Part shown: one piece after another, positions 1 to 64,000 of the stretch | How positions within the stretch are numbered: the stretch's first letter is position 1 | How the letters are laid out: each line of letters begins with the position of its first letter | Position numbers and translations under genes: made by a program | Notes under the pieces: model-generated | What the model saw: the letters and a program-made list of their open reading frames with translations, nothing else | Database searches by the model: none | What the model was told of the DNA's origin: nothing | Source: an uncultured Acidobacteriota bacterium | GTDB lineage: Bacteria; Acidobacteriota; UBA6911; RPQK01; JAPXNP01 | DNA: 64,000 nucleotides | Reading direction: 5' to 3' | Assembly: GCA_963777605.1 (NCBI GenBank) | Contig: CAVZRV010000028.1 | Span: forward strand, 64,001 to 128,000

Positions 1-1
1 C

Positions 2-1135
2 GGATGGATCGTTCTCGATACCGATAATCCGCGGCTGGGAAGCTTCTTCCAGTTCGGCGATGCGTCGAGGCTTGACGGCTCGGTGGCGATCCCCGAAGCG
101 TCCCGGTCGCTGCGGTTCACCAGGGTCTTCGAGGGTGACGCCGCTTACCGCGGCCAGCCGGCTTCCACCCTGCTGGTAGTGGCCAACCCGGATTCCGAAT
201 CGGCTGCGGTCACCTTCTCTCTGAAGGAGCCGGACGGGAGCACGCGGAAGACTTCCAGCCGCACGATCGCCGGGAAGGGCGTTCTTTCCGAGACGGTATC
301 CGAGCTATTTGGAATTGCCGCGTCCGAAGGCTACGTCGAGGCCGAGGTCACGGACGGAGCTGGGATCGTGGGTTTCCAGAGAATCAGCCTGAGAGACCAG
401 AACACGACCATGGGTCTGGCTCCCGCCACCGAGTCGCCGAGCAATGAGCTCTTCTCGGCCCAGCTGGTCAGCGCACCCGGGTTGTTTACGAGCATCAAGC
501 TGATCAACACGAGCAACCAGAGCCGGACCGTCACCCTGACGGCCACGGCCGACAACGGCGACCGCCTGGCCGACCCGGTGTTCCGGACACTGGGCCCGGG
601 CGAAAGCCTGGAGGAGGATGCGGCGGTTCTGTTCGCGTCTTCGGCCGCAGGGTCCGCTTCGTCGGCCGCTGCTGCCGATCAACTGGTATTGATCGGGTCT
701 CTACAGGCCGTCAGCGAGGGGCCAGGCGTTGTCGGCGACGTGCTGTTCGGAGATTCGACGGCGTTCCAGTACGCCGCCGCACTGCCCCTTCAGTCGATTC
801 CATTCAATGAGGCAGTGTTCAGCCAGTTCGCCAACCTCGAGGGCTTTTTCACCGGCCTGGCCTTCTTCAATCCCGGACTCGTGGACGCACAACTGACCAT
901 CGATGTCGTGCGGGCGAATGGCCAACTGGCCGGCCGTGCGCAGCTCGAACTGGGCGCAGGAGAACGCTTGTCGAAGCTCGTCGTGGAACTGGCTCCGGAG
1001 ACGGCCGGAGAGGCAGGGGGCTACGTTCTGGTGCGTTCGGATCAGCCCATACTGGCGCAGGTGCTGTTCGGGGCGGTCGGGCCCAACGGTCAGCCGACCC
1101 TGTTCTCGGCAGTGCCGCCCACGGCGATCCGTTAG
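2..1135 (+). CDS. 3' part of a large secreted/surface protein with tandem uncharacterised beta-rich modules (5' end outside window)
   Basis: Frame is open from position 2 (GWIVLDTDNPRLGSFFQFG...) to the stop at 1135. Modules 'FSAQLVSAPGLFTSIKLIN' and 'FSQFANLEGFFTGLAFFN...LFSAVPP' resemble the module in 3713-4909, 11256-14276 and 23426-27852. Confidence 0.75.
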   Translation, partial: GWIVLDTDNPRLGSFFQFGDASRLDGSVAIPEASRSLRFTRVFEGDAAYRGQPASTLLVVANPDSESAAVTFSLKEPDGSTRKTSSRTIAGKGVLSETVSELFGIAASEGYVEAEVTDGAGIVGFQRISLRDQNTTMGLAPATESPSNELFSAQLVSAPGLFTSIKLINTSNQSRTVTLTATADNGDRLADPVFRTLGPGESLEEDAAVLFASSAAGSASSAAAADQLVLIGSLQAVSEGPGVVGDVLFGDSTAFQYAAALPLQSIPFNEAVFSQFANLEGFFTGLAFFNPGLVDAQLTIDVVRANGQLAGRAQLELGAGERLSKLVVELAPETAGEAGGYVLVRSDQPILAQVLFGAVGPNGQPTLFSAVPPTAIR

Positions 1136-1184
1136 ATCGATTTCCAAACAGGGGCGTCGGCAACCAACCCTGGTGCGCCACCGG

Positions 1185-1392
1185 ACACAGAGGCGGGGGT
1201 AAGGAACGCGTCGCCCGGGGTCCGGTGCAGTGCCGGGAACGCAGGCCCAGGGAGGGCCTGCCTCTGTATGCCCGGCGGCCCGTTCGGTTTGCAACCAACC
1301 CCGGTCCGTTCGGTGGACGACCAACCCTGGTGTGCCCGGTGGGCCAGGGTGCCACCGGACACAGAGGCGGGGGTAAGGAACGCGCCCCCGCT
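1185..1392. repeat. REP-like palindrome cluster (same family as arrays at 48.3-50.8 kb)
   Basis: CAGAG-GCGGGGGT-AA-GGAAC-GC-GCCCCCGC at ~1362-1391, a second copy at ~1188, and inverted GCAGGCCC-AGGGA-GGGCCTGC-CTCTG at 1241-1266. Lies between convergent genes. Confidence 0.8.
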
Positions 1393-1471
1393 TCCTTTGG
1401 TGTGGCAGCCAGCCGTCGGGTCAGGCAGCCAACCCCGGGGTCCAACGGCTCTCTTCTTAGCGCCCCTCTGC

Positions 1472-3716
1472 CTACTTATCCTCCAGCTTCAGGATGACGC
1501 AGATGAGGTCGCCGACGTCGGTCTTCCCGTCTTGATTGCAGTCGACTCTCGCGCCGGTTGCGGACTCGTCGCTGAGCACCTTGACGATTTCGAGCAGGTC
1601 ACCGGAATCGAGTTTGCCGTCTCCCTTAGCGTCGCCTGGGGCTGTCGCTCCGGATGCCGACCTTCTCAAAAGCATCCCGCTGTGCCGGGAGGTGAGCCAG
1701 CCGGTGCCGTCGGGCGCAACGTCGAAGACAAATCCGTTCTGGTCGTTGCCGAAGTAGCCGCCGTCCGTTACGCCTGTCCAAGTCTCTCCGCCATCGATGG
1801 TCTTCAGCAGGCGTGCCGGGTTCGAGCCGTCCGCGTTGGCACCGACCGCAAGCCAACCTTGTTGGCGGTTGACAAACCGAATTTGGTCCCGGGTATCGAG
1901 GGCCGTCTGATCGCGTTGCGCGACCTGGTTCCAGGTCGTTCCCTTGTTGGTTGTCCGGTAGACTGCAACGCCGCCCTGTTGTCCTGCGCCAACCGACCAG
2001 CCGTACTCCTCGTCGAGCAACTGGAGGCCGGTGTACGTCGCGGGCCCGGAGGGGTAGGACCAGGTCTGGCCGCCGTCCCTGGTGCAGGCCATGGCTCCGC
2101 ATTACGGCGCAGTACTGCGTGTCGCTGACGTGGTCTACCCTGGTGTAGCGATTCCCGGGGCCGGCATCCCGGACTGTAGTCCACGTCGTGCCCCGATCAC
2201 TGGTGGCGATGATCCTGCCCGCGCTGTCGCTCGTTGTAATTGCGGTCCAGATCGAATCGGGGGAAGCGACCGAAAGGATCGCTTGCTGGTACGAGCCCTC
2301 CTCCCCGGCATCAATCGGAGCCCAGGTCGCCCCGCTGTCTAGCGACTTCAACAAATCGGCAGGCGGGTCGTAGCCCTCCGTCAATGTCCAGACTTCGGAA
2401 TTCTGGATAATCTTGACCCCAGCCCAGCGAGGGGGGCACATCCCGGGAAACGGGCATGGGATCTCGTGCAAGAGCGGATTCTGCCACGATCCTCCGGAAA
2501 GAGTCTGTGTGAAACTGTTCCAGAAGCTTCCGTCAAAACCAAGGGCAAGCCCTTTTAGCGAGCCGGATGAGAGATCGATGTCCACGTAGCTGAAGCCGGT
2601 CAGCTTCTCCACGCGATCCCATTGCAGGCCGTCGCTGCTGGTCAGAACCCTTTCCTGGCAAAGACCGGAGGCGCAGGGCCAGGCTCCGGCACCCTGACTG
2701 ACAAAGAGCCCTCCACCTGCTACCGCCACATAATGCAGAACGCTCACTGGTTCCCTAACGATCGGAAGCTGGGTCACACAGTTGTGGCAGAAATCGGTGC
2801 GGTTCCATGTCTCTCCCCCATCCACGGTCTCGAGGAGGACACCTCCCGCGCCGACGTCAAGGTCGCTGAAACTCCCGGTCACCCAGCCGTGCAGGGCCGT
2901 AACGAACGCCATATCGGTGACTTGGAAGATATCGGCTGGAAGAGTGGACTGCTGCCAGATTCCATTCTCCCCGTGTCGGTAAACCAGGATCGGCCTTTGG
3001 GCTCCGGGCAGCTCGGGACCACCCAAGGCATAATGATCCGTCCGAGTCGGGGCCTCCAGCGCCGTCAGACGCTGGTCGTCATAGTCGCGTCGAGAGACGG
3101 TCTGGAAATCATCGGCCGTCTCGATGATCACCCCCAGCCATCCCATCCAGTCGGAATAGTAGTTGCCCACCAGGGTGGCACGCCCGTCCCCGTAAATCTG
3201 CAGACCCGTGAACTCGCCCGGCCACTCACCCGAGTCGTAGAGCAGTTCCCAACTGGCCCCGCCGTCGAGCATGGAAGCGAGGATTGCCTGGCCGACCGGG
3301 TTTCTTCCAACCGCGTACGCCCGCAGGGGGCCCGTCATCTGAATACGGTTGAGATACGCGATCGAGTCGGGAAGCGCGTGGACGGTCCAGCTGACTCCGC
3401 TGTTCGAACTGTAGGCGATCCCGGACAGGGTTTGCGCCATGGCGTAGCCGCCCTCGAAGAAGACGAGTCCGCTGATCCAGCTATCCTCAGTCAGCTCGGG
3501 CGCGACCTGCGTCCAGACCCAGTCCCCATCCTGCTGCACCCCCTTGACCAGCAGGTCTCCCCCCAGCCAGACGACGTCGTCCGCAGGGTCGGCGGTCGCC
3601 CGGTTCTGGACCGCGATGGAAAAGAAATCCCCCCCCGACACCCACTCCCAGTCCCGTGCCTGGGCTGGCAGCGTCAGCAGGAAAACGGCAAGCAGTGCTG
3701 GCTTGATTCGCTTCAT
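1472..3716 (-). CDS. Secreted BNR/Asp-box (YCF48/sialidase-like) beta-propeller protein with C-terminal dockerin; frameshift near 2095
   Basis: Signal peptide MKRIKPALLAVFLLTLPAQA. Repeated S/TxDGGxT/SW Asp-boxes in ORFs 1626-3716 and 1472-2092. C-terminus has duplicated Ca-loop motifs GDAKGDGKLDSGDLL...VDCNQDGKTDVGDLI. Confidence 0.75.
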
Positions 3717-4909
3717 GATGATCCTACCTCTGCTGGGGAACGGTGATGTCGAAGGTGGTCAGTCAGCACCAGGCCGGCCTGCTTCAGAGCCACGGCGCCG
3801 ATGGGGAGGCTGGCGGTCACCTCGATCGACCCCTGGAACTCGGGCAGTGCCGAAATCGCGGCGAAAAGCTCCCTGGAGAACTGGGGCAGGTGCTCGTACG
3901 GATGCAGGGTGACAGTGCGGGTGGAGAGAACGTCCCCATCCACTTCCTTGACACGAAGTTGCACCACCACCGGGGAGTCGTTGACGTTGTACAGGGCGAT
4001 CCCCGAGTCGTAGACAGCAGCCTTGTAAACGATCGGGATCTCGAAGAAATTGACCAGCGAGGAGGCGGAAACGCCGGCTGCGGTGATGCTCTTGCCGGAC
4101 GGGTCGAACAGCTCGAAGACGATCCGGCCCTCAAGGGGGGCCGTGGCGACCAGGCTGGCGGTCCCCGCCCCCAGGTCCCCGGTCCCGGCACTGTTGAGAA
4201 ACCTGGTGCCGCTCGGGGGAACCGAGAGCGTCAGGGTGGATGCGGTCTGCCCGCCCTCCATCTGGATCTCCCAGGGAACCCCTCCGGAGCGGGCAAAGGA
4301 AATCTCGACGTCGGAAGTGGCGTTGGTGAAGTTGACGAACATCAACTGGGTCTGGAACCGGCCCCCGGCAAAGGTCCCGTTGACGAACTGGGGAAAGACG
4401 GCCAGGTTCTGATCGGCGCCCGGCGTGTTCGGCTGGTTGGTGATGTTGAGCTTTCCCGCCGTTACCTGGGTCGCGAGTTCCGCGCCGGACGAATCGTAGG
4501 CGGCCACGTTGGCGAGCGTGAGGTTGTGGCTCGATCCGAACCCGGCGCCGAAGTCGATATCGGCCACGACCTGCGCGGCGGTACCGGACGCGGCTCGAAA
4601 CGACGCCCGTGAAGAGGAGAAGATGGTGACGTTCACCTTGCCGGCCTTGACCCCGGCCCCGGCGCTGTGATCCCCGAGGAGGTCACCCTTCACCAGGTCG
4701 TCTTTACTGGCCACGGTCAGCACGGCCGAGTCGAATTCCAACAAGCTGAAGAACATGGTCGAGATCTGAGTGGCGTCTTCCACCATGACCGGTATGATTA
4801 CCGGCGTCCCGGGCAACCCGTTCACATCCGGTATCCGGACATGTACGGTGCCGAATGCGCTTGGATTCAGCACTATTCCCAGCAAGAATACCAGTATCCT
4901 CTTCATCAC
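3713..4909 (-). CDS. Secreted cohesin-domain protein with C-terminal uncharacterised module
   Basis: Signal peptide, then a cohesin-like segment VRIPDVNGLPGTPVIIPVMVED...LEFDSAVL...GKLNIT, then FPQFVNG...ALKQAGLVLT. A 4-bp duplication (CTGACTGA) near 3760 changes the tail; removing it gives LVLTTFDITVPQQR*, like the paralogs. Confidence 0.75.
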   Translation of the reverse strand: MMKRILVFLLGIVLNPSAFGTVHVRIPDVNGLPGTPVIIPVMVEDATQISTMFFSLLEFDSAVLTVASKDDLVKGDLLGDHSAGAGVKAGKVNVTIFSSSRASFRAASGTAAQVVADIDFGAGFGSSHNLTLANVAAYDSSGAELATQVTAGKLNITNQPNTPGADQNLAVFPQFVNGTFAGGRFQTQLMFVNFTNATSDVEISFARSGGVPWEIQMEGGQTASTLTLSVPPSGTRFLNSAGTGDLGAGTASLVATAPLEGRIVFELFDPSGKSITAAGVSASSLVNFFEIPIVYKAAVYDSGIALYNVNDSPVVVQLRVKEVDGDVLSTRTVTLHPYEHLPQFSRELFAAISALPEFQGSIEVTASLPIGAVALKQAGLVLTDHLRHHRSPAEVGSS

Positions 4910-4969
4910 ATTTCTCCCCTCTTGTGGGCTCGAAACCCCGGGACCTCTGCGGCTTCGTGCTCTCGCGTT

Positions 4970-7900
4970 TCACCATGAGCCTTTCCCGAAGTTGACGCCT
5001 GCCTTTAGTCTTTCCCAATCAAGCGTCGTGATCCCCACCACTTCAGCGTCCCCTCGTTTGACGGTGTAGTGCACCTGGGTGACCCGGGGCTGGGCGTCAT
5101 TCCCGGATGCCGACCAGTGTCCGTCGATCCCGGAAGGCAGCAGTACCGGGTGATCGGGCGCGACCGCGAGCGGCAGGCCCTGTATCTGGACAAGCCGGCG
5201 GTTGGAGTAGTCGATCAGCTGTGGATCACGGATCTTGCCGATAAAGGAATACTCGGCGGTGACATCGACAGTCGGGTGATAGGAGTTGAGATTGATTTGC
5301 CCGGTGATCTTGACGGTCGTTGTGTTTGTGTACGGCGGCGCGTCCCAGGGATTCTCTTCCTGCTGTTCCGTGAACTCGACGTCGAATTTGAATCCCGTTG
5401 GACTCCCGGTCCAATTCAGCGGGAGGGCCCCGGCGTTCTCCACGCTGACCCGGCCGATCGCGCTTCCGTCCCCGAGCCTAATAGCGGCGCCTTCTGAGTT
5501 GTACTCGTTGAAACTGGGCTCCCAGACCGACGCGCTGAAGCTGCGGTACTCGTCCTTGAGGTACTGCAGAACATCCCCAACCTTGATATCCCCGACCTTC
5601 TCTGACACCCCTCCCACATTGAGCATCACGGTCACTTCATCCTTACCCAACACGCTGTCCGGGACGTAAGGAGAGACCTTGCCGGGTTGCCACTCTGCAT
5701 AAAGCTGTGCCGCCTCACCGTTGAAAGTGACCGAACTCGAGGGGTGCTGCTCTCCAAACCCATCACCCCAACTTGTGACGGGAGACCTCGGCCAGAGCAT
5801 TTCTTGGTCAGGCTGTGTCCAGATTCTGGGCCTGACAATGTAGCGGCCCCATTCGACCCCAACGCTTTCGGAGTAAAGCCAGAGATCACCTGAAATCGCT
5901 TCACTGGGAATGGTGAATCGAATCTCGCTTGGCTCCCATCCCCAGAAGAAGTCGATCTTGAGATCGCCCAGCATGACGTAGCAACGGGAATCTCCACAAT
6001 CGTTACCGAACCCCGTGCCGGTGATCGTGACTTCCTCTCCGATGTGGGCTTCCGGCGGACTGATGGAAGTGATCTCAAACCCGGCCAGAATGTAGAAGGT
6101 TTCGGCTACGACCGGGACGTCCTCCACTTCGACCACCAGGTATCCGGTCTGCGCACCTGCAGGCACGGCGCAGATGATCTCGGTGTCGGTCCAGGTCGGG
6201 CAGGTCGCGGAAGCCCCCCGAAGGAGACAAACCCGGAATCACCAAACCCGCTTCCCGTGATGGTGACCTCATCCCCGATTCGCCCTTCGGACGGAGCGAA
6301 CCCGGTGATCGTCTGGGGAGGCTGGAGCATCGTGAAAGGCCCGGCCGTGACATCGGAGCCGGCCACCCAAACGACCAGGTCTCCGGTGAGGCCGGCCGCC
6401 GGGACCCGGACCTGGAGCTCGGTGTCGCTCCACGAGATGTAGGAGTCGGCGGGGACTCCCCCAAAGCGGACGACGCTAACGCCGCGATTCTCTCCGAACC
6501 CGGTGCCGGCGATCCAGACTTCATCCCCGGGGTAGCCCTGGTGGGGCAGGTAGCCCGCGATCGTGTGAGTCCGCACCGTAAACTGCCCGGCGTCGGCCGT
6601 CTTCCCCTCGACGTTCAGGAGCAGCGCTCCCGTTTTGGCACCGCCGGGGACCCTGCCTCAATTTGGGAGTCGGACCAGGCCGGGTATGCAGTGGCGGGGA
6701 CACCGCCGAAGGTCACGGTACTGCCGCCGCGGACGGCGCCGAAGCCACTTCCCTGGACGGTCACCGACGTTCCGACCGGGCCTTCCCGCGGATCGACGGA
6801 ACTGACCGCCAGCGGTGCCTGGGGTGTCACGCGAGGCCAGACGTTGCCGAAGCGGTCCACGACCGAGACCACGATCTCGTCCTGGCCACTGCCGTCCGGC
6901 AGGGCGTGAGCCTGTTCCGGCCCGGGCCCCAGCGGGATGAGTTCGGCGCCGGGAAGGACCACGCCGTTTCGGTGGATCCGGTACCCCTGGATGTAACCTC
7001 GGGGTATGTCGCCGATTCCCTCCGTCGTCCAGGTGACGGAATCCGGGCTGTGCAGGGTAACACGCGGAGCCAGGAGGAGGTAGAAGGCGATCTGGGTGAA
7101 CACGCCGCTGGTCGTGCCGCTGTTGACGAGCGAGAACTCGAGACCGGTGTTGGGTCCGGTGCTCCCCATGTCGGGAATGGCCAGGGGGGAACTGCGCAAG
7201 TCGCGAAAACCGAGTCCCGAGCTGAGCGGCGTGACCTCGTCATAAGCGGCATCGGCAGTTCCGAGAAAGGGGTATGCCAGCCATTCCAGGGCCCGGTCAG
7301 CCGAAGCGGAGGCATCGATGACGAGGAGGGCCGGGTCCGGGTTGTTCGCCTGCAGGCGGAGGTGCGAGGCGGAAAGGGGGGGCAGGGTCCTTCGGTAGAG
7401 GACGAAGGTGTGCCGGTTCCGGTTGTCGAACGTGAACCGGGGCAGGCCCGAGAGGCTGAGCGTCGCCAGGGTCGCCATCCGGCTCTTGATGGCGCCGTGG
7501 AGTCCTTCGGACGCTTGCGGGGTCTTCAGGATCTCGTCGACGTAGTCCCCGAAGGCCGAGGTCAGGCCGGGTGCTCCGGCCGCCTGGATTCCGGCTCCCA
7601 GGTTGATCAGGTCCGACGTGGAACCGTGTCTCAGGGCAGCGGCGGTCACTTCCGAGCCGGTGCGCAGCTTCAACCAGTCCAGGAAATGAGCCAGGGTGTA
7701 CATGCTGCCCTCGCTGCCGGTCGTGATCGAGACGTCGAGGTACTGGGCGGCGCGGTCGTAACCGAGTGAGGCGGCGCCCCCCTAAAGCTCCATTCTCTCC
7801 GCGTCGCTCAACTGGACGGCGCGGGCTGAATAGTGGTTGGCGGCTGCCTCAACGAACCACTGGTTGTAGACCCACGCGTGCAGGTTAGAGGAATAGTGTT

Positions 7901-8904
7901 GGCCCTGGAGTACGTGAACCAGTTCATGCCCGGCGACGCCGCGCATCTGGTCCCAGGTTCTGAGCTGCTGGTTGCTGATATAGAGATCGCAGAACCAGCC
8001 TCCGCCCAGCTTCGTCTGACCTTCAATTCCGGGTCCGAGGTCTTCGACGCAAGCGCTCATCGGCGCCGATTCGGGGCTGAAAACCCTCGTCCCGCTCGGG
8101 TCGGTGAAGGTCAGGAGCCTGGCGTAAGCGTCGTTGAGGGCGATGTCCAGGTCTTCGATAGAGTCGGGGATGTCCGGATCGCTGGCGTTTCCGGTCCTGC
8201 TGTCCCAGGTGAGATCGTCGAGCACCGCGTCGGAACCGCCGGTCGGGGGGTAGTAGTAAACCTGGAAACTCGATCCTTGGCGATAGGCCGAACGGAGAGA
8301 GGTGTACTTGCGCGCGCGGACCCGGACCCGCTTTTCGTGGGAAGGGCCTGCCTGAAGCGGGATCTCGGTCCCGTCCCGAAGTCCCGCCCCCGAGGCCGCG
8401 GAAAGCGCCGGGTCCAGCTGGAGGTCGAAGAAAAGGGATTGGAGGTCGCTGTCGTACCCGGCCGCGTTTCCGATCGGAACCCAGCGGCTGGTTTCCGGGT
8501 CAAAAGCCTCGGGCGTCAATCGATCCGGTTTCCGAAACCGGCGCCGAAGTCGATCTGCATGACGACCTGGAAGAGCAGTCCGGAGTCTGACTTCAGCAGG
8601 TCGAGGGATGGAGAGAAGGCATGACCCGAACCTTGCCACTTTCACGAACCACATCCAGCCCGTGGTCGAAGAGGACATTCCCAGAAAGGACCCAGTCGTC
8701 CGATTCGACACTGAGTTTCGCCGGGTCATACTCGAGAGTCAGTTGAAGCGCGGAAAGGTCAACCGCTCCATCGATCATCACCGGGACATTGACGGTGGTG
8801 CCGGGAAGCCCGCTGATTTCGGGGACCCTCACCACTGCCTGCCCCAGGGAGGCTGGAACCAGCGACATCACGATCAGCAGGCGTAGCATCGACCTCAAAC
8901 GCAT
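4970..8904 (-). CDS. Large secreted protein split by frameshifts: partial cohesin, HExxH zinc-peptidase-like domain and several IPT/TIG domains
   Basis: Consecutive fragments: 8593-8904 (signal + VRVPEISGLPGTTVNVPVMID), 7782-8729 (GHELVHVLQ...WFVEAAA), 6615-7703, 6106-6576 and 4970-6166 with repeated PxEGxxGxxVTITGxGFG IPT motifs. Confidence 0.6.
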
Positions 8905-9120
8905 TCCTCCGGCAAGTTGAGTGTAAAGGCAAATTGGATTTCGATGAAGTGGCTTGGCGAATTAATCTCCGAATGCCGCTGTAGAAGCCACTGGAAATCT
9001 GCGGGAAAGACAGGGAAGACTGTTGAAGCGTAATGACTTGATCCCCATTTCCGGGAGCTCTTCTGAGGGTTGCTGTCGATGGAAAAAAGGAAGTCCTATG
9101 TCGTCGGAAGAACTCGATTT

Positions 9121-9219
9121 GAACAAGGGACAGACTGGTTCCCGCCCAGGCTGTGAACAAGAACAAGGTTCCCGCCCAGGCTGTGAACAAGAACAAGGGA
9201 CAGACTGGTTCCCGCCCAG
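9121..9219. repeat. Short tandem repeat (30-40 bp units) carrying the GGGACAGAC motif
   Basis: GAACAAGG(GACAGACTGG)TTCCCGCCCAGGCTGTGAACAA occurs three times, the last partial. Confidence 0.8.
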
Positions 9220-9499
9220 TGCCGCTGCGGCGGCAACAGGAATCAGCCTGTTTGAATGCATAAGCCGACAGGCGGAATGGTTGGCGATCGGGTCAGTTGC
9301 AGCGACAGCACGAGTCTGTCCCTATCTAGCAATTTACGGTAACCGCGAGAGAGAAGGGGACGGCCTTCGTGGGAACGACCGGAGCGGACCTGGAGAAGAC
9401 TTTCTCCCACCAGGAAACGCGCATCGTCAAAAACGACACTACGATCAGCTCTCACAACCGGACATCTTGACTTACTGCTGACAATCGCAGCCCGAAACT

Positions 9500-9528
9500 T
9501 TGCAGGAAAATCGCAGTATCATTATAAT
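9500..9528 (+). promoter_or_regulatory. Sigma70-type promoter for mltF
   Basis: TTGCAG-17bp-TATAAT in an AT-rich patch, 44 bp upstream of the ATG. Confidence 0.6.
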
Positions 9529-9572
9529 AATAAAATACTTATAAAATTTCCACCTTTTCAGGTCGAGTCTTC

Positions 9573-10925
9573 ATGAGATTCCCCATAGGTCCCTCGCTGC
9601 TCCTCTTTCTGGCCTTCTCTGGCTGTCAGACCCATTCCCGGTTGGAGCCAATCGAACGGGAATTGGTGGTCCTGACCCGGATGGCGCCTACAACGTATTA
9701 CGAAGATCAGAACGGCAATCCGGCCGGTCCCGAATACGATCTGGTCAAAGTGTTTGCCCGGGCGCGAGATGTCCCGGTACGGTTTCAGATCGTGGATACC
9801 ATTGACGAAATTCTCCAGAAGCTGGAGCAGGGCGAAGCCGATCTGGCGGCGGCAGGCCTCACCCTGACTGAATCCAGGTCCGACCGATTCCAGGCGGGGC
9901 CTGCATACCAGGAAGTCTCCGAGATCTGTGTCTGCAGTAAGGCGTCAGAGGTGGATTCCCCCGCAGAACTTGTCGGCGTTCGGCTGGCAATTGGTAAAGA
10001 GAGCAGCTACGAGGAGACACTGCAGAACCTCAAATCCACTATCCCCGACCTGAAATGGACGACGAGAGAACTCTCGACAGAGCAACTCCTTCAGAAGGTT
10101 TGGGAAGAGCAGATTGACTGCACGATTGCGGATTCGAACATTGTGGACATCAACCAGCGCTACTTTCCCGAGATCGAGCGTGCGTTTTCCATCGGCAGCA
10201 AACGCTCCCTGGTCTGGTATATGCCCCAAGGAAGTCCTGTGCCGTCGGAAGAACTCGATCGATGGTTTGAGACACTTCGACAGTCGGGAAGGCTCAGCGA
10301 CATATTGAACCGTTACTACGGCCACATTGATGAATTCGATTATTACGACACCCGGGTGTTCCTCGATCGGATGGAAAGCCGGCTGGAGAAATTTGAGCCG
10401 CTTTTCAGAAAAGCAGCTTCAGACGCCGGATTCCCCTGGCAGTTGATAGCAGCCATCGCCTATCAGGAATCCCAATGGAATCCTGAGGCCACGAGTCCAA
10501 CCGGAGTCCGCGGACTCTTCATGCTGACCCGATCAACCGCACGGGCGCTCGGAGTCGCCAACCGCCTCGACGCGGAGCAAAGCGCGCTGGGCGGAGTCCG
10601 ATACCTCCGACAACTCTTTCAGAGGATCCCGTCATTCATTCAGAGTCCAGACCGTCTCTGGATGGCCCTGGCAGCCTACAACGTGGGATTCTCACACCTC
10701 CAGGACGCCCGTCGACTTGCGATCGACCTCGACCGAAATCCCAACCGGTGGTTTTCCCTCAAAGAGGTGCTGCCCCACTTGACCCAGAAGAAATATTACC
10801 GTCGGCTTCGTCACGGCTATGCCCGAGGTCACGAACCAGTGCTTTTCGTGGAACGCATTCGGCACTATCAAGATCTTCTGACGGAAAAACTCGATCAACA
10901 AGGAGAGTTGGCCGCGCTCAGGTAA
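9573..10925 (+). CDS. mltF: Membrane-bound lytic murein transglycosylase F
   Basis: Lipobox FSGC, SBP-family-3-like N-domain (DLAAAGLT), SLT domain AAIAYQESQWNPEATSPTGVRGLFMLT, AAYNVG and YARGHEP. Confidence 0.93.
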   Translation: MRFPIGPSLLLFLAFSGCQTHSRLEPIERELVVLTRMAPTTYYEDQNGNPAGPEYDLVKVFARARDVPVRFQIVDTIDEILQKLEQGEADLAAAGLTLTESRSDRFQAGPAYQEVSEICVCSKASEVDSPAELVGVRLAIGKESSYEETLQNLKSTIPDLKWTTRELSTEQLLQKVWEEQIDCTIADSNIVDINQRYFPEIERAFSIGSKRSLVWYMPQGSPVPSEELDRWFETLRQSGRLSDILNRYYGHIDEFDYYDTRVFLDRMESRLEKFEPLFRKAASDAGFPWQLIAAIAYQESQWNPEATSPTGVRGLFMLTRSTARALGVANRLDAEQSALGGVRYLRQLFQRIPSFIQSPDRLWMALAAYNVGFSHLQDARRLAIDLDRNPNRWFSLKEVLPHLTQKKYYRRLRHGYARGHEPVLFVERIRHYQDLLTEKLDQQGELAALR

Positions 10926-11028
10926 CTCCAGCAGGCCAAAACCAGTCTGTCCCTTTCTCCACTTCGAACCTCCATGGACTTCACCGTCTCCCGATTTCTA
11001 TTTATGCCAAGTCAGACACAGAACTCTA

Positions 11029-11057
11029 TTGACACAGATTGATAGCCGGGATAGTGT
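11029..11057 (+). promoter_or_regulatory. Putative sigma70 promoter for the 11256 gene
   Basis: TTGACA-17bp-TAGTGT, overlapped by a direct repeat GACACAGA (11015 and 11031). Confidence 0.4.
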
Positions 11058-11255
11058 CTCTGTGAGAACGAAATCGGCTGGAATACTCCTGTGGCCGACA
11101 CCCGATGGATCGGGACCATTGTCAAAGTCGCCAACCGGGCGTTCTTAAGTCGGTTACGGCTTCAGGATCAGGAAGAAACTTGGGGCTCGTCTCCAGGGAG
11201 ATTCTGATTCTCCCTCCTGCAGCGGCAAATTTCTCTGATATTCGACGGAGGTGCT

Positions 11256-14200
11256 ATGCGACAGATCTTGCGACCGAACCGTCTCTTCACCCTCTGTGCC
11301 CTGGCCATCATGTCACTCGCTGCCCTGGTTCTGATCGGGGCACGATCCCGTCCCTTTGGAGGCGGAGGGCCGGCCACCGTCCAGGCTGTGCTGGAGAGTG
11401 CCCCCTCACCAATTAGAGGAGAATACCTTCAAAAGATTCCGGAATTCCGACGACTTCTCCGGTCACCCGTTGAGATCGGGGAGATTGATCGATTGGCGAC
11501 CCCTCCCGGCTACCAGATCGCGAGCACAGGCGGGCGGATTATCTTCGCCCACATCGCTGACGGCGCCATTCAGGGTACCAACCAGTTCATGCAAACCTCG
11601 ATTACCGTCGTGAATGACTCCACCTACCCCGTCGCAGCCACGCTTCAGTTCTACGAAAATGCCGGAGGAGCACTCACGCTGACAATCGACAAAGTGTCCG
11701 CCTCGAGCTTCAGCTTTTCGCTCGTTCCCGGACAGATGAAGCGGCTGGTGACGTCCGGCACCGGGAGCGTCAAGAGCGGATGGGCTCTGCTTCGTTCCGA
11801 CCAGCCGTTGGCAGCGACCTGCAGCTTTTCCCTTCGCACGACAAGTGGCGGAATCCTGAGCGATGTCGGCGTCGAAGAATCGATCCAGAACACGGAATTC
11901 ACTCTCTTTGCCGATACTCTCGGCAATGCCGACACCGCCATGGCACTCGTCAACCCCGACGAGTCAAACACGGCCAACGTGACACTTGAACTCTACAATT
12001 CAACGGGTGTTGTCAAAGCCAGTACGGCTGTCACCCTTCAGCCCAGGGAGCACCTGGCGAAGTTCGTCACTGAACTCTTCCGCGGAACTTCCGGAATCGG
12101 TGAGTTCGAAGGTTCGCTTGTGGTTCAGAGCAACCGGCCCGTGACAGGAATCACTCTGCGGACCCTGGGCGCTCTCTTGACCTCGGTGCCCATGGTGCCG
12201 GCCCGGAATCCCAGGGATGCCGTCACAGAACTCGACTTTCCTCAAATCGCCGACGGAACCGCTGCCCCGCTCCGGATCGTCACCAGTGTCATTGTCTTCA
12301 ACAATGGAGCCGACCCGATAACGGGGACCCTGGAGTTCATCAAAGCCGACGGGAGCCCAATGGCCGTATCGATCGGCAACCAGACGGCGAGTTCGTTCGA
12401 TTTCAACCTGAATCCGCGAGGGGTGCGTCGCTTTCAGACCCAGGGAAGCGGTGCCCTCAAGACCGGGTGGGCACGGATCACCGCGGACGCCGGGGTTGCC
12501 GGTTCCGCGATCTACCAGATCCAAAATCCGGGGGCAGGCCAGGTCGTTACTGAAGTCGGCGTCAATGCGGCGCCGGGGACCAGTCCGATCAACGCGATTG
12601 CAGATTCGATTGCAGATGCGCGCACCGGTCTCGCTTTGGCAAACCGTAACCCGGATGACTCTACGGATGTAACCATCTCCCTGTACGACGGCAGCGGGGC
12701 AAAGAAGGCGGGGAAGGAGATTACCCTCGAGCCCCTGGCCCAACAGGCTCTGTTCCTGGACGAGTTCTTCAGCGAGGTCTCAGGGATTCAGGAACTGCTC
12801 GGCAGAGTGCTCATCAGTGGCGACGAAGGCACCGTGGCGCTCACCTTGCGCCAGACCGGCCTCCTGACGACTTCGGTACCCACGGTCAACCCGGTTCACG
12901 GCTTCGCCCCCGTCTCGGTTTTCGAGTTCATGCAGACCCTTACGTCGACTTCTCCCGCGGTCAGGTGGCGAATCGAACAGAGCGGGATTGACCTTGGGCT
13001 CAACCAGCTCAGCGCCTCCGCAACTGGCCTTGGGGCAAACCTGAACTTCCCGGCTGGATCTGAACTGGGGTACGGAGTCTACCTGTTGAAATATGGGTCC
13101 GTGATCTCAACGGGAGGCGTAGTCAAGCTCATTTCAACACGAACCGACTCACTGACATTCGACGTAGTGATTTCCGGAGAGAATATCGAGCCGGGTACCG
13201 TGCTGATGTCGGGAAAGATCACAGGGCAGGCGACGGGCAACCTGGTCATCGAACTCGGCCCAACGGGAGCTTCCAACGGCGACTGGAACTATGGTTTCGG
13301 CCTGGAACTGGATCTGCTGCTGCGGGATGGCCTGATCAACGCCCCCACACAAGCGGGAACCAGAACCATCGAAACAGTCTATACGTCGGCCTCGCAGAAG
13401 CTGACGGAGGATGCCGTCCGAATTGTGCGCACGACGACGCAGCCTCAGAGTTTCACGCCTGCAGCCGCGGGTTCGCCCTTCCTGACTTCTTCCCGCCCAC
13501 TCTACACGTCTCCAGGGGGGACCTTTGTGCTGCAGGGAGGGAACTTCGGTGCGGAACCGGATGTAACCTTCAAGCCCGATGGAAGCAGTGACCTGCCAGC
13601 GTTCTTCCCGACACTTGTTGATCAGGGGCTCGAGGTCTATGTTCCTACCGCCGCTCAAGCCGGAACCGTCCAGGTCTTCAATGGGCAGTCGGCTTCGAAC
13701 CAGCTGAAAACGCTGACCATCTACAGCCCGACAATGACGCTGGTCAAGGCAGCCGGATCCTCGGGCGACTCGTTTACAATTGACCTGACCTCCAGCCAAT
13801 CTCCGGTCCAGCTTGGCCTGGCAACGTTCCAGCTTTCACTTTTTGGAGCAGCATGGCCCGAGGTACAGGGCGCTGCGGGATCGGTCGTCGGATCTTTCAC
13901 AATCACGGGGGAAGCCCAGGCTGGACAGGCGGAGCAATTCGACGTCAGGCTCGAATCGAACCAGGCCGAGTCGATCAGCCTGGCCGTCCTGGAAGAGGGG
14001 GAAACGGATCCAGCTGGTCGGATCACCCTGTCCAAGGGAACGGGCACTTCGTCGGACGGAATTCTTCTGTTCTACGCTCCGCTGACCCTCAGCGACATCC
14101 CAAGAGTCAACGGATTCCCCACCTCTTTGGAGTTAGTCCTTGACGGCCTGGTTTTTGCCCCGTCAACGGCCGGATCCGAGGTCTACTGGGCTGCCGAGTC

Positions 14201-14276
14201 AATCTCGCTTCCGGCTTCGATCTTCGGGTCCGAGACCGGGATTCGCGCAGTTCAGGAGACCGCTCCGATCGAATAA
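11256..14276 (+). CDS. 1006-aa secreted/anchored protein with two copies of the uncharacterised module and an IPT/TIG-like domain
   Basis: RBS GGAGG, N-terminal hydrophobic helix, modules FAHIADG...TLRTLGALLTSVP and FPQIADG...TLRQTGLLTTSVP, and an IPT-like segment PGGTFVLQGGNFG. Confidence 0.8.
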   Translation: MRQILRPNRLFTLCALAIMSLAALVLIGARSRPFGGGGPATVQAVLESAPSPIRGEYLQKIPEFRRLLRSPVEIGEIDRLATPPGYQIASTGGRIIFAHIADGAIQGTNQFMQTSITVVNDSTYPVAATLQFYENAGGALTLTIDKVSASSFSFSLVPGQMKRLVTSGTGSVKSGWALLRSDQPLAATCSFSLRTTSGGILSDVGVEESIQNTEFTLFADTLGNADTAMALVNPDESNTANVTLELYNSTGVVKASTAVTLQPREHLAKFVTELFRGTSGIGEFEGSLVVQSNRPVTGITLRTLGALLTSVPMVPARNPRDAVTELDFPQIADGTAAPLRIVTSVIVFNNGADPITGTLEFIKADGSPMAVSIGNQTASSFDFNLNPRGVRRFQTQGSGALKTGWARITADAGVAGSAIYQIQNPGAGQVVTEVGVNAAPGTSPINAIADSIADARTGLALANRNPDDSTDVTISLYDGSGAKKAGKEITLEPLAQQALFLDEFFSEVSGIQELLGRVLISGDEGTVALTLRQTGLLTTSVPTVNPVHGFAPVSVFEFMQTLTSTSPAVRWRIEQSGIDLGLNQLSASATGLGANLNFPAGSELGYGVYLLKYGSVISTGGVVKLISTRTDSLTFDVVISGENIEPGTVLMSGKITGQATGNLVIELGPTGASNGDWNYGFGLELDLLLRDGLINAPTQAGTRTIETVYTSASQKLTEDAVRIVRTTTQPQSFTPAAAGSPFLTSSRPLYTSPGGTFVLQGGNFGAEPDVTFKPDGSSDLPAFFPTLVDQGLEVYVPTAAQAGTVQVFNGQSASNQLKTLTIYSPTMTLVKAAGSSGDSFTIDLTSSQSPVQLGLATFQLSLFGAAWPEVQGAAGSVVGSFTITGEAQAGQAEQFDVRLESNQAESISLAVLEEGETDPAGRITLSKGTGTSSDGILLFYAPLTLSDIPRVNGFPTSLELVLDGLVFAPSTAGSEVYWAAESISLPASIFGSETGIRAVQETAPIE

Positions 14277-14308
14277 CGTGAAAGGCACCGATCCTCAGGA
14301 GAATCAAT

Positions 14309-15148
14309 ATGAGATACAGCGGTTGGAACCCTTTGAAACTTCAGTCTGTCAGCACCCCCGTACGATACCTTGCCGGCATCGTAGCGATATTTCTTGCCGG
14401 CTGGTTCTACCTGGCCAACCTGGGTTGTTTCGGGACCTGGGAGGACCTTTCAACATTTCACATCAAGTTCACTCCGGCCTACTTCTTGATCGAACAGCCC
14501 GGGCAGTCGACATCAGTATTCACCGAACTGCTCTGGAGCAGTGCGGGGAGGAACCAAGAAGCCACTTCGTGGAGCGTCCTCCCGGGATTGCCTCCAGTCC
14601 TCGAATCCGCGAGCTGCAACCCGGATAGCGAGTCCGATTACACAAACCTTGCTCTGCAATTCAGTTCTGACGCCAGTTTGTTTGGAGCCTCCGATCTTTG
14701 GACGGCATCGGTTTCCAGTGCTTTCCAGGTTGGAGTAAAGGCAAGATTTGTCGATCCCCTCTGGAAAAGCCTCAGTGAAGGTCAAGAGGTTGTTATCGCT
14801 CGAACGGCCTATTTCCCGTTACGTTCCGGCGCCTCCCGTTTCATCGTTCGCCAGGACGGCTTCAATAGCAGGGGCAATGCCATTGTTTCAATCGAGGTCG
14901 AAAACCCGCTCGACGGATGGACTTACTTCTGCGAGGGCGAAGAAAAATCGATATCGAAAGAAGGAACCAGTTTCTGGGGCAGGATCGAGAGTCACCAACT
15001 CGACCCCACTGGACCCAATATCCAATCGACACCATTCGACAAATGGACCGCCGCCAAGGCCTGCGTGCGCCTCGTTCTGACTATGAAAAAGAACGGAGCG
15101 GTGGTCAAGACTGAAGTCCGGAACATCCCGATGCGGTTTGAAAGCTAA
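14309..15148 (+). CDS. Hypothetical exported/membrane-anchored protein
   Basis: RBS AGGAG, N-terminal hydrophobic segment, co-oriented between the large surface protein and the lgt-like gene. Confidence 0.6.
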   Translation: MRYSGWNPLKLQSVSTPVRYLAGIVAIFLAGWFYLANLGCFGTWEDLSTFHIKFTPAYFLIEQPGQSTSVFTELLWSSAGRNQEATSWSVLPGLPPVLESASCNPDSESDYTNLALQFSSDASLFGASDLWTASVSSAFQVGVKARFVDPLWKSLSEGQEVVIARTAYFPLRSGASRFIVRQDGFNSRGNAIVSIEVENPLDGWTYFCEGEEKSISKEGTSFWGRIESHQLDPTGPNIQSTPFDKWTAAKACVRLVLTMKKNGAVVKTEVRNIPMRFES

Positions 15149-15196
15149 GTTCGAGGTAACAATCACCATTACCACTCGAAACCCGGGGACGGCTGC

Positions 15197-15961
15197 GTGA
15201 GCCAACTTGTTCAGATCGCGGGGTTGGCCTCGGGCTTCCTGATAGCTCTCACCCTTTGGGTACGGAGTCGTCATCCCGTCGAACCCGCCCTGGTTCGGCT
15301 TCTCCTTGGGGCGCCCCTGATCTTTGTCGGGGGCAAGGGACTCTACCTCCTGGAACAGGGCACCTGGAGTCGGCAGGCACTGACGGACCCGGGCTACTCG
15401 GGGTTTGGAGCGCTGTTTCTGGTCTTGGCCTTTTGGATCGTCTCGTTTCGATTCCAGTCTGCTCCGCTTCTCGAGTTCCTCGATGTCGTCACGCCCGCCG
15501 CGGCAGTGGGCCTCTGTTTCGGTCGGATCGCCTGCTTTCTGCAGGGCTGTTGTGGGGGCGTGACCTGCGACTTGCCCTGGGCGATCCAGTTCCCCTCGAA
15601 CACGCCGCTGTTTGCCGGGCAGTTGGCCGAAGGCCTGGTACTCCCGTCGAGCCGCAATACGCTTCCGGTCCACCCTGTGCAACTGTACGAGGCGGCATTC
15701 ACTCTCCTGGCCGGTGCAGGGTTGCTCTGGATGTTGACCCGGAAGCAGCTGCGGCCAGGCCGGGTATTCTTCTGCGGGGCTCTCTGCTATGGGGTGTTTC
15801 GCTTCCTGGTGGAAGAACTCCGTTTTGACGGAGGTCGGCTCTTGTCACAGGGCGAAGGAAGCTGGGCTCAGTTCGCAGCGTTGGGGCTGGCCTTGTTCGG
15901 TCTCCTGGGGACCATACTGCTGACCCGAAAGCCGCACGCCAATTTCTTTCCTCGCTCGTAG
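15197..15961 (+). CDS. lgt: Prolipoprotein diacylglyceryl transferase family protein (divergent paralog)
   Basis: Multi-TM protein with GRIACFLQGCC, LPWAIQFP, HPVQLYE and FRFLVEELR motifs. Confidence 0.8.
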   Translation: MSQLVQIAGLASGFLIALTLWVRSRHPVEPALVRLLLGAPLIFVGGKGLYLLEQGTWSRQALTDPGYSGFGALFLVLAFWIVSFRFQSAPLLEFLDVVTPAAAVGLCFGRIACFLQGCCGGVTCDLPWAIQFPSNTPLFAGQLAEGLVLPSSRNTLPVHPVQLYEAAFTLLAGAGLLWMLTRKQLRPGRVFFCGALCYGVFRFLVEELRFDGGRLLSQGEGSWAQFAALGLALFGLLGTILLTRKPHANFFPRS

Positions 15962-16034
15962 AGAACCGGTTTTGTTTCCCGGCCCCGAACGGTCTCGTCG
16001 AACAGGTCCATGGGACTGCCGACCTTGATCCCAT

Positions 16035-16190
16035 TCAGCTACGCCTGCCACATGCCGTAGTCCGGAGCCCGGTACGGCCAGCAGCATCTGGTTGACGATC
16101 TCGATACGGATCGACTTCTGAAACGGCATCGCGCCGAGGGAGTTGTACGAATCGGCATCCTCCACGATGGCCCAAAAGCTGACCACTCAA
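16035..16190 (-). pseudogene. Possible remnant of a DUF2961/GH172-like gene
   Basis: Short stretch SYNSLGAMPFQKSIRIEIVN resembles the MPFxKSxRIEIxN motif of DUF2961 proteins; no full ORF. Confidence 0.25.
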
Positions 16191-16325
16191 GGTCCGTGGG
16201 CTGGTGGCCACCTGTCCGGGCAGCAAGCGGCGCCGCGTCCCAATTGTAAAGCACCCCGAAGACGGAGTAATTCACGGTCCCTTTTGCTTCCTCGGGATCA
16301 TCCCCCTCATAGCCGCAGACGTATT

Positions 16326-16437
16326 AGTCTGTCCCTTTTTTGCCAAGAAGAATTGAGGATGAGCCTGTCCCTTTTTGCTTGTTCGAAAACGAGCCTGTCC
16401 CTTGTTCGAGCTTTCGAGGACGAGTCTGTCCCTTTTT
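16326..16437. repeat. Cluster of four AG(T/C)CTGTCCCTT motifs
   Basis: Copies at ~16326, 16362, 16392 and 16423, spaced 30-36 bp, between convergent genes. Confidence 0.75.
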
Positions 16438-16517
16438 GGGAAGAGGGGGGCGATGGCTCGACCGGGATGCGTGCCGCTACGGGTGCTTCTCTGTGGCGGA
16501 GTCGGGGGCCGGGAGAG

Positions 16518-19500
16518 TCACTCGGACTGTTCCATCAACGACTTTGCAAGTTGGACGGCGTCGGCCATGTCGATCTTCCCGTCTCCATTCACATCTGCTC
16601 GTTCAGCAGGTGAAGGTTCGGGGCCGACACCCTGGAGGAAGCGCAGGATTGATACCAGGTCGCGCACGTCGAGTTGGTCGTCCCGGTTGAGGTCGCCGGG
16701 AACGATCGGCCGCGGAGTCGAATCAGCCAGCAGCGGGTCCGAACCCTTGTCGACCTCTTCGCCGTCGCCATAGCCGTCACCGTCGGAATCGGATGCCGAC
16801 GGGTTGCTCCCGATCAGCGATTCCGTCAGGTTGTCCAACCCGTCGCCGTCGTTGTCCTGATCGCTGTCGGCACGGTCCGGATCGAGGTCCGAGTGCCTCC
16901 TCGTATCCGTCAGGCAGAAGGTCCCCGTCCCGGTCGGCGTCGAGCAGAACGGGCAACACCACTTCGGAGAAACCGGGGATGTAGACCGACCCGTCGGACG
17001 ACCGAAGCTGGACCTGCAGAACGAGCTGTCCCAGCGTCTCGGGGCCGTTGAAGTTCACCGTCCACTCGAGGATGTTCGTCGCTCCGGCTGCCAGCGTTGG
17101 CAGGTCGCGGATCTGGTTCGAGTACACCACATCCGGGCCCAGTCCCGGAACGACGAGCTGAGCCGACAGCCCTCCGGCAGGAATGTTACTGAGATTTGAA
17201 ATGGATGCCCGGAGAGTGATTGCTGCCGGCACCCGGTTCAGAGTCGAGGTCGGTTGCCCCTCGGACAGCACGTCAACCGACTTGATCAGAACCGTAGCGG
17301 AAAGCTTCCCCTGTCCGTCCAGGTCAGTTCGAAACGCCTCCAGTTGGCTGACGTAAGCCGTGATCCCGGCTTCAAGTTCCTGGAGGCTGGCCAGGACGGA
17401 ATCCCGACGCACGGAATAGTCCGCTTCAGAGAGGATCCCGGCATTAAACACGAACCCCGTCAGACCCATGATCTTCCCGGCCACCGTCACCCGCAGGCTC
17501 AAGGAGGAATCGAAGAGCCCGGCATAACGGTCATTGAAACCCGGATCGTTGATCAGTTCACCGAGGCCGCTCAAAAGGGGCGCCTCCGCGACGCGAAGCT
17601 GAGCCTCGAACTGACCGGCCAACGGAAACAGGTCACCGGAGAGGTGATCGACCAGATCGTCAAACCGGTCCTGACGAATCAGGGAAGCGGCGGTGTCGAT
17701 GCTCTGGGCTAATTCCGCCTCAACCTGCGCGGTCTGCCGGGAAACACTCTCATGGACCCGAGCCGGAGGCCGTAACCCGGCTCTACTGGAAGTCGACTGG
17801 TGAACCTCCTTCTGGAAACTGGCCCAGTTGAAATGCCCGGGGAGAATTGCCTCCCACTCCCGCATGAGACCGACGTAGCGGCCCAAGAGGTCAAAGAACC
17901 GAACTCCCTTTCCAGCCTTCTCAAGAAGCGCAAGTACAGCGGCAAATTCCGAGAACGCGGCCCCCGCAATAAAAAGCACCGCCGCCGCTCCGGAGCAGCA
18001 ACCGCAGAAGCTGCGGCCAGAGAGGTGCCGATGAACTCCGACTTCACCTTTACCTTCTCGGTTGACGCTGAGGGCCGAGGACAGGAAATCTCTCCACCGA
18101 TGCGAGCTTCTGCTGGGTGAGGCGGCCGGAGAGTTGGATTGCCGAGAGGACGGTATTCGCTTCTTCCGGGAGACGGTCGCCGTTGGGACTGAAGATCGCG
18201 GCCGTTTCCACGGCCTTCCGCAATGATCCCTGGGTCTGCCAGGCAAAGTGGGCAGCCAACATCAGGCGAAACAGGTCGAGTCTCTCGGCACCTGCCTTGA
18301 CAAAGTTCGCCGGGTACTGATCCATGGCGCCGAGAACAAACAGCGTATTGAGAAACTCGTAGCGTGGCCGGATCCCCGGCACCTGCCAGAAGGTTCTTCT
18401 CCGACCATCCTCCTCAACTCGTTGGTATACTTGCCACTAGAATTCTCCGCGGCGGCCACGAGATCCGTGGCTGCATCACGACGGACCGACGATCCACGAA
18501 TCGGAATATCTGCCGCTGATCTTGTTGAACTGGCCTTTGAGCCCCTTGGCCAGCTTCTCGTTGAGTTTCCCCAGATTCACCAGATCGGCCAAGCAGGTCG
18601 ACGATGACCGCCTCGAGTTGATCGCTCATCTAGTCGGCATCGGCGGCGATGCTTCGGGCAGCACCGATCGCCAGCCAGAGCCGGTAGAGCCGCTCGTCAG
18701 TCGGTGTCGGTTCAACGGGGAAGGACTGCGCTAGGGCGATCGCGGCGGCGACTTCGTCGGCGTAGGGGCTCGTCCCAAGCTTGTCGATGAAAGGAAAGTT
18801 GAAACCTGCCACTCGGTCCACGTCGTAGACCCCGAGATCGCGCAAGGGTCCGGCAAGGTTGATCACGGCCTGCCGACGGTTGACGACTCCCATCTCGATC
18901 TTGGGAAGTTCCGCGTCGTCTTCAGAGACCGCTGCGGCCAGGCCGGCCGGTTCGCGCACCCCTTCGGCATCGGCCGGGGGTTCAGCATCGAAGGTATAAA
19001 CGCCGGGAGAGAGCGGAAGTTCGTAGATCCCGAAACTGTTAGACAAGTCGGTCGCAGTCTGTCCCTCGGCGCTCTCGGCGGTCACACGGACCAACTCGAG
19101 CGGGATCTCGGGACTGGACCCGAGAATCACGACCTTGCCCTTCCGAGAGACGCTGTACTGCTTCTGGTCGTCGGCCAGCAGGACCTCGCCCCCCGAACCG
19201 GTGTCGAAAAGGGAAGCGACGACCCGGATTCCGGTGACCGCCTCGGGGATGATGACACGGGTAACGGGATCGACCGTTCCGGACCCGCGGTTGACCGGCC
19301 ACTCGTAGTTGGACAGCTCGGGAATCGGGGGCAGGATCGCACCCGACTGGTCCTTCACGTCCACCCGAATCAGCCCGTGGTTAGTATCTCGGACCAGGTT
19401 GTACGCGACGTCCAGGTCGAACGCGATCTCCTCCCCCTTGGTCAGGGAGAGACCGGTCGGGGATCGATCGAGTCGATGCGAATCCGCTCGATCTGGTACT

Positions 19501-22500
19501 CGACTGACGGATCGGTCAGCGTTTCACCGCCGGAGCCCGACACGAGCAGGGCATCTACCGAGAGGAGATTGGTGTCGTTCGGGACGTCGAAGCTCACTTC
19601 GAAATCGACCGTCCCCAATCCCTCGCTCACGAATTCGAACGGCGGATCGACCAGAAGCTGCCCGTCCCCATGACGGATCTGAAGTTCGACCCGGCCCTGC
19701 GAGCCACCCGTCATCCGGTATCGGACCGTCGCATTGACCGTGACAGACTCGCCTCCCGTGAGCGGCGACTCGGGGTCGGGCGTCAAATCCAGAAACTCGA
19801 CGCTGTCCTCCCGCAGGTAGTGAAGCGGAAGCGAGATGGCGGTGATGTCGGCTGCACTGTCGGGCAGAAGCATGGCTACAACCGAAACGCTGCTGATCTC
19901 TTCCGTGACGCTCTGGGCCACAAGCGAGGCAAACTGGGCGACGGTTGCGGCGGATGTGACCGGCTGGGAAGCCTCCCCCAGCACCAGGTCGATATTGTTG
20001 TCCCTGAACACTCGAACGAAGAGAGTCCCAGAATCGTCGCTGGTCAACTCGTAACGGACGGAGAGGTTCGAGAAAGTGACAGTCCCGTCGGCCCCAACCA
20101 CTGGAAATCCGGAGGAAGCGTCGGGCGAGATCGAAAGGAACTCAACGGTGTCCTGAGGCTGGGCCACACAATTCGAGAACTCGGAGGTATTGTTATCCGG
20201 GTCGGTGGCTGTGGCAGTGAGGAAGTCACCGGCGTATGGAGAATCGAATTCCACATGTCCAGTAGCATCGGTAGTAACCGTCAGAGAACCCAGAAAATCC
20301 TGCCCCTCGCCATAGCCGGAAGGGTCACACGCGGCGTTTGAAAAGAACTGGATCCGGAACTGCGTATCGGGGCGGCTGTCGAGCGTCCCCCGGACGCCGC
20401 CAGGGCTGAAAGTCAGGACCGGGAAGTTCTGGCCTCAGGTTCCCATCCTGATCGTCCCAGTCATCATTTCGCGCGACCCCAGGCACGCCGGTATCTATCC
20501 CTAACCCCCCGTTCGCGAAGATGCTGTTGGTGAGGACGCCATTGCCTTCAGTGTCGCTGCCAAAGATCGAAACACCGGCCTTCCCGTTGAAACCGACAAT
20601 GTTCCCTTTGGCGGAATCCTCACCTCCCACCAAGGAATTCAAGCCAGTTAGCGCGACTCCCTCGAATAAGTTGCCAAGTGCGGTTCCGTCCAACCCGACG
20701 CCGATTCGATTGGACTGGATCGTGTTCCCACCGCCACTGAGACTTGTCGCGAGGATTCCCCTCTCAAGGTTCGAGGCAATCACGTTGCCGGCGCCTGGTG
20801 CCCCGATCACAACGTTGGTAGTCCCAGTTCCAATCCGAATCCCATCACGGCCATTTCCCCAAGCGAGGCTGCCTGTCAGATCTGTCCCGATATGGTTGCC
20901 CAGGATGAAGCTTCCAGGGCTTCCCGAGAGGTTGATACCGTCATAGGCCGCTGCCGCAACTATGTTCCCGAGGCCTTCACCCTCCCCGCCGATCGTACCC
21001 GGGGACCCGCTCAGCTCAATGCCATAGCTCCCGTTCCCAAGGGCGGCCGTCCCTAACGCGTCGGTCCCGACGAAGTTTCGTTGAATCAGCACTACGGAGG
21101 AGTCGATGACTTTGACCCCAGTTCCCTTAGTGGCGGAAACAACATTTCCCGAGCCAGGGGCCGCTCCCCCAATGGTGACTCCGTTGCTGTTTCTGATGTA
21201 GAGGCCGAGGTTCCATCCTAAAGGGGTATCTCCAGCATCGTCCGTTCCAACGAAGTTGTTTCGGATAGCAAGGTCTGAGGCCGAGTCTATCGAGATGGCA
21301 GTGCCGCGAAGCGTGTTGGCAAACACGTTTCGGCTTCCATATCCGAGTCCACCGATTGTGACTCCTGAAGCGGCCGCCACTTCGGAGCCGGACGGAAAAA
21401 TCCTGATCCCCTGATAGAGACCTCCCAGTACTTCGCTGCCGGTGGGATCCAGCCCGAACCAGTTGCCGAGAAACTCGATGTCCCCCGAGGTTTCTTTCCA
21501 GACAACAATACCGTCGCCGTTGCCTACAATCAGATTTCGGGCCGGCTCAACGGTTCCACCGATCACCACCTCGCGCACGTCATCGAGGCGCATGTCGGCG
21601 TCATCCACCTGGGTTGCGGTGGCGTCAGTGCCGACGTAATTGCCTTCGAACAATACGTCCGTGGTCTCCTTGACGATGACACCGGACCCTTCCCAAAGCG
21701 CCAGGCCGCGGACCACTGTGCCTCCAGAGTAAACCGCGATGTACGTCTGCATGTCGACGATGCCGCCGGAAGTCGTTCCGTCAATAACCGCACCTTCGCT
21801 CAAATTCGGGATCGGTCCTCCAGGAAGAACCTGCGTCACGGAGAAGTGGATGGCATCGAGTCCGGGGCTGGCATTCGACTCGTCAATCGCCGCCCAGAAG
21901 GTGCACTGATCGCCCGGGTCACTCGAGGAATCGCACCTGCCGTCTCCCTTCTTGTTGTCCCGCTCGTCGCTGGACCGATTGACCGTAAAGGTCCAGAACC
22001 GGGGTTGTTTCCGCAAAGCTCAGCCCCACGGGACCCCGTGAGAGGAGAACCCAGTCATCGAGGCTGTCCGGAGTCAAACGCATGGGGACCATCGCCACGG
22101 CAGCCTCGCTCAGAGAGAATGATGTGGACGCGAACTCTGGTGGAGAGGTTTCGCTCGAGGCCCGGGCTTGGATACCGCCCGCGCCCATGAAAACCTGGAC
22201 CTGGCCCAAGTCCGGCCCCATGAGGACCAACTCGTTTCGGGGCGAAGTCGAGAGGTTTCCCGCAGACAGTCGAAGATGACCCGGCTCACCTCGACTAGCC
22301 GCAAGAACGGCGGTCCCGGCAGGCAACTGAAGCAAAGGCTTCTCCCAAAACTCTCCAGATTTCCGATCGAAAGCCAACTGGCGAATCTCGCCCCGGGCGG
22401 TAAGTACCGCCAACTCCTTGCGGAAGTCCCCCGTGAAGTCTCCAACCGCCAGATCGATGGCCTCGGTCGGCATCGGAACGCTAATGAGGGTCGGCGACCC

Positions 22501-23429
22501 AGCCTCCGACCGGTAGCGAGCCGGGATCGAGAGCTCCCGGTCTCTCCGGATGATGCTGACCTCAGACCCGGCGGCCACTGCCAAGTCAATCGGGAAATCA
22601 CCGTCCAGGGCTCCGAGGGCAAGAGCCGAGATCCGGCTCGGAAATCGAATCTCTTCGGGTTCCTGGCGAAGGGCACCGCGGGGGCTTTGGAAAACGAGGA
22701 CGGTCGCTCCTCCTCTGCCGTCGATTCCCACCACGAGATCCGCAAGGCCGTCACGGCGGTTGACCTCCCCGCTGACGAGTGCGGTCACAACACCCGGAAG
22801 CTCAACCCGTTCCGGAGCGCCGAATCGTCCATCCCCTGAACCGGGCATCAGGAAAAGAGCGGCCTCGTCCGTGGCTACTACGACGAGATCGAGGTGCCAT
22901 CAGCATCGAAGTCGCCCGCAGCCATGAAGTTGGGAACGACAGGCGAGGACTGCACCATCGCCCCGGGCTCAAACGGGGTATCGGTGAAGACGCCCTCGGC
23001 CTTCCTTCGGAGTGCCTCCCGGCTGTTGGGATAGACCGCATCGACGCTCCCGCGGTGTAGAGCAACAATCCCACCATCCGGCCCGCCATACCCGCAAACG
23101 AGGTCGGGCATACAGTCCTCGTCGGAAATATCCCGACGTCAATGACAACGGATCGACCGATTGTGATGAAAGAAGAAACCGGAACGCGGGCTTCCCTTCG
23201 TACTCGGCTTCGACCGGCCGGCTCGACTGAAGGTTAATCCAGGGACGGCCCTGACCCATCGCACGGAGAACGGCGGAGGAAAGCTCTCCTCCGGACTTGC
23301 CCCAGCCAGACCCGTCCACAAGAAGGAAGAAGAAGGCAAAGGCAGAACCGCCCGGCAATCTTCGTCATCAAACTCGATCCGCCGCCGATCCGGCTCTTCT
23401 TTCTCCTCCGGCCGTTGTATCATGATCAC
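16518..23429 (-). CDS. Giant (~2300 aa) secreted adhesin-like protein split by many frameshifts: FG-GAP repeats, CSLREA/parallel beta-helix, Ig-like domains, helical region, TSP3-like Ca repeats and C-terminal dockerin
   Basis: Fragments show GDFDADG/GEVNRRDGLADLVVG (FG-GAP), TFTVNRSSD...CTFWAAIDESN (CSLREA), GNFVGTDxxG repeats, TATATDPDNNTSEFS, DSDGDGYGDGEE, and dockerin GDLNRDDQLDVRDLV...ADVNGDGKIDMADAV. Confidence 0.65.
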
Positions 23430-26400
23430 TTCGGCTCCAGGACTGGGAACGTTGTCAGCAGTATTCCCTCCTGCTTGAGAGCAACTACGGCAATTGGGGT
23501 CGGCGATGTGACTTCAATCCGCCCTTCAAAGTCGGCCTGTCCAGTCAGCGAGTCGAACAACTCGGTGGCGAAGAGCGCCTGGTGCCGGCCCGCCGACAGA
23601 TCCTGAACGGTCGTTTCCAGGGTTTCTCCGTCTGGATCCAGGAGGGTCAGGGAGACCTCCGCACCGGCGGATGAAACGTTGGCAAGCGCGATCCCGGTGT
23701 TGGACCCGCCGCCGACCAGGAGCGGGAGGGTGAATGCCTTTCCGACCGGAGAGACCCCGACCGCCGTCTCGGACGAGGAACTCCCATCCGGCTTGACGGC
23801 GGTGAAAATCAGCGTGCCGCCGAGAGGGACCGTCGAACTGACCGGGGCGTAACCCGAGGCCAGTTCCCCCAGGCCATCGGTCTGAAGGAACAGAGCTCCA
23901 GCGGCTGGAATCTCCAGGTCGAAACTCGAACCGGTGCGGCTGTCGGTCAGCGTCAGCGCGAAGGGAGAACCGTCGGAGCGGAAGAATTCGATCTCTCCCA
24001 CCGCATCCGCCTCGGACCGGTTGACGAAGACCAGCGTGGTGACAAAGCTGCCCCCGGCAAACTGCCCGTTGGCAACCTGCGGAAACACGATCTCATTCTG
24101 GCCGGCTGAAGGCGGGGGGAGCGATTCGGAGGCGATCACCGAGCCACCGGAAAGCCCCGGCACGAGGCTGTTACCGGCCGCGTCCGAGACGTCTGCACCA
24201 ACCAGGTTGAAAGCGACGGCGGTCCCCACGGGGACACCCCCGTCGAGTCGAAGGGTCACGTTCGCCAAAACTCCTTCCGATCCCGACAGTGTGTCAAGGC
24301 CGCTCGAGAAGCCGGCTACCGTGATCCGGTTCGCCTCAATCGAGTAGCTCAGAGTGTGATTCCCGGCCAGGTCACCGGCGGAGACCACTCTGGACGCCGG
24401 TACGGAAAGCAGATCCGGGTTGAAAGCCAGCGTGAACCGAAAGGCCGAAACCCCGTCCCCTCCCTCGATCCGCACTGGAACGATAGCGGTACTTCCGGGG
24501 GGTGCCGATGCCGTGCCGACCGACAGCGCTACGCGCGTCGGTTCGAGGATCGTCAGGAATCCGTCGTCGGTCCCGCCATAGGTTGCCTGGACAGCATCCC
24601 TCACTGGAAAATCAGTCGAGTTGGTGCGGCCGACCAGGTAGATGTTGCCCGCCCCGTCCACATCCAGGTCAGAGATATCCTCGCTGGAAGACGAAGGGTC
24701 GCCGGTATCGCCTCCAAAGGAACTCGAGAAAAGGACGGACGGCGGATCGTCGGACGAAAAGACCGCAATGAACCCGTCACTGGTCCCGGGGGCCTTCGCG
24801 GCCTTCAACGGGGAGACCGTTGGGAAATCGTTGGAGTTCGTGAACCCGGCCAGATAGGCCTGTCCGTCATCCCCAACCCTCACCGCAAACGCCCAGGTCT
24901 GACCACCGCCCCCCAGGTACGTGGAATAGAGCAGTTGGTTTCCGCTCGACGAAAGTCGGCTCAGGAACGCATTTTCATATCCTTCCCGATCGAAGACGGT
25001 TGCGCCGGCAGTCACCGGAAAATCGTCCGAGCCTGTGAATCCCGTCAGGTAGATGCTTCCGTCCGGTCCCCGATCAATGCCCCGGATCTCGTCCTGGCTG
25101 CCCCCGCCCAGGTAGGTCGAGAAAAGAACCTGACCTCCGCTGGAACTGATCTTCACAACCGTGCCGTCGCGTCCTCCACCCGACGCCGGCTGCGCCGCTC
25201 CCGAGACCGGGAAATCGGTTGATTCAGTCAATCCGCCCAGGCAGAGATTGCCAGAACCGTCGAGCGACAGGGCCAGAAAGAGATCCAGCCCACTTCCGCC
25301 GTAGTAGGTGGAAAACCGAACTGACGAGCCCCCAGGGGCCAATTTCGTTGCGAAACCGTCATAGTCACCGTCGAGACCGGCCTTGAGGGCGTTGGACGTC
25401 GGGAAATCTGCCGATCGCGTGTAGCCTGCCAGGTAGATGTTTCCCGACGGATCGACCTGGATTCCCTCGATATTGTCGTCGCTGGAGCCTCCAAGATAGG
25501 ACGAGAAAAGAATCCGGGAACCGTCGGATGACAGCCTGGTGATGAATCCGTCTCTCGAACCGACCACCGGGCCTTGGTTGATGTCGCTCTGGATCGGTTT
25601 GACCAGCGGAAAATCGGCCGATTTGGTGGTTCCCGCGACGTAGGGAGTCCCGTCGGGCCCCACGGCCAACTCCCACCCATACTCCTCGCGGTCGCCCCCG
25701 AGGTAGGTTGCAAACAGCAGTTCGCCGCCGCCGGGGCTGTACTTGGCAATGAATACATCACTTGAATAGAAGCCGGGGCGGTCACGCTTTTCCGACTGTA
25801 CCGGGTCGAGTGTCGGGAAATCGTCGGAGTAGGTGTCCCCGACCACAAAGATGTTGCCGTCGGAGTCGAGGGCGACGGACCGGATCGACTCACTGGCGCT
25901 TCCTCCCAGATAGGTCGACAGCCGAATGACCGGATCAACGGTCAGCTTTTGCTCCAGGTTTCGGTCGGGAATCCGAAATCCATAGCTCTGTCTGCCCCGG
26001 ATCTCGAACGTTCCGGGGACTCCGGTCCTCCCTTCCTGGAGCACAACGGGCGGACTTTGAACCAGGACGCGGTCACCCTGCCGAATAAGCAGGTTGCCAT
26101 CTTCGTCGAGTTCCAGCAAATCAGCCCCTTCAACCCGCATCTCGACCTGAGACAGGTCTCCAAAGGGCTCGAGAGTGAGGTCGTACTCGAGTTCCCCATC
26201 CCGACTGTAAAACCAGGCATCAACACCCGGGTAAATGTCGCGGTAAACGAGGCGCCGGAAGTGGGGAACGCCGGTATGCCATTCCTCCGGGGTTCGGCCT
26301 CGAAAGTAGTGGCTCCGGGCGGCGGTCTTTTCGACGCCGCGGGGTCCAGAGGAAGGCTCCGATCCGACAAATTGGAGCTGGACACCCTCCTTCGAGCCTC

Positions 26401-26617
26401 CCAAACCGATCGATACGCCGTCGTGCGAGAACCCGATCCCTCGCCTGCCCGCCCGCGCCAGGAAGAGGTAGTTCAAATCCACCTGTCCGCGATTCGCTTC
26501 GAAGGTGAAGTCCCGCTGCCGGATCGCCTTCCGAGCAACCGACAGGGCGACCGCCTGGCTCCAGACGCAAGACGCCAGGAGCAGCGCGATTGCCGGCAGA
26601 CTGTTCTGCGCCCTCAC
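23426..26617 (-). CDS. Secreted SBBP-repeat beta-propeller protein with cohesin and C-terminal uncharacterised module
   Basis: Signal peptide, FEANRGQ N-domain, many STYLGGxxxD...GxTxSxDFP repeats, cohesin SVGTASAPPGSTAIVPVRIEG, and FPQVANG...ALKQEGILLTTFPV. Confidence 0.88.
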   Translation of the reverse strand: MRAQNSLPAIALLLASCVWSQAVALSVARKAIRQRDFTFEANRGQVDLNYLFLARAGRRGIGFSHDGVSIGLGGSKEGVQLQFVGSEPSSGPRGVEKTAARSHYFRGRTPEEWHTGVPHFRRLVYRDIYPGVDAWFYSRDGELEYDLTLEPFGDLSQVEMRVEGADLLELDEDGNLLIRQGDRVLVQSPPVVLQEGRTGVPGTFEIRGRQSYGFRIPDRNLEQKLTVDPVIRLSTYLGGSASESIRSVALDSDGNIFVVGDTYSDDFPTLDPVQSEKRDRPGFYSSDVFIAKYSPGGGELLFATYLGGDREEYGWELAVGPDGTPYVAGTTKSADFPLVKPIQSDINQGPVVGSRDGFITRLSSDGSRILFSSYLGGSSDDNIEGIQVDPSGNIYLAGYTRSADFPTSNALKAGLDGDYDGFATKLAPGGSSVRFSTYYGGSGLDLFLALSLDGSGNLCLGGLTESTDFPVSGAAQPASGGGRDGTVVKISSSGGQVLFSTYLGGGSQDEIRGIDRGPDGSIYLTGFTGSDDFPVTAGATVFDREGYENAFLSRLSSSGNQLLYSTYLGGGGQTWAFAVRVGDDGQAYLAGFTNSNDFPTVSPLKAAKAPGTSDGFIAVFSSDDPPSVLFSSSFGGDTGDPSSSSEDISDLDVDGAGNIYLVGRTNSTDFPVRDAVQATYGGTDDGFLTILEPTRVALSVGTASAPPGSTAIVPVRIEGGDGVSAFRFTLAFNPDLLSVPASRVVSAGDLAGNHTLSYSIEANRITVAGFSSGLDTLSGSEGVLANVTLRLDGGVPVGTAVAFNLVGADVSDAAGNSLVPGLSGGSVIASESLPPPSAGQNEIVFPQVANGQFAGGSFVTTLVFVNRSEADAVGEIEFFRSDGSPFALTLTDSRTGSSFDLEIPAAGALFLQTDGLGELASGYAPVSSTVPLGGTLIFTAVKPDGSSSSETAVGVSPVGKAFTLPLLVGGGSNTGIALANVSSAGAEVSLTLLDPDGETLETTVQDLSAGRHQALFATELFDSLTGQADFEGRIEVTSPTPIAVVALKQEGILLTTFPVLEPK

Positions 26618-27852
26618 TCGGGCACCACCGGAAATGTCGTCAACAGGGCTCCGCTTTGCTTGAGTGCGATGGCGGCAACGGCCTCCGATGCCACCACCTG
26701 TATGAACCCGTTAAAGGCCTGCTGGGCAGGGATTTCGCTGAAGAACTCGCTGGCAAAACGCGGTACGTGCTCTCCGGGCGAAAGGTTCAAGGACCGGCTG
26801 CCGATGATCTGGCCGTCCGGCCGGTGCAGAGTCAGGGTCAACTGGATACTGGTCCGGCTCGTGTTGGCAAACGCGATCCCGGTGTTCGAAAGCCCGGGCT
26901 CAACCAGAATTGGCACCTTGAAGTGAGTCAGCAGCAGCGAGGCTCCCACTCCGGTTTCAGCGGTGGTCGTTCCGGCACTGTTGCGGGACGAAAAGAGCAA
27001 CGTACCTCCAATGGAGGCGGTTGCCCGAATTTCGGCGTATCCGATACCCAGAGCGCCGGAGGCATCCGTCTCCATGAAGACCGATTCCTGGGATCCCAGC
27101 GCAAATGGGAACACCGAGCCAGCCCGCCCATCCTGGAGTTGAACAACTAAAGGAGATCCATCGGACCGATACAACCGCACTTCGGCGTCGGTAGCGAGGC
27201 CGCTCAAGTTGGCGAAAATCAGCGTCGTGCGAAAGCTGCCGCCGGGATAGGACCCGTCAACAACCTGGGGAAAGAAGAGATCATTCGCTCCTCGCGCCGG
27301 CGCCAACGACCCAGCGCCCAAGGTCAAATTCCCGGAAACCGGCTGGACCTCCACCCGATTTCCCAGCCGATCAGAAGCCAGGACGTTTGACAACTGGACA
27401 GGGATCTGCACCCCGTTTGGAATGCCTGCCTGCAGGTTCACCCTCAACTGCAGAAGTGTCCCCCTGTCTGCCCCGAACTCGCTCGAGGACGCTGACGAAA
27501 CCAGGATTCTTGCCGACCCGTTTCGACGTTCAAATCCCAGAGTGTGGTCGGGCAGGAGAGATCCAGCAATCCAGAAGTCTTCCGCGGGCAGCGTCAAGCG
27601 GGAGTCGAGACCAAGCGTCAACTCGATCGCGGAGATGCCGGCTCCGCCTTCCAGGATGACAGGCACCACCAATTCCGTTCCTGCTGAGGCACCAAGGTTT
27701 GGGACCGTGAGTTGCGCCTGACCAAGTGCATGACTGCCAAGGCACAGCAACACCTCAGCAAAAAGGAAAGCCAGCAGTCTTCCGGTCGCTGCCATGAACA
27801 GTTCCAGCTCGTCGCGGTGACGATTTACCTGCTCGGACCCCAATTCATTCAA
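26614..27852 (-). CDS. Secreted cohesin-domain protein with C-terminal uncharacterised module
   Basis: Signal-like segment, cohesin LTVPNLGASAGTELVVPVILEG, and FPQVVDG...ALKQSGALLTTFPVVPE. Stop overlaps the next start (GTGA). The real start may be the MAATG Met. Confidence 0.8.
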   Translation of the reverse strand: MNELGSEQVNRHRDELELFMAATGRLLAFLFAEVLLCLGSHALGQAQLTVPNLGASAGTELVVPVILEGGAGISAIELTLGLDSRLTLPAEDFWIAGSLLPDHTLGFERRNGSARILVSSASSSEFGADRGTLLQLRVNLQAGIPNGVQIPVQLSNVLASDRLGNRVEVQPVSGNLTLGAGSLAPARGANDLFFPQVVDGSYPGGSFRTTLIFANLSGLATDAEVRLYRSDGSPLVVQLQDGRAGSVFPFALGSQESVFMETDASGALGIGYAEIRATASIGGTLLFSSRNSAGTTTAETGVGASLLLTHFKVPILVEPGLSNTGIAFANTSRTSIQLTLTLHRPDGQIIGSRSLNLSPGEHVPRFASEFFSEIPAQQAFNGFIQVVASEAVAAIALKQSGALLTTFPVVPE

Positions 27853-28372
27853 ACAATCGGATAAGAATGCGGTCAGTCTAGCGGACGCAGAAGGAATCCA
27901 CCAGTATTTACCTGGAAATTCAATTGAAAGAGGTGGATAACTTGGACAATCTGGAAATTTGGAGCTCTGTTGCCGGGATTGCCATTGGAGCCAAAGCTAA
28001 CTCGTCTTTCCGTGCAAAATCCGTCAGCGGGCACACGAAACCCCCGGGCAAAGCCTCCGGCGGGGGCCAAACCCCTAACCCCATCCAGTAATTACGAACG
28101 TGTCGGAAAAAGTGCGAAGAAGCCCCGTAAAGAAAGGAAAAAGACGGCAAAGGCCCCGCTTTTGAAGGCATTGGCAGCGAAGGGGCCACCGGGGAGAAAG
28201 GATGCAGAAAAAATCCAGGGCGAGACGCTTCTCTGCCCGAGTTTGGAGACCACACCCCAAGGTCTGGCGTTCGCCCTCTCCCCCAGTTCGGAGGCTTCCC
28301 GCCGGAACGACCAAAGCAAACTTCAGCCTCCCGGTGATCCACCTCGCAGTCACGTTTCGGTATGAATTGAGA

Positions 28373-29446
28373 TTAGCGCTCGACCGACAGCAGCGCCCCT
28401 CTGGTGGCTATCAGTAGTGCCTGGGAGTCGGCTACTTCTCCGGCTTCTGCGATGACGGTGACATCGACGATCTCAGCTTTCGAGGTTCTGGGCCGGGAGT
28501 TGCCTTTCAGCGTAATCCTGGCGTTGGTGTCGTCCACCCTCTCAACCGCGCCCAAACCGACGCCGGGAGGAAGATTCTCAACGGACCAACGGCCTCGGGT
28601 CAACGTCTTCGCGAACTTCCCGTTGGTCAACTTTACGCTCACGATCCCGCCCTCTTCCTGGCCCAGCCTGATGGGAGCCGACTGGGAAAGCTTGATCGAA
28701 GGAGCCTTCGGATTCCGGCGATAGTACCGCACGTAATCGACCTTCCAATAGGCGGGCAACTGGCTGTCCGATTGCCGGACGTCTCCGGCCCAGCCATCGT
28801 ACTTGGCCTCGAGTGTCAGGTAGATCCAGTTCGGCTTATCTGCGGTCATCGTCCGTGTGATCCAGGTTCTCTGGTCGTCCACGAAGAAATCAAACCCTTT
28901 CTCGTGCCAGTCACCTGCAAACAGGTGCCAATCCGAACGGGATCCCTTGAATTGCACGCGGGCCCCTTCCCACTTGTGCCCGGTTCCGCTGCCCTGGTGA
29001 ATATTGTGCTCGACGATATCGTTTCGGTACGGGTCTTCCATGAAGTCCACCTCGGCACCGTCGTAGTTGGGGTTGTACGATTCCCTGCCCCACAACCAGA
29101 ATGCCCCCCAGTAACCGGGGACCGTGCTGAGATCTGCACGTGCCTCGTAGTAGCCCCACTGGAACGATTCCTTCGTCCGGATGAAACCGAGGTGGTACTT
29201 GCCGTCCTCCGCCTTCCGGAGCCGCAGGACCAGGTGCCCCTCGCCGTCGAGGTAACTGTCGTCCGGGTCGTTGAAGGCGTTTCGACGGTCACCCTCCTCG
29301 CACGTCCAGACGTCCCAATTGAGTTGCTTGCCGTTGAACTCGTCGTGGAAGACCAACTCCCAGCCGTCGCCGGGAGGGTCGGCAAGAAGGGGAATCGCGG
29401 ACAGAATAAGGCCCAGCATCAGGAATCGCACCGGGGAGTTCTTCAT
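28373..29446 (-). CDS. Glycoside hydrolase family 16 with C-terminal accessory domain
   Basis: Signal MKNSPVRFLMLGLILSAIPLLA, WELVFHDEFNG, GYYEAR, WGAFWL and catalytic EVDFME. Confidence 0.9.
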   Translation of the reverse strand: MKNSPVRFLMLGLILSAIPLLADPPGDGWELVFHDEFNGKQLNWDVWTCEEGDRRNAFNDPDDSYLDGEGHLVLRLRKAEDGKYHLGFIRTKESFQWGYYEARADLSTVPGYWGAFWLWGRESYNPNYDGAEVDFMEDPYRNDIVEHNIHQGSGTGHKWEGARVQFKGSRSDWHLFAGDWHEKGFDFFVDDQRTWITRTMTADKPNWIYLTLEAKYDGWAGDVRQSDSQLPAYWKVDYVRYYRRNPKAPSIKLSQSAPIRLGQEEGGIVSVKLTNGKFAKTLTRGRWSVENLPPGVGLGAVERVDDTNARITLKGNSRPRTSKAEIVDVTVIAEAGEVADSQALLIATRGALLSVER

Positions 29447-29589
29447 CCCAGAAAAGTACCACCAGGTTCTCCGACGCACAACCGCTAACCGGCACTTACG
29501 TCGGCGCCGACCTCCGAATTTCCGAGTCCCAAGCCGGAGGGTCCCCGGCAGTGCCATATCATTCAAAAAGCGCGACTTGGCCCGCCGTA

Positions 29590-29628
29590 CCCGGGGACGT
29601 GGCTTCGCCTTACCCCCGGCTCTGTGTG
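29590..29628 (-). repeat. Solitary REP-like palindrome (CAGAG family)
   Basis: Reverse strand reads CACACAGAG-CCGGGGGT-AA-GGCGAAGCC-AC-GTCCCCGG. Confidence 0.75.
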
Positions 29629-29752
29629 CAGCGCCATCCTTTTGAACTCACCCCCTTCTCCAGCACCGAATAGATCCAGCCCCCATAAAAGACTTCCGCT
29701 CAACATCGGGCAATCCCTTGATGACGCCACCTCCCGATTCCCGGATTCTGCT

Positions 29753-30118
29753 TCACCGGTGGGACTTCTTCGCGGCGGCTTTGACCAGCATCTCTTCAAC
29801 TCGAAACCTCACAATCCTGGCGATCAGTTCAAATGGAATCGGTCGATCGAGGGGGAACTGAACCGCGCCCTTGGACCACTTGTAGTCAGTGAACTCGTCC
29901 TGGAAGTTCCGGATCCCGGAGGGGGTCGGGTAGAACCCGATGTGATTCTTGTGCGCCGCGAAGTGCACCAGATTTCCGTGCAGGGTGAAGGTCGGCATCT
30001 GGTAGCTGATGGTTTCTCTCGGCATCGGGCGCCGCCTTCCGGATCGTTTCGCCTGATCTCCGTCAAGATTTCCTGGATGGTCCGGTGGGAAACCGTCAAT
30101 GTACCCATCGATGGTCAT
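29753..30118 (-). CDS. DUF1801/YdhG-family protein (indels in the N-terminal half)
   Basis: TIDGYIDGFP...ETISYQMPTF...HFAAHKNHIGFYP...KGAVQFPLDRPIP. Confidence 0.8.
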   Translation of the reverse strand: MTIDGYIDGFPPDHPGNLDGDQAKRSGRRRPMPRETISYQMPTFTLHGNLVHFAAHKNHIGFYPTPSGIRNFQDEFTDYKWSKGAVQFPLDRPIPFELIARIVRFRVEEMLVKAAAKKSHR

Positions 30119-30265
30119 GGGGGGATTTCATGTCAGGTCTCATCAGCCTCCTTTCGAAGGAGAAGGACGTGGGGATGCAGGCTTTGTGGGAAATAAACCA
30201 AGGGACCAAACAGCAGCCTGTCCCCTTCTGCCTACTCCAGCGAAAAGCAGCCTGTCCCCTTTTCC

Positions 30266-31765
30266 CTACTCAAGAGGAAGCGGGACTCCTTTCTGAGAAG
30301 TCCATCCCTTCAGGTAATTGAGGTAGACGTAGTCGATGCCGACGGTCTCCAGTGTGGTCGTCAGGGTCTGATTCAACAGCCTGTACTCTTTTTCGACGCG
30401 GGAGGTATTTTCATCGACGAACTCCTGAAGGAGGGCGACGGCCTGCTCGGCCGCTCCCTGATCGATTAACCGGCGCGCTTCGGCTTCGACCCGCTGCTGT
30501 CGCTGGAGTTCCCAATCTTCCGTCCGTGAAAAGACCGCCCTGGCGGCCGGAGCCAGCGCCTTATAGTTCAGATCGCACAGCAACTTCACCCGGTTTGCCG
30601 ACCACCAGGGTGAATCCTCGGAGTAGGTGCTCGTGCCCACGGAGTACTGGTCCGGCACCTTCGGCCCGTGCATGTAGAAGGGTTTAAAGACGTTGCAGCA
30701 TGGGTTGGAAAAGCTCGCCCAGTAGACCTGGCGCAACAACGGAGGCATGTCTGCCCGGAGATGGGCGACCATCGACGCGGCGCTGTGATAGCCGGAGTGT
30801 GCGGTGTCGTGCATGCAGGGCATTGGCCAGAATGCCTCGGACGCTCCCCACCTTGGTTCGGCGATCGTGCCCTCAAGATGGCTGCGGCTGATGCCCATCA
30901 TCGAGGACGGAGTAACTTTCCCGAAATCGCGTCTCAGGCACGACAGTGTCATGTTGCGACGAATCTGCATATTTCCGGGGTTGGCGGCGCCCTTTTCCCA
31001 GTAGTTTCCGTAATCCCGCGCGAAGTTGAAGTCGGCCGCAGACCGGGTCCAACCCATGTCCACGGCGTGCTGCACCAACTCAGGATGGGCCTCGTCCCAG
31101 TCACCCTCGATCGAGTATATGTTGGAGATGGAATAGACTCCGCTGGTGACCCGTTTGGCAACCCAGTAGCGACCAGCGGTCTCGAGGACCCAGGCCACGT
31201 TCGGGTCGGCAATGATAAAGCTGTTGTGATAGTTGGCCTTGCCCCATTCCCCCTCACGCTCACAGTCACCGCTTTGGCCGTACTTTTCGAGAAGACTGGT
31301 GATCACGTGGAGCGCTTCGTACGCGGTCTTTCCTCGCTCCAGCCCCAATCGGAGCAGATCCATTCCGAGCAGTCCGTCCCCCCACTGGTACGGTTCTTTC
31401 GACCAGACAGCCTCGTTCCCGATCGCGACGCCATGCTCGTTCATTCCCTCTTCATAACCAAAGGCCCACCAGATCTTGGAGCCGATATGTTCGTAGGTTT
31501 CGGGTACCTGGGGCACTTCGATGTAGGTCGCTTTCACCATCTCACCCGGTTGGTGATGACGGTGTGGGATGTGCACCAGCGGCTGGGCCTCCATTGCAGG
31601 CCGGTCACTGTTCTTGACGAGGATGATGGAACCATCTGCCGTGGCGTCGGGAAGTGCCACCCAGGTGTCGCACGAGGGCGTCTCCCGAACAACGGCATCC
31701 ATCTGAACAAACCCGGCGGAGGTAAACGCCAGCAGGAGTAACGCAAATGCAGCTTTTCTGATCAA
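30266..31765 (-). CDS. Peptidase C69 family (secernin-like dipeptidase), secreted
   Basis: Signal peptide, CDTWVAL with nucleophile Cys, KNSDRP, GMNEHGVAIGNEAV and GMDLLRLGLERGKTA. Confidence 0.92.
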   Translation of the reverse strand: MIRKAAFALLLLAFTSAGFVQMDAVVRETPSCDTWVALPDATADGSIILVKNSDRPAMEAQPLVHIPHRHHQPGEMVKATYIEVPQVPETYEHIGSKIWWAFGYEEGMNEHGVAIGNEAVWSKEPYQWGDGLLGMDLLRLGLERGKTAYEALHVITSLLEKYGQSGDCEREGEWGKANYHNSFIIADPNVAWVLETAGRYWVAKRVTSGVYSISNIYSIEGDWDEAHPELVQHAVDMGWTRSAADFNFARDYGNYWEKGAANPGNMQIRRNMTLSCLRRDFGKVTPSSMMGISRSHLEGTIAEPRWGASEAFWPMPCMHDTAHSGYHSAASMVAHLRADMPPLLRQVYWASFSNPCCNVFKPFYMHGPKVPDQYSVGTSTYSEDSPWWSANRVKLLCDLNYKALAPAARAVFSRTEDWELQRQQRVEAEARRLIDQGAAEQAVALLQEFVDENTSRVEKEYRLLNQTLTTTLETVGIDYVYLNYLKGWTSQKGVPLPLE

Positions 31766-32142
31766 TTCTCACCTTCCGAAACGTTTCGGGTTATCACGAT
31801 GATCCCGGGATGCTTCTTCGGCTTCGCTTCGCCGAAGAGGGACTGCGGCTTCGTTTCAACGAAAAAGACCAGGTTGTCCCTGGTCCAGTCAAACTCAAAG
31901 CTGTCAGGAGCCATGTGCTCCCGGGTCAGCAGCCTGGCCAGGCAAGAGTTGTAAAGTGCCTCTGTTTCAAGTGGGGAAAGGATTGTCGGTTCCTGGTGCG
32001 CAACCTGGTATCAGAGGTGTCCGGCCAGCTTGTCTCTGAGTCAGTGCCCATCAACCATACACCGAGTATCATGGGCCCGGCCTGCGGAATCCGTGGCCTA
32101 AGGAGATTTCCCCGGGAACTCAGCCCACTGGCTTCGAGCATT

Positions 32143-32517
32143 TCACTTTTTGGATTTCTTGCCTTTCTTCTTTTTCTTCTTCGACTTGCCCTTCTTCTTT
32201 TTCTTGTCCTTATCCTTCTTGTGCTTGCCCTTCTTGCCGGTCTTGTGCTTCTTCGATTCCCTGTCCCGAGATTCTTCTGCGTCATCAGTGGAACTGTCCG
32301 GTTCCGGCGCCAATTCACTTGACTCCACCCGCCTGGCCGCGACTTCAAGCGCATTCTGGCGGATTGCGGTGGCACGGGAGAGCGGGAACCCGGTGTATTT
32401 GACGATCTTTTTGTCGGACAGCATCGCCAGATCCGGTACGGTGAGAACTCCTGCATCGAGCAGCTTTTGTGCGGTTGCCGGCCCAACACCCGGGACTTCG
32501 GTGAGATCTTCCTTCAT
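32143..32517 (-). CDS. Helix-hairpin-helix protein with Lys-rich C-terminal tail
   Basis: RBS GGAGGGG, LTEVPGVGPATAQKLLDAG (HhH_5-like), and tail KKHKTGKKGKHKKDKDKKKKKGKSKKKKKKGKKSKK. Confidence 0.75.
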   Translation of the reverse strand: MKEDLTEVPGVGPATAQKLLDAGVLTVPDLAMLSDKKIVKYTGFPLSRATAIRQNALEVAARRVESSELAPEPDSSTDDAEESRDRESKKHKTGKKGKHKKDKDKKKKKGKSKKKKKKGKKSKK

Positions 32518-32817
32518 TGCCCCTCCTTGGGCTCCATTCTGCACTCACAGATGGTAAAACGCCAAATACTTCCTTGGTGAATTCCTGAGCAAGCGACCCT
32601 CGGCCCATCATGCCAGGGACCCCATGACCGGCTGGCCGGCACCTGGGTCGTCCGGGGTTGAATCTAATTCGCGCACTCAACGGAGTTGACTGAAATGTCC
32701 GCGGCCGCCCCTGGTGCAGTCCCACGGCCGGAGAGCACACCTGCCCGATCTCTGCGCGCAATCCGGATTGAATCAGATCAGTTCAGAAACCAAAGACTCG
32801 GGACGGGGTTCCCCTGA

Positions 32818-34185
32818 CTATTGGTACCCGAACAGAACCGGGAAACAGACGACTACCACTGCAGCCCACAACCCATATACGGGCAGATAGGCTGTTTGCC
32901 AGCGCTCCACGGGTGCAAAGGGTGCCTTCGCCATCAGAAACCGGAGGTAGAGCACCGCCGACCAAGCGAGATTCACCAACAGGACCAGGTTCTCTCCCAG
33001 GGCCGCAACCCGGTTGGGGCTGAAGCCGAACTCGGTGATCCGGGCCGCGATCGCCCAGAGCGCGAAAGCATCAACCAGGAGTGCTCCGAGTACCAGCAGA
33101 AGTTGGAGTGCGTCGAAGAGTCCGGGCGGGGCCATTAGCTCTCTTGCGGATACGGAATAGAGAAGAAGTCCCAGCACCAGCACCAGGAGAAGGTCGAAGC
33201 TGATCAACACCTCCCGGTCCACGTTGATGCCGCTGCCCGTCCAGATCATGGTTGCGAGAAAAGCGAGGAGCAGGAGCAGGAAGAGCGGCGTGAAGAGCCG
33301 GGTCAACACGGGAGCCATGTTCTCGATCACGTTCTGCTTGGCCTCCACGAGCCACGCGCTGACCAGAACCGCGCCGACAACACCACAGGGCAACAACCAG
33401 GACTGAACAATCCATTCGACGTTGAGACCTATGGCGTTGAAGACGGCAAGCGTACAAGCCATCAGCACGCCGCCGCCGAAAGCGATCAGGGTGTAATAGA
33501 TGAACCACTCCCCGGTGAACCTCACGAAGTTCATGCGCCGCTCGTGATCCCTCCACGAGCCGCCCGTGTAGGCAAAGGCGACCGCCAGCCACAACACGAT
33601 CGGAAGATGAAGGGCAGTCAGGATCTCGGTGTGTCCCCGGGGTTGGTAAGGCATTACATTCACGACAACCGCGGAGACCGCGAAAAGGCCCGCCAACCCG
33701 GTCAGGGAAACCCGGTCGAGGCTGCGTTTCCAGGCGAAGAACACGGCCAGAAGCGGCAGCACGAAAAAGGTGAAGTTCCGAATGTAGAAGGAATTGTCCG
33801 CTTCCGGACCGGCAATCCTCAGCCCAAACAACTCCGGCACTTTAACTGCGATCGCCGCTGCGACAGCGAGCCCGACGGCGACAATCTCCTCGCGGCTCAG
33901 GAAGCTGTCCGGCTGATCTCCATCGGGTGACAGGATCAACTGTTTCCACAGCCGTTCTGAGTACTCCAGGGCGAACTCACGCGAAATTGCATCGAGGTTT
34001 CCGAGGCGCTTCACGGCCACAAGGAACGCTTCGTCAGATTTGAGACCCGCATCGCTCAGGCTCGTGATCTCATTGCGAAGGTGATCCTCGAGTTCTTCGA
34101 CATCCGCCGAACTCAAGACCTGCCGGCGAGAAAGGTATCTGCGCCACTCTCCGATGTGTTCTTCCAGAAATTGACTCGTCTCCAC
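32818..34185 (-). CDS. Permease-prefix-domain-1 membrane protein
   Basis: ELEDHLRNEITSLSDAGLKSDEAFLVAVKRLG followed by ~11 TM segments; GTG start with RBS GGAGGAGG; downstream of padR. Confidence 0.85.
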   Translation of the reverse strand: METSQFLEEHIGEWRRYLSRRQVLSSADVEELEDHLRNEITSLSDAGLKSDEAFLVAVKRLGNLDAISREFALEYSERLWKQLILSPDGDQPDSFLSREEIVAVGLAVAAAIAVKVPELFGLRIAGPEADNSFYIRNFTFFVLPLLAVFFAWKRSLDRVSLTGLAGLFAVSAVVVNVMPYQPRGHTEILTALHLPIVLWLAVAFAYTGGSWRDHERRMNFVRFTGEWFIYYTLIAFGGGVLMACTLAVFNAIGLNVEWIVQSWLLPCGVVGAVLVSAWLVEAKQNVIENMAPVLTRLFTPLFLLLLLAFLATMIWTGSGINVDREVLISFDLLLVLVLGLLLYSVSARELMAPPGLFDALQLLLVLGALLVDAFALWAIAARITEFGFSPNRVAALGENLVLLVNLAWSAVLYLRFLMAKAPFAPVERWQTAYLPVYGLWAAVVVVCFPVLFGYQ

Positions 34186-34211
34186 GTTTCCGCCTCCTCC
34201 AAGTCCCCCGC

Positions 34212-34565
34212 TTAGACACTCTCCGGGGCCCATCCGACCCCGGCAGCCCAGATTCCTCTCAGTGCCGAGTCGACGACTTCCCACTGGCGCCGGTGGCTGG
34301 CGAGCTCCTCCAGGCCCGACTGGGTGATGCGGTAATACTTGCGCCGCCGTCCAGTCTCAGATTCGCCCCAGGTTGACTCGATGAATCCGTTGCGTTCGAG
34401 GCGATGGAGCAGCGGGTAGAGCATTCCGTCGGTCCACTGGAGTTCGCTTCCGGAGAGTTCGCTAACGCGCTTGAGGATTGCATACCCCCAACTCTCCCCT
34501 TCGCTGAGGATTGCCAGCACCAGGGGAGTCGCCGAGGCCGCGACCAGGTCCTTGCCGATATTCAC
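34212..34565 (-). CDS. PadR family transcriptional regulator
   Basis: LVLAIL...WGYAILKRV...GMLYPLLHRLE...RRKYYRIT. Confidence 0.92.
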   Translation of the reverse strand: MNIGKDLVAASATPLVLAILSEGESWGYAILKRVSELSGSELQWTDGMLYPLLHRLERNGFIESTWGESETGRRRKYYRITQSGLEELASHRRQWEVVDSALRGIWAAGVGWAPESV

Positions 34566-34626
34566 ATTCCGATTCCTTCCCTGCCGTGAGTTCCGATCGG
34601 AACCTAGATGAATTATACATTGCGCC

Positions 34627-34655
34627 TTTATACATTGAGCTGTGATGTATTTCAA
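34627..34655 (-). promoter_or_regulatory. Sigma70 promoter of padR with overlapping inverted repeat (candidate operator)
   Basis: Minus strand TTGAAA-17bp-TATAAA; ATACAT-N9-ATGTAT at 34630-34650. Confidence 0.6.
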
Positions 34656-34656
34656 C

Positions 34657-34960
34657 ATGGAGTGCCGAAAGCGCCAGCTTCCGCTTTTACCCAACCCGGA
34701 ATGGCTCAGTCGTGGAAAGGAAGCGAAAGCTTCCGTTGCCTCCATTCATTAGCACTTCGCACTTCGGTCTCGCACTTCTCCATCGAGATTCGAAATCGAC
34801 CTTCGGGCTTGACGCGTTCCACTTTCGTGGGGTTCCACGTTCAACGCCGGGTCAGTGCGGCTGGAGGGCTTGCCCTTGCGGCATCAACTGGGTGAAGCTT
34901 TCGCTTCCCATTCGGTGGGCCGGGGGTTTAAAGCGGAAGCTCTCGCTTCCGCACTTCCAT
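34657..34960. repeat. GGAG-type REP-like palindrome cluster
   Basis: ATGGAGTGCCGAAAGCGCCAGCTTCCGC (+, 34657). Inverted copies GGAAGCGAAAGCTTCC...CTCCAT (ending 34745) and GCGGAAGCTCTCGCTTCCGCACTTCCAT (34933-34960). A degenerate copy lies at ~34894. Confidence 0.65.
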
Positions 34961-34996
34961 GAGAATCTGGCGAGGAATTGGTCAATCAACCGTGAC

Positions 34997-35377
34997 TTAC
35001 AGCGCCTTGAGGTAGCGCTCGATCCAGCCGGCAATCTCGTCGAGCTCAGCCTGCCCCTCGATGATACGCCGGACAACGAACCGTTCCCCCTCGTCAGCGC
35101 CAACCGTCAGGACATGACCGTTCATGCGAAGGAAGACGGCGGTGAGGGCAAAGGACATGCGTTTGTTCCCGTCTACGAACGCGTGGTTGCGGGCCAGACT
35201 CTGCATTAGAGCGCCAGCCTGCTCCGAAAGAGACTGGTAATATCCCGATCTCGGTCTTGCCAGGCAGCTCTCCAGCAGCCCCCTGTCCCGAACACCGGGA
35301 GTTCCCCCGAAACGCTCGATCAGTTCGGCGTGCAAATAGAGCGCTTCTTCCAGAGTCGGGAAAAGTGTTTCCATCAC
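34997..35377 (-). CDS. doc: Doc/Fic family type II toxin
   Basis: FGGTPGVRDRGLLES and Doc-type motif HAFVDGNKR. Confidence 0.92.
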   Translation of the reverse strand: MMETLFPTLEEALYLHAELIERFGGTPGVRDRGLLESCLARPRSGYYQSLSEQAGALMQSLARNHAFVDGNKRMSFALTAVFLRMNGHVLTVGADEGERFVVRRIIEGQAELDEIAGWIERYLKAL

Positions 35378-35390
35378 GCGGGCTCCGTCC

Positions 35391-35609
35391 TTAGCGGGCT
35401 AACCGGGTCAACAGGTCGGCGTTCTCATCGAGAACCGTAGCCGCGGCCTTCCGAAACGCCGGACGCAGGCGCACCGTCTGGAGGTGGACGGAGACTGCCT
35501 CGGTCAGAACCACCGAGATCTGCTGGTTCGACTCCTTGGCGTACCGCCGGAGTTCGGCCAGGACCTTCCGGTCCATCTGAGAGCTGAATTTTTCCAGCTG
35601 CTCACTCAT
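35391..35609 (-). CDS. Putative ribbon-helix-helix antitoxin
   Basis: 72 aa, directly upstream of doc, with KFSSQMD beta-strand then helices, ending LLTRLAR. Inverted repeat TCAAG-N6-CTTGA upstream at 35632-35647. Confidence 0.75.
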   Translation of the reverse strand: MSEQLEKFSSQMDRKVLAELRRYAKESNQQISVVLTEAVSVHLQTVRLRPAFRKAAATVLDENADLLTRLAR

Positions 35610-35734
35610 GACTCCATCCTATCATGATGAATCAAGAATTGACTTGAAAGCAACGCATACCCATTGATGGAGCGACTTCGGAACATGCCGTACGCGTCGC
35701 TGCAATGGGACCGAACTCAAGCGCCGAGCCGGAT

Positions 35735-36409
35735 TCACTGGTGGGAAGCGGTGAATATTAAGAAGTACTGGTAAGGCAAGAAAGTATATTCCTTTTCCAG
35801 CTCGAAACCCGACTGCTTCATCTCGTCAATCAGATCCTGGCGAGGGATCTTCATACTCGTCGGCGGCCCGACGGGCAGATCGCGCTTCTGAAAATCGATC
35901 ATGATCACCTGTCCCCCGGGCTTGAGCATCCGTTTGAGCAATGAGAGGTAATGGGGGCGATCCTCGATGTGATGCCAAACGTCACAGATGAAGAAGCGAT
36001 CGATCGACCCGTCCGGCAGGAGTGGATCATCCGGGTCGGCCAGAACGGTGACCACGTTCGTCAGCTTCATGTCCCGGATGTGGCGGTTCATGTAGCGGAT
36101 CATGTCCGGGTTGATGTCCACGGCATAGACCCTTCCGCTCGCCCCGACATGTCGGGCAAATCGCAAGGTAAAGTAGCCCGATCCGGCTCCGATATCGGCA
36201 ATTGTCTCTCCCTCTTTCAGTGCCAGCGACGACACCACTTCATCCGGTTTCTGATAAGCGTCGCGAGCCGGGTCCTCCAGCATCGCGATATACGCCTTCG
36301 AATCCTGGTGGAGCCGATGCATTTCCTGCGCGGTTGACACGTGCGGGTTTTGCCCGGCAGCGAAGGCCGGTGACAGGAGGAGAACCGACAACCAAAGCTG
36401 CATTCTCAT
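35735..36409 (-). CDS. Class I SAM-dependent methyltransferase with signal peptide
   Basis: IADIGAGSGYF, VYAVDI and LKPGG; N-terminus MRMQLWLSVLLLSPAFAAG. Confidence 0.88.
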   Translation of the reverse strand: MRMQLWLSVLLLSPAFAAGQNPHVSTAQEMHRLHQDSKAYIAMLEDPARDAYQKPDEVVSSLALKEGETIADIGAGSGYFTLRFARHVGASGRVYAVDINPDMIRYMNRHIRDMKLTNVVTVLADPDDPLLPDGSIDRFFICDVWHHIEDRPHYLSLLKRMLKPGGQVIMIDFQKRDLPVGPPTSMKIPRQDLIDEMKQSGFELEKEYTFLPYQYFLIFTASHQ

Positions 36410-36717
36410 CGATATCGCCCTTTTTAGACGGTTCGTTAACTGATTGAAGTCCCAGGAACCGAGAGTCGCAAGCACCGTCTCACTGTGACAGCAAGCGATG
36501 ATCGACTCGCCGGGGAAGAGTTTCCAAACAAGGATAACAGGGGATTTCAAGTCACATCAAGATATCAACAGCCCCCGGTTGCCATGCCGGCTTCGGAGCC
36601 CTGGGAAACCGTTTTCATCGAGACAGGCGCTGACTTCTGTGCTTTACTGGTTTCTCCCGAAACTGGGCGTTGAAGTGTTGAACGGCTCTGTTTGAATTCC
36701 GTAAGGAGTGAAGCAAC

Positions 36718-38586
36718 GTGAACTCTTCTATCTTGATCCGGATCGGCAGCGTCGTGCTGTTTTCAGCTCTTTTCCTCTCGTGCACATCGAGGCCCGCCCA
36801 ACCGCCGAATATTCTTTGGATCACGTCTGAAGATAACGGCCCTCAACTGGGAGCCTATGGGGACGAGTTCGCGGTGACGCCTAACCTGGACTCTCTGGCC
36901 AGCCAGGGCATGATTTACACCAACGCGTGGTCGAACGCTCCGGTTTGCGCGCCCGCGCGGACCGCTATCATTGCCGGTGTCTACCCAACCTCGATCGGTG
37001 CGCAGCACATGCGGTCCATGGTCCGGCTCCCGGCCGGAATGAGGATGTATCCGCAGTTTCTCAGGCAAGCCGGCTACTACTGCACCAACAATTCGAAGGA
37101 GGATTACAACCTCGAGAAACCAGGACCAGTTTGGGACGACTCCTCAACGGAGGCCCACTTCAGAAACCGCCCCGAAGGCAGGCCCTTCTTCGCGGTTTTC
37201 AACATCATGAGCACTCACGAATCCCAGATCCGCAAGCGACCCCATACACCGGTCCACGACCCTGGCAAAGTCCGCGTCCCCGCATACCATCCCGACACCC
37301 CCGAAGTCCGACAGGACTGGGCTCAGTACTACGACAAGATGACCGAGATGGACGGGGAAGCAGGCGAGATTCTCGCCCAACTCCAGGCAGACGGGCTCGC
37401 CGAAGACACGATCGTCTTCTACTATGGTGATCACGGCCCCGGGCTCCCGCGGTCAAAGCGCTACCCGTACAATTCAGGCCTCCTCGTCCCCATGATTGTC
37501 TACATCCCTCCAAAGTACCAGCATCTGGCGCCCGCGGACTACACCGCAGGGGGTTCTTCAGCCCGCCCGGTCGCGTTCGTCGATCTCGCGCCAACCGTAC
37601 TTTCGCTCGCCGGCATCGAGCCTCCGGAGTACATGCAGGGAGAGCCGTTCCTGGGTCCTTACGCCCAGCCGCCGCGAGAGTTCAACTACGGGTTTCGCGG
37701 CCGCATGGATGAACGCTACGACATGACACGATCGGTTCGGGACGGCCGCTACAGCTACCTCCGCAACTACAATCCGCACAAAATCTACGGCCAGTATGTC
37801 GACTACATGTTCCAGACGCCGACCACTCAAGTGTGGCACCGTCTCTACCAGGAGGGAAAGCTTGAGCCTCCGCAAACCTATTTCTGGGAGACCAAGCCCT
37901 ACGAAGAACTCTACGATCTCGAAGAAGATCCGGACGAGACCGTCAACCTCGTCGACCGGCCGGAGACCCAGGCGGTCGTCGACCGGCTGAGGGGTGCAAT
38001 GGACCGCCATCTGGAAGAAGTCCGCGACATTGGATTTCTTCCGGAGGCGGAATTCCAGAAGCGCGCAGCCGGCAGGACGCCCGGGGATGTGGCGAGAGAC
38101 GAGGAAAGCTACCCGTTCCGCGACATCAAGGCCGCGGCCGATTTGGCCGCCTCCATGAAACCGGGAGCAGACGAAGAGCTGAAGGCAGCCACGCTTCATC
38201 CTGATGCCGGAGTTCGATACTGGGGCGCCCTGGGATTTCTGGTTCGTGGAAAGGAGTCCGTCAGGTCCAATCGGGAGACGCTTCACCATCTGCTCGAGGA
38301 CAAGTCGGAGGTGGTGCGAATCACGGCGGCTGAAGCTCTCGGCAGATACGGAACTGAGGCGGATGCCGCCCAGGCCCTCGATGTCCTGATCAGCTACGCC
38401 GATCCTGAGAAAAACGGGATCTATCTCGGCACGATGGCGATGAACGCACTCGACACCATGGACGAACGCGCTGCATCGGCAGCGGATGAGATTGAGTCTC
38501 TTCCCGATTCCGACCCCTCGGCCGACCAGCGGCTTCGAGATTATGTCGGTCGGCTCAAGTCGAAGATCCTGGCTGATCTCGAGTAG
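36718..38586 (+). CDS. Sulfatase (lipoprotein) with C-terminal HEAT repeats
   Basis: Lipobox FLSC, PNILWITSED, CAPAR (CxPxR), GDHG, ELYDL and VRITAAEALG. Confidence 0.93.
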   Translation: MNSSILIRIGSVVLFSALFLSCTSRPAQPPNILWITSEDNGPQLGAYGDEFAVTPNLDSLASQGMIYTNAWSNAPVCAPARTAIIAGVYPTSIGAQHMRSMVRLPAGMRMYPQFLRQAGYYCTNNSKEDYNLEKPGPVWDDSSTEAHFRNRPEGRPFFAVFNIMSTHESQIRKRPHTPVHDPGKVRVPAYHPDTPEVRQDWAQYYDKMTEMDGEAGEILAQLQADGLAEDTIVFYYGDHGPGLPRSKRYPYNSGLLVPMIVYIPPKYQHLAPADYTAGGSSARPVAFVDLAPTVLSLAGIEPPEYMQGEPFLGPYAQPPREFNYGFRGRMDERYDMTRSVRDGRYSYLRNYNPHKIYGQYVDYMFQTPTTQVWHRLYQEGKLEPPQTYFWETKPYEELYDLEEDPDETVNLVDRPETQAVVDRLRGAMDRHLEEVRDIGFLPEAEFQKRAAGRTPGDVARDEESYPFRDIKAAADLAASMKPGADEELKAATLHPDAGVRYWGALGFLVRGKESVRSNRETLHHLLEDKSEVVRITAAEALGRYGTEADAAQALDVLISYADPEKNGIYLGTMAMNALDTMDERAASAADEIESLPDSDPSADQRLRDYVGRLKSKILADLE

Positions 38587-38675
38587 GTGGTCCGCTTCTC
38601 GGAACCGCAGCGCGGAACGCTGCCCGCTGGAAGAATTGAAGCCGGGCCCGGGCGGGCTTCAGAACACTAGAACGG

Positions 38676-40400
38676 TCATTCCGCAGGGTCGATCAGCGCC
38701 ACGGTATAGCTGAATTCCCTTGCTATCCCCCCAACCTTGACGTTGCTGATCGTCACGTTATGACCGGAGTTCAGCAGAACTTCATTGGGATCGGGGACCC
38801 AGACGATCGAGTTGTCTCCAAACCCGTTGGCGACCGTCTCGACGGTGACCTGGATCGGGAACTCGGGGCCCCGGTCCATCGTCACGGTTGCCTCGCTGAA
38901 GTCCGCGTCCGGGTACGAGAACGACCAACGCTCGAAGACGAGTTGGTAAGGGACATATCCCTGTGGAGGCCAGGCAGTTTCGACGAGCGGTCCGGAAGCG
39001 AAATTTCCGATCACCCAGAGCGCATTGGCCGAATCCTGGTCGGTGACAGCCGTTCCCGAGCCGATAACTCGCTGGCGGGGATAGAGAATCCATCGGCGGT
39101 GACCGGCCGAAGTGTTTCCGGGTCCGGCATCGCGGATGTAACCATCGACGATGTTCGAGACCGATGGTGCTTCGCCCTTGAGGTAGAAGAGGTTGGATTT
39201 CGCTGAAGCTTCTTTTCCGTCCTCGCTGTAGCACACCCAGGACGCCTGCGGATCGTGGTCGGCCCGGTTGTTCGCAATCATGATCAGGGCGGCAGCCTGC
39301 GCCTTCGCATTGAGGTCATCGTCGAGGACCAGATCGCCGGGGGCTCCGGCCATGGCGCGAAAGTAATTGATTCGGCGCAGCAGGGCTCGATTGAAAGAAT
39401 CGGAGACCGCACCGGGTAAACAGGTGTCCTCGTTGCCCGTCCAGTCTGCGACAAAACCTTCCGAAGCCTCGTAGAAATTGCGGTAGAGCTGGACTACGGC
39501 ATCCCGATCCCCGGAATCGACCGAAAGTCCGGTGTAGGGTACGGACTCCTCGTCCGCTTCTGCCGGCGCCGCTCCGAGCTGGACCGAAGCAAACTCGGGC
39601 GGAGACCCGACCAACAGGGTCGTGACGTAAAGCGGCTCGTCGCTGCTGATCTGGAATTGGGTCACGCGAGCATCGCGGGGCAACTCGGGAATAAAGCTGT
39701 AGGGGAAGAGCGCCTTCTGAACGTTTTCACCGCCGCCGAGATTAAATGTACCGGCGTACTGGGATCCGTCCGCTGCACGGGCGACGACCTGGACCTCGAC
39801 GGGCTGGTCGCCGTTTTCGGGATCGGGTTCCGGCGTCCACGGGTTGGCATCGATCGTCCGCTTCGCCACCACAGCCATTCCGGTATCAAAGGTCGTGTCA
39901 CTGGCACCGATCAGGCGATAACCCGTATGCGCCTCTTTGAGGCCCTGGACGGCTATTACGTCCGTGACCTGCCCCGCATCGTCCTCGAGGAAGTAGACCA
40001 GGGAGACCATCAGGTCGTCGATCGAATCGATTAGTTGAGGCTGCACGAACAGGTATCCGACCTGCAGTTCCTCGCTGCTGATTCGGTATATCGCGGATTC
40101 GCCGGCCTTCAGTGTGAAGTTGAGCCCACCCGCGTCCAGCACGAGTGGATCTCCATTGAACAGAGTGGTGAGTCCCGTCATCGGCTGGGTGACACCGTCC
40201 TGCCGATTCAACGCAAACGCTCCCTGCCAATCGCGCGTCAGGCCTGCGTTTCCGAGGCGCAGCTCAATGACCAGGTTTCCCCCTTCGGCGGGACCGACCG
40301 CCACTTGCGGAAAAACGATCCGCTCTGCCAGAAGCGGGAACGTAGTCAAAGCCGAACACAAAAGAAATGGGACGAGAACTGAAAGGCCTTTTCGACGCAT
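38676..40400 (-). CDS. Secreted CAP (SCP-like) domain protein with divergent N-terminal FPQ module
   Basis: Signal peptide, FPQVAVG N-domain, and INYFRAMAG...AQAAALIM...H...SNL...GHRRWIL. Confidence 0.85.
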   Translation of the reverse strand: MRRKGLSVLVPFLLCSALTTFPLLAERIVFPQVAVGPAEGGNLVIELRLGNAGLTRDWQGAFALNRQDGVTQPMTGLTTLFNGDPLVLDAGGLNFTLKAGESAIYRISSEELQVGYLFVQPQLIDSIDDLMVSLVYFLEDDAGQVTDVIAVQGLKEAHTGYRLIGASDTTFDTGMAVVAKRTIDANPWTPEPDPENGDQPVEVQVVARAADGSQYAGTFNLGGGENVQKALFPYSFIPELPRDARVTQFQISSDEPLYVTTLLVGSPPEFASVQLGAAPAEADEESVPYTGLSVDSGDRDAVVQLYRNFYEASEGFVADWTGNEDTCLPGAVSDSFNRALLRRINYFRAMAGAPGDLVLDDDLNAKAQAAALIMIANNRADHDPQASWVCYSEDGKEASAKSNLFYLKGEAPSVSNIVDGYIRDAGPGNTSAGHRRWILYPRQRVIGSGTAVTDQDSANALWVIGNFASGPLVETAWPPQGYVPYQLVFERWSFSYPDADFSEATVTMDRGPEFPIQVTVETVANGFGDNSIVWVPDPNEVLLNSGHNVTISNVKVGGIAREFSYTVALIDPAE

Positions 40401-40862
40401 CGAAACTTCTCCTTTTCCCCCGATTGATCAGCAACTGTACTAAAGCAACACCTCGGACTCAAGGGAAAATGAGCCGGGAGAAATGGGAACGGGAACACCA
40501 AACGGATTCGACATCTGGTGAATGTCTGCCTCCCGACAGGTTTCGAGTAAACTCCAGGCAGCACTTCTTCGTCTAAACCTGCAACAACGACTCTCACGTC
40601 GCGCCGGCGAGAGTCGTCCTCGAGCAATTGTTCAGGGAAATGTGAATTCAGCGAGTGGCGGGGTCGATTCGAAAGGGATCCCCCTTCTGCCGGGTGGGCG
40701 GACCTCCGGGATCCTGCACGGGCAAGCGTGCCTTTTCGATGGTACGGCGTCAACCATGAGCCGTGTCATAGCTTTCGCCAGTGAATCTGACGGTCGAACC
40801 CTTTGCATGAGTGGTTTGAACCTCCGCTGTGACTCGCGAAAAGCTCCGGAAGGGAGAAGGAA

Positions 40863-41762
40863 ATGGACTGCCTGAGACTATTCCTGAACACTGCAGCGGG
40901 TTTAATGATCGTATCTCTGGGCATTTTCGACTGCTCAGCACATCCGGTTCCCGATCTGGTCGTCAGCGGAAGACTGTTGAGCCACCAAGGTCAGGGCGGC
41001 AGCCTGGTGGTCCGACTGCGCTGCCCCCAATTTCAAGCTCAAACTCGGACCACGGAATCGGGACTTTTTGCGGTTCGGGTACCTCGAACAACCAGTCAAG
41101 ACTTCCTTTCATTGTCAACTCAGGAGGGTTGGCGATCCGAGGAACTATCCTTTTCCGACCTGCAGGCCAGAAGTTCGATGGAATGTTCTCTGCAGATACT
41201 TCGTTCGAGCACAATCCTGTCGCAACTTTGGGTAACCCTGCCACGCGGGCAACGGCATATCGATATCGGCGATCTCGAAATTGCCGACACGGTTACCCTG
41301 GGTTCGGACAAACCACTTACCGTACATTGGGCTTCTCTCGCTGCACCACCAGAGGCAAACGCAGCCTGTGCACAGGCAAGGAATGAACTCGGGAAGCAGC
41401 GCCCGAATCTCGAGAAAGCCAACCAACTCATCGAAAAGGCACTCCACCTGGATCCTGAAATGAAGGAAGCCTGGTATCTGAAGGCCTTTGCCGCAATGAG
41501 CACGGGAAATTTCGAAGCGGCCAGAGAGGCATCAGAGCGCGTCCATTCCAGCAACGATAGGGGTCGGTTTCCCAATATCGCTGTCGTTGACGCCCTCCTG
41601 CTCGCCCAGGACGGCAAAGTGGTCGAAGCAGCCTCCCTCCTCCGTTCCTTTCTCAGTCGGAATCCAGGGTACGAGAACCGGGCTGCAGTGGAGAAACAGA
41701 TAGATATCTGGGCGCCAACCGCCAGGACGCAGGAAGGTTCTCATCGATCGGAGGTTGATTAA
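40863..41762 (+). CDS. Exported TPR-repeat protein
   Basis: N-terminal hydrophobic segment and TPR-like EKALHLDPEMKEAWYLKAFAAM. Confidence 0.65.
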   Translation: MDCLRLFLNTAAGLMIVSLGIFDCSAHPVPDLVVSGRLLSHQGQGGSLVVRLRCPQFQAQTRTTESGLFAVRVPRTTSQDFLSLSTQEGWRSEELSFSDLQARSSMECSLQILRSSTILSQLWVTLPRGQRHIDIGDLEIADTVTLGSDKPLTVHWASLAAPPEANAACAQARNELGKQRPNLEKANQLIEKALHLDPEMKEAWYLKAFAAMSTGNFEAAREASERVHSSNDRGRFPNIAVVDALLLAQDGKVVEAASLLRSFLSRNPGYENRAAVEKQIDIWAPTARTQEGSHRSEVD

Positions 41763-42161
41763 CGGAAACCGGGCATACCCCCTTGGACTGCTCAGCCCCC
41801 CCTGAGCCATAGAGCATTCAACTGGGCAGTTCCGCCGATGGATCTGAAGATCAGTCGTTCAGATAAGGGACGCCTCAGGATTGACTCAATCATATCCCGA
41901 CTGGACGGCGCCCGCGCGGGATCTGCCGGAGAATCTGCCCAGGAAGTGAGCCCGGTGGCCTGCTGCGGACGGGCTTCCTCCGTCGCCAAAGCGGACGGCG
42001 GCTCATCTGAACTCAGTGCGAGACAGAGGACTCTATCTGTGGTTTACTTACTTGCTTCGAGGTTTAGTGTTGAAACTTGAACCGCCCCATGCAACTTCCA
42101 TGCTGCTTTTCTCCAGCCTGGCACATCAGAATCTAAATCGCGTTTGGGAAAGGGAACATCA

Positions 42162-43658
42162 GTGAGCAAGAAATTCAATCGTAGAATGTTTATTGGCGCA
42201 TCCGGAGCCGGAGTGGCCGGAGCCGGCCTGGTCGGTTCGAAACTTCTGGCCGGGCGCCCGAGTGTCACCGTTCAGTCGACTCTGGACAACATACGGCAAC
42301 AGTCCCAGAAGCAGTATAGCCAGCGATTCAACATGTCCGGCTACCGTGCACCGAAGATCGATACGGTCCGTATCGGGTTCATCGGTCTCGGGAGCCGGGG
42401 TCCGGGGCATGCCCGGAATATGAGCCTCCTGGAAGGTGTTGAGATCAAGGCTCTCTGCGATCTCGTTCCTGAGGAAGCGGAAAAGGTCAGGAAATGGATT
42501 GACTTTGCCGGTTTCAATCCGGACATGTACACGGGCGATGCCGATGCCTGGAAGAAGCTCTGCGATCGAGACGACATCGACCTGGTTTACATTTGCACGC
42601 CCTGGAATCTGCATACCCCGATGGCGGTTTACGCGATGGAACAGGGCAAGCACGTGGCACTGGAGGTTCCTGCAGCCGATACGCTCGAAGAATGCTGGCA
42701 GTTGGTTGAGACCTCCGAGAAGACCCGCAAGCACTGCCAGATGATGGAGAACTGCTGTTACGACTTCTTCGAACTCCTGACTCTGAACATGGCCCGGCAG
42801 GGATTTTTCGGCGATATCGTCCACGGCGAGGGCGCCTATCTCCACACCCTGCTGGAGAGCAACTTCAACAAGAACGGCTACTGGAACATGTGGCGTCTGA
42901 GAGAAAACGAACACCGGCGCGGCAACCTCTACCCCACACACGGGCTGGGCCCGATTTGCCAGATCATGGACATCAACCGGGGCGACCGGATGGAGTACCT
43001 GGTCTCCATGATGAGCAACGATTTCGAGATGAACAAAACGGCCGAGGAACTGGCGGCAACGGACAACTTCTACAGGGAATTCGTTGACCAGCCCTACCGC
43101 GGCAACATGACCACCACGACCATCCGGACCAACAAGGGACGCACGATCATGCTGCAGCACGACGTGACTTCCCCGAACGTCTACTCCAGGATCCACAAGG
43201 TCAGTGGGACCAAGGCTTCCGCCCTGAAATACCCACTTCCACCCAAAATCGCCATCGGTCATCAGGGGTGGGTTTCGGATGAGGAATTCAAGACTCTGCA
43301 GGAAAAATACACACCGGAAATCGTCAAGCGAGTTGGTGAAATGGCGAAGGAGGTCGGTGGGCATGGCGGCATGGACTTCCTTGAAGACTGGCGCCTGATC
43401 GATTGTCTGCGCAACGGGTTGCCTCTCGACCAGGACGTCTACGATGCGGCCCTCTGGACCTCGATCGCGCCACTGAGTGAGTGGTCGGTTGCGAACCGCT
43501 CCAATTCGATCGACGTGCCCGATTTCACCGGCGGATCGTGGAAGGCCAACAGCCCTGTGGACATACGGTTGGAGGAAGGCGGCAATACGAAAGTAATCCG
43601 AGCCGCCCCGCGCCGACGCCGCAGGCCCCGCCCGGCTGTCGAAGGAGTCCAAAGCTAG
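42162..43658 (+). CDS. GH109 alpha-N-acetylgalactosaminidase-like (Gfo/Idh/MocA), Tat-exported
   Basis: Tat motif NRRMFIG, GFIGLGSRG, ICTPWNLH, MENCCY, LYPTHGLGP and GGHGGMD. Confidence 0.92.
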   Translation: MSKKFNRRMFIGASGAGVAGAGLVGSKLLAGRPSVTVQSTLDNIRQQSQKQYSQRFNMSGYRAPKIDTVRIGFIGLGSRGPGHARNMSLLEGVEIKALCDLVPEEAEKVRKWIDFAGFNPDMYTGDADAWKKLCDRDDIDLVYICTPWNLHTPMAVYAMEQGKHVALEVPAADTLEECWQLVETSEKTRKHCQMMENCCYDFFELLTLNMARQGFFGDIVHGEGAYLHTLLESNFNKNGYWNMWRLRENEHRRGNLYPTHGLGPICQIMDINRGDRMEYLVSMMSNDFEMNKTAEELAATDNFYREFVDQPYRGNMTTTTIRTNKGRTIMLQHDVTSPNVYSRIHKVSGTKASALKYPLPPKIAIGHQGWVSDEEFKTLQEKYTPEIVKRVGEMAKEVGGHGGMDFLEDWRLIDCLRNGLPLDQDVYDAALWTSIAPLSEWSVANRSNSIDVPDFTGGSWKANSPVDIRLEEGGNTKVIRAAPRRRRRPRPAVEGVQS

Positions 43659-43668
43659 ATTCGGTAGA

Positions 43669-43717
43669 GGCGGGCCTGAACCAGCGGGCTGAATCGGACC
43701 GCTGGTTCAGGCTCGCC
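43669..43717. terminator. Long hairpin after the GH109 gene (terminator- or REP-like)
   Basis: GGCGGGCCTGAACCAGCGG-11nt-CCGCTGGTTCAGGCTCGCC, preceded by GTAGA; no U-tract. Confidence 0.5.
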
Positions 43718-43769
43718 CGTCCACGCTGCAGAGATCATTGGTTTCATGCCGTAAACCAAGAGGATCATC

Positions 43770-45675
43770 TTGTTCTTCCTGAGTTTCCATCGCAAAGACC
43801 CGCCTCCGGACCATTCCGTCAGAAGCCAGGATGTGATTGGCCACCTGATGCCGTTTGCCCAGCCTGACCGAAGCGGCACTTTCGAAGACTGCCGGGCACT
43901 GCTGATCCAGTGCGTCACTTGGAATACCGCCCCGTCCCGGGAGGAGCCGGCGCCGTTCCGTGACCCAGAATCAGGGGTCCTCGCCGCCGCCTGGGCCCGG
44001 ATCGACAACCGGGAGGAACTGGCCGAAGAGCTTGGCATGTCACGGACGGAGGCCAATCGGATCTGCGACACCGAACTGATCTGCCACTGCTACGGCAAGT
44101 GGAGAGAGGATTGTGTCGATCACCTCGTTGGTGACTTCGTCTTTGTGATCTATGACGAGAAAGAGCGTCGGGTCTTCTGCGGTCGCGACCATATGGGAGT
44201 CCGGCCCTTTTACTACTTTCTCTCCGATGACCGGTTCGTCTGTGCCACCAGCATCGCCCCGCTGCTTCATGTCAAAGACTTGCCAATCCAGATCAGCCGG
44301 AAGTGGATCGTCGACTATCTGACCCGCCTGTCGATGAGTTTTGACGAGACCCCGTATCCGCAAATCCGCAAATTGCCCCCGGCCCACACGCTCACCGTCA
44401 CCCCGGAGCAACATCGTCTCCGACGGTATTTCGAACTCTCGGCGCAACCCGGAGCTGAAGCTGAAGGACTCCCGGGAGTATGTGGACGCCTATCGAGAGC
44501 AGTTGGAAACCGCCATCAAATGCCGGCTCGCCACCGGCTACCCCCTCGGCTCCGAACTGAGCGGGGGCATCGATTCATCGACCATCACCGCCTACGCCGC
44601 GAAATTTCTCGGCCGGCAACTCACCCATTTCCACGCGTTCGCTTTCGCTCACCTGGAGATGGAACCGCAGTACATCCTTGCCGTAAGCCAGGCATACGGA
44701 CTCCCGCACACCCACGTCGTGGCGGATCGCCCCCAGGTTACAGATGCGGTCATTGACCGGTCCCTCAGGATTCTCGGCTATCCAGTCGAACACGGCAATG
44801 CCACGTTCCATGAGCTGTTCTACCAGCTGGCGGAACAACTCGATGTGCGGACCCTGCTGTCGGGATTCGGCGGCGATGAGTTCGGGACGACCATCCACGG
44901 CTACATGGTGCCCATGGAATTCATGGTGAAGAATCGTTATCTGGACCTTCTGAACATCCTCCCCGGGAAATCATTTCTCCGTCCCCTGCGACTCGCAAAG
45001 CTGGCGCTCAGAAGAGTGAAAACAAGGAACTTCACCCGCCCTGCGTACAACCCCCGGTTCTTGCAGGCCTGGAACAACCGCTGGCCCCATCAGATCGTGA
45101 CCGACGAGGCGATCAACGCATTCGATCTAAAGACGCGCCATTTCGAAAATGCCCGGTTTGATGCCGGCTACACCGACCTCAAGCGATTCACCATTGAAAA
45201 GCGCTGGATGCCTTTCGTGCCCACCCGCATGGAGAACTGCACTCTCATGGCCGCCGGGCGCAAGATCGAGTACCGCTGGCCATTGCTGGACGTGCGCCTG
45301 GTGAAACTTTGGCTGAGCATCCCGTCAGAGGAAAACTACTTCAGGGGAATGGGCCGCTACCTTCATCGCCGGGCCATCGTCGGGGTCGTCCCGGATCTGG
45401 TCACCTGGAAGGCAAGTAAGGACATGGGAGATCCCGCTCCGAGTAGTGATGCCGTATCCGAGGCGCGCATGGATACCAACGTCCTGGACCAACTCCATCC
45501 GGATCTGAAAGGACTAATCGACGTCGAGAAACTCACTCGACAGGCCGGCAAGATCGCGGACGCTGACACTGCAAGAACTCCTGCTCTTCGCACTCAGATC
45601 AGTCGCAACCTGCGCGCAGTAAAACACCTCGATTACTGGCTAAAGCACTGTCCACCCGGAGCCTCCATAGTGTAA
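43770..45675 (+). CDS. Lasso peptide cyclase (asparagine synthetase-like, C protein); frameshift near 44450
   Basis: ARIDNREEL, LVGDFVFVIYD, RDHMGVRPFYY, ELSGGIDSS, LLSGFGGDE and EYRWPLLD. No N-terminal catalytic Cys is seen. Near RRE, precursor and B2 genes. Confidence 0.8.
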
Positions 45676-46932
45676 GCCGGAGGCATCCCCGCGAGCAGGC
45701 CTCCGTGGATGAGCTGGGGGATCAGGGTTCCCCACCCGGTGTTTCCCTCCAGCAGGAAGGGACCCTGATCCGTAACCACGTAATCCCAGGCAATGGCATA
45801 GACATCCCGGAAGTGTTCGTGCGCGGCAATGGAGTGCCCCTTCATTTCGGCCCAGAAGGGGACAGTCCGGTTTTCGGCCCTGGCGTAGGTTCCCAAAGGC
45901 GGGCTTCGGCTCCGACGGGGAATCGATCCGGCGTCCCACGGCAGGGTCTCTCCACTTTCCCGGTCAATCGGAAGAATGATGTGAAAGGCCCGCCCTCTCG
46001 GAAGGGGCTTTTGGCGGCCTCGTTCTGTCATTGGCCCGGGAATCTCCAGCACGGCTGCGTAGCAACGAGCCGATCGACCGGCCGGGGCCTCGGTAATGAC
46101 CCGGACAGTGACGGCATCATCGCTTTCACAGAGTCCGGCCAGGTCGGGATGGTTCGGCATCAGGGGCTGAACCAGGTAGGGTTCCTGTGCCAGGCTCTCT
46201 CGCAGGCGATCCCACGTCGCTGGGCAAGTCGTCATCCCCTGCCGCGTTTCAAACACGGAGAAGACGGGATTCACCACCGTCCCGCTTCACGACAAAACAT
46301 CCCCGCCCGGCCGACCCGTGGCGAGGTTTGACGAAGAGCCCCGGGTACCCGGTCATCTGAACCGACGCACTGAAATCGCCCCCTGGAGGAATCACTTCCA
46401 GGGTGGGAACCATGGGAATGCCATCTTGACCCAGGATTTCGGCTGTCGCCTGCTTATCTCCGAGAATCCGTCCAGACTCACCGCGGTTCCCGTTTCGCAG
46501 ATCGCGCCATCGATGAAATGCCGGTAGTTCATGGGTGAAGACGTAATTCCAAATCCGCTTGTCTTGACCCTTCCGATACAGCCGGAAAGCATATGTTTCC
46601 GACGGCGGGATACAGCAAGCCAGCGCAACCCGAATCACACGCAGGAACTGGGAGATCATCCCCATGCCGTCCCTATCCCTGACGGTTGGCCCCAGCCGCC
46701 TGACCGCGCGAAAGGTCCCCCGCCAGGAGGAGAAAAGCGTCCAACGGAGATAGAGAAACGCCTCCATCACCAGGAAGAGCGGGAGAGGAGCCCGGGGAAA
46801 GCCCTTGAGCCAGAGACTTCGGTGAATGCGGACTTCAGGAGCTTGACGGGGCAAAAGATAGCGGGGACTCACCAATCCGTGGGGCAGCGAGCGGTTCAGG
46901 AGATGGCGCCTCACGAAACTCCGGAAACTCAT
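45633..46932 (-). CDS. Sugar-transfer-associated ATP-grasp family protein; frameshift near 46270
   Basis: GDKQATAEIL, LFVKPRHGSAGRG, LVQP, TVRVIT and IAWDYVVTDQGPFLLEGN. ATG overlaps the upstream stop (ATGA). Confidence 0.75.
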
Positions 46933-48261
46933 CTTGGCCATCCCGTCCCCAGCGAAGACGAAGGAGGAACCTCTCCCGAAGGAATCTCCGAGTCCGGCAC
47001 GACGACACCCCGAACGCGAAGTAGCCGGCCGGTGTCGGGGGACAGCTCTTTCGAGCTCCATTCGGAGCGACTCTTCACATCACAGCCCAGGCCAAAGTAG
47101 AAATCGCCGTTCAGGATTTCGAATGCCCGGGCGAACGTCGAAGCGGTGAAATGCAGGACCTCGAACCATTCCCTTAGATCACGGCTGCCGATTACCGCGA
47201 CCTCAACGCCGGCTTCACCGGTCGGCCCCTGCAAAAGCACAAACGCGACTCCATCTTGAACGATCAGGTCTCTCGGAAACGTCCGATCCGGCAGCCGGAT
47301 GCGGGCGACCCGGCAGTTTCGAGGCGCCAGGGACTCGGCCCGATAGAGCCCGAATGGGAGCGGACCGGCGGAGCCGATGTAGAGCGCCGCATCGCCCACA
47401 GCCGTGGCCCGATGGATCGAGGATGCTCGCCCCCGGACCTCCGTCGTTTCAGGAAACAACTCCCCGGCGGTGAGGTCGGGCCTGCGCGAAAAGCCCTTCC
47501 CGTCTTCGGCCAGTTCGTAAACCGCGGAATAGTACTTCTCCCGGCCATGGTGCAGTGATCCACGTCTCCAGCCCCGGGCCGGGAAAAACGTCGGTGGCGT
47601 AGAGCCGTCCCGAGACCTGGAGAAAAGTCTGAACGGCATATCCGCCCAGTGGAAAAACCTTCCACGATCCGCCGCGATCTTCGGATACCGCGACCGCCGA
47701 GCCGTAGCCATTGAAATCGACATACCAGGGGACCGTATCCGTAGCCTTAAGCCCGACATAGAGACTCCCGGCGTGGCCAGTCAGAGCGGCGGCATGAATC
47801 GCCCGGGGAATCGTCCGCAACTTCCGCCAATTTCCGCCGGGTTCCCGGCGATAAAGGTTTCCGAGCTCCCAGCCTTCTCTCGGATCGGCACCCGGAATGT
47901 AGAGCGTATCCTCGACGATCTCAAAGCGGCTGATCTCCTCTTCGTCGACTTCCCCTTCCCGAACCACCGTTCCTGCGTCCGGGTCCCACGCCAGAATCGG
48001 CACCGGTCCCGCATTCGGGGCAGGACCGCTGTTGTCGTAGTTGCCCGCGCCGATATAGAGACGCCCGCTGAAAGCCTGCAGGTCCCAGACGTTGCGTGCA
48101 TAGACGGCATCTCCTCCTGAATAGCGGTCAGCAAACGGGATACCAAGGTCCTCGACGCTAGCTGCCCCTCCGGAAAAAGGGCTCACCGGGGGCGCCGGAA
48201 AGCAAAGTCCCCCCATAAACAGAACAGCCAGGACAGTGAAAAGGCTGGCTCGAAACTTCAA
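46929..48261 (-). CDS. Secreted beta-propeller-like hypothetical protein; frameshift near 47550
   Basis: TTG start with signal LKFRASLFTVLAVLFMGGLCFPA, blade-like GRLYIGAG/GSLYVG/LYIGS repeats, and Asp-box SEDRGGSW. Confidence 0.6.
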
Positions 48262-48359
48262 TTCGCATGAATTGGAAGACTTGGACGACTTGGACTCGTT
48301 TGAGCCGGGCTTGATGCGGTCGGTGCAGAGCCGGGGACGCGATCGTCGGCTGGATCCTG

Positions 48360-49190
48360 GTTCCTGGCCCGGCAACAGTTCGGCGGTTCGCCAAAGTTCC
48401 GCAGGCGCAGGCCCGGTGAGGGCCTGCCTCTGTGTGCTCGACGGTCTTGCGGCTGGCGCCAAAACACAGAGCCGGGGGTAAGGCGAAGCCGCGCCCCCGG
48501 GTTCCTGGCCCGGCACCAGTTCGGCGGTTCGCCAAAGTTCCGCAGGCGCAGGCCCGGTGAGGGCCTGCCTCTGTGTGCTCGACGGTCTTGCGGCTGGCTC
48601 CAAAACGCAGAGCCGGGGGTAAGGCGAAGCCGCGGCCCCGGGTTCCTGGCCCGGCACCAATTCGGCGGTTCGCCAACGTTCCGTGGGCGCAGGCCCGGTG
48701 AGGGCCTGCCTCTGTGTGCTCGACGGTCTTGCGGCCGGCGCCAAAACACAGAGCCGGGGGTAAGGAACGCGCCCCCGGGTTCCAAAACACAGAGCCGGGG
48801 GTAAGGCGAAGCCGCCCCCCCGGGTTCCTGGTCCGGCACCAGTTCGGCGGTTCGGCAAAGTTCCGTGGACGCAGGCCCGGTGAGGGCCTGCCTCTGTGTG
48901 CTCGAGGGTCTTGCGGCTGGCGTCCAGACGCAGAGCCGGGGGTAAGGAACGCGCCCCCGGGTTCCAAAACACAGAGCCGGGGGTAAGGCGAAGCCGCCCC
49001 CCCGGGTTCCTGGTCCGGCACCAGTTCGGCGGTTCGGCAAAGTTCCGTGGACGCAGGCCCGGTGAGGGCCTGCCTCTGTGTGCTCGAGGATTTTGTGGCT
49101 GGCGTCCAGACGCAGAGCCGGGGGTAAGGCAAAGCCGCGCCCCCGGGCACATCAGGTCAGGTTTCACTCGATGCCGCGCCCCCGGGCATG
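48360..49190. repeat. BIME/REPIN-like tandem array 1 (five units)
   Basis: Units start at 48360, 48501, 48642, 48824 and 49006 (periods 141, 141, 182, 182 bp). Contains 5 GCAGGCCC-GGTGA-GGGCCTGC hairpins and 7 CAGAG-CCGGGGGTAAGG...CCCCGG hairpins. Confidence 0.92.
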
Positions 49191-49259
49191 TCGGGTAAAA
49201 CTTCACTCTCAGAATCATTCCCCGCGAGGTCGGAGCTCCCCGCAGAACAAGAGCAAAAG

Positions 49260-49562
49260 TCAGTCTGCGTCTTCCACGATCCGGATCGTGCCGTCAGACG
49301 CCAAGTCGTTCAGAAAGTCCAGGACGTCCTCCTGACAACGGCCCTCGTCAACCTCGTAGCGCGCCATCATTGTCTCGCAGATCTCCGACACCCGAACCGG
49401 GTTCTCAAGAAGATCCCAGATTTCACTGGCAATCACGTCAAGCCCGGAATAGGTGCCGTGTTCGACGCTCATCATGACCACTTCATCGTCGAGCAGGCTG
49501 GTTAAAACCTCCTCGGAACGGGCGATCGTCGATCCCAGTTCGACGGTCTTCTGTTTCTCCAT
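49260..49562 (-). CDS. PqqD-family RiPP recognition element (lasso B1)
   Basis: DDEVVMMSVEHGTYSGLDVIASEIWDLLENP...YEVDEGRCQEDVLDFLNDL. Confidence 0.92.
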   Translation of the reverse strand: MEKQKTVELGSTIARSEEVLTSLLDDEVVMMSVEHGTYSGLDVIASEIWDLLENPVRVSEICETMMARYEVDEGRCQEDVLDFLNDLASDGTIRIVEDAD

Positions 49563-49689
49563 AGCCTATCACCACCAGCCTGAACGAACCGATCAGCAGC
49601 CCGGTATCCCCAACTCGACTGAGGTACAGGTCCGATTTCAGTGACGTTTCCGCGGACTCCAGCAGGAAACTGCTATGCTGCAATCGCCC

Positions 49690-49884
49690 TCAAGACGGAC
49701 CCGACTGGTACTTCGTCTCAAGGGAAATGAAGCTTGCTTTCCCTTCCGTAAGGCTTGCAGCCATTTTTCGCCTTGCAGGGCGTGACCAGGGTCGTTTCCC
49801 GCTGCGGGACCGCAACGGAGAATTTTCCAGAGTCCCGTTGACCTTGTCCACACCTGGCTGACCTCGCCGTTCGACTCGTGACAT
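49690..49884 (-). CDS. Lasso peptide precursor A1
   Basis: RBS GGAGGAAGG. Leader has WSRP (Y/WxxP) and Thr at -2. Predicted core GKASFISLETKYQSGPS with Gly1, Glu9 and C-terminal Ser. Confidence 0.85.
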   Translation of the reverse strand: MSRVERRGQPGVDKVNGTLENSPLRSRSGKRPWSRPARRKMAASLTEGKASFISLETKYQSGPS

Positions 49885-50054
49885 ATAGATTCCTTCCTCC
49901 AGCCCTTACCGGCCGGCGCTTCGTACTTGGCCCCATATAATCGCACGCCCCCCCCCACAAAGGCAATCCTCCAACAGGCTTCACGATTGAGAAAAGACAT
50001 CGGATCGGCTATTGATTCACGCTCGCCGAGGGCGCGATCGTCGGCTGGATCCGG

Positions 50055-50811
50055 GTTCCTGGTCCGGCACCAGTTCGGCGGTTCGGCACAGTGCCGTGGA
50101 CGCAGGCCCGGTGAGGGCCTGCCTCTGTGTGCTCGAGGATTTTGCGACTGGCGTCCAGACGCAGAGCCGGGGGTAAGGAACGCGCCCCCGGGTTCCAAAA
50201 CACAGAGCCGGGGGTAAGGCGAAGCCGCCCCCCCGGGTTCCTGGCCCGGCACCAGTTCGGCGGTTCGGCAAAGTTCCGTGGACGCAGGCCCGGTGAGGGC
50301 CTGCCTCTGTGTGCTCGACGGTCTTGCGACTGGCGCCAAAACACAGAGCCGGGGGTAAGGAACGCGCCCCCGGGTTCCAAAACACAGAGCCGGGGGTAGG
50401 CGAAGCCGGCCCCGGGGTCCCTGGCAGGGCAACGCGTTTGGGAGAGTCACGCAAAGCCAGAATGGGTGCTGTCGCCAGAGCATACCGACGGCTTGTGGGT
50501 TGGTGGGCGACCCCGTGGACGCAGGCCCGGTGAGGGCCTGCCTCTGTGTGCTCGACGGTCTTGCGGCTGGCGCCAAAACGCAGAGCCGGGGTAAGGCGGC
50601 CCCGCGCCCCCGGGTTCCTGGCAGGGCAACGCGTTTGGGAGAGTCACGCAAAGCCAGAATGGGTGCTGTCGCCAGAGCATACCGACGGCTTGTGGGTTGG
50701 TGGCGACCCCGTGGGCGCAGGCCCGGTGAGGGCCTGCCTCTGTGTGCTCGACGGTCTTGCGACTGGCGCCCAGACGCAGAGCCGGGGGTAAGGCGAAGCC
50801 GCGCCCCCGGG
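50055..50811. repeat. BIME/REPIN-like tandem array 2 (four units)
   Basis: Same hairpins as array 1 (4 and 6 copies). The last two units carry a different ~100-bp linker (TGGCAGGGCAACGCG...GCGACCCC) repeated twice. Confidence 0.92.
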
Positions 50812-50886
50812 CATGTCGGGTAAAACTTCAACTCTCTGAATCATTCCCCGCGAGGTCGGAGTTCCCCAAGAGAACAAGAGCAAAAG

Positions 50887-51175
50887 TCAGTCTGCGTCTT
50901 CCACGATCCGGATCGTGCCGTCAGACGCCAGGTCGTTCAGAAAGTCGAGGACGTCCTCCTGACAACGGCCCTCGTCGACCTCGTAGCGCGCCATCATTGT
51001 CTCGCAGATCTCCGGACTCGAACCGAGGTACAAGGTCCCAGATTTCAGTGGCAATGTCAGCCCGGAATAGGTGCCGCGTCGACGCTCATCAAGACACTGC
51101 ATGCTGCAGGCTGGTAAAACCTCCTCGGAACGGGCGATCGTCGATCCCAGTTCGACGGTCTTCTCTTCAGATTCT
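50887..51175 (-). pseudogene. Second RRE (lasso B1) copy, disrupted by small deletions
   Basis: C-terminal EICETMMARYEVDEGRCQEDVLDFLNDLASDGTIRIVEDAD is identical to 49260-49562. The 5' half aligns at DNA level with many small gaps (real decay or read error). Confidence 0.75.
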
Positions 51176-51247
51176 CAAGCACCGCTCTAAATCCGACTGG
51201 GCCTACGGAATCACTTCAGTGGAAAGCCCGCCAACCGGCATCTGTCC

Positions 51248-51453
51248 TCAAGAGGGCGCGCTGTTGTATTTGGTGCCCAAAGTCTCTGATGAGGGACGAC
51301 AATCTTCCCTTCTGTAAGGTTTGCGGCCAATCTTTCGCCTCTCCGGGCGTGACCAGGGCCGTCTCCCACTACCGGGCCCCACCGGAGAACGTTCCGGGGT
51401 CCCGTTAACCCTATTCCGCTCCTGGTTGACCTCGTCCATTCGTCTAGTGACAG
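51248..51453 (-). CDS. Lasso peptide precursor A2 (apparent compensating indels)
   Basis: DNA aligns with A1. RRPWSRPERRK is in one frame, LAANLTEGKIVVP in the adjacent frame, then SSETLGTKYNSAPS*. Corrected core: GKIVVPSSETLGTKYNSAPS. Confidence 0.65.
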
Positions 51454-51731
51454 TAACTTCCTTCCTCCAGCCCTCACGGGACGGCGCTTCGTACTTGACC
51501 CAATTATAGTCGCACGCCCCCCCACAAAGACAATCCTCCAACAGGCTTGACGATTGAGAAAAGACATCGGATCGGCTATAAATTCAGGCTCGCCGGCCGG
51601 TGCTGCATGCCTCCGATTGGCCGCTTTCAGGTATTCTCTGGTGTGAGACAGAAGCGGTGGGTTCACGAATCGATCGGGTGGGTAAGGTCCGGTTGACCGA
51701 ACAACGACGCCAAAAGGATTGAAGAGGGTTT

Positions 51732-52631
51732 ATGGGCGGTTTCCATCGGTACCACGTTTTTGGTCTGAATATCGAATCGGCGATCCCGTTTCTGGACATC
51801 CCGGAGACGGAAGGCGCTGCCGACGTGACCATCGACTACGGCACGGTACCTGATGACCTCCCCGGCGCCACGATCAAAGGAGTCCGTTATCAGGCGGGCG
51901 GGGGGGAATTTCTTCTTCGGGTGGACAACGTGGCCCGATACTACGTGGCAAACGGCGCCACGATCATCGTTGAACCGCATCCAGGAGGAGCGGACCACGA
52001 GATTCTTCTCTTCTTGATGGGCTCGGCCATGGGGGCCCTCCTGCACCAGCGCAAGGTCCTGCCTCTGCACGGCAGTGCCGTCAGTCAAGACGGCAGCGGC
52101 ATTATCTTCCTCGGCCCGTCGGCCATCGGCAAGTCGACCCTGGCGGCGGGATTTCAGAAACAAGGTTACGCGCTGCTGGCAGATGACGTCTGCGCCGTAA
52201 CCGCCCAAAACGGGGACACTCCACGCATCATTCCGGGTTTTCCTCGCCTCAAACTGTGGAGGGATGCCCTGGAAAAGCTTGAAGAGAACAAGAGGGGATT
52301 GAATCGGGTTCGCCTCGACGAGACCTTCGAGAAGTACTTCCTGCCTTTTCAGCAACCTCAAAGCGATCCGGTTCCGGTCGGTGCCGTATTTTTACTCAAG
52401 ACGACCAACACCGATACGCTCGCACTTTCCGAACTGAAAGGGAATGAGAAGATCGATCCCCTGATTACCAACACCTACCGGGCCCGGTTCCTCAAGGGTA
52501 TGGGCGACAAGAGGGAACACTTCAGACTCTGTGCGGCCGTTGCCGGAAAAGCTTCGGTCTTCCAGGTCACCAGACCCCTCAAAGGGTTTCGGCTGGAAGA
52601 ATTGATGGCTCTCGTGGAGGAGCATTTTTGA
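51732..52631 (+). CDS. HPr-kinase-like lasso peptide kinase
   Basis: YHVFGLNIES, LPLHGSAV, Walker A GPSAIGKST, LLADD and PGFPRLKLW. Confidence 0.85.
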   Translation: MGGFHRYHVFGLNIESAIPFLDIPETEGAADVTIDYGTVPDDLPGATIKGVRYQAGGGEFLLRVDNVARYYVANGATIIVEPHPGGADHEILLFLMGSAMGALLHQRKVLPLHGSAVSQDGSGIIFLGPSAIGKSTLAAGFQKQGYALLADDVCAVTAQNGDTPRIIPGFPRLKLWRDALEKLEENKRGLNRVRLDETFEKYFLPFQQPQSDPVPVGAVFLLKTTNTDTLALSELKGNEKIDPLITNTYRARFLKGMGDKREHFRLCAAVAGKASVFQVTRPLKGFRLEELMALVEEHF

Positions 52632-53494
52632 CCGTGGGCGGCATTGTCTGGCTGGCATCCTACCCCAAATCCGGAAACACCTGGTTCCGTGTCTTCCTGT
52701 CCAATCTGATGGGTGAACTCGAGGAAGCCGCCAACATCAACGACTTGAAAAGCACCCCCATCGCCAGCGCAGGGGCATTTTCGACGAAGCGGTCGGCTTC
52801 GAATCCTCGGACCTGACCGCGGACGAAATCGACCGGCTCCGGCCTGAAATCTACAATCATATTGCTGCCGAGGCGGACGAGACTCGGTTCATGAAGGTGC
52901 ATGATGCGTACACCGAGATAGCGGCAGGCAGCCCCTGTTTCCGGCCGAGGCCACCCGGGGCGCTATCTATTTCTTGCGCAATCCCCTGGATGTGGCGGTC
53001 TCCTTTGCCCACCATTCAGGACACGATTACGACAAGGCGATCGCCCAGATGGCGGATCAAGAGAACTGCTTTTGCGGCAAAGTCTCGATCGACTGCACAA
53101 CCAGCTCCGGCAGAAGCTCCTCTCCTGGAGTTCCCACGTGATCAGCTGGATGGAAGCTCCCGGCATCGAAGTGTGCCTGGTGAGGTACGAAGACATGAAA
53201 CAGAAACCTCTCGAGACCTTTGAACGAGCGGCGCGTTTTGCCGGGCTTGTCTACGAACAGGCCCAGATTCAAAGAGCCATCGAGCTGAGTGCTTTCGACG
53301 CATTGAAGCGCCAGGAGGAGAAGAACGGTTTCGATGAAAAGAGTCCAAATTCAAAATTCTTTTTCCGAAGAGGGGAAGTCGGCTCCTGGCGGGAGGAGCT
53401 GAATAGCCGGCAGATTGAGAGGATCATCAGCGATCATGGCGAAGCGATGCGCAGATTCGGTTATCTGGATGAGAACGGCAAGGTGCGCCTTTGA
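52628..53494 (+). CDS. PAPS-dependent sulfotransferase; several frameshifts
   Basis: 5'-PSB motif WLASYPKSGNTW, KVHDAY, YFLRNPLDVAVS (alternate frame), VRYEDMK and FFRRGEVGSW. Start overlaps the kinase stop. Confidence 0.82.
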
Positions 53495-53937
53495 CTCGAT
53501 ATCCATCCCTGATCATCCGGTTCTTCAGGAAGCCCCTCGCCGAGCAACTGATCTTCAGTGAAGCGGTTTTCTGGCTTGCCCTCACCCGGATGGCAACGCT
53601 GATCCTACCGTTCAAATGGGTTGCCCGCTTTCTGGGAACCCACATGGCGGAATCGGATCGACTTCATCCCGCCGACCGGACGAGAAAAGCCCGGCGCGTT
53701 GCGTCGTGCATCCGCGCTATGAGCCGCCACCTGCCATGGGACTGTAAATGCCTGGTCCAAGCTATTTCCGGGAAGATGATGCTGGACCGCAGAAACATCT
53801 CCAATACCCTTTACCTCGGGGTCTCCAAAGGCCAGGAGGACGGGCTGATCGCCCATGCCTGGCTGCGTTCCGGTGAAACGATCATCCTCGGAGGTGGCGG
53901 ACTGGACCGGTTCACTGTGGTGGCAACCTTTACCTGA
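53491..53937 (+). CDS. Lasso peptide B2 leader protease (transglutaminase-like)
   Basis: LPWDCKCLVQA...LYLGV...AHAWL (catalytic Cys/His). Start overlaps the sulfotransferase stop. Confidence 0.9.
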   Translation: MTRYPSLIIRFFRKPLAEQLIFSEAVFWLALTRMATLILPFKWVARFLGTHMAESDRLHPADRTRKARRVASCIRAMSRHLPWDCKCLVQAISGKMMLDRRNISNTLYLGVSKGQEDGLIAHAWLRSGETIILGGGGLDRFTVVATFT

Positions 53938-53968
53938 GGAAACCTGAAGAGGCCGCTCATCGGGGTCG

Positions 53969-54706
53969 ATGAAAACAACCGGGATAAGTGATCGAAAGGC
54001 AAGGATGAATAAGAACAACTTGAGGCACACCTGCATAATCTGCGGAAAGATCTTCCCGGACCGACAACTGGTCTCCGGTTCGGCCGTTCGAGATGTTCTC
54101 TCCACTGAGATTGCCCGCGATCATCCTTCCTGGTCGTCCGAAAGCCACATTTGCCGGCCGGATCTGGCGGAATACCGAACGCAGTATGTCCGTCACCTGC
54201 TCGAGTCCGAAAAAGGTGACATTACGGCGCTGGAGCAGGAGGTCCTCAACAGCATGCAGGCCCATGAACTGCTCGCCCGGAACGTCGATGCCGAGTTCGA
54301 GCAGGTGTGGACCTTCGGCGAGCGACTGGCCGACCGGATCGCGTCATTTGGCGGAAGCTGGGCTTTCATGATCTGTTTTGCCGCCTTCCTGGGATTGTGG
54401 ATCGGAATGAATTCCCTGGTGCTTCTGTGGCGTCCCCTGGATCCCTATCCGTTCATCTTCCTCAATCTGATTCTATCCTGCCTGGCCGCCGTCCAGGCAC
54501 CGATCATCATGATGAGCCAGAACCGCCAGGAGGCAAAGGATCGCGTTCGTTCTCAGCACGATTACCAGGTGAACCTCAAGGCGGAACTTGAGATCCGCCA
54601 ACTCCATGAAAAGATCGACCACCTGCTCTCCCACCAGTGGGACCGTCTGGCTCAGATCCAGGAGATCCAGCTCGACCTCCTTAACGAACTGGGCAAGAAA
54701 CGATAA
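53969..54706 (+). CDS. DUF1003 membrane protein
   Basis: TFGERLADRIASFGGSW, DPYPFIFLNLILS and QAPIIMMSQNRQ. Confidence 0.92.
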   Translation: MKTTGISDRKARMNKNNLRHTCIICGKIFPDRQLVSGSAVRDVLSTEIARDHPSWSSESHICRPDLAEYRTQYVRHLLESEKGDITALEQEVLNSMQAHELLARNVDAEFEQVWTFGERLADRIASFGGSWAFMICFAAFLGLWIGMNSLVLLWRPLDPYPFIFLNLILSCLAAVQAPIIMMSQNRQEAKDRVRSQHDYQVNLKAELEIRQLHEKIDHLLSHQWDRLAQIQEIQLDLLNELGKKR

Positions 54707-55229
54707 CCGGCGACCAGGAGATTCGCGGTGCCAGGATCGAAGGCCAGCGCAGTCGGCGCCGAGGAGAGGGGCCCGGGTCGGGACCGGGCGGCTAGTTCAT
54801 GGAAGCCCGCTCCCTCCGCGCGCGGAGACCATTCAGAGCGTGAAACTGGGGCGGGCGCACCGGACCTGGCACGCGGCCGGTGTTCAGAACGAGAGTAAAG
54901 CGAGCGCTACGCCTGACTCCCATCCATTACCAGTCCTGGATCTTGACTCCATCCCACGGTTGCGGCCTCCGGCAGCACTTCCGCTGACTCACCATCGTCC
55001 GGAGCCGCGGTCGCTCACACTCGCGTTCTGAAATCGGGGCATCCAGGATCCAGCCGAGAGCCAGGCTTCTAAGTTCCACCGATCGCCCGAATCTCCGTCC
55101 AGACGCATCCAACGGGACGAAACATGGCCGCTGCAGAAGAAACTGACCCGCATTTACTGGTGGGGCCCGGATCCGGCGAATCTCAAAGCCGGCATTCGAT
55201 AACGGTCACACCGTTTCATCCACGTTCTC

Positions 55230-55262
55230 ACTGCGGGAGGCTCGCAAGAAGCCTCCCGCAGT
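55230..55262 (-). terminator. Hairpin downstream of the tricorn gene
   Basis: ACTGCGGGAGGCT-CGCAAGA-AGCCTCCCGCAGT: perfect 13-bp stem, 12 bp after the stop. Confidence 0.6.
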
Positions 55263-55274
55263 CGGGGAACCCGG

Positions 55275-58200
55275 TTACGGTTTCTGGTAGTTCGGATACG
55301 GTGGACGGGTGAACGTCGGCGGATTGTAGTCCTTGAGCAATTTCAGGACTTCCTCCACGGCTCTTTCCAGCTGAGGGTCGTGCCCTTCCCGCACCAACTT
55401 CGGATCCATTTCGACTTCGATGTCCGGTGGCACTCCGTGGTTTTCCACGTCCCATATCCCGTCCGGAGAGTAAAAGGCGAGGTTCGGAGTACCCACATGG
55501 CCGCCGTCCAGGAGGTCCCCAGGGTTTGTGTAGTGTCCCACCAGCCCACCCCAGGTCCGCTTTCCGACCAGAGGTCCGATACCGGCCCGACGAAACATCC
55601 AGGGCATTGCATCGCCACCCGATCCTGCCAGTTCATTGATGATCATGACTTTCGGTCCGAAGATCGCCTCGATCGGAGTGGTGATGTCCTTCCCTTCCCG
55701 CATCGTGAAGTAGTTCAGGAGCGGCCGGCGCAGGAGATCGATCACGTAATCCGCGATGTCACCACCTCCGTTGAAGCGCTCGTCGATGATCGCGGCATCC
55801 TTTCCAACCTGCGCGAAGTAGTACCGGTTGAAGTTGGCGTAGCCCCCCTCATAGGTGTCTGGGAGGTAAACATACGCCACTCGGCCACCCGTCAATTCGT
55901 CCACCTTGCGCCGGTTGCCTTCGATCCAGGCGAGATTGCGCAGCCCCGATTCGCTCGCCACCGGCACCACCGTAGCCGTCCGGGAGTCTTGATCGTTCGG
56001 GTTTGGCCCAACTTTCAGGACCACTTGGACACCGGCCGTCTCCTCGAAAAACCGGTACAGGTTGTCCCCCGCATTGAGTTCCCGTCCGTTGACGGCCAGA
56101 AGATACTCACCCTCCTGAACGTTGACACCAGGTTGAGTGAGTGGGGCAACCAGCTTCGGGTTCCAGTTCTCACCGTTGAAGATCCGAGAGAAACGGTATC
56201 GCCCGTTTTCGACATCGTAATCCGCTCCCAGAAGTCCGCCCTTTACCTTCTTGACCTCAGGGAAGTCTCCACCCCCCACGAACATGTGCCCGACAGTCAA
56301 CTCCCCGAGCATTTCCTCGAATAGGTAATTGAGGTCATCGCGGCTTGAGATGCCGTCAAGGAAGGGTTCGTACCGGGCCTTCATGACGTCAATGTCCAGA
56401 CCGTGCAGGCCGGGATCGTAGAAGAAGTCCCGTTCGTCCCGCCAAACCTGCTCGAACATGTGTTGCCATTCGGCCGTCGGGTCAACGTAGACCTGCATCG
56501 CGTCGAGCTGCAGAGTACCGCCTTCCCCAGGCTTCGGGGCTCCCCCCGACAGCTTGCCGGCCGGGGCGATCGTCCACTGTTCCTTCTTCCGGAAGAGCAT
56601 CTTCTCTCCGCCGTCGGCGAGTTCGAAACTCTGGACGTCATCCAGGATCTGCTCCACCTTGCGCGTCTTCAGGTCAAACTGCTGAACCTCCAGCGAAAGC
56701 GAGCCGGGGTCAACCTCAGGACCGATGACAAGGGGACCTGCGGCAAGAAACAACACGCCCGACCTGCCGGCCGCCAGCGAAAGGTAGTTGCGGGCCGGAA
56801 TCGGCAGAGTCAGGATGCGTTGGCTGAGCCCGTCGAAGTCGATGGTGACCGGCCCAGGCTTCTCCACCTTGTCCTTTTCCCCCGTTTCAGTCGAGTCATT
56901 GCTCTCGGTCTTCTCCTCGTCGCTTTCCGGAGCGAGGGGAGACGGGAGGTCCTTTCTCAATACGACGATATAAACGCTTCTGGTCACCGGGTGGTTGAGG
57001 CTGGACATGTCGAGCCAACCCGGAGTGAGGCCCATGTCGGTGCTGGCAGTAAAGAAGAGGTGCTTCCCGTCAAGGTCAAAGCGGGGGAACAGCGCATCAC
57101 TCATCCCATCCGTCACCTGCCGGCTCAACTTCTCCTCCAGGGAATAGACAAACACCGCATGGAGGTGACTGACCAGCTGACGCGTGTATGCGATCCACCG
57201 ACTGTCCGGAGCCCAGGAAATCACCAGAGTCGGGTTCGGATCGATGTAGGTATCCCGGTCGATCCGCACCGGTTCAGGGTTCTCCAGGTCGACGTACCAG
57301 ATGTCGAGCCGCTTGTCCGAGTAGGCAATTTTTCGGGAATCCGGAGACCAGACCGGGTGGTAGAAGAATGTCGGTGGTTCTCCCAGGGGGATCCGCGTGA
57401 CCGGCCCGAGGCCTCCCTGATCCCTGATGTTCAGCTCATACTCTCCGGATTCGTCCGAGAAGTAGGCGATCGACTTGCCGTCCGGAGACCAGGCAGGAAA
57501 GATCTCCGACACCGCCACGGTGTTGGTGAGATTCCGAATATCCCCCTTTTCAGCCGGAACGGTCAGTATCTCCCCCCGGACTCCGAAAAGAGCTCGGGCT
57601 CCATTCGGAGAGATACCCGCCGACTGGATCTGCGCAGGCTTGATCTTCTCGAAGTGGGGACGGACCTGCGGAAGATCGCCGGCGACCCGGACATCCAGGT
57701 CCCGACCCGCGCCCTCGGCAACGTTATACACGTGCAATGAGCCAAACTGTTCATAGATGATGCGGCTTCCGTCTGCCGAGGCCGCCTTCAGATCCAATCC
57801 GTTGTTCTCGACTACCTGGCGAACCGTTTTCGAACCAGTGTCGTAGGCGAACAGTGAGACGGGACCATTTCGGTCGGACAGGAAGTAGACCGTCCGACCG
57901 ATCCAGATCGGGTTGAAGTCGTTGGAATTCTCGCGTGGAATTTCCGCTTCGACTCGGGAATCTGTCAAGTCCACAATCCAGATCTTCTTCGTCTGACCGC
58001 CCCGGTACCGCTTCCAAGCCTTCTGCCACTGGATCGTGGGAACGTATGCCATGCGTTTGCCGTCCGGAGAGAAGCATCCGTCTTCTCCCATTGGCAGGGG
58101 CAGGACTTCGGCGTCGCCTCCATCCACCGGGATCGTGAAAAGGCGAGGAAAGTAGGAGTGACTCTGACGGGGAGAATTGAAAAGTACGCGACTCCCGTCC

Positions 58201-58544
58201 GGAGTCCAGCCAACGGTTTCGTCCGGCCCCGGGTGGTAGGTCAACCGTTTCGGAATCCCGCCCGACACCGCGATTACATAAACGTCCTGGTTGCCGTCGT
58301 ATTCCGCCGTGAACGCAACCCACTTTCCGTCGGGAGAAAAGAACGGCCTGCTCTCATTCCCGACACCGGTTGTCAATCGATGGGGCGTTCCTCCCGCCAG
58401 GGAGGCTACCCAAAGGTCTCCGCCGTAGGCAAACGCGACCTGATCTCCGTGTAACGCAGGGTTGCGGAGCAACTGGGGACCGTCAGTCCCCGCCAAAACC
58501 AAACTCAGACCGGCAAACCAAAACAACAATCCTCTGACGATCAC
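55275..58544 (-). CDS. Tricorn protease homolog (peptidase S41 with beta-propellers and PDZ)
   Basis: Signal peptide, PD40 repeats (SPDGKWVAF), IIDERFNGGG, catalytic AGSGGD, GKRTWGG and ENHGVPPD. Confidence 0.93.
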   Translation of the reverse strand: MIVRGLLFWFAGLSLVLAGTDGPQLLRNPALHGDQVAFAYGGDLWVASLAGGTPHRLTTGVGNESRPFFSPDGKWVAFTAEYDGNQDVYVIAVSGGIPKRLTYHPGPDETVGWTPDGSRVLFNSPRQSHSYFPRLFTIPVDGGDAEVLPLPMGEDGCFSPDGKRMAYVPTIQWQKAWKRYRGGQTKKIWIVDLTDSRVEAEIPRENSNDFNPIWIGRTVYFLSDRNGPVSLFAYDTGSKTVRQVVENNGLDLKAASADGSRIIYEQFGSLHVYNVAEGAGRDLDVRVAGDLPQVRPHFEKIKPAQIQSAGISPNGARALFGVRGEILTVPAEKGDIRNLTNTVAVSEIFPAWSPDGKSIAYFSDESGEYELNIRDQGGLGPVTRIPLGEPPTFFYHPVWSPDSRKIAYSDKRLDIWYVDLENPEPVRIDRDTYIDPNPTLVISWAPDSRWIAYTRQLVSHLHAVFVYSLEEKLSRQVTDGMSDALFPRFDLDGKHLFFTASTDMGLTPGWLDMSSLNHPVTRSVYIVVLRKDLPSPLAPESDEEKTESNDSTETGEKDKVEKPGPVTIDFDGLSQRILTLPIPARNYLSLAAGRSGVLFLAAGPLVIGPEVDPGSLSLEVQQFDLKTRKVEQILDDVQSFELADGGEKMLFRKKEQWTIAPAGKLSGGAPKPGEGGTLQLDAMQVYVDPTAEWQHMFEQVWRDERDFFYDPGLHGLDIDVMKARYEPFLDGISSRDDLNYLFEEMLGELTVGHMFVGGGDFPEVKKVKGGLLGADYDVENGRYRFSRIFNGENWNPKLVAPLTQPGVNVQEGEYLLAVNGRELNAGDNLYRFFEETAGVQVVLKVGPNPNDQDSRTATVVPVASESGLRNLAWIEGNRRKVDELTGGRVAYVYLPDTYEGGYANFNRYYFAQVGKDAAIIDERFNGGGDIADYVIDLLRRPLLNYFTMREGKDITTPIEAIFGPKVMIINELAGSGGDAMPWMFRRAGIGPLVGKRTWGGLVGHYTNPGDLLDGGHVGTPNLAFYSPDGIWDVENHGVPPDIEVEMDPKLVREGHDPQLERAVEEVLKLLKDYNPPTFTRPPYPNYQKP

Positions 58545-59067
58545 TATCCACCCCGCTTTCAGGAAATCGAAGAGGTATCGCCCCCAGCGACCCGGCATTC
58601 TCCCTGGTTCGACCTGGGCTCGAGCACCTGCTCGCGGCTATTATGTCACCTGGCCGAAAAAACAGAATAGGCCGGCTTCCGGTCGCTCTGGCTTGCCAGA
58701 GTTTCAATCGAACAGCGTCTCAAAGGCCCGGGTTACGAGAGTCTGTTCCTGATTTCCAGACATTCTTTGCTCGTCAACCTGGCCAAGGCATATGGAAACA
58801 GTGACAGGAAACCGGACCGCTGGGTTACCGGGCGTCCCCGAGCTCTCCCTGATGGCCAGTTTCGCCTATTGGCAACTGGTCAAAGAAGCGGTTCTGGCGC
58901 TTCACGCACTGGAACCGATCCAAAATCGGCAATTTCCAGTAAACTTGGCCACGTCCGTTGAAGCGGGGATAAAGAGGCCCGTTGAACATTGGCCACAGCG
59001 GGACTGAGAGTCGGGGAGCAATGAGGGAATTTGATCGCACTTTCCGGCGTGACGATTCGGGGAGATC

Positions 59068-60810
59068 ATGAGTCTGTTCCGGCTTCCGGCCGCTCTTACA
59101 GCTCAGGTCAGGCGATTTCTGTCCGGCGCCGGTTACCGCGGAATCCTCCTCTTCTTTTTGACTCTCACTGCCGGACTCTTCCAGGGGGCAGGTCTGATGC
59201 TGCTGATTCCCCTCCTGCACATCATCGGCATCGGCGATAAGGAAGGGGCCGCCGACAGTATCACTCGTTGGATCAGTCGAGGCTTTGACCTCCTCGGCCT
59301 CCCCCTCAATCTGCCCATGGTCCTGGCAGCGTTCGTCGTGCTGGCGTCGATCCAGGCCCTTCTCCTGTTCGGGCAATCCGTGCTGGGAACGTCTCTGGTT
59401 CAGGACTACATTCGCTCGCTCCGCAACGATCTCTTTCGGGGGATGGCGATGGCTCCCCCATCCCACCTCTCGAAGCGGAGGGCTTCCGACCTCCTCCACC
59501 TGACGGCACATGACATCAATCAAGTCGGCGCCGGAACCCAGCAGGCTTTTAACCTGGTGCGTGACCTGCTCATTTCGCTGGTCTTCGTCGGGCTGAGTTT
59601 CACGATTTCGGTCCCGCTAAGCCTGCTGGCTCTGCTGAGTGGACTTATTCTTGTGGTCCTTCTGCGGCCGCTCAATCGAACCTCACAACAGACCGGGCAG
59701 AGATTGCGGAACAGAATGGAGGCACTCACGGCTGACGTCTCGGACCTGTTGTCGGGTTTGAAGCTCGTCAAAGCATTCGGACGGGAGTGCACGGCAATCG
59801 AGCGATTCAGAGAGAGAAACGACGAGACCTGGTCGGAGCAGATCGGTTTCGTCAAAGCCAGGTCGGGGACCCAGGTTTTTTCGCAGATCGGCAGCGCTAT
59901 CACGATGGCGCTCTTCGTGTTCGTCGCGTCTAAAGGGCTCATGATCCCGGCCTCGGAGTACCTGGTCATGATTCTGCTCTTCTCCCGCCTCCTCCCTCGG
60001 GTTTCCGCCCTGCAGCAGTCATGGCAGTTCATTTGCCACAGTCAATCTTCACTGGATGCGATCCAGAATGCTCTGACGGAACTATCGGCCCACCAGGAGG
60101 CACCGCTGAAGTTTTCCGAGCCACCCCTCCAACTGCGGAAGAAGATCACCTTTTCGGAGGTCACCTTTCGTTATGCTCCGGGCCTCGAACCCGCAGTCCG
60201 GAGCCTGAAGTTCGAAATCCCGGCCGGGCAGATCACCGCTGTTCTGGGTCCTTCCGGATCGGGGAAGACGACGATGGCGGACCTCATCGCCGGCCTGCTT
60301 TCCCCGGAAACAGGTTCGATTTCGGTGGACGGTAGGCCGCTCGACCGTTTCCTGGTTCCTCGATGGAGACGGTCCATCGGTTACGTCCCCCAGGAGAGCT
60401 ACCTCTTTCACGAGTCCATCCGGTCCAACCTCCTCTGGGCCCGTCCTGAAGCCTCGGAGGATGAACTCTGGGACGCGCTGCGCCTTGCGGGAGCCGAACG
60501 GTTCGTGTCCCGTCTCGATCGAGGGCTCGACACGGTCGTTCGGGACCGGGGGGGCCGACTCTCCGGCGGCGAACGACAGAGGGTCGCCCTGGCGCGTGCC
60601 CTCCTGATTCGGCCGACCCTGCTCTTGCTCGACGAGGCAACCAGCGAAGTGGACCGAAAGAGTCAAGAGCGAATCCTCGACTCGGTGGCCGGTCTCAAGG
60701 GAAAGATGACCGTCGTGATCATCGCCCACCATGCCCCGGTTGAAGGCATCGCCGACCAGGTGCTGGTGATGGAACAGGGGAGCGTCCGCGTTTCCAAGCT
60801 GGTTCACTGA
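59068..60810 (+). CDS. ABC exporter (fused permease/ATPase), candidate lasso peptide exporter
   Basis: ~6 TM segments, GPSGSGKT, LSGGERQR and LLLDEAT. Confidence 0.9.
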   Translation: MSLFRLPAALTAQVRRFLSGAGYRGILLFFLTLTAGLFQGAGLMLLIPLLHIIGIGDKEGAADSITRWISRGFDLLGLPLNLPMVLAAFVVLASIQALLLFGQSVLGTSLVQDYIRSLRNDLFRGMAMAPPSHLSKRRASDLLHLTAHDINQVGAGTQQAFNLVRDLLISLVFVGLSFTISVPLSLLALLSGLILVVLLRPLNRTSQQTGQRLRNRMEALTADVSDLLSGLKLVKAFGRECTAIERFRERNDETWSEQIGFVKARSGTQVFSQIGSAITMALFVFVASKGLMIPASEYLVMILLFSRLLPRVSALQQSWQFICHSQSSLDAIQNALTELSAHQEAPLKFSEPPLQLRKKITFSEVTFRYAPGLEPAVRSLKFEIPAGQITAVLGPSGSGKTTMADLIAGLLSPETGSISVDGRPLDRFLVPRWRRSIGYVPQESYLFHESIRSNLLWARPEASEDELWDALRLAGAERFVSRLDRGLDTVVRDRGGRLSGGERQRVALARALLIRPTLLLLDEATSEVDRKSQERILDSVAGLKGKMTVVIIAHHAPVEGIADQVLVMEQGSVRVSKLVH

Positions 60811-60959
60811 GTTCTGGGCCGGATCAGTTTCGAAGGTTCAGGCGTCATGAGCCGCGTTCGAAAAGGCCTCTCTCTAAACAGGACTGCGGAACCCTGTCGG
60901 ACTTATCCATCAGTCCTCCGTGAGCAAGGACAGAACCGGAAGCTAAACTTTCTGGGAGT

Positions 60960-62435
60960 TTGACGAGTCCAATCACTTCAGAGGTTGAAGCCACCTCGTA
61001 CGAACAACATTGCAACGATCTTCCCGGTTCGACTCGGCGCCTGACGCGTTGCGGACTCGATTTCCTGGAGATCACAGCCCCAATGAACAAGGCGCTTATG
61101 ACTTTGCTGAGGCTACTCAAATGGAATCAGAAACTCCGGAAAAGAAAGGGCCTATTCGGCGTTCGGACCCCTGAAACTGATGCTTCACGGCGGAGAATTC
61201 CCGTCCGATCAGCGATTCGGCTATTGACTTGCCTGCTTCTGGTCTCTTTCTTCATGTCCCTCTCACTTTCTGCGAGCCAGGGAATGGCCGCGACCTCAGA
61301 GGATGCGGACCCGGCCCTTTCTTTCTCCGTTCCCGGGGCCGGCCCTGAAGGAGCCCGCCGCCTTCCCAACCCGACGGGACCATTTCAAATCTCGACAGCC
61401 ACACTCTTCTGGGTTGATGAGAAACGCCCGGATACATTGACGCCCAATCCGAACGATCTCCGCCAGATCCTGGTTCAACTCTGGTATCCCGCCCAACGCA
61501 CAAAGGACGACCGTCCTGTCGCTTACTTCCCGGAGGTGGACGCCCTCATGGATGGGCTGCGCGCCCGGGGAGAAAAGATTTTCCGCGCTATCGCCGACGA
61601 CTTGTCTGTCTACCGCTCGGTCCAAACGGACGTAGTCGCAAATGAGCCTCTCTTGCCGACCGACCAGCCATATCCTCTCGTCATCTTCTCTCCGGGTGGC
61701 AACATGTCACGGCACTGGCATTCTGCGCTGGCGCGTGAACTTGCGAGCCGGGGGTACGTGGTGGCCGTACTCAGCCACGAGCACAGCGGACTTGATTTCT
61801 TCCCTCTGGGCGGCGCCATACCCGATGCCGTTTTCTGGCATCCCGACGATTCCGTGTCCGCTGAAGAGAAAGCGAGCAGGGATGCCCAACTGACCGACCT
61901 CCTCGCCGGTGACGCAGAATTCGTGTTGGACCGGCTCTCCGCGCCGGGGGGGCCGGGAGGAATTCAGGGTTACCAGGGCAACGTAGCCCAGGATAAGATC
62001 GCGATCGTGGGGCACTCGCGCGGCGGCAGCACGGTGGGACGGGTATGTTCAGAGGACGCTCGGATCAAAGCCTGTGTAGTCCTCGACAACATCGGACCCG
62101 AACCCGAAATCAGCGAGGGCCTGCCAATTCCTCAAATGACCATCCGGTCGGGATGGCCCGAAGCCCGGGTAAGAAAGCTTCACGACTTCCTCCGACTCAA
62201 TCAGACTGCGGCCTGGGACATTTCCATCGACGGCGCGTCCCATTTCAGCTTTAGCGACCTTCCCCTCGTCAACGCGGAACGTTACCCCTCCCCAATTGAC
62301 CCGGAGCTGGCCCACGAGATCCTGATGACCTACCTTTTGTCTTTCCTGGATCACTGGCTGAAAGGACGTCCAGACCGTCTGCTGGACCTCAAGGAGAGTC
62401 CGTTTCCCGGTGTTCATCTGGAGCGGCTCCGATGA
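60960..62435 (+). CDS. Secreted alpha/beta hydrolase (PAF-acetylhydrolase/chlorophyllase-like); true start probably downstream
   Basis: LPNPTGPF, VQLWYPA, PLVIFSPG, LASRGYVV, nucleophile GHSRGG and HFSFSD. Confidence 0.85.
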   Translation: MTSPITSEVEATSYEQHCNDLPGSTRRLTRCGLDFLEITAPMNKALMTLLRLLKWNQKLRKRKGLFGVRTPETDASRRRIPVRSAIRLLTCLLLVSFFMSLSLSASQGMAATSEDADPALSFSVPGAGPEGARRLPNPTGPFQISTATLFWVDEKRPDTLTPNPNDLRQILVQLWYPAQRTKDDRPVAYFPEVDALMDGLRARGEKIFRAIADDLSVYRSVQTDVVANEPLLPTDQPYPLVIFSPGGNMSRHWHSALARELASRGYVVAVLSHEHSGLDFFPLGGAIPDAVFWHPDDSVSAEEKASRDAQLTDLLAGDAEFVLDRLSAPGGPGGIQGYQGNVAQDKIAIVGHSRGGSTVGRVCSEDARIKACVVLDNIGPEPEISEGLPIPQMTIRSGWPEARVRKLHDFLRLNQTAAWDISIDGASHFSFSDLPLVNAERYPSPIDPELAHEILMTYLLSFLDHWLKGRPDRLLDLKESPFPGVHLERLR

Positions 62436-63517
62436 TCGCCCGATGGCCGCTCTGGATCACTCAGGGGCTGCTCTTGGTCTCGCTCTCGATAACGGGTTCC
62501 TGCGCCCTGGGCCGGCACAAAGCCTGGCCGGATAAGACCTGGGACAGAGTCCCGGATCTCGCGTCCGCCGGATGGGATGTCGACAAACTGCGTGATCTAC
62601 GATTGTTTGCAGAGCACGAGGGCACGGCATCACTCCTCGTAGTCCAAGACGGCCGGATCGTTCTCTCATACGGCGACATCAAGCGCCCGCTGAAGGCCCA
62701 TTCGATCCGGAAGAGTCTGGTCAGTGCCCTCTACGGCACCTACCTGGGAAGGTTGAACTTGAACACCACCCTGGAGCAAGTCGGAATCGATGACTATGGC
62801 CGCCTGACACCCCAGGAGAAAAGTGCAACGGCTCGGGATCTGCTGATGGCTCGATCGGGTGTCTTTCTGCCCGGGGCCTATGAGAACCACGCCTTCGATC
62901 GGTTTCGCCCAAAGCGCGGCACCTACCCTCCAGGAGCCCGCTGGAGTTACCAGAACTGGGACTTCAATGTTGCCGGATTCATTCTCGAATTGATGACCGG
63001 CGACAACCTGTTTCGTTCCTTTCGAGACCGAATTGCCGCGCCGATCGGCATGCAGGACTACGACATCCAGGACATGCGCTGGCGGTACGACCCGCGAACG
63101 TGGCATCCCGCCTATCTTTTCCGCATCAGCACGAGAGACCTTGCTCGATTCGGCCTGCTCTTCCTGAGAGGTGGCCGCTGGAAAGACCATCAGATCATTC
63201 CCGCAACCTGGGTCTACGAGTCGACAAGATGGCACTCGCAGGTGCGCAAACCGGACGGAACCCTCCTCCCAGGTTCGGGCTACGGATACATGTGGTGGGT
63301 GGGAGACAGCACGCTTCCCCCGAAACTGTCAGATCAACTTTACGCTGCCGTCGGAACCGGGGAACAGTTTCTTGGGGTGCTCCCCAGACTGGGCATCGTC
63401 TTCGTACACCGAACCGACACGGATCTCCCGCCCGAAGAATTCAACACAGTCGATCACTCAGACATTATGACGATGTTGAAGATGGTTGCTGAGGCGTACG
63501 ATCCTGAACGCGAATAG
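62432..63517 (+). CDS. Serine hydrolase, beta-lactamase/AmpC-like family
   Basis: SIRK (SxxK), WSYQN (YxN), STRDLARFG and YGYMWW. Start overlaps the upstream stop. Confidence 0.9.
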   Translation: MIARWPLWITQGLLLVSLSITGSCALGRHKAWPDKTWDRVPDLASAGWDVDKLRDLRLFAEHEGTASLLVVQDGRIVLSYGDIKRPLKAHSIRKSLVSALYGTYLGRLNLNTTLEQVGIDDYGRLTPQEKSATARDLLMARSGVFLPGAYENHAFDRFRPKRGTYPPGARWSYQNWDFNVAGFILELMTGDNLFRSFRDRIAAPIGMQDYDIQDMRWRYDPRTWHPAYLFRISTRDLARFGLLFLRGGRWKDHQIIPATWVYESTRWHSQVRKPDGTLLPGSGYGYMWWVGDSTLPPKLSDQLYAAVGTGEQFLGVLPRLGIVFVHRTDTDLPPEEFNTVDHSDIMTMLKMVAEAYDPERE

Positions 63518-63847
63518 GTAGACACTCAGAAATGATTGGGTCGTGCAGGCTATGGAAAAACGAATTCCAATTCTTGAGATCTACGCACTCGTGATGACTT
63601 TGGTGGTGTAACGAGGAATCCTCAATCAAGCCATCCTCATTCCGCCCGTCTCGACTGGGTGCCCTCTGAGGCATCAAGAGGGTTGCTCATCCTTGGCGTC
63701 CTCTATATGATCCATGCAAGAATTGGCCGTGGATTCGCGGAATCAGGACTGGCATCCTGGCTGCGCGGCGAATCTGAAGAATCACACGTCTAAAGACCTT
63801 CTACCAGCGACTGGATCGGCCGTTGCTGCAGTCCAGGGAGAACCAGA

Positions 63848-64000
63848 ATGGAAAACGTCATCCAAAACCTCAATCAATGGGTCGTCACGTATGGACTGAA
63901 TGTGGTCGGCGCGATCCTCATCCTCATTATCGGCCGTGTCGTTGCGGGTATCTTGCGCAATGTTACGCTCCGAGGACTGAGGAAGGGCAATGTCGATGAA
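63848..64000 (+). CDS. MscS-family mechanosensitive channel, N-terminal part (runs off window)
   Basis: MENVIQNLNQWVVTYGLNVVGAILILIIGRVVAGILR...KGNVDE resembles MscS TM1; RBS GGGAG. Confidence 0.6.
   Translation, partial: MENVIQNLNQWVVTYGLNVVGAILILIIGRVVAGILRNVTLRGLRKGNVDE

Follow-up and report, generated by a model that had tools for sequence, protein, structure and literature searches.

A probable split-B lasso-peptide cluster of a kinase, sulfotransferase and ATP-grasp subfamily in an uncultured Acidobacteriota bacterium

Lasso peptides are prized as stable scaffolds and antibiotics, and every further tailoring enzyme broadens what the lasso scaffold can carry. Kinase-bearing lasso clusters are already known, and tailoring by the kinase has been characterised. 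Sulfotransferases have, to our knowledge, been noted in lasso clusters since 2014-2016 and are still untested.

The paeninodin cluster of Paenibacillus dendritiformis C454 (PadeK) shares with the locus described here split B1 and B2 proteins, an asparagine-synthase-like cyclase, an HPr-kinase homologue, a Ser-ended core, and an ABC exporter. It is a compact single operon from Firmicutes, with no ATP-grasp gene among those described in the excerpts cited (PMC8498205, PMC9266682). The proteobacterial SyanK (Sphingobium yanoikuyae) and ThcoK clusters direct polyphosphorylated lasso peptides and have a gene order unlike the Firmicutes type. By description they resemble the present locus in pairing a kinase with a C-terminal Ser, and the same excerpts describe no role for a sulfotransferase or an ATP-grasp protein (PMC8498205, PMC9266682). 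Predicted lasso clusters of Geobacter uraniireducens Rf4, Pelobacter propionicus, and Desulfobacca acetoxidans are, also by description, relatives at the deltaproteobacterial level. These are known from genome mining only; the cited portion of the source places an HPr kinase and a sulfotransferase in some predicted clusters, gives their roles as unknown, and does not mention ATP-grasp genes (PMC4289311).

The window analysed here is a 64,000-nucleotide stretch of a contig from an uncultured Acidobacteriota bacterium. Based on gene content, the region between positions 43770 and 60810 is interpreted as a split-B lasso-peptide biosynthetic cluster belonging to a kinase, sulfotransferase, and ATP-grasp subfamily, with a probability of roughly 0.8. 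All four core parts were found: the cyclase (C), the leader peptidase (B2), and the RRE by family-specific models, together with a precursor. The sequence-only reading had called a split-B lasso cluster, and the cyclase, RRE1, precursor, and B2 all lie where it had placed them. It had also called the lineage poorly studied, and sampling is indeed poor, with the next-best Lgt relatives at 80, 79, and 49% identity (14 proteins, E<=1e-20). The subfamily is uncharacterised, multiply tailored, and small. Whether the copy in the window is functional is uncertain.

The cyclase gene (43770 to 45675, plus strand) is read in two frames, 43770-44756 and 44341-45675, with a frameshift near 44446-44450. 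Intact homologues align to it in frame 3 and then in frame 1. The product contains GATase_7 and Asn_synthase domains and the PP-loop motif SGGxDS. Its best NCBIfam model is the lasso-cyclase model NF033535, with E values of 3e-55 and 8e-37 for a gene split by the frameshift; both scores are below the curated cutoff. A true AsnB had been named as the reading to check against, and the AsnB models trail far behind at 1e-25. In a cyclase tree of 30 rows, the window cyclase is sister to that of locus L002 (support 99/96). A 13-row clade in this tree has a long stem and support of 100/100, and 12 of its 13 rows, the window included, are linked to an ATP-grasp gene.

The leader-binding protein RRE1 (B1; 49260-49562, minus strand) is intact and PqqD-like (PqqD E=1.3e-18). 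It scores 77.2 bits against the lasso PqqD model NF033536, for which the cutoff is 80. Its closest relatives, at 60-64% identity, are the RREs of L010, L016, and L022, all of which lack an ATP-grasp gene; with the L002 RRE it shares only 40% identity. RRE1 is thus nearer to the RREs of loci without an ATP-grasp gene than to that of L002, and the cluster is therefore a mosaic.

The precursor A1 (49690-49884, minus strand), recognised from its translation and the family regular expression, is an intact 64-residue protein preceded by a GGAGG-type ribosome-binding site. It has a leader with a W-x-x-P motif, Thr at position -2, and a 17-residue core that starts with Gly-Lys, carries Glu at position 9, and ends in Ser; this is the lasso precursor layout of a leader, Thr at -2, Gly/Ala/Ser/Cys at 1, and Asp/Glu at 7-9. 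Among matches starting with Gly and ending with Ser, A1 is the sole match to the family regular expression in the window (both strands, all frames). Its leader and core pattern is common to the precursors of L002, L003, L004, L005, L017, and L051.

A second cassette lies upstream on the same strand and aligns to the first with 84% mean column identity. Its RRE2 (about 50887 to 51190, minus strand) is a pseudogene as assembled, delimited from the alignment of the two cassettes. The 3' half is almost identical to RRE1, while the 5' half has several indels of 1-29 nucleotides, among them ones of 1 and 4 nucleotides, and the start region is deleted. The accompanying A2 (51248-51439, minus strand) is an open frame of 63 residues by translation that retains the W-x-x-P leader and the C-terminal tail. 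The A1-type start codon is gone, and the Thr-x|Gly-Lys junction can be read only in a different frame. This cassette arose by tandem duplication and has since decayed; its multi-base deletions are unlikely to be polishing errors. Of the two precursor-RRE pairs previously proposed, RRE1 with A1 stands as usable, and the second does not, given the indels and lost start of RRE2 and the lost start and broken frame of A2.

Three genes on the plus strand overlap by 4 nucleotides at both junctions, in agreement with the coupled kinase, sulfotransferase, and B2 operon proposed earlier. The HPr-kinase-like lasso kinase (51732-52631; Hpr_kinase_C) is intact and has 531 homologues, the best non-self match being 69% identical; the nearest solved structures are HprK/P. 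Residues H113, K134, D151, and D152 are invariant among 28 aligned sequences. The catalytic motif of lasso kinases is His/Lys/Asp/Asp according to the cited portion of the source (PMC9266682), and the four residues appear to be equivalent to the published positions. With this motif in an in-cluster kinase and a Ser at the end of the A1 core, the earlier assignment to the paeninodin type is retained as a prediction.

The PAPS-type sulfotransferase (52628-53494; Sulfotransfer_1) has a PAPS-loop motif in its first piece and three frameshifts (~52740-52785, 52932-52938, and 53081-53087), and intact homologues align to it in frames 2, 1, 3, and 2. The solved structures closest to it are those of Teg12, Teg14, and StaL, which are glycopeptide O-sulfotransferases. 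A sulfotransferase lies immediately 3' of the kinase in 33 of the 72 kinase loci, and the product may be sulfated. B2 (53491-53937; Transglut_core3) is an intact transglutaminase-like leader peptidase that scores 102.6 bits against NF033537 (cutoff 33), with Cys87 and His122 invariant in 49 sequences. A B2 (NF033537) and an RRE/B1 protein (PqqD) are both present in the cluster.

The ATP-grasp ligase gene (45633-46941, minus strand) matches PF14397, of the ATPgrasp_ST type, on both of the pieces separated by a frameshift near 46262-46270; intact orthologues (413-489 residues as stop-to-stop frames) align over two frames. The searchable literature text yielded no description of an ATP-grasp partner in a lasso cluster. 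The AF2 model (pLDDT 75) has a generic ATP-grasp fold with an additional helical N-terminal domain of ~150 residues. An ATP-grasp gene is present in 11 of the 72 kinase loci, and 10 of these fall within the 11 loci whose cyclase is at least 50% identical. Counting the window, the subfamily comprises 12 ATP-grasp loci. The other members are mainly in MAGs named Desulfobacteraceae, Geobacteraceae, Pelobacter, Deltaproteobacteria, and Nitrospirota.

The order RRE, ATP-grasp, C together with kinase, sulfotransferase, B2 (and in some cases ABC) is repeated in L003, L004, L005, L007, L017, and L029, and these genes are also found in L002, L009, L034, and L048. The ATP-grasp gene is flanked by the RRE gene on one side and the cyclase gene on the other in L003, L004, L005, L007, L017, L029, L034, and L051. 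The L051 locus stops at the kinase. The sequence-only reading had placed an ATP-grasp gene inside the cluster. That location holds, but the gene is no mere resident, as it co-varies with one strongly supported cyclase clade and, by this comparison, is an integral part of the cluster.

Precursors were recognised in eight of the 12 ATP-grasp loci, nine in total, and in four of the 12 none was recognised. Eight of the nine start with Gly-Lys, and all nine end in Ser, in a list that had been filtered for a Ser end. A tentative proposal, which we consider rather more likely wrong than right, is that the ATP-grasp ligase adds an amide-bond modification new to lasso peptides, at the conserved Lys2 side chain or the C-terminal carboxylate. 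This could be a lactam from Lys2 to the C-terminus that locks the tail covalently, or an added amino acid, and together with phosphorylation and sulfation it would give a triply tailored lasso scaffold. A concrete set for testing such chemistry is provided by the 12 loci of the subfamily, the signature of their precursors, and a number of orthologous clusters that look intact, L003, L005, and L017 among them, with the caution that the window copy itself may be non-functional.

Next to the ATP-grasp gene is a signal-bearing beta-propeller gene with an N-terminal hydrophobic helix (~46929 to 48282, minus strand, 5' end approximate) and a frameshift near 47551-47585. The orthologue from L009, where it also adjoins the ATP-grasp gene, aligns in two frames (67% and 55% identity). 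Its AF2 model (pLDDT 90.8) matches WD40/Kelch propellers, in agreement with the propeller gene previously noted here. In L002 the only match is short, C-terminal, and several kb distant, giving a total of 2 of the 72 loci. The two REP-like tandem arrays reported earlier were recovered with TRF, one 3' of RRE1 (48359-49208; periods of 141-323 nucleotides, 2.5-3 copies) and one 3' of the RRE2 remnant (50051-50811). The array unit also occurs at 1181-1390 and 29587-29627, and in the second array it matches over 50051-50830.

The ABC exporter (59068-60810, plus strand; ABC_membrane and ABC_tran), found at the start previously given for it, is probably the D protein. It lies 5 kb from B2, beyond unrelated genes. 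Near-full-length homologues (38-40% identity) adjoin the kinase genes in L001, L016, and L048, and an ABC match of whatever kind is present in 28 of the 72 loci. Between B2 and the exporter, DUF1003 recurs in 0 and the tricorn-like protease in 1 of the 72 loci; on this comparison neither these genes nor the flanking hydrolases travel with the cluster. The tricorn-like gene (55275-58598) was considered as an Atxe2-type lasso isopeptidase and rejected. It scores 85.7 bits against NF033523, a model of prolyl-oligopeptidase-type hydrolases (cutoff 400), the match is confined to the propeller segment (residues 54-143), and the catalytic part is Peptidase_S41/tricorn.

A pathway can be proposed from the gene families. 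RRE1 would bind A1 through the W-x-x-P leader, and the kinase would phosphorylate A1 while it is still linear, at the hydroxyl group of its C-terminal Ser. Such phosphorylation is established for PadeK, ThcoK, and SyanK. B2 would cleave after Thr-x and the cyclase would link the Gly1 amine to Glu9, giving a 9-residue ring and an 8-residue tail. The sulfotransferase may then O-sulfate some hydroxyl or the phosphate, and the ATP-grasp ligase may form an amide on the core, with conservation making the Lys2 amine or the C-terminal carboxylate most plausible. The product would be exported by the ABC transporter.

Three other explanations were weighed. It is very improbable, and already disfavoured, that the region is not a lasso cluster and instead combines a true amidotransferase with an unrelated PqqD/HprK peptide system of the GeoRSP or SynChlorMet type. 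The RRE and kinase do have weak NCBIfam matches to GeoRSP/SCM models (E 4e-8 to 5e-4) and the cyclase falls short of its curated cutoff, but the best models for C, B2, and RRE are lasso-specific, A1 carries Thr at -2 along with Gly1 and Glu9, and domain annotation showed no radical-SAM gene in the region. A second explanation, unlikely though less remote, is that the ATP-grasp and propeller proteins are merely neighbours acting on something other than the peptide, such as a cell-surface polysaccharide. The Pfam family is named 'sugar-transfer associated', the ATP-grasp fold search yields generic matches only, and the propeller comes from a large family whose members are mostly unlinked (1350 representatives at E<=1e-3, against the two loci above). 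Against this, the ATP-grasp gene has the RRE and cyclase genes on either side in eight loci and follows one cyclase clade, it belongs to a small subfamily (47 clusters at E<=1e-10 from 5832 candidates), and Gly-Lys starts are common to the precursors of ATP-grasp loci.

The third explanation, to which we give somewhat less than an even chance, is that the cluster is a decaying relic with real frameshifts and a dead cyclase, from which the organism makes no lasso peptide. Six single-base frameshifts are spread over four genes, one each in the essential cyclase, the ATP-grasp, and the propeller genes and three in the 0.87-kb sulfotransferase. With six breaks in the ~5.3 kb of these genes and none in the ~3.6 kb of the intact kinase, B2, RRE1, A1, and ABC genes or in the 3.3-kb tricorn gene, they look concentrated. 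The degenerate second cassette with its multi-base deletions and the REP-like arrays within the minus-strand operon also fit a relic. Those five intact genes speak against it, however, as does the absence of stop codons from the frames used across the broken genes, which by piece are 50-80% identical to their homologues, comparable to the intact kinase (66%). Each break coincides with, or lies close to, a homopolymer of 3-5 bases. A frameshift is also likely outside the cluster, where a dockerin/TSP3 tail is in a shifted frame at ~16.9 kb; because this non-cluster gene looks frameshifted too, assembly error and real decay are not separable here. Assembly errors are somewhat more likely than true lesions. 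The sequence-only reading had described products, and for the window copy this cannot be asserted because, in the assembly, frameshifts disrupt both the essential cyclase and the sulfotransferase.

Counting against the preferred reading, a tailored lasso cluster, are the broken cyclase, the concentration of the breaks, the degenerate second cassette, the mosaic make-up, the four ATP-grasp loci in which no precursor was recognised, and the distance of the ABC gene. This reading can be set against three known systems. The graspetide ligases PsnB and microviridin MdnB/C use an ATP-grasp fold on a ribosomal peptide, and PsnB is among the top Foldseek matches. The likeness is at the fold level only; the window protein belongs to ATPgrasp_ST and has the extra N-terminal helical domain. 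A graspetide reading was rejected, since eight of the nine cores have a single acidic residue, which is needed for the lasso ring and makes ladders of side-chain lactones or lactams impossible. Pseudomycoidin of Bacillus pseudomycoides offers a precedent for the kinase and sulfotransferase pair. There, the nucleotidyltransferase PsmN is encoded beside the kinase PsmK and, in the cited excerpt, acts on the phosphorylated C-terminal Ser to add a hexose (PMC8498205), whereas the partner in the window is a PAPS-type sulfotransferase. Compared with the compact paeninodin operon, the window cluster is spread over at least three transcription units, as the sequence-only reading had it, and contains a sulfotransferase gene overlapping that of the kinase and an ATP-grasp gene.

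The region is a real lasso-peptide cluster. Its gene content was taken from an ORF listing and from Pfam and NCBIfam scans. The cyclase (C) is an asparagine-synthase-like gene on the plus strand, split over two frames (43770-44756 and 44341-45675). Its best NCBIfam model is the lasso cyclase NF033535, with E values of 2.8e-55 and 7.7e-37 for the two pieces against 1e-25 for asparagine-synthase models, and it contains the SGGxDS PP-loop. The leader-binding protein RRE1 is PqqD-type (49260-49562, minus strand; E 1.3e-18) and scores 77 bits with NF033536 against a cutoff of 80. The leader peptidase B2 (53491-53937, plus strand) scores 102.6 bits with NF033537 against a cutoff of 33, and its Cys87 and His122 are invariant in an alignment of 49 sequences. 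Together with the precursor, A1, these genes bear out most of the sequence-only reading, which had called the region a tailored lasso cluster.

B2 is preceded on the same strand by an HPr-kinase-like gene (51732-52631; Hpr_kinase_C) and by a sulfotransferase that is present in pieces (52628-53494; Sulfotransfer_1) and carries the PAPS loop. Both junctions, kinase/sulfotransferase and sulfotransferase/B2, overlap by 4 nucleotides, in agreement with the coupled operon proposed in that reading. Residues H113, K134, D151, and D152 of the kinase are invariant among 28 aligned sequences and probably correspond to the His-Lys-Asp-Asp motif named as catalytic for lasso kinases in the available text of one review (PMC9266682). 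A DUF1003 membrane protein gene (53969-54706, plus strand) starts 32 nucleotides past the B2 stop codon and may be co-transcribed with it. A scan for promoters and terminators showed no excess of sites over shuffled sequence (3 against 3.7 and 12 against 18.1).

The remaining genes are spread on either side. The ATP-grasp gene (45633-46941, minus strand; PF14397) is in two pieces, and beside it lies a beta-propeller gene without a Pfam match (about 46929-48280, minus strand). An ABC exporter (candidate D; ABC_membrane and ABC_tran domains) occupies 59068-60810 on the plus strand. Between B2 and the exporter sits an intact 1107-residue tricorn-like S41 protease (55275-58598, minus strand) with Tricorn and Peptidase_S41 domains. 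A role for this protease as a lasso isopeptidase was rejected on the NCBIfam scan.

Related loci were found through the kinase. A search of 2593 candidates yielded 531 kinase homologues at E ≤ 1e-3, the closest of them, apart from the kinase itself, being 69% identical. From an alignment of 28 homologues, 72 loci (designated by L numbers) were retrieved from genome contigs. Most are metagenome-assembled genomes (MAGs) named Desulfobacteraceae, Smithella, Geobacter/Pelobacter, Deltaproteobacteria, Nitrospirota, Acidobacteriota, and others. The window's own genome is absent from this set, where the best kinase match is 67%.

Precursors were sought with a regular expression in six-frame translations of the 72 loci and the window, using an aromatic-x-x-Pro leader, Thr-x, a small residue at position 1, and Asp or Glu at positions 7-9. 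It gave 54 matches, and the 17 with a Gly start and a Ser end were listed. The window contributes exactly one of these 17, A1 (49690-49884, minus strand), located directly upstream of RRE1. An RRE and a leader are a textbook pair. In the A1 leader, W-x-x-P precedes a basic stretch and a Thr at -2; the core, of 17 residues, opens with Gly-Lys, carries Glu9, and closes with Gly-Pro-Ser. The same pattern was matched in L003, L004, L005 (two copies), L017, and L051, and a relaxed pattern adds L002 and L007.

Two other readings of this stretch were weighed. The conserved 300 nucleotides upstream of each RRE could have been a structured RNA, and an internal ATG or TTG could have started a leader of only 7 residues. 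Both were rejected because the long W-x-x-P leader is conserved in frame in other genomes, so that the stretch is leader-coding. Rfam gave no match at E ≤ 1 within 40000-64000.

The sequence-only reading had described two precursor-RRE cassettes. Both are present, with a mean column identity of 84% in alignment, but only one is working-looking and the other is a relic with indels and lost starts. In copy 2 the start region of the RRE is missing and several further 1- and 4-nucleotide indels lie in its 5' half; in the 3' half of the RRE and the flank downstream, the two copies hardly differ. The second precursor, A2 (51248-51439), is an open 63-codon frame that retains the W-x-x-P leader and a related C-terminal tail. 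It does not have the start codon of A1, and because of a +1/-1 indel pair its Thr-x|Gly-Lys junction can be read only in another frame. Cassette 2 is read from these differences as a decayed tandem duplicate. REP-like arrays among the cluster genes had also been described, and tandem arrays were located at 48359-49208, after cassette 1, and at 50051-50811, after cassette 2. Further copies of the unit occur at 1181-1390 and 29587-29627. The unit was found in none of the 72 related loci, and no pair of inverted repeats was found inside the array.

Window proteins were compared with the 72 loci by tblastn, and the counts are lower bounds since many loci are cut by contig ends. Matches were found for the cyclase in 51 loci, B2 in 49, the RRE in 46, the sulfotransferase in 33, the ABC exporter in 28, the ATP-grasp in 11, the propeller in two, and the tricorn-like protease in one. 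DUF1003, GH109, PAF-AH-like, and beta-lactamase-like proteins had no match in any of the 72. Where present, the sulfotransferase directly follows the kinase. Near-full-length homologues of the ABC exporter (38-40% identity) adjoin kinase genes in L001, L016, and L048, making it a plausible D protein though it lies 5 kb from B2. The single tricorn match is in L008 (1-1842 and 11640-11837), where there is a homologue of 47% identity and, immediately behind the B2 gene of that locus, a short piece of the C-terminus. With one such locus in 72, the position of this protease beside lasso genes may be chance.

The RRE and cyclase genes flank the ATP-grasp gene in L003, L004, L005, L007, L017, L029, L034, and L051. 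An ATP-grasp gene is present in 10 of the 11 loci whose cyclase is at least 50% identical to that of the window. A cyclase tree (IQ-TREE) was built from 30 rows, comprising the C-terminal piece of the window cyclase and 29 locus ORFs aligned over at least 250 residues; shorter matches were left out. The tree contains a clade of 13 rows with 100/100 support and a long stem; 12 of these rows, the window among them, belong to loci with an ATP-grasp gene. Within the clade, the cyclases of the window and L002 are sisters (99/96). The exception among the 11 loci, L033 (7329-9587 of a Syntrophorhabdaceae chromosome), has a cyclase within this clade, yet the cyclase directly follows the RRE, an apparent loss of the ATP-grasp gene. 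The second cyclase of L003, one of the labelled rows, falls outside the clade; it belongs to a second lasso cluster at that locus.

The L003 locus, from a Pelobacter-type MAG, has two lasso clusters side by side (1-4800 and 5600-12400). Each has its own kinase, RRE, cyclase, and precursor, and only one has an ATP-grasp gene.

RRE1 has a different kinship. It is 60-64% identical to the RREs of L010, L016, and L022, Desulfobacter-type clusters without ATP-grasp in which the RRE adjoins B2. L002 is the locus closest to the window in cyclase and kinase and a close one in ATP-grasp, but its RRE shares only about 40% identity with RRE1. The cluster thus looks mosaic.

By strict and relaxed regular expressions, the 12 ATP-grasp loci (11 and the window) hold nine precursors in eight loci; none was recognised in L009, L029, L034, or L048. 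A Gly-Lys start is found in eight of the nine (L007 has Gly-Ser-Gly-Lys), a Ser end in all nine, a Gly/Ala-Pro/Ala-Ser end in seven, and a single acidic residue in eight. Among the listed precursors of other clusters, 2 of 10 start with Gly-Lys, a contrast that is no more than suggestive, the sequences being related to one another. Since closure of the lasso ring takes up the only Glu, amide formation by the ATP-grasp would be limited to the Lys2 amine, the C-terminal carboxylate, or an external substrate.

The ATP-grasp protein was modelled with AF2 from the L009 orthologue and an alignment of 10 sequences (pLDDT 75.4). In the model, about 150 residues at the N-terminus form a helical part, next to a body with the ATP-grasp fold. 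Its Foldseek matches are generic, including D-Ala-D-Ala ligases (Ddl), the graspetide ligase PsnB, RimK, and LysX, and sequence matches to solved structures are marginal (E 0.03-0.67). The subfamily is small, with 47 clusters at E ≤ 1e-10 among 5832 candidates; those with a name are labelled just "sugar-transfer associated ATP-grasp" or hypothetical. Among solved structures, the sulfotransferase comes nearest to animal aryl sulfotransferases and to the glycopeptide O-sulfotransferases Teg12 and Teg14 (E 9e-15 to 2e-13) and, more weakly, StaL (E about 2e-6). The propeller model (pLDDT 90.8) has an N-terminal hydrophobic helix and WD40/Kelch-like matches. Its family is large (1350 representatives at E ≤ 1e-3, of which 267 reach E ≤ 1e-30), and its Protein Atlas clusters are named only "hypothetical protein". 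Linkage to the ATP-grasp gene is confined to the closest relatives, and the propeller is treated as a probable clade-specific neighbour.

In this assembly, the reading frames of the core cyclase and of two tailoring genes are broken. Breaks were placed by tblastn of intact homologues from L002, L003, L005, L009, and L017. There is one in the cyclase (about 44446-44450), one in the ATP-grasp (about 46262-46270), one in the propeller gene (about 47551-47585), and three in the sulfotransferase (about 52740-52785, 52932-52938, and 53081-53087). They could be real inactivation of the cluster genes or long-read indel error. Every break is at or near a run of 3-5 identical bases, and all frames used in the broken genes are stop-free. 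The pieces are 50-80% identical to their homologues, similar to the intact kinase (66%). The kinase, B2, RRE1, A1, ABC, and tricorn genes are free of frameshifts. A codon-usage frame scan, of low sensitivity since it recovers just two of the six known cluster frameshifts, flagged a switch outside the cluster at 16899/16900. There, within 16518-18261 (minus strand), a 494-codon frame ends in Asp-rich repeats; a Dockerin_1/TSP3_bac tail follows in a different frame and lacks an evident start codon. A gene for a surface protein is probably frameshifted at this site, which would put at least one frameshift of the contig outside the cluster. Real inactivation is given somewhat less than an even chance.

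A run of large proteins encoded at 3713-8729 and 20325-27852 (minus strand) is predicted to be located at the cell surface and carries Cohesin, TIG, SBBP beta-propeller, FG-GAP, and DUF7948 domains. Together with the dockerin tail at 16.5 kb, this run hints at a cohesin-dockerin surface system. The lineage is thinly sampled: a search with the window's Lgt gave only 14 relatives at E ≤ 1e-20, the first two 80 and 79% identical and the next 49%.

A search of the non-subscription literature, judged from listings and abstracts, turned up no work in which a lasso peptide is modified by an ATP-grasp or a sulfotransferase, and no paper under the ATP-grasp Pfam name or number. In a term search, a 2026 review (PMC13352647) has no occurrence of "sulfotransferase" or "ATP-grasp". 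The chemistry of both enzymes is better tested on intact orthologues than on the window copy. In the accessible portions of a 2014 survey of anaerobes (PMC4289311), lasso clusters are reported in Geobacter uraniireducens, Pelobacter propionicus, and Desulfobacca acetoxidans, and an HPr kinase and a sulfotransferase are noted with no role assigned there. Reviews, as far as their available text extends, describe paeninodin, ThcoK/SyanK, and pseudomycoidin as kinase-tailored lasso peptides and mention a putative sulfotransferase gene, without characterisation, in some clusters (PMC8498205, PMC9266682). The present cluster fits best into a kinase/sulfotransferase/ATP-grasp subfamily, as yet uncharacterised, of the known kinase-tailored lasso clusters.

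Follow-up and report, generated by a model that had tools for sequence, protein, structure and literature searches.

The window (the whole stretch of DNA analysed, 64,000 nt) contains a predicted kinase/sulfotransferase-type lasso peptide cluster within which a segment comprising a hairpin-repeat array, a PqqD-family chaperone (RRE) gene and a lasso precursor gene is present twice, in direct tandem (Table 1). The 20-mer CGCGATCGTCGGCTGGATCC opens both units and is found at just two places in the window, 48338 and 50033 (chance expectation 0); GAAAAGACATCGGATCGGCTAT also occurs exactly twice, at 49991 and 51558, with GCTCGCCG following 8 nt later in both units. Beyond the arrays, two stretches of 377 and 294 nt align between the units at 90.2% and 83.3%, respectively. 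Array, RRE gene and precursor gene are tandemly duplicated in the assembly, as an earlier, sequence-only reading reported, with exact shared ends. The opening and closing sequences given in that reading hold, but unit A begins one base before the start proposed there (48339).

Table 1. Features of the lasso peptide locus and its duplicated units
Feature	Position	Strand	Description	Basis
Lasso cyclase (Asn-synthetase-like)	43770..45675	+	Two overlapping ORFs, frame change near 44450	Pfam, relatives' alignment
ATPgrasp_ST-like gene	45633..47061	-	Two ORFs, frame change near 46260	Pfam
Signal-peptide-bearing protein gene	46929..48271	-	No known family, two overlapping ORFs	ORFs 47449-49218 and 46929-47759, different frames
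Fragment of dispersed ~420-nt repeat R420	48243..48372	+	Holds the opening 20-mer of unit A	79.5% identity over 132 nt to R420 query
Duplication unit A	48338..50032		1695 nt	Exact shared k-mers, unit-unit alignment
REP array A	48358..49147	+	Five composite units, (s1 H1 H2 R)x2, (s1 H1 H2 r R)x2, (s1 H1 H2 R)	Tandem Repeats Finder, module search
RRE A	49260..49562	-	Intact 100-aa PqqD-family lasso B1 chaperone	Pfam PqqD 67.5 bits (cut-off 23.4)
Precursor A	49690..49884	-	64 aa, leader end ...WSRPARRKMAASLTE, core GKASFISLETKYQSGPS	ORF translation
Novel junction	50029..50032		AGGG, between unit A end (GCTCGCCG) and unit B start	Read from sequence
Duplication unit B	50033..51595		1563 nt	Exact shared k-mers, unit-unit alignment
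REP array B	50053..50811	+	Four units, (s1 H1 H2 r R)x2, (s2 H1 H2 R)x2	Tandem Repeats Finder, module search
RRE B remnant	50890..51168	-	95-codon open frame without N-terminal start codon, two frame-shifted patches (net -6, -9 nt)	Alignment to A
Precursor B	51248..51439	-	Open ORF, 13 leader/core-junction codons out of frame	Alignment to A
HPr-kinase-like gene	51732..52631	+	Intact, 299 aa	Hpr_kinase_C E 1.4e-7, 31.7 bits (cut-off 33.3)
Sulfotransferase	52628..53494	+	Three single-base frame changes near 52775, 52945 and 53080	Pfam, relatives' alignment
Lasso B2 protease (transglutaminase-like)	53491..53937	+	Intact	NF033537 102.6 bits (cut-off 33); Transglut_core3 85.6 bits

The cyclase is divided between frames: the GATase_7 domain lies in the ORF at 43770-44756 and the Asn_synthase domain in that at 44341-45675, and cyclase alignments from relatives run in frame 3 as far as 44450 and continue in frame 1 from 44449. 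Its score against NF033535 is 127 bits (cut-off 525), with both domains present in two frames. Profile positions 11-84 of ATPgrasp_ST match the ORF at 46249-47061 and positions 111-266 that at 45633-46277. For the signal-peptide protein, no family was found in Pfam or NCBIfam with either ORF; we infer that this gene starts at a TTG at about 48271. The sulfotransferase is intact in two relatives (L012 and L013), and the B2 protein is a transglutaminase-like leader protease, as lasso B2 proteins are. In relatives G010 and G002, the kinase, sulfotransferase, B2 and cyclase genes stand in one row. A kinase search of metagenome contigs yielded three loci (60-62% identity), in which no RRE, precursor or array match to the window was found, and the search of genome contigs gave 263 pattern matches and no relatives. 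A promoter and terminator scan was uninformative (one promoter-like signal against 0.4 expected; three terminator-like against 3.8 expected).

In the clusters described in PMC8498205, HPr-kinase homologues add a phosphate to the precursor's C-terminal Ser (paeninodin), and sulfotransferase genes occur among them. Measured against that description, the locus has the PqqD B1, the transglutaminase-like B2, the Asn-synthetase-like cyclase, the HPr-kinase-like gene and the sulfotransferase, as well as precursors ending in Ser (PMC8498205). A putative HPr-kinase homologue and a C-terminal Ser in both precursors occur together here, and this residue would be the expected kinase substrate. Thr at -2, Gly1 and Glu9 in both precursors (in B with the frame changes read through) add to the likeness. 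Unlike in paeninodin-type clusters, the genes stand in a rearranged order: the kinase gene is divergently oriented to precursor and RRE, with the cyclase 6 kb away on the far side of two opposite-strand genes. Furthermore, the cyclase and sulfotransferase are frame-shifted, the kinase falls just below the Pfam cut-off, and the cluster is known from its genes alone.

The two RRE copies differ in condition. RRE A, a leader-binding PqqD-family protein as in lasso B1, has 22 homologues, one of them with 97% identity, and scores 77.2 bits against NF033536 (lasso_PqqD_Bac), just under the cut-off of 80. RRE B matches Pfam PqqD over the C-terminal half only (34.2 bits). The C-termini are identical, as claimed earlier, the last 41 residues being the same in both copies. 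RRE B as a second good copy did not survive scrutiny: it contains six indels in two patches and a 29-nt deletion over the ATG of copy A, with no start codon before residue 30. RRE B is a pseudogene in this assembly.

Lasso precursors have Thr at -2, a small residue at core position 1 and Asp or Glu at positions 7-9. Precursor A (...LTE/GKASFISLE...), preceded by the Shine-Dalgarno-like GGAGGAAGGA, conforms to this pattern; precursor B conforms only if two frame changes are read through. Precursor B has lost the ATG of copy A, its own ATG lacks a ribosome-binding site, and stops occur upstream in the orthologous frame. One frame encodes RPWSRPERRK and SSETLGTKYNSAPS, and another AANLTEGKIVVP; the uninterrupted ORF has ...RRKIGRKPYRREDCRPSSE... 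and no Thr(-2)/Gly1 junction. The leader end with the ring GKIVVPSSE is obtained only across two single-base frame changes, which cancel each other over 13 codons. The similar leader and different ring attributed to copy B are therefore both present as sequences, but not in one shared reading frame. Both precursors end in Ser and have the TKYxSxPS tail in common.

Divergence is unevenly distributed along the precursors. In the C-terminal half of the leader, 3 of 42 non-synonymous sites differ (pN 0.06-0.08 versus pS 0.45-0.50), and this half is, judging from these ratios, under purifying selection. All six residues at ring positions 3-8 differ, and three additional residues occur in copy B. 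In the tail, 6 of 8 residues are retained although synonymous change is near-saturated. Comparison of leader and core bears out the core-specific divergence claimed earlier: the leader is conserved, ring positions 3-8 are fully replaced and the tail is mostly kept. Of the opposite case, a copy B uniformly decayed with no core divergence, the decay is found in the assembly but the lack of core-specific divergence is not. The out-of-frame segment of precursor B retains L-T-E-G-K in the A-like frame with only synonymous changes (ACG/ACA, AAA/AAG, GCT/GCC), and for this reason that frame would have been the one in use through most of the divergence.

Synonymous divergence is ~0.47 between the precursors (15.5 differences in 33.3 synonymous sites) and ~0.09 in the conserved RRE blocks (4 in 44.7; Fisher p 1.4e-4), a comparison biased by the choice of RRE blocks for identical peptides. 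Since these values contrast, the leader half is constrained and the ring is replaced, the precursors appear to be old, once-functional paralogues with homogenised flanks. The caulosegnins I-III reportedly come from several precursors with related leaders and different cores and share one enzyme set. Unlike in the caulosegnin clusters, the duplication here took in the RRE gene and the repeat array as well as the precursor, and its second copy is disrupted as assembled. A search for precursor homologues among 5.8 billion proteins gave one candidate and no match at E <= 0.01, and none of 76 genomes of the order proved to be a close relative; when and in which order the events took place is for this reason deduced from one genome.

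Tandem Repeats Finder delimited the arrays at 48359-49147 (periods 141/182) and 50051-50811 (periods 182/197). Spacer s1 is present in all five units of array A; array B has s1 in two units and a different, 97-nt s2 in the other two, and s2-type units are otherwise found at the RAYT locus. The earlier statement that the arrays differ in unit composition is borne out by the unlike module orders. One array unit folds into four hairpins (-39.2 kcal/mol, z -2.35), and the REP hairpin itself reaches -12.8 kcal/mol (z -3.0). The REP 35-mer has 36 copies in this genome (reversed control, 0) and none in 75 other genomes of the order. Of 29 dispersed copies, 25 lie outside coding-like ORFs, and 74.5% of 200 random positions lie inside one. 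The element is accordingly a short, multicopy, mostly extragenic palindrome, as REPs are. No matches were obtained with Rfam at gathering thresholds for L032, L020 and L031.

The RAYT gene, 23 kb from the lasso arrays, is itself tandemly duplicated between arrays. The [array + RAYT] duplication (L001 8369-11324) has 97.2% identity over 1004 nt, with 5 mismatches and 2 gap columns in 701 in the gene segments, and arrays of the same modules flank both copies (one-strand module search). Homologues have 34-40% identity (E 4.6e-13 to 6.1e-31); PF01797 is present in four of seven, and JGI gives two the name RayT. The motifs H102-L-H104 (H-x-H) and Y162 are invariant in all eight aligned sequences, so that the protein has the predicted His-hydrophobic-His motif and catalytic Tyr of IS200/IS605-like transposases. 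The protein itself scores below the cut-off against Pfam Y1_Tnp (E 0.008-0.01), and a PDB sequence search found nothing significant (best E 0.64, unrelated). Another ORF that appeared transposase-like by eye (L018, 1795-2598) has no Pfam family at E <= 0.001.

REP and BIME arrays with RAYT genes, as presented in PMC2817692, share with these elements a short GC-rich dispersed hairpin that is mostly extragenic, composite tandem arrays and an array-flanked Y1-transposase-like gene. The copy number of 36 is below the >100 per genome usual for REPs (PMC2817692). Unlike BIMEs in that account, each array unit combines three different hairpins with a spacer and is repeated directly, in place of one alternating REP (PMC2817692). 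The regular spacing and alternating orientation of BIMEs were not seen: the modules of A and B, located with blastn-short on one strand only, have one orientation and a fixed order, and the likeness to BIME-2 is confined to the tandem composite structure. The dispersed extragenic hairpins and the RAYT homology and motifs agree with the earlier assignment to a REP family with a RAYT gene. By these sequence features, the arrays are best classified as a lineage-specific REP family with an associated putative RAYT transposase gene.

The 20-mer that opens unit A is not a sequence unique to the units; it belongs to R420, a dispersed repeat with 58 genomic loci of at least 200 nt. It forms the loop of a REP-like hairpin in the R420 fragment, and its 34-mer context recurs at six other genome loci. 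GCCG(G) is present at both parental breakpoints, a microhomology of only 4-5 nt, and the junction fits a simple GCCG join only with two substitutions allowed in 15 nt. The breakpoint, said to sit at the array edge, does fall in a REP-like hairpin, but 20 nt outside the array and in a different repeat, with no array-array exchange. Unequal crossing-over between arrays was rejected as the origin of the lasso duplication because the junction lies outside the arrays and no third array was found right of unit B.

Microhomology junctions, some of them in REPs, are known among tandem duplications in Escherichia coli (PMC1428787). The cases in that report resemble the present one in being direct tandem duplications with a G-rich junction of a few nucleotides and, here, one breakpoint in a REP-like palindrome, full REP homology remaining unused (PMC1428787). 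Unlike the E. coli cases, the duplication is evolutionary, not experimental, and its mechanism is deduced from one junction that has since diverged.

The locus looks like an ordinary tandem duplication in a decaying or poorly assembled lasso cluster. The best explanation of the whole is probably that a lasso precursor-RRE bicistron and the REP array downstream of it were duplicated by microhomology, that the precursors diverged and RRE B decayed, and that the arrays were bystanders. Of the two breakpoints, one would lie in the 5' arm of the REP-like hairpin; the second would separate the precursor promoter region from the kinase gene. Illegitimate recombination mediated by microhomology, or template switching, most likely made the join at GCCG(G). 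The two precursors would be old paralogues, both once under selection, with the leader recognition half and the TKYxSxPS tail in common. The flanks (RRE blocks, terminator and promoter) may have been homogenised later by gene conversion, or precursor B may have been imported by recombination. After the duplication, the redundant RRE B would have decayed and the arrays changed unit composition. Gene conversion tracts needed for RRE B are only 30-60 nt, which is short and counts against the proposed homogenisation.

Alternatively, the frame changes might be consensus errors in a working cluster whose single enzyme set, with RRE A, matures two lasso rings; we regard this as possible but unlikely. 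Frame-shifted are precursor B, the cyclase, the sulfotransferase, the ATP-grasp gene and the neighbouring signal-peptide gene. Consensus error would fit the synonymous-only changes across L-T-E-G-K in precursor B, the homologous segments of the sulfotransferase, which have no in-frame stop, and the inspected frame changes (in the cyclase, sulfotransferase, ATP-grasp gene and precursor B), all +/-1 at homopolymers of 2-5 nt. The assembly also has non-biological-looking, artefact-like poly-T runs (161-837 nt), and small contigs show ~2x the rate of frameshift candidates. On the other hand, the frame changes cluster within 43.7-53.5 kb, outside which the 525-aa GH109-like and 1107-aa tricorn-like protease genes on either side are whole, and four IS110 copies have only 2 indel columns in 1682. 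Nor would homopolymer errors account for the multi-base indels and the 29-nt deletion of RRE B, and precursor B has upstream stops in the orthologous frame in addition to its missing ATG.

Frame changes at short homopolymers fit either consensus error or recent mutation. Elsewhere in the window, a Pfam scan covering 23 ORFs in same-strand overlapping pairs found no clear split domain. The codon-usage detector behind the contig rates (237 candidates genome-wide, near Poisson, with no homopolymer enrichment versus random positions) was dropped as a measure of error rate, being insensitive and unspecific; it caught only one of the cluster frame changes. Overall, that the cluster is being pseudogenised has slightly better than an even chance, and that this stretch of a long-read-style assembly is locally error-rich slightly less than one.

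The sequence-only reading had envisaged a larger role for the arrays. An active part for REP arrays and the RAYT transposase in producing and diversifying precursor cassettes, the arrays serving as recombination or cleavage sites, is improbable. Both large-array loci do carry an adjacent tandem duplication (the lasso cassette and [array + RAYT]), one lasso breakpoint is in a REP-like hairpin, and array B holds s2-type units of the RAYT locus; yet these are only two loci, both on one contig, and the lasso junction lies outside the array, with 4-5 nt of homology and no array right of unit B. The genome has approximately 32 further local direct duplications spanning 400 nt or more, none beside a large array, because large arrays occur only at the lasso and RAYT loci; this comparison covered large arrays only. 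Neither an array nor a REP turned up at relatives' lasso loci or at the three metagenome loci. The wider proposal, that REP/RAYT arrays form a local amplification scaffold for small gene cassettes, after which the ring of the second precursor diversified, and so a route to RiPP precursor diversity, is quite improbable. In the lasso duplication, the arrays were probably bystanders or, at most, fragile sites.

An assembly artefact stringing two strain alleles of one cassette together across the arrays is highly improbable: the assembly is in 53 contigs with 5.68% contamination, contig C24 largely repeats a region of C8, and the divergence between units is an allele-like mosaic, but unique promoter-side sequence meets the 20-mer at the junction, sharing only GCCG with it and no long repeat that could mislead the assembler, unit order differs between the arrays, and the kinase gene directly follows unit B and not the right end of unit A.

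Duplication of the precursor-RRE bicistron with its downstream array remains the reading we prefer, and the earlier account stands in part, both in what it observed and in how it interpreted it. The components belong to known kinds of system, and no new mechanism is established. If the frame changes are assembly errors, the locus would be an uncharacterised kinase/sulfotransferase lasso cluster with two natural ring variants on one leader-and-tail scaffold, a ready-made test of enzyme substrate tolerance. If they are real, it would be a decaying RiPP cluster in a genome rich in repeats. Either way, the locus illustrates how a tandem duplication can leave a diversified precursor once gene conversion has acted on the flanks and a redundant RRE has been lost.

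The tandem duplication of REP array, RRE and lasso precursor proposed in the sequence-only reading is present in the assembly (6.73 Mb in 53 contigs, with the window at C28:64001-128000; completeness 96.7%, contamination 5.7%). The 20-mer picked out in that reading occurs exactly twice in the window (48338 and 50033), as does a 22-mer near the unit ends (49991 and 51558), with a chance expectation of 0 for each, and outside the arrays the two units align at 90.2% identity over 377 nt and 83.3% over 294 nt. Unit limits were set by the positions of these two words and of GCTCGCCG, the closing sequence of both units. In each unit, the precursor gene is followed on the minus strand by the gene for the PqqD-family RRE (lasso B1 chaperone), with the array downstream of the RRE. 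The rest of the genome contained no further copy of the unit genes.

Features of the duplicated units, the surrounding lasso cluster, and the RAYT locus
Feature	Position	Strand	Description
Unit A	48338-50032		1695 nt; 20-mer at start, GCTCGCCG at end
Unit B	50033-51595		1563 nt; 20-mer at start, GCTCGCCG at end
RRE A	49260-49562	minus	intact; Pfam PqqD 67.5 bits, NF033536 77.2 bits
Precursor A	49690-49884	minus	reads ...KRPWSRPARRKMAASLTE/GKASFISLETKYQSGPS
HPr-kinase-like gene	51732-52631		whole
Sulfotransferase	52628-53494		three frame changes
Lasso B2 (leader) protease			whole; NF033537 102.6 bits
DUF1003 gene			among the genes surrounding the units
Upstream genes			Asn-synthetase-like cyclase, ATPgrasp_ST gene, gene for signal-peptide-bearing protein
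RAYT-like gene copies	L001 8533-9093 and 10494-11054 (contig C28:138533-141054)		tandem, each between REP arrays; ~17 s2-H1-H2-r units

The array units share one layout: first a spacer, then hairpin H1 with an 8-bp stem, next H2, which also has an 8-bp stem but a long loop, and last hairpin R or r, its short-loop variant; predicted folding energies are -39.2 kcal/mol for one unit (z = -2.35) and -12.8 kcal/mol for R alone (z = -3.0). Array A comprises five units, all with spacer s1, and array B four, two with s1 and two with the 97-nt spacer s2. At up to 3 mismatches, the genome has 36 occurrences of the 35-nt R core (reversed control, 0), which was absent from the 75 other genomes of the order, including the unpublished G018. 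Among the dispersed copies, 25 of 29 lie outside coding-like ORFs; 74.5% of 200 random positions fall inside one. Large arrays were found in only one other place (C28:137080-141626), where two copies of a gene for a 186-aa protein stand amid s2-H1-H2-r units that run in the opposite orientation. The encoded protein matches Y1_Tnp weakly (E = 0.008-0.01), its homologues at 34-40% identity include two named RayT by JGI and four with PF01797, and all 8 sequences aligned keep an H-x-H motif and a Tyr unchanged. By homologues and motifs, the protein is a putative RAYT (REP-associated tyrosine transposase) that fits the description in PMC2817692, where the definition also requires inverted flanking REPs. 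Over 701 positions, the two gene segments show 5 mismatches and 2 gap columns (~99% identity); the RAYT locus is also a recent tandem duplication of array plus gene.

Copies A and B were compared by codon in the frame homologous to copy A. Overall, the precursors show 15.5 synonymous differences in 33.3 synonymous sites, with a pS (synonymous differences per site) of 0.31-0.79 by segment, and the nonsynonymous counterpart, pN, is 0.06-0.08 in the C-terminal half of the leader. The tail keeps 6 of 8 residues, including one serine coded TCG/AGC, and at ring positions 3-8 none of the six residues is common to A and B, with three extra residues in copy B. As a history, the suggested conserved leader and diversified core are borne out. 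The conserved RRE blocks contain 4 synonymous differences in 44.7 sites (Fisher p = 1.4e-4, in a comparison biased by the choice of blocks by identical peptides), and the precursor-RRE spacers of the two copies cannot be aligned. The synonymous and nonsynonymous differences in precursors and RRE blocks indicate that the precursors are much older than their flanks and that purifying selection acted on both through most of their divergence time. Two histories fit these data: an old duplication, the flanks of which would have been gene-converted later, or a recent duplication into which a diverged precursor would have been brought.

Copy B is not a clean second cassette. RRE B retains three blocks with peptides identical to RRE A (16, 6, and 41 residues), separated by two patches with indels of -1, -4, and -1 nt and of -4, -4, and -1 nt. 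In our reading of the alignment, the ancestral helix codons are still present in the second patch in a shifted frame, so the patches are frame-shifted and in-frame deletions are ruled out. The ATG of copy A is removed from RRE B by a 29-nt deletion, and the first start codon of the open frame lies 24 codons in. Precursor B encodes RPWSRPERRK and SSETLGTKYNSAPS in one frame and AANLTEGKIVVP in another, with one extra T at ATTGG and one C missing from a C run relative to A. At the site of the ATG of copy A, it has AC-TG and then an in-frame TAG; its own ATG lies 24 nt from a Shine-Dalgarno-like sequence.

Frame changes also affect other cluster genes. The alignment of relatives' cyclases to the window runs in frame 3 as far as 44450 and continues in frame 1 from 44449, the sulfotransferase keeps homology to the intact gene of a relative (L012) through each of its changes, and the ATP-grasp gene and the neighboring gene for the signal-peptide-bearing protein occupy two frames each. 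The frame-changed genes span 43770-47759 and 52628-53494; kinase, B2, RRE A, and precursor A are whole. Every change inspected (in the cyclase, the sulfotransferase, the ATP-grasp gene, or precursor B) is a +/-1 shift where 2-5 identical bases stand in a row. The flanking genes are uninterrupted, among them the ones that encode a 525-aa GH109-like protein and a 1107-aa tricorn-like protease. We lean slightly toward real decay of the lasso cluster. Local assembly error, at a little under an even chance, is favored by four poly-T runs (161-837 nt) elsewhere in the assembly, by a frameshift-candidate rate about twice as high on small contigs, and by the out-of-frame segment of precursor B, which differs from A mostly synonymously in the A-like frame. 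It is opposed by the concentration of frame changes within the 10-kb lasso cluster, the presence of only 2 indel columns in 1682 among four IS110 copies, the multi-base indels in RRE B, and the lost start codon of precursor B. The whole cluster is either compromised or poorly assembled. The poly-T runs (C8:331792, 161 nt; C7:1048962, 389 nt; C31:258375, 503 nt; C31:262596, 837 nt), one of which adjoins a 16-nt G run, most likely arose as artefacts of assembly or of the reads, and they call for caution about local consensus quality. Most of the 13.8-kb contig C24 duplicates the region of repeats and IS110 copies at C8:328-337 kb (92-99.7% identity); C24 may represent a second haplotype, or else a repeat copy left unresolved.

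From 48243 to 48372, the sequence just left of unit A plus the first 34 nt of the unit form a fragment, at 79.5% identity, of R420, a separate dispersed repeat of ~420 nt with 58 genomic loci of at least 200 nt and a second window match at 55043-55112; within R420, the 20-mer is the loop of a REP-like hairpin. The parental sequences read ...CAGAGCCGGGGA/CGCGATCG on the left and ...GCTCGCCG/GCCGG on the right, and the junction observed is GCTCGCCG-AGGG-CGCGATCG. A join within the GCCG(G) common to both parents would give this junction but for 2 mismatches over 15 nt. Given this fit and the lack of an array to the right of unit B, we infer that the duplication arose by a microhomology join at GCCG(G), with one breakpoint inside a hairpin, rather than by array-array crossing-over. 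Such duplications with a hairpin breakpoint are reported in E. coli (PMC1428787). The breakpoint had been placed at the array edge; one breakpoint does lie in a REP-like hairpin, but that hairpin belongs to R420 and the join would be by GCCG(G). That the repeats drove the duplication seems unlikely. Elsewhere (L032, C8:328479-337478), R420 is tandemly arrayed beside tandem IS110-family transposase genes (DEDD_Tnp_IS110, Transposase_20), and at several loci only a few bases separate hairpin R, by our reading of coordinates, from an end of R420. This repeat may be a MITE or a non-coding end of the IS110 element, one that targets REPs.

The kinase has matches in 18 of 41 related genomes (E <= 0.001, unpublished G018 counted), the best at 37-39% identity in G010 and G002, where the best-matching loci (L012 and L013) encode kinase, sulfotransferase, B2, and cyclase in a row, with the sulfotransferase whole. 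The RRE has matches in 11 of 76 genomes of the order at E <= 1e-10 (best non-self, 43-44% identity) and 22 protein homologues, one of which (P0001) is 97% identical and lies on a 1985-nt contig. None of the genomes searched by kinase and RRE was close enough for a comparison of cassette copy number. Candidate precursors beside the kinase genes of relatives (L012 9423-9740 and L015 9630-9845) end in Ser, like precursor A, and share with it a W-x-x-P motif ~13-15 residues before the presumed cleavage site. This motif is similar to YxxP in the leaders of other lasso peptides. According to PMC8498205, the C-terminal Ser of the precursor is the residue that HPr-kinase homologues phosphorylate in lasso clusters, and some kinase-type clusters also carry sulfotransferase genes; precursors A and B here both have a C-terminal Ser.

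A keyword search of open-access text found no published link among lasso clusters, REP/RAYT arrays, and microhomology duplications; multi-precursor and kinase-type lasso clusters, REP/RAYT arrays, and microhomology duplications are each already known. On two metagenome contigs (L018 1376-1546 and L019 3675-3845), a fragment matching only kinase residues 243-299 lies ~1.15 kb upstream of a full kinase gene, which suggests rearrangement or duplication near the kinase in other lineages, too.
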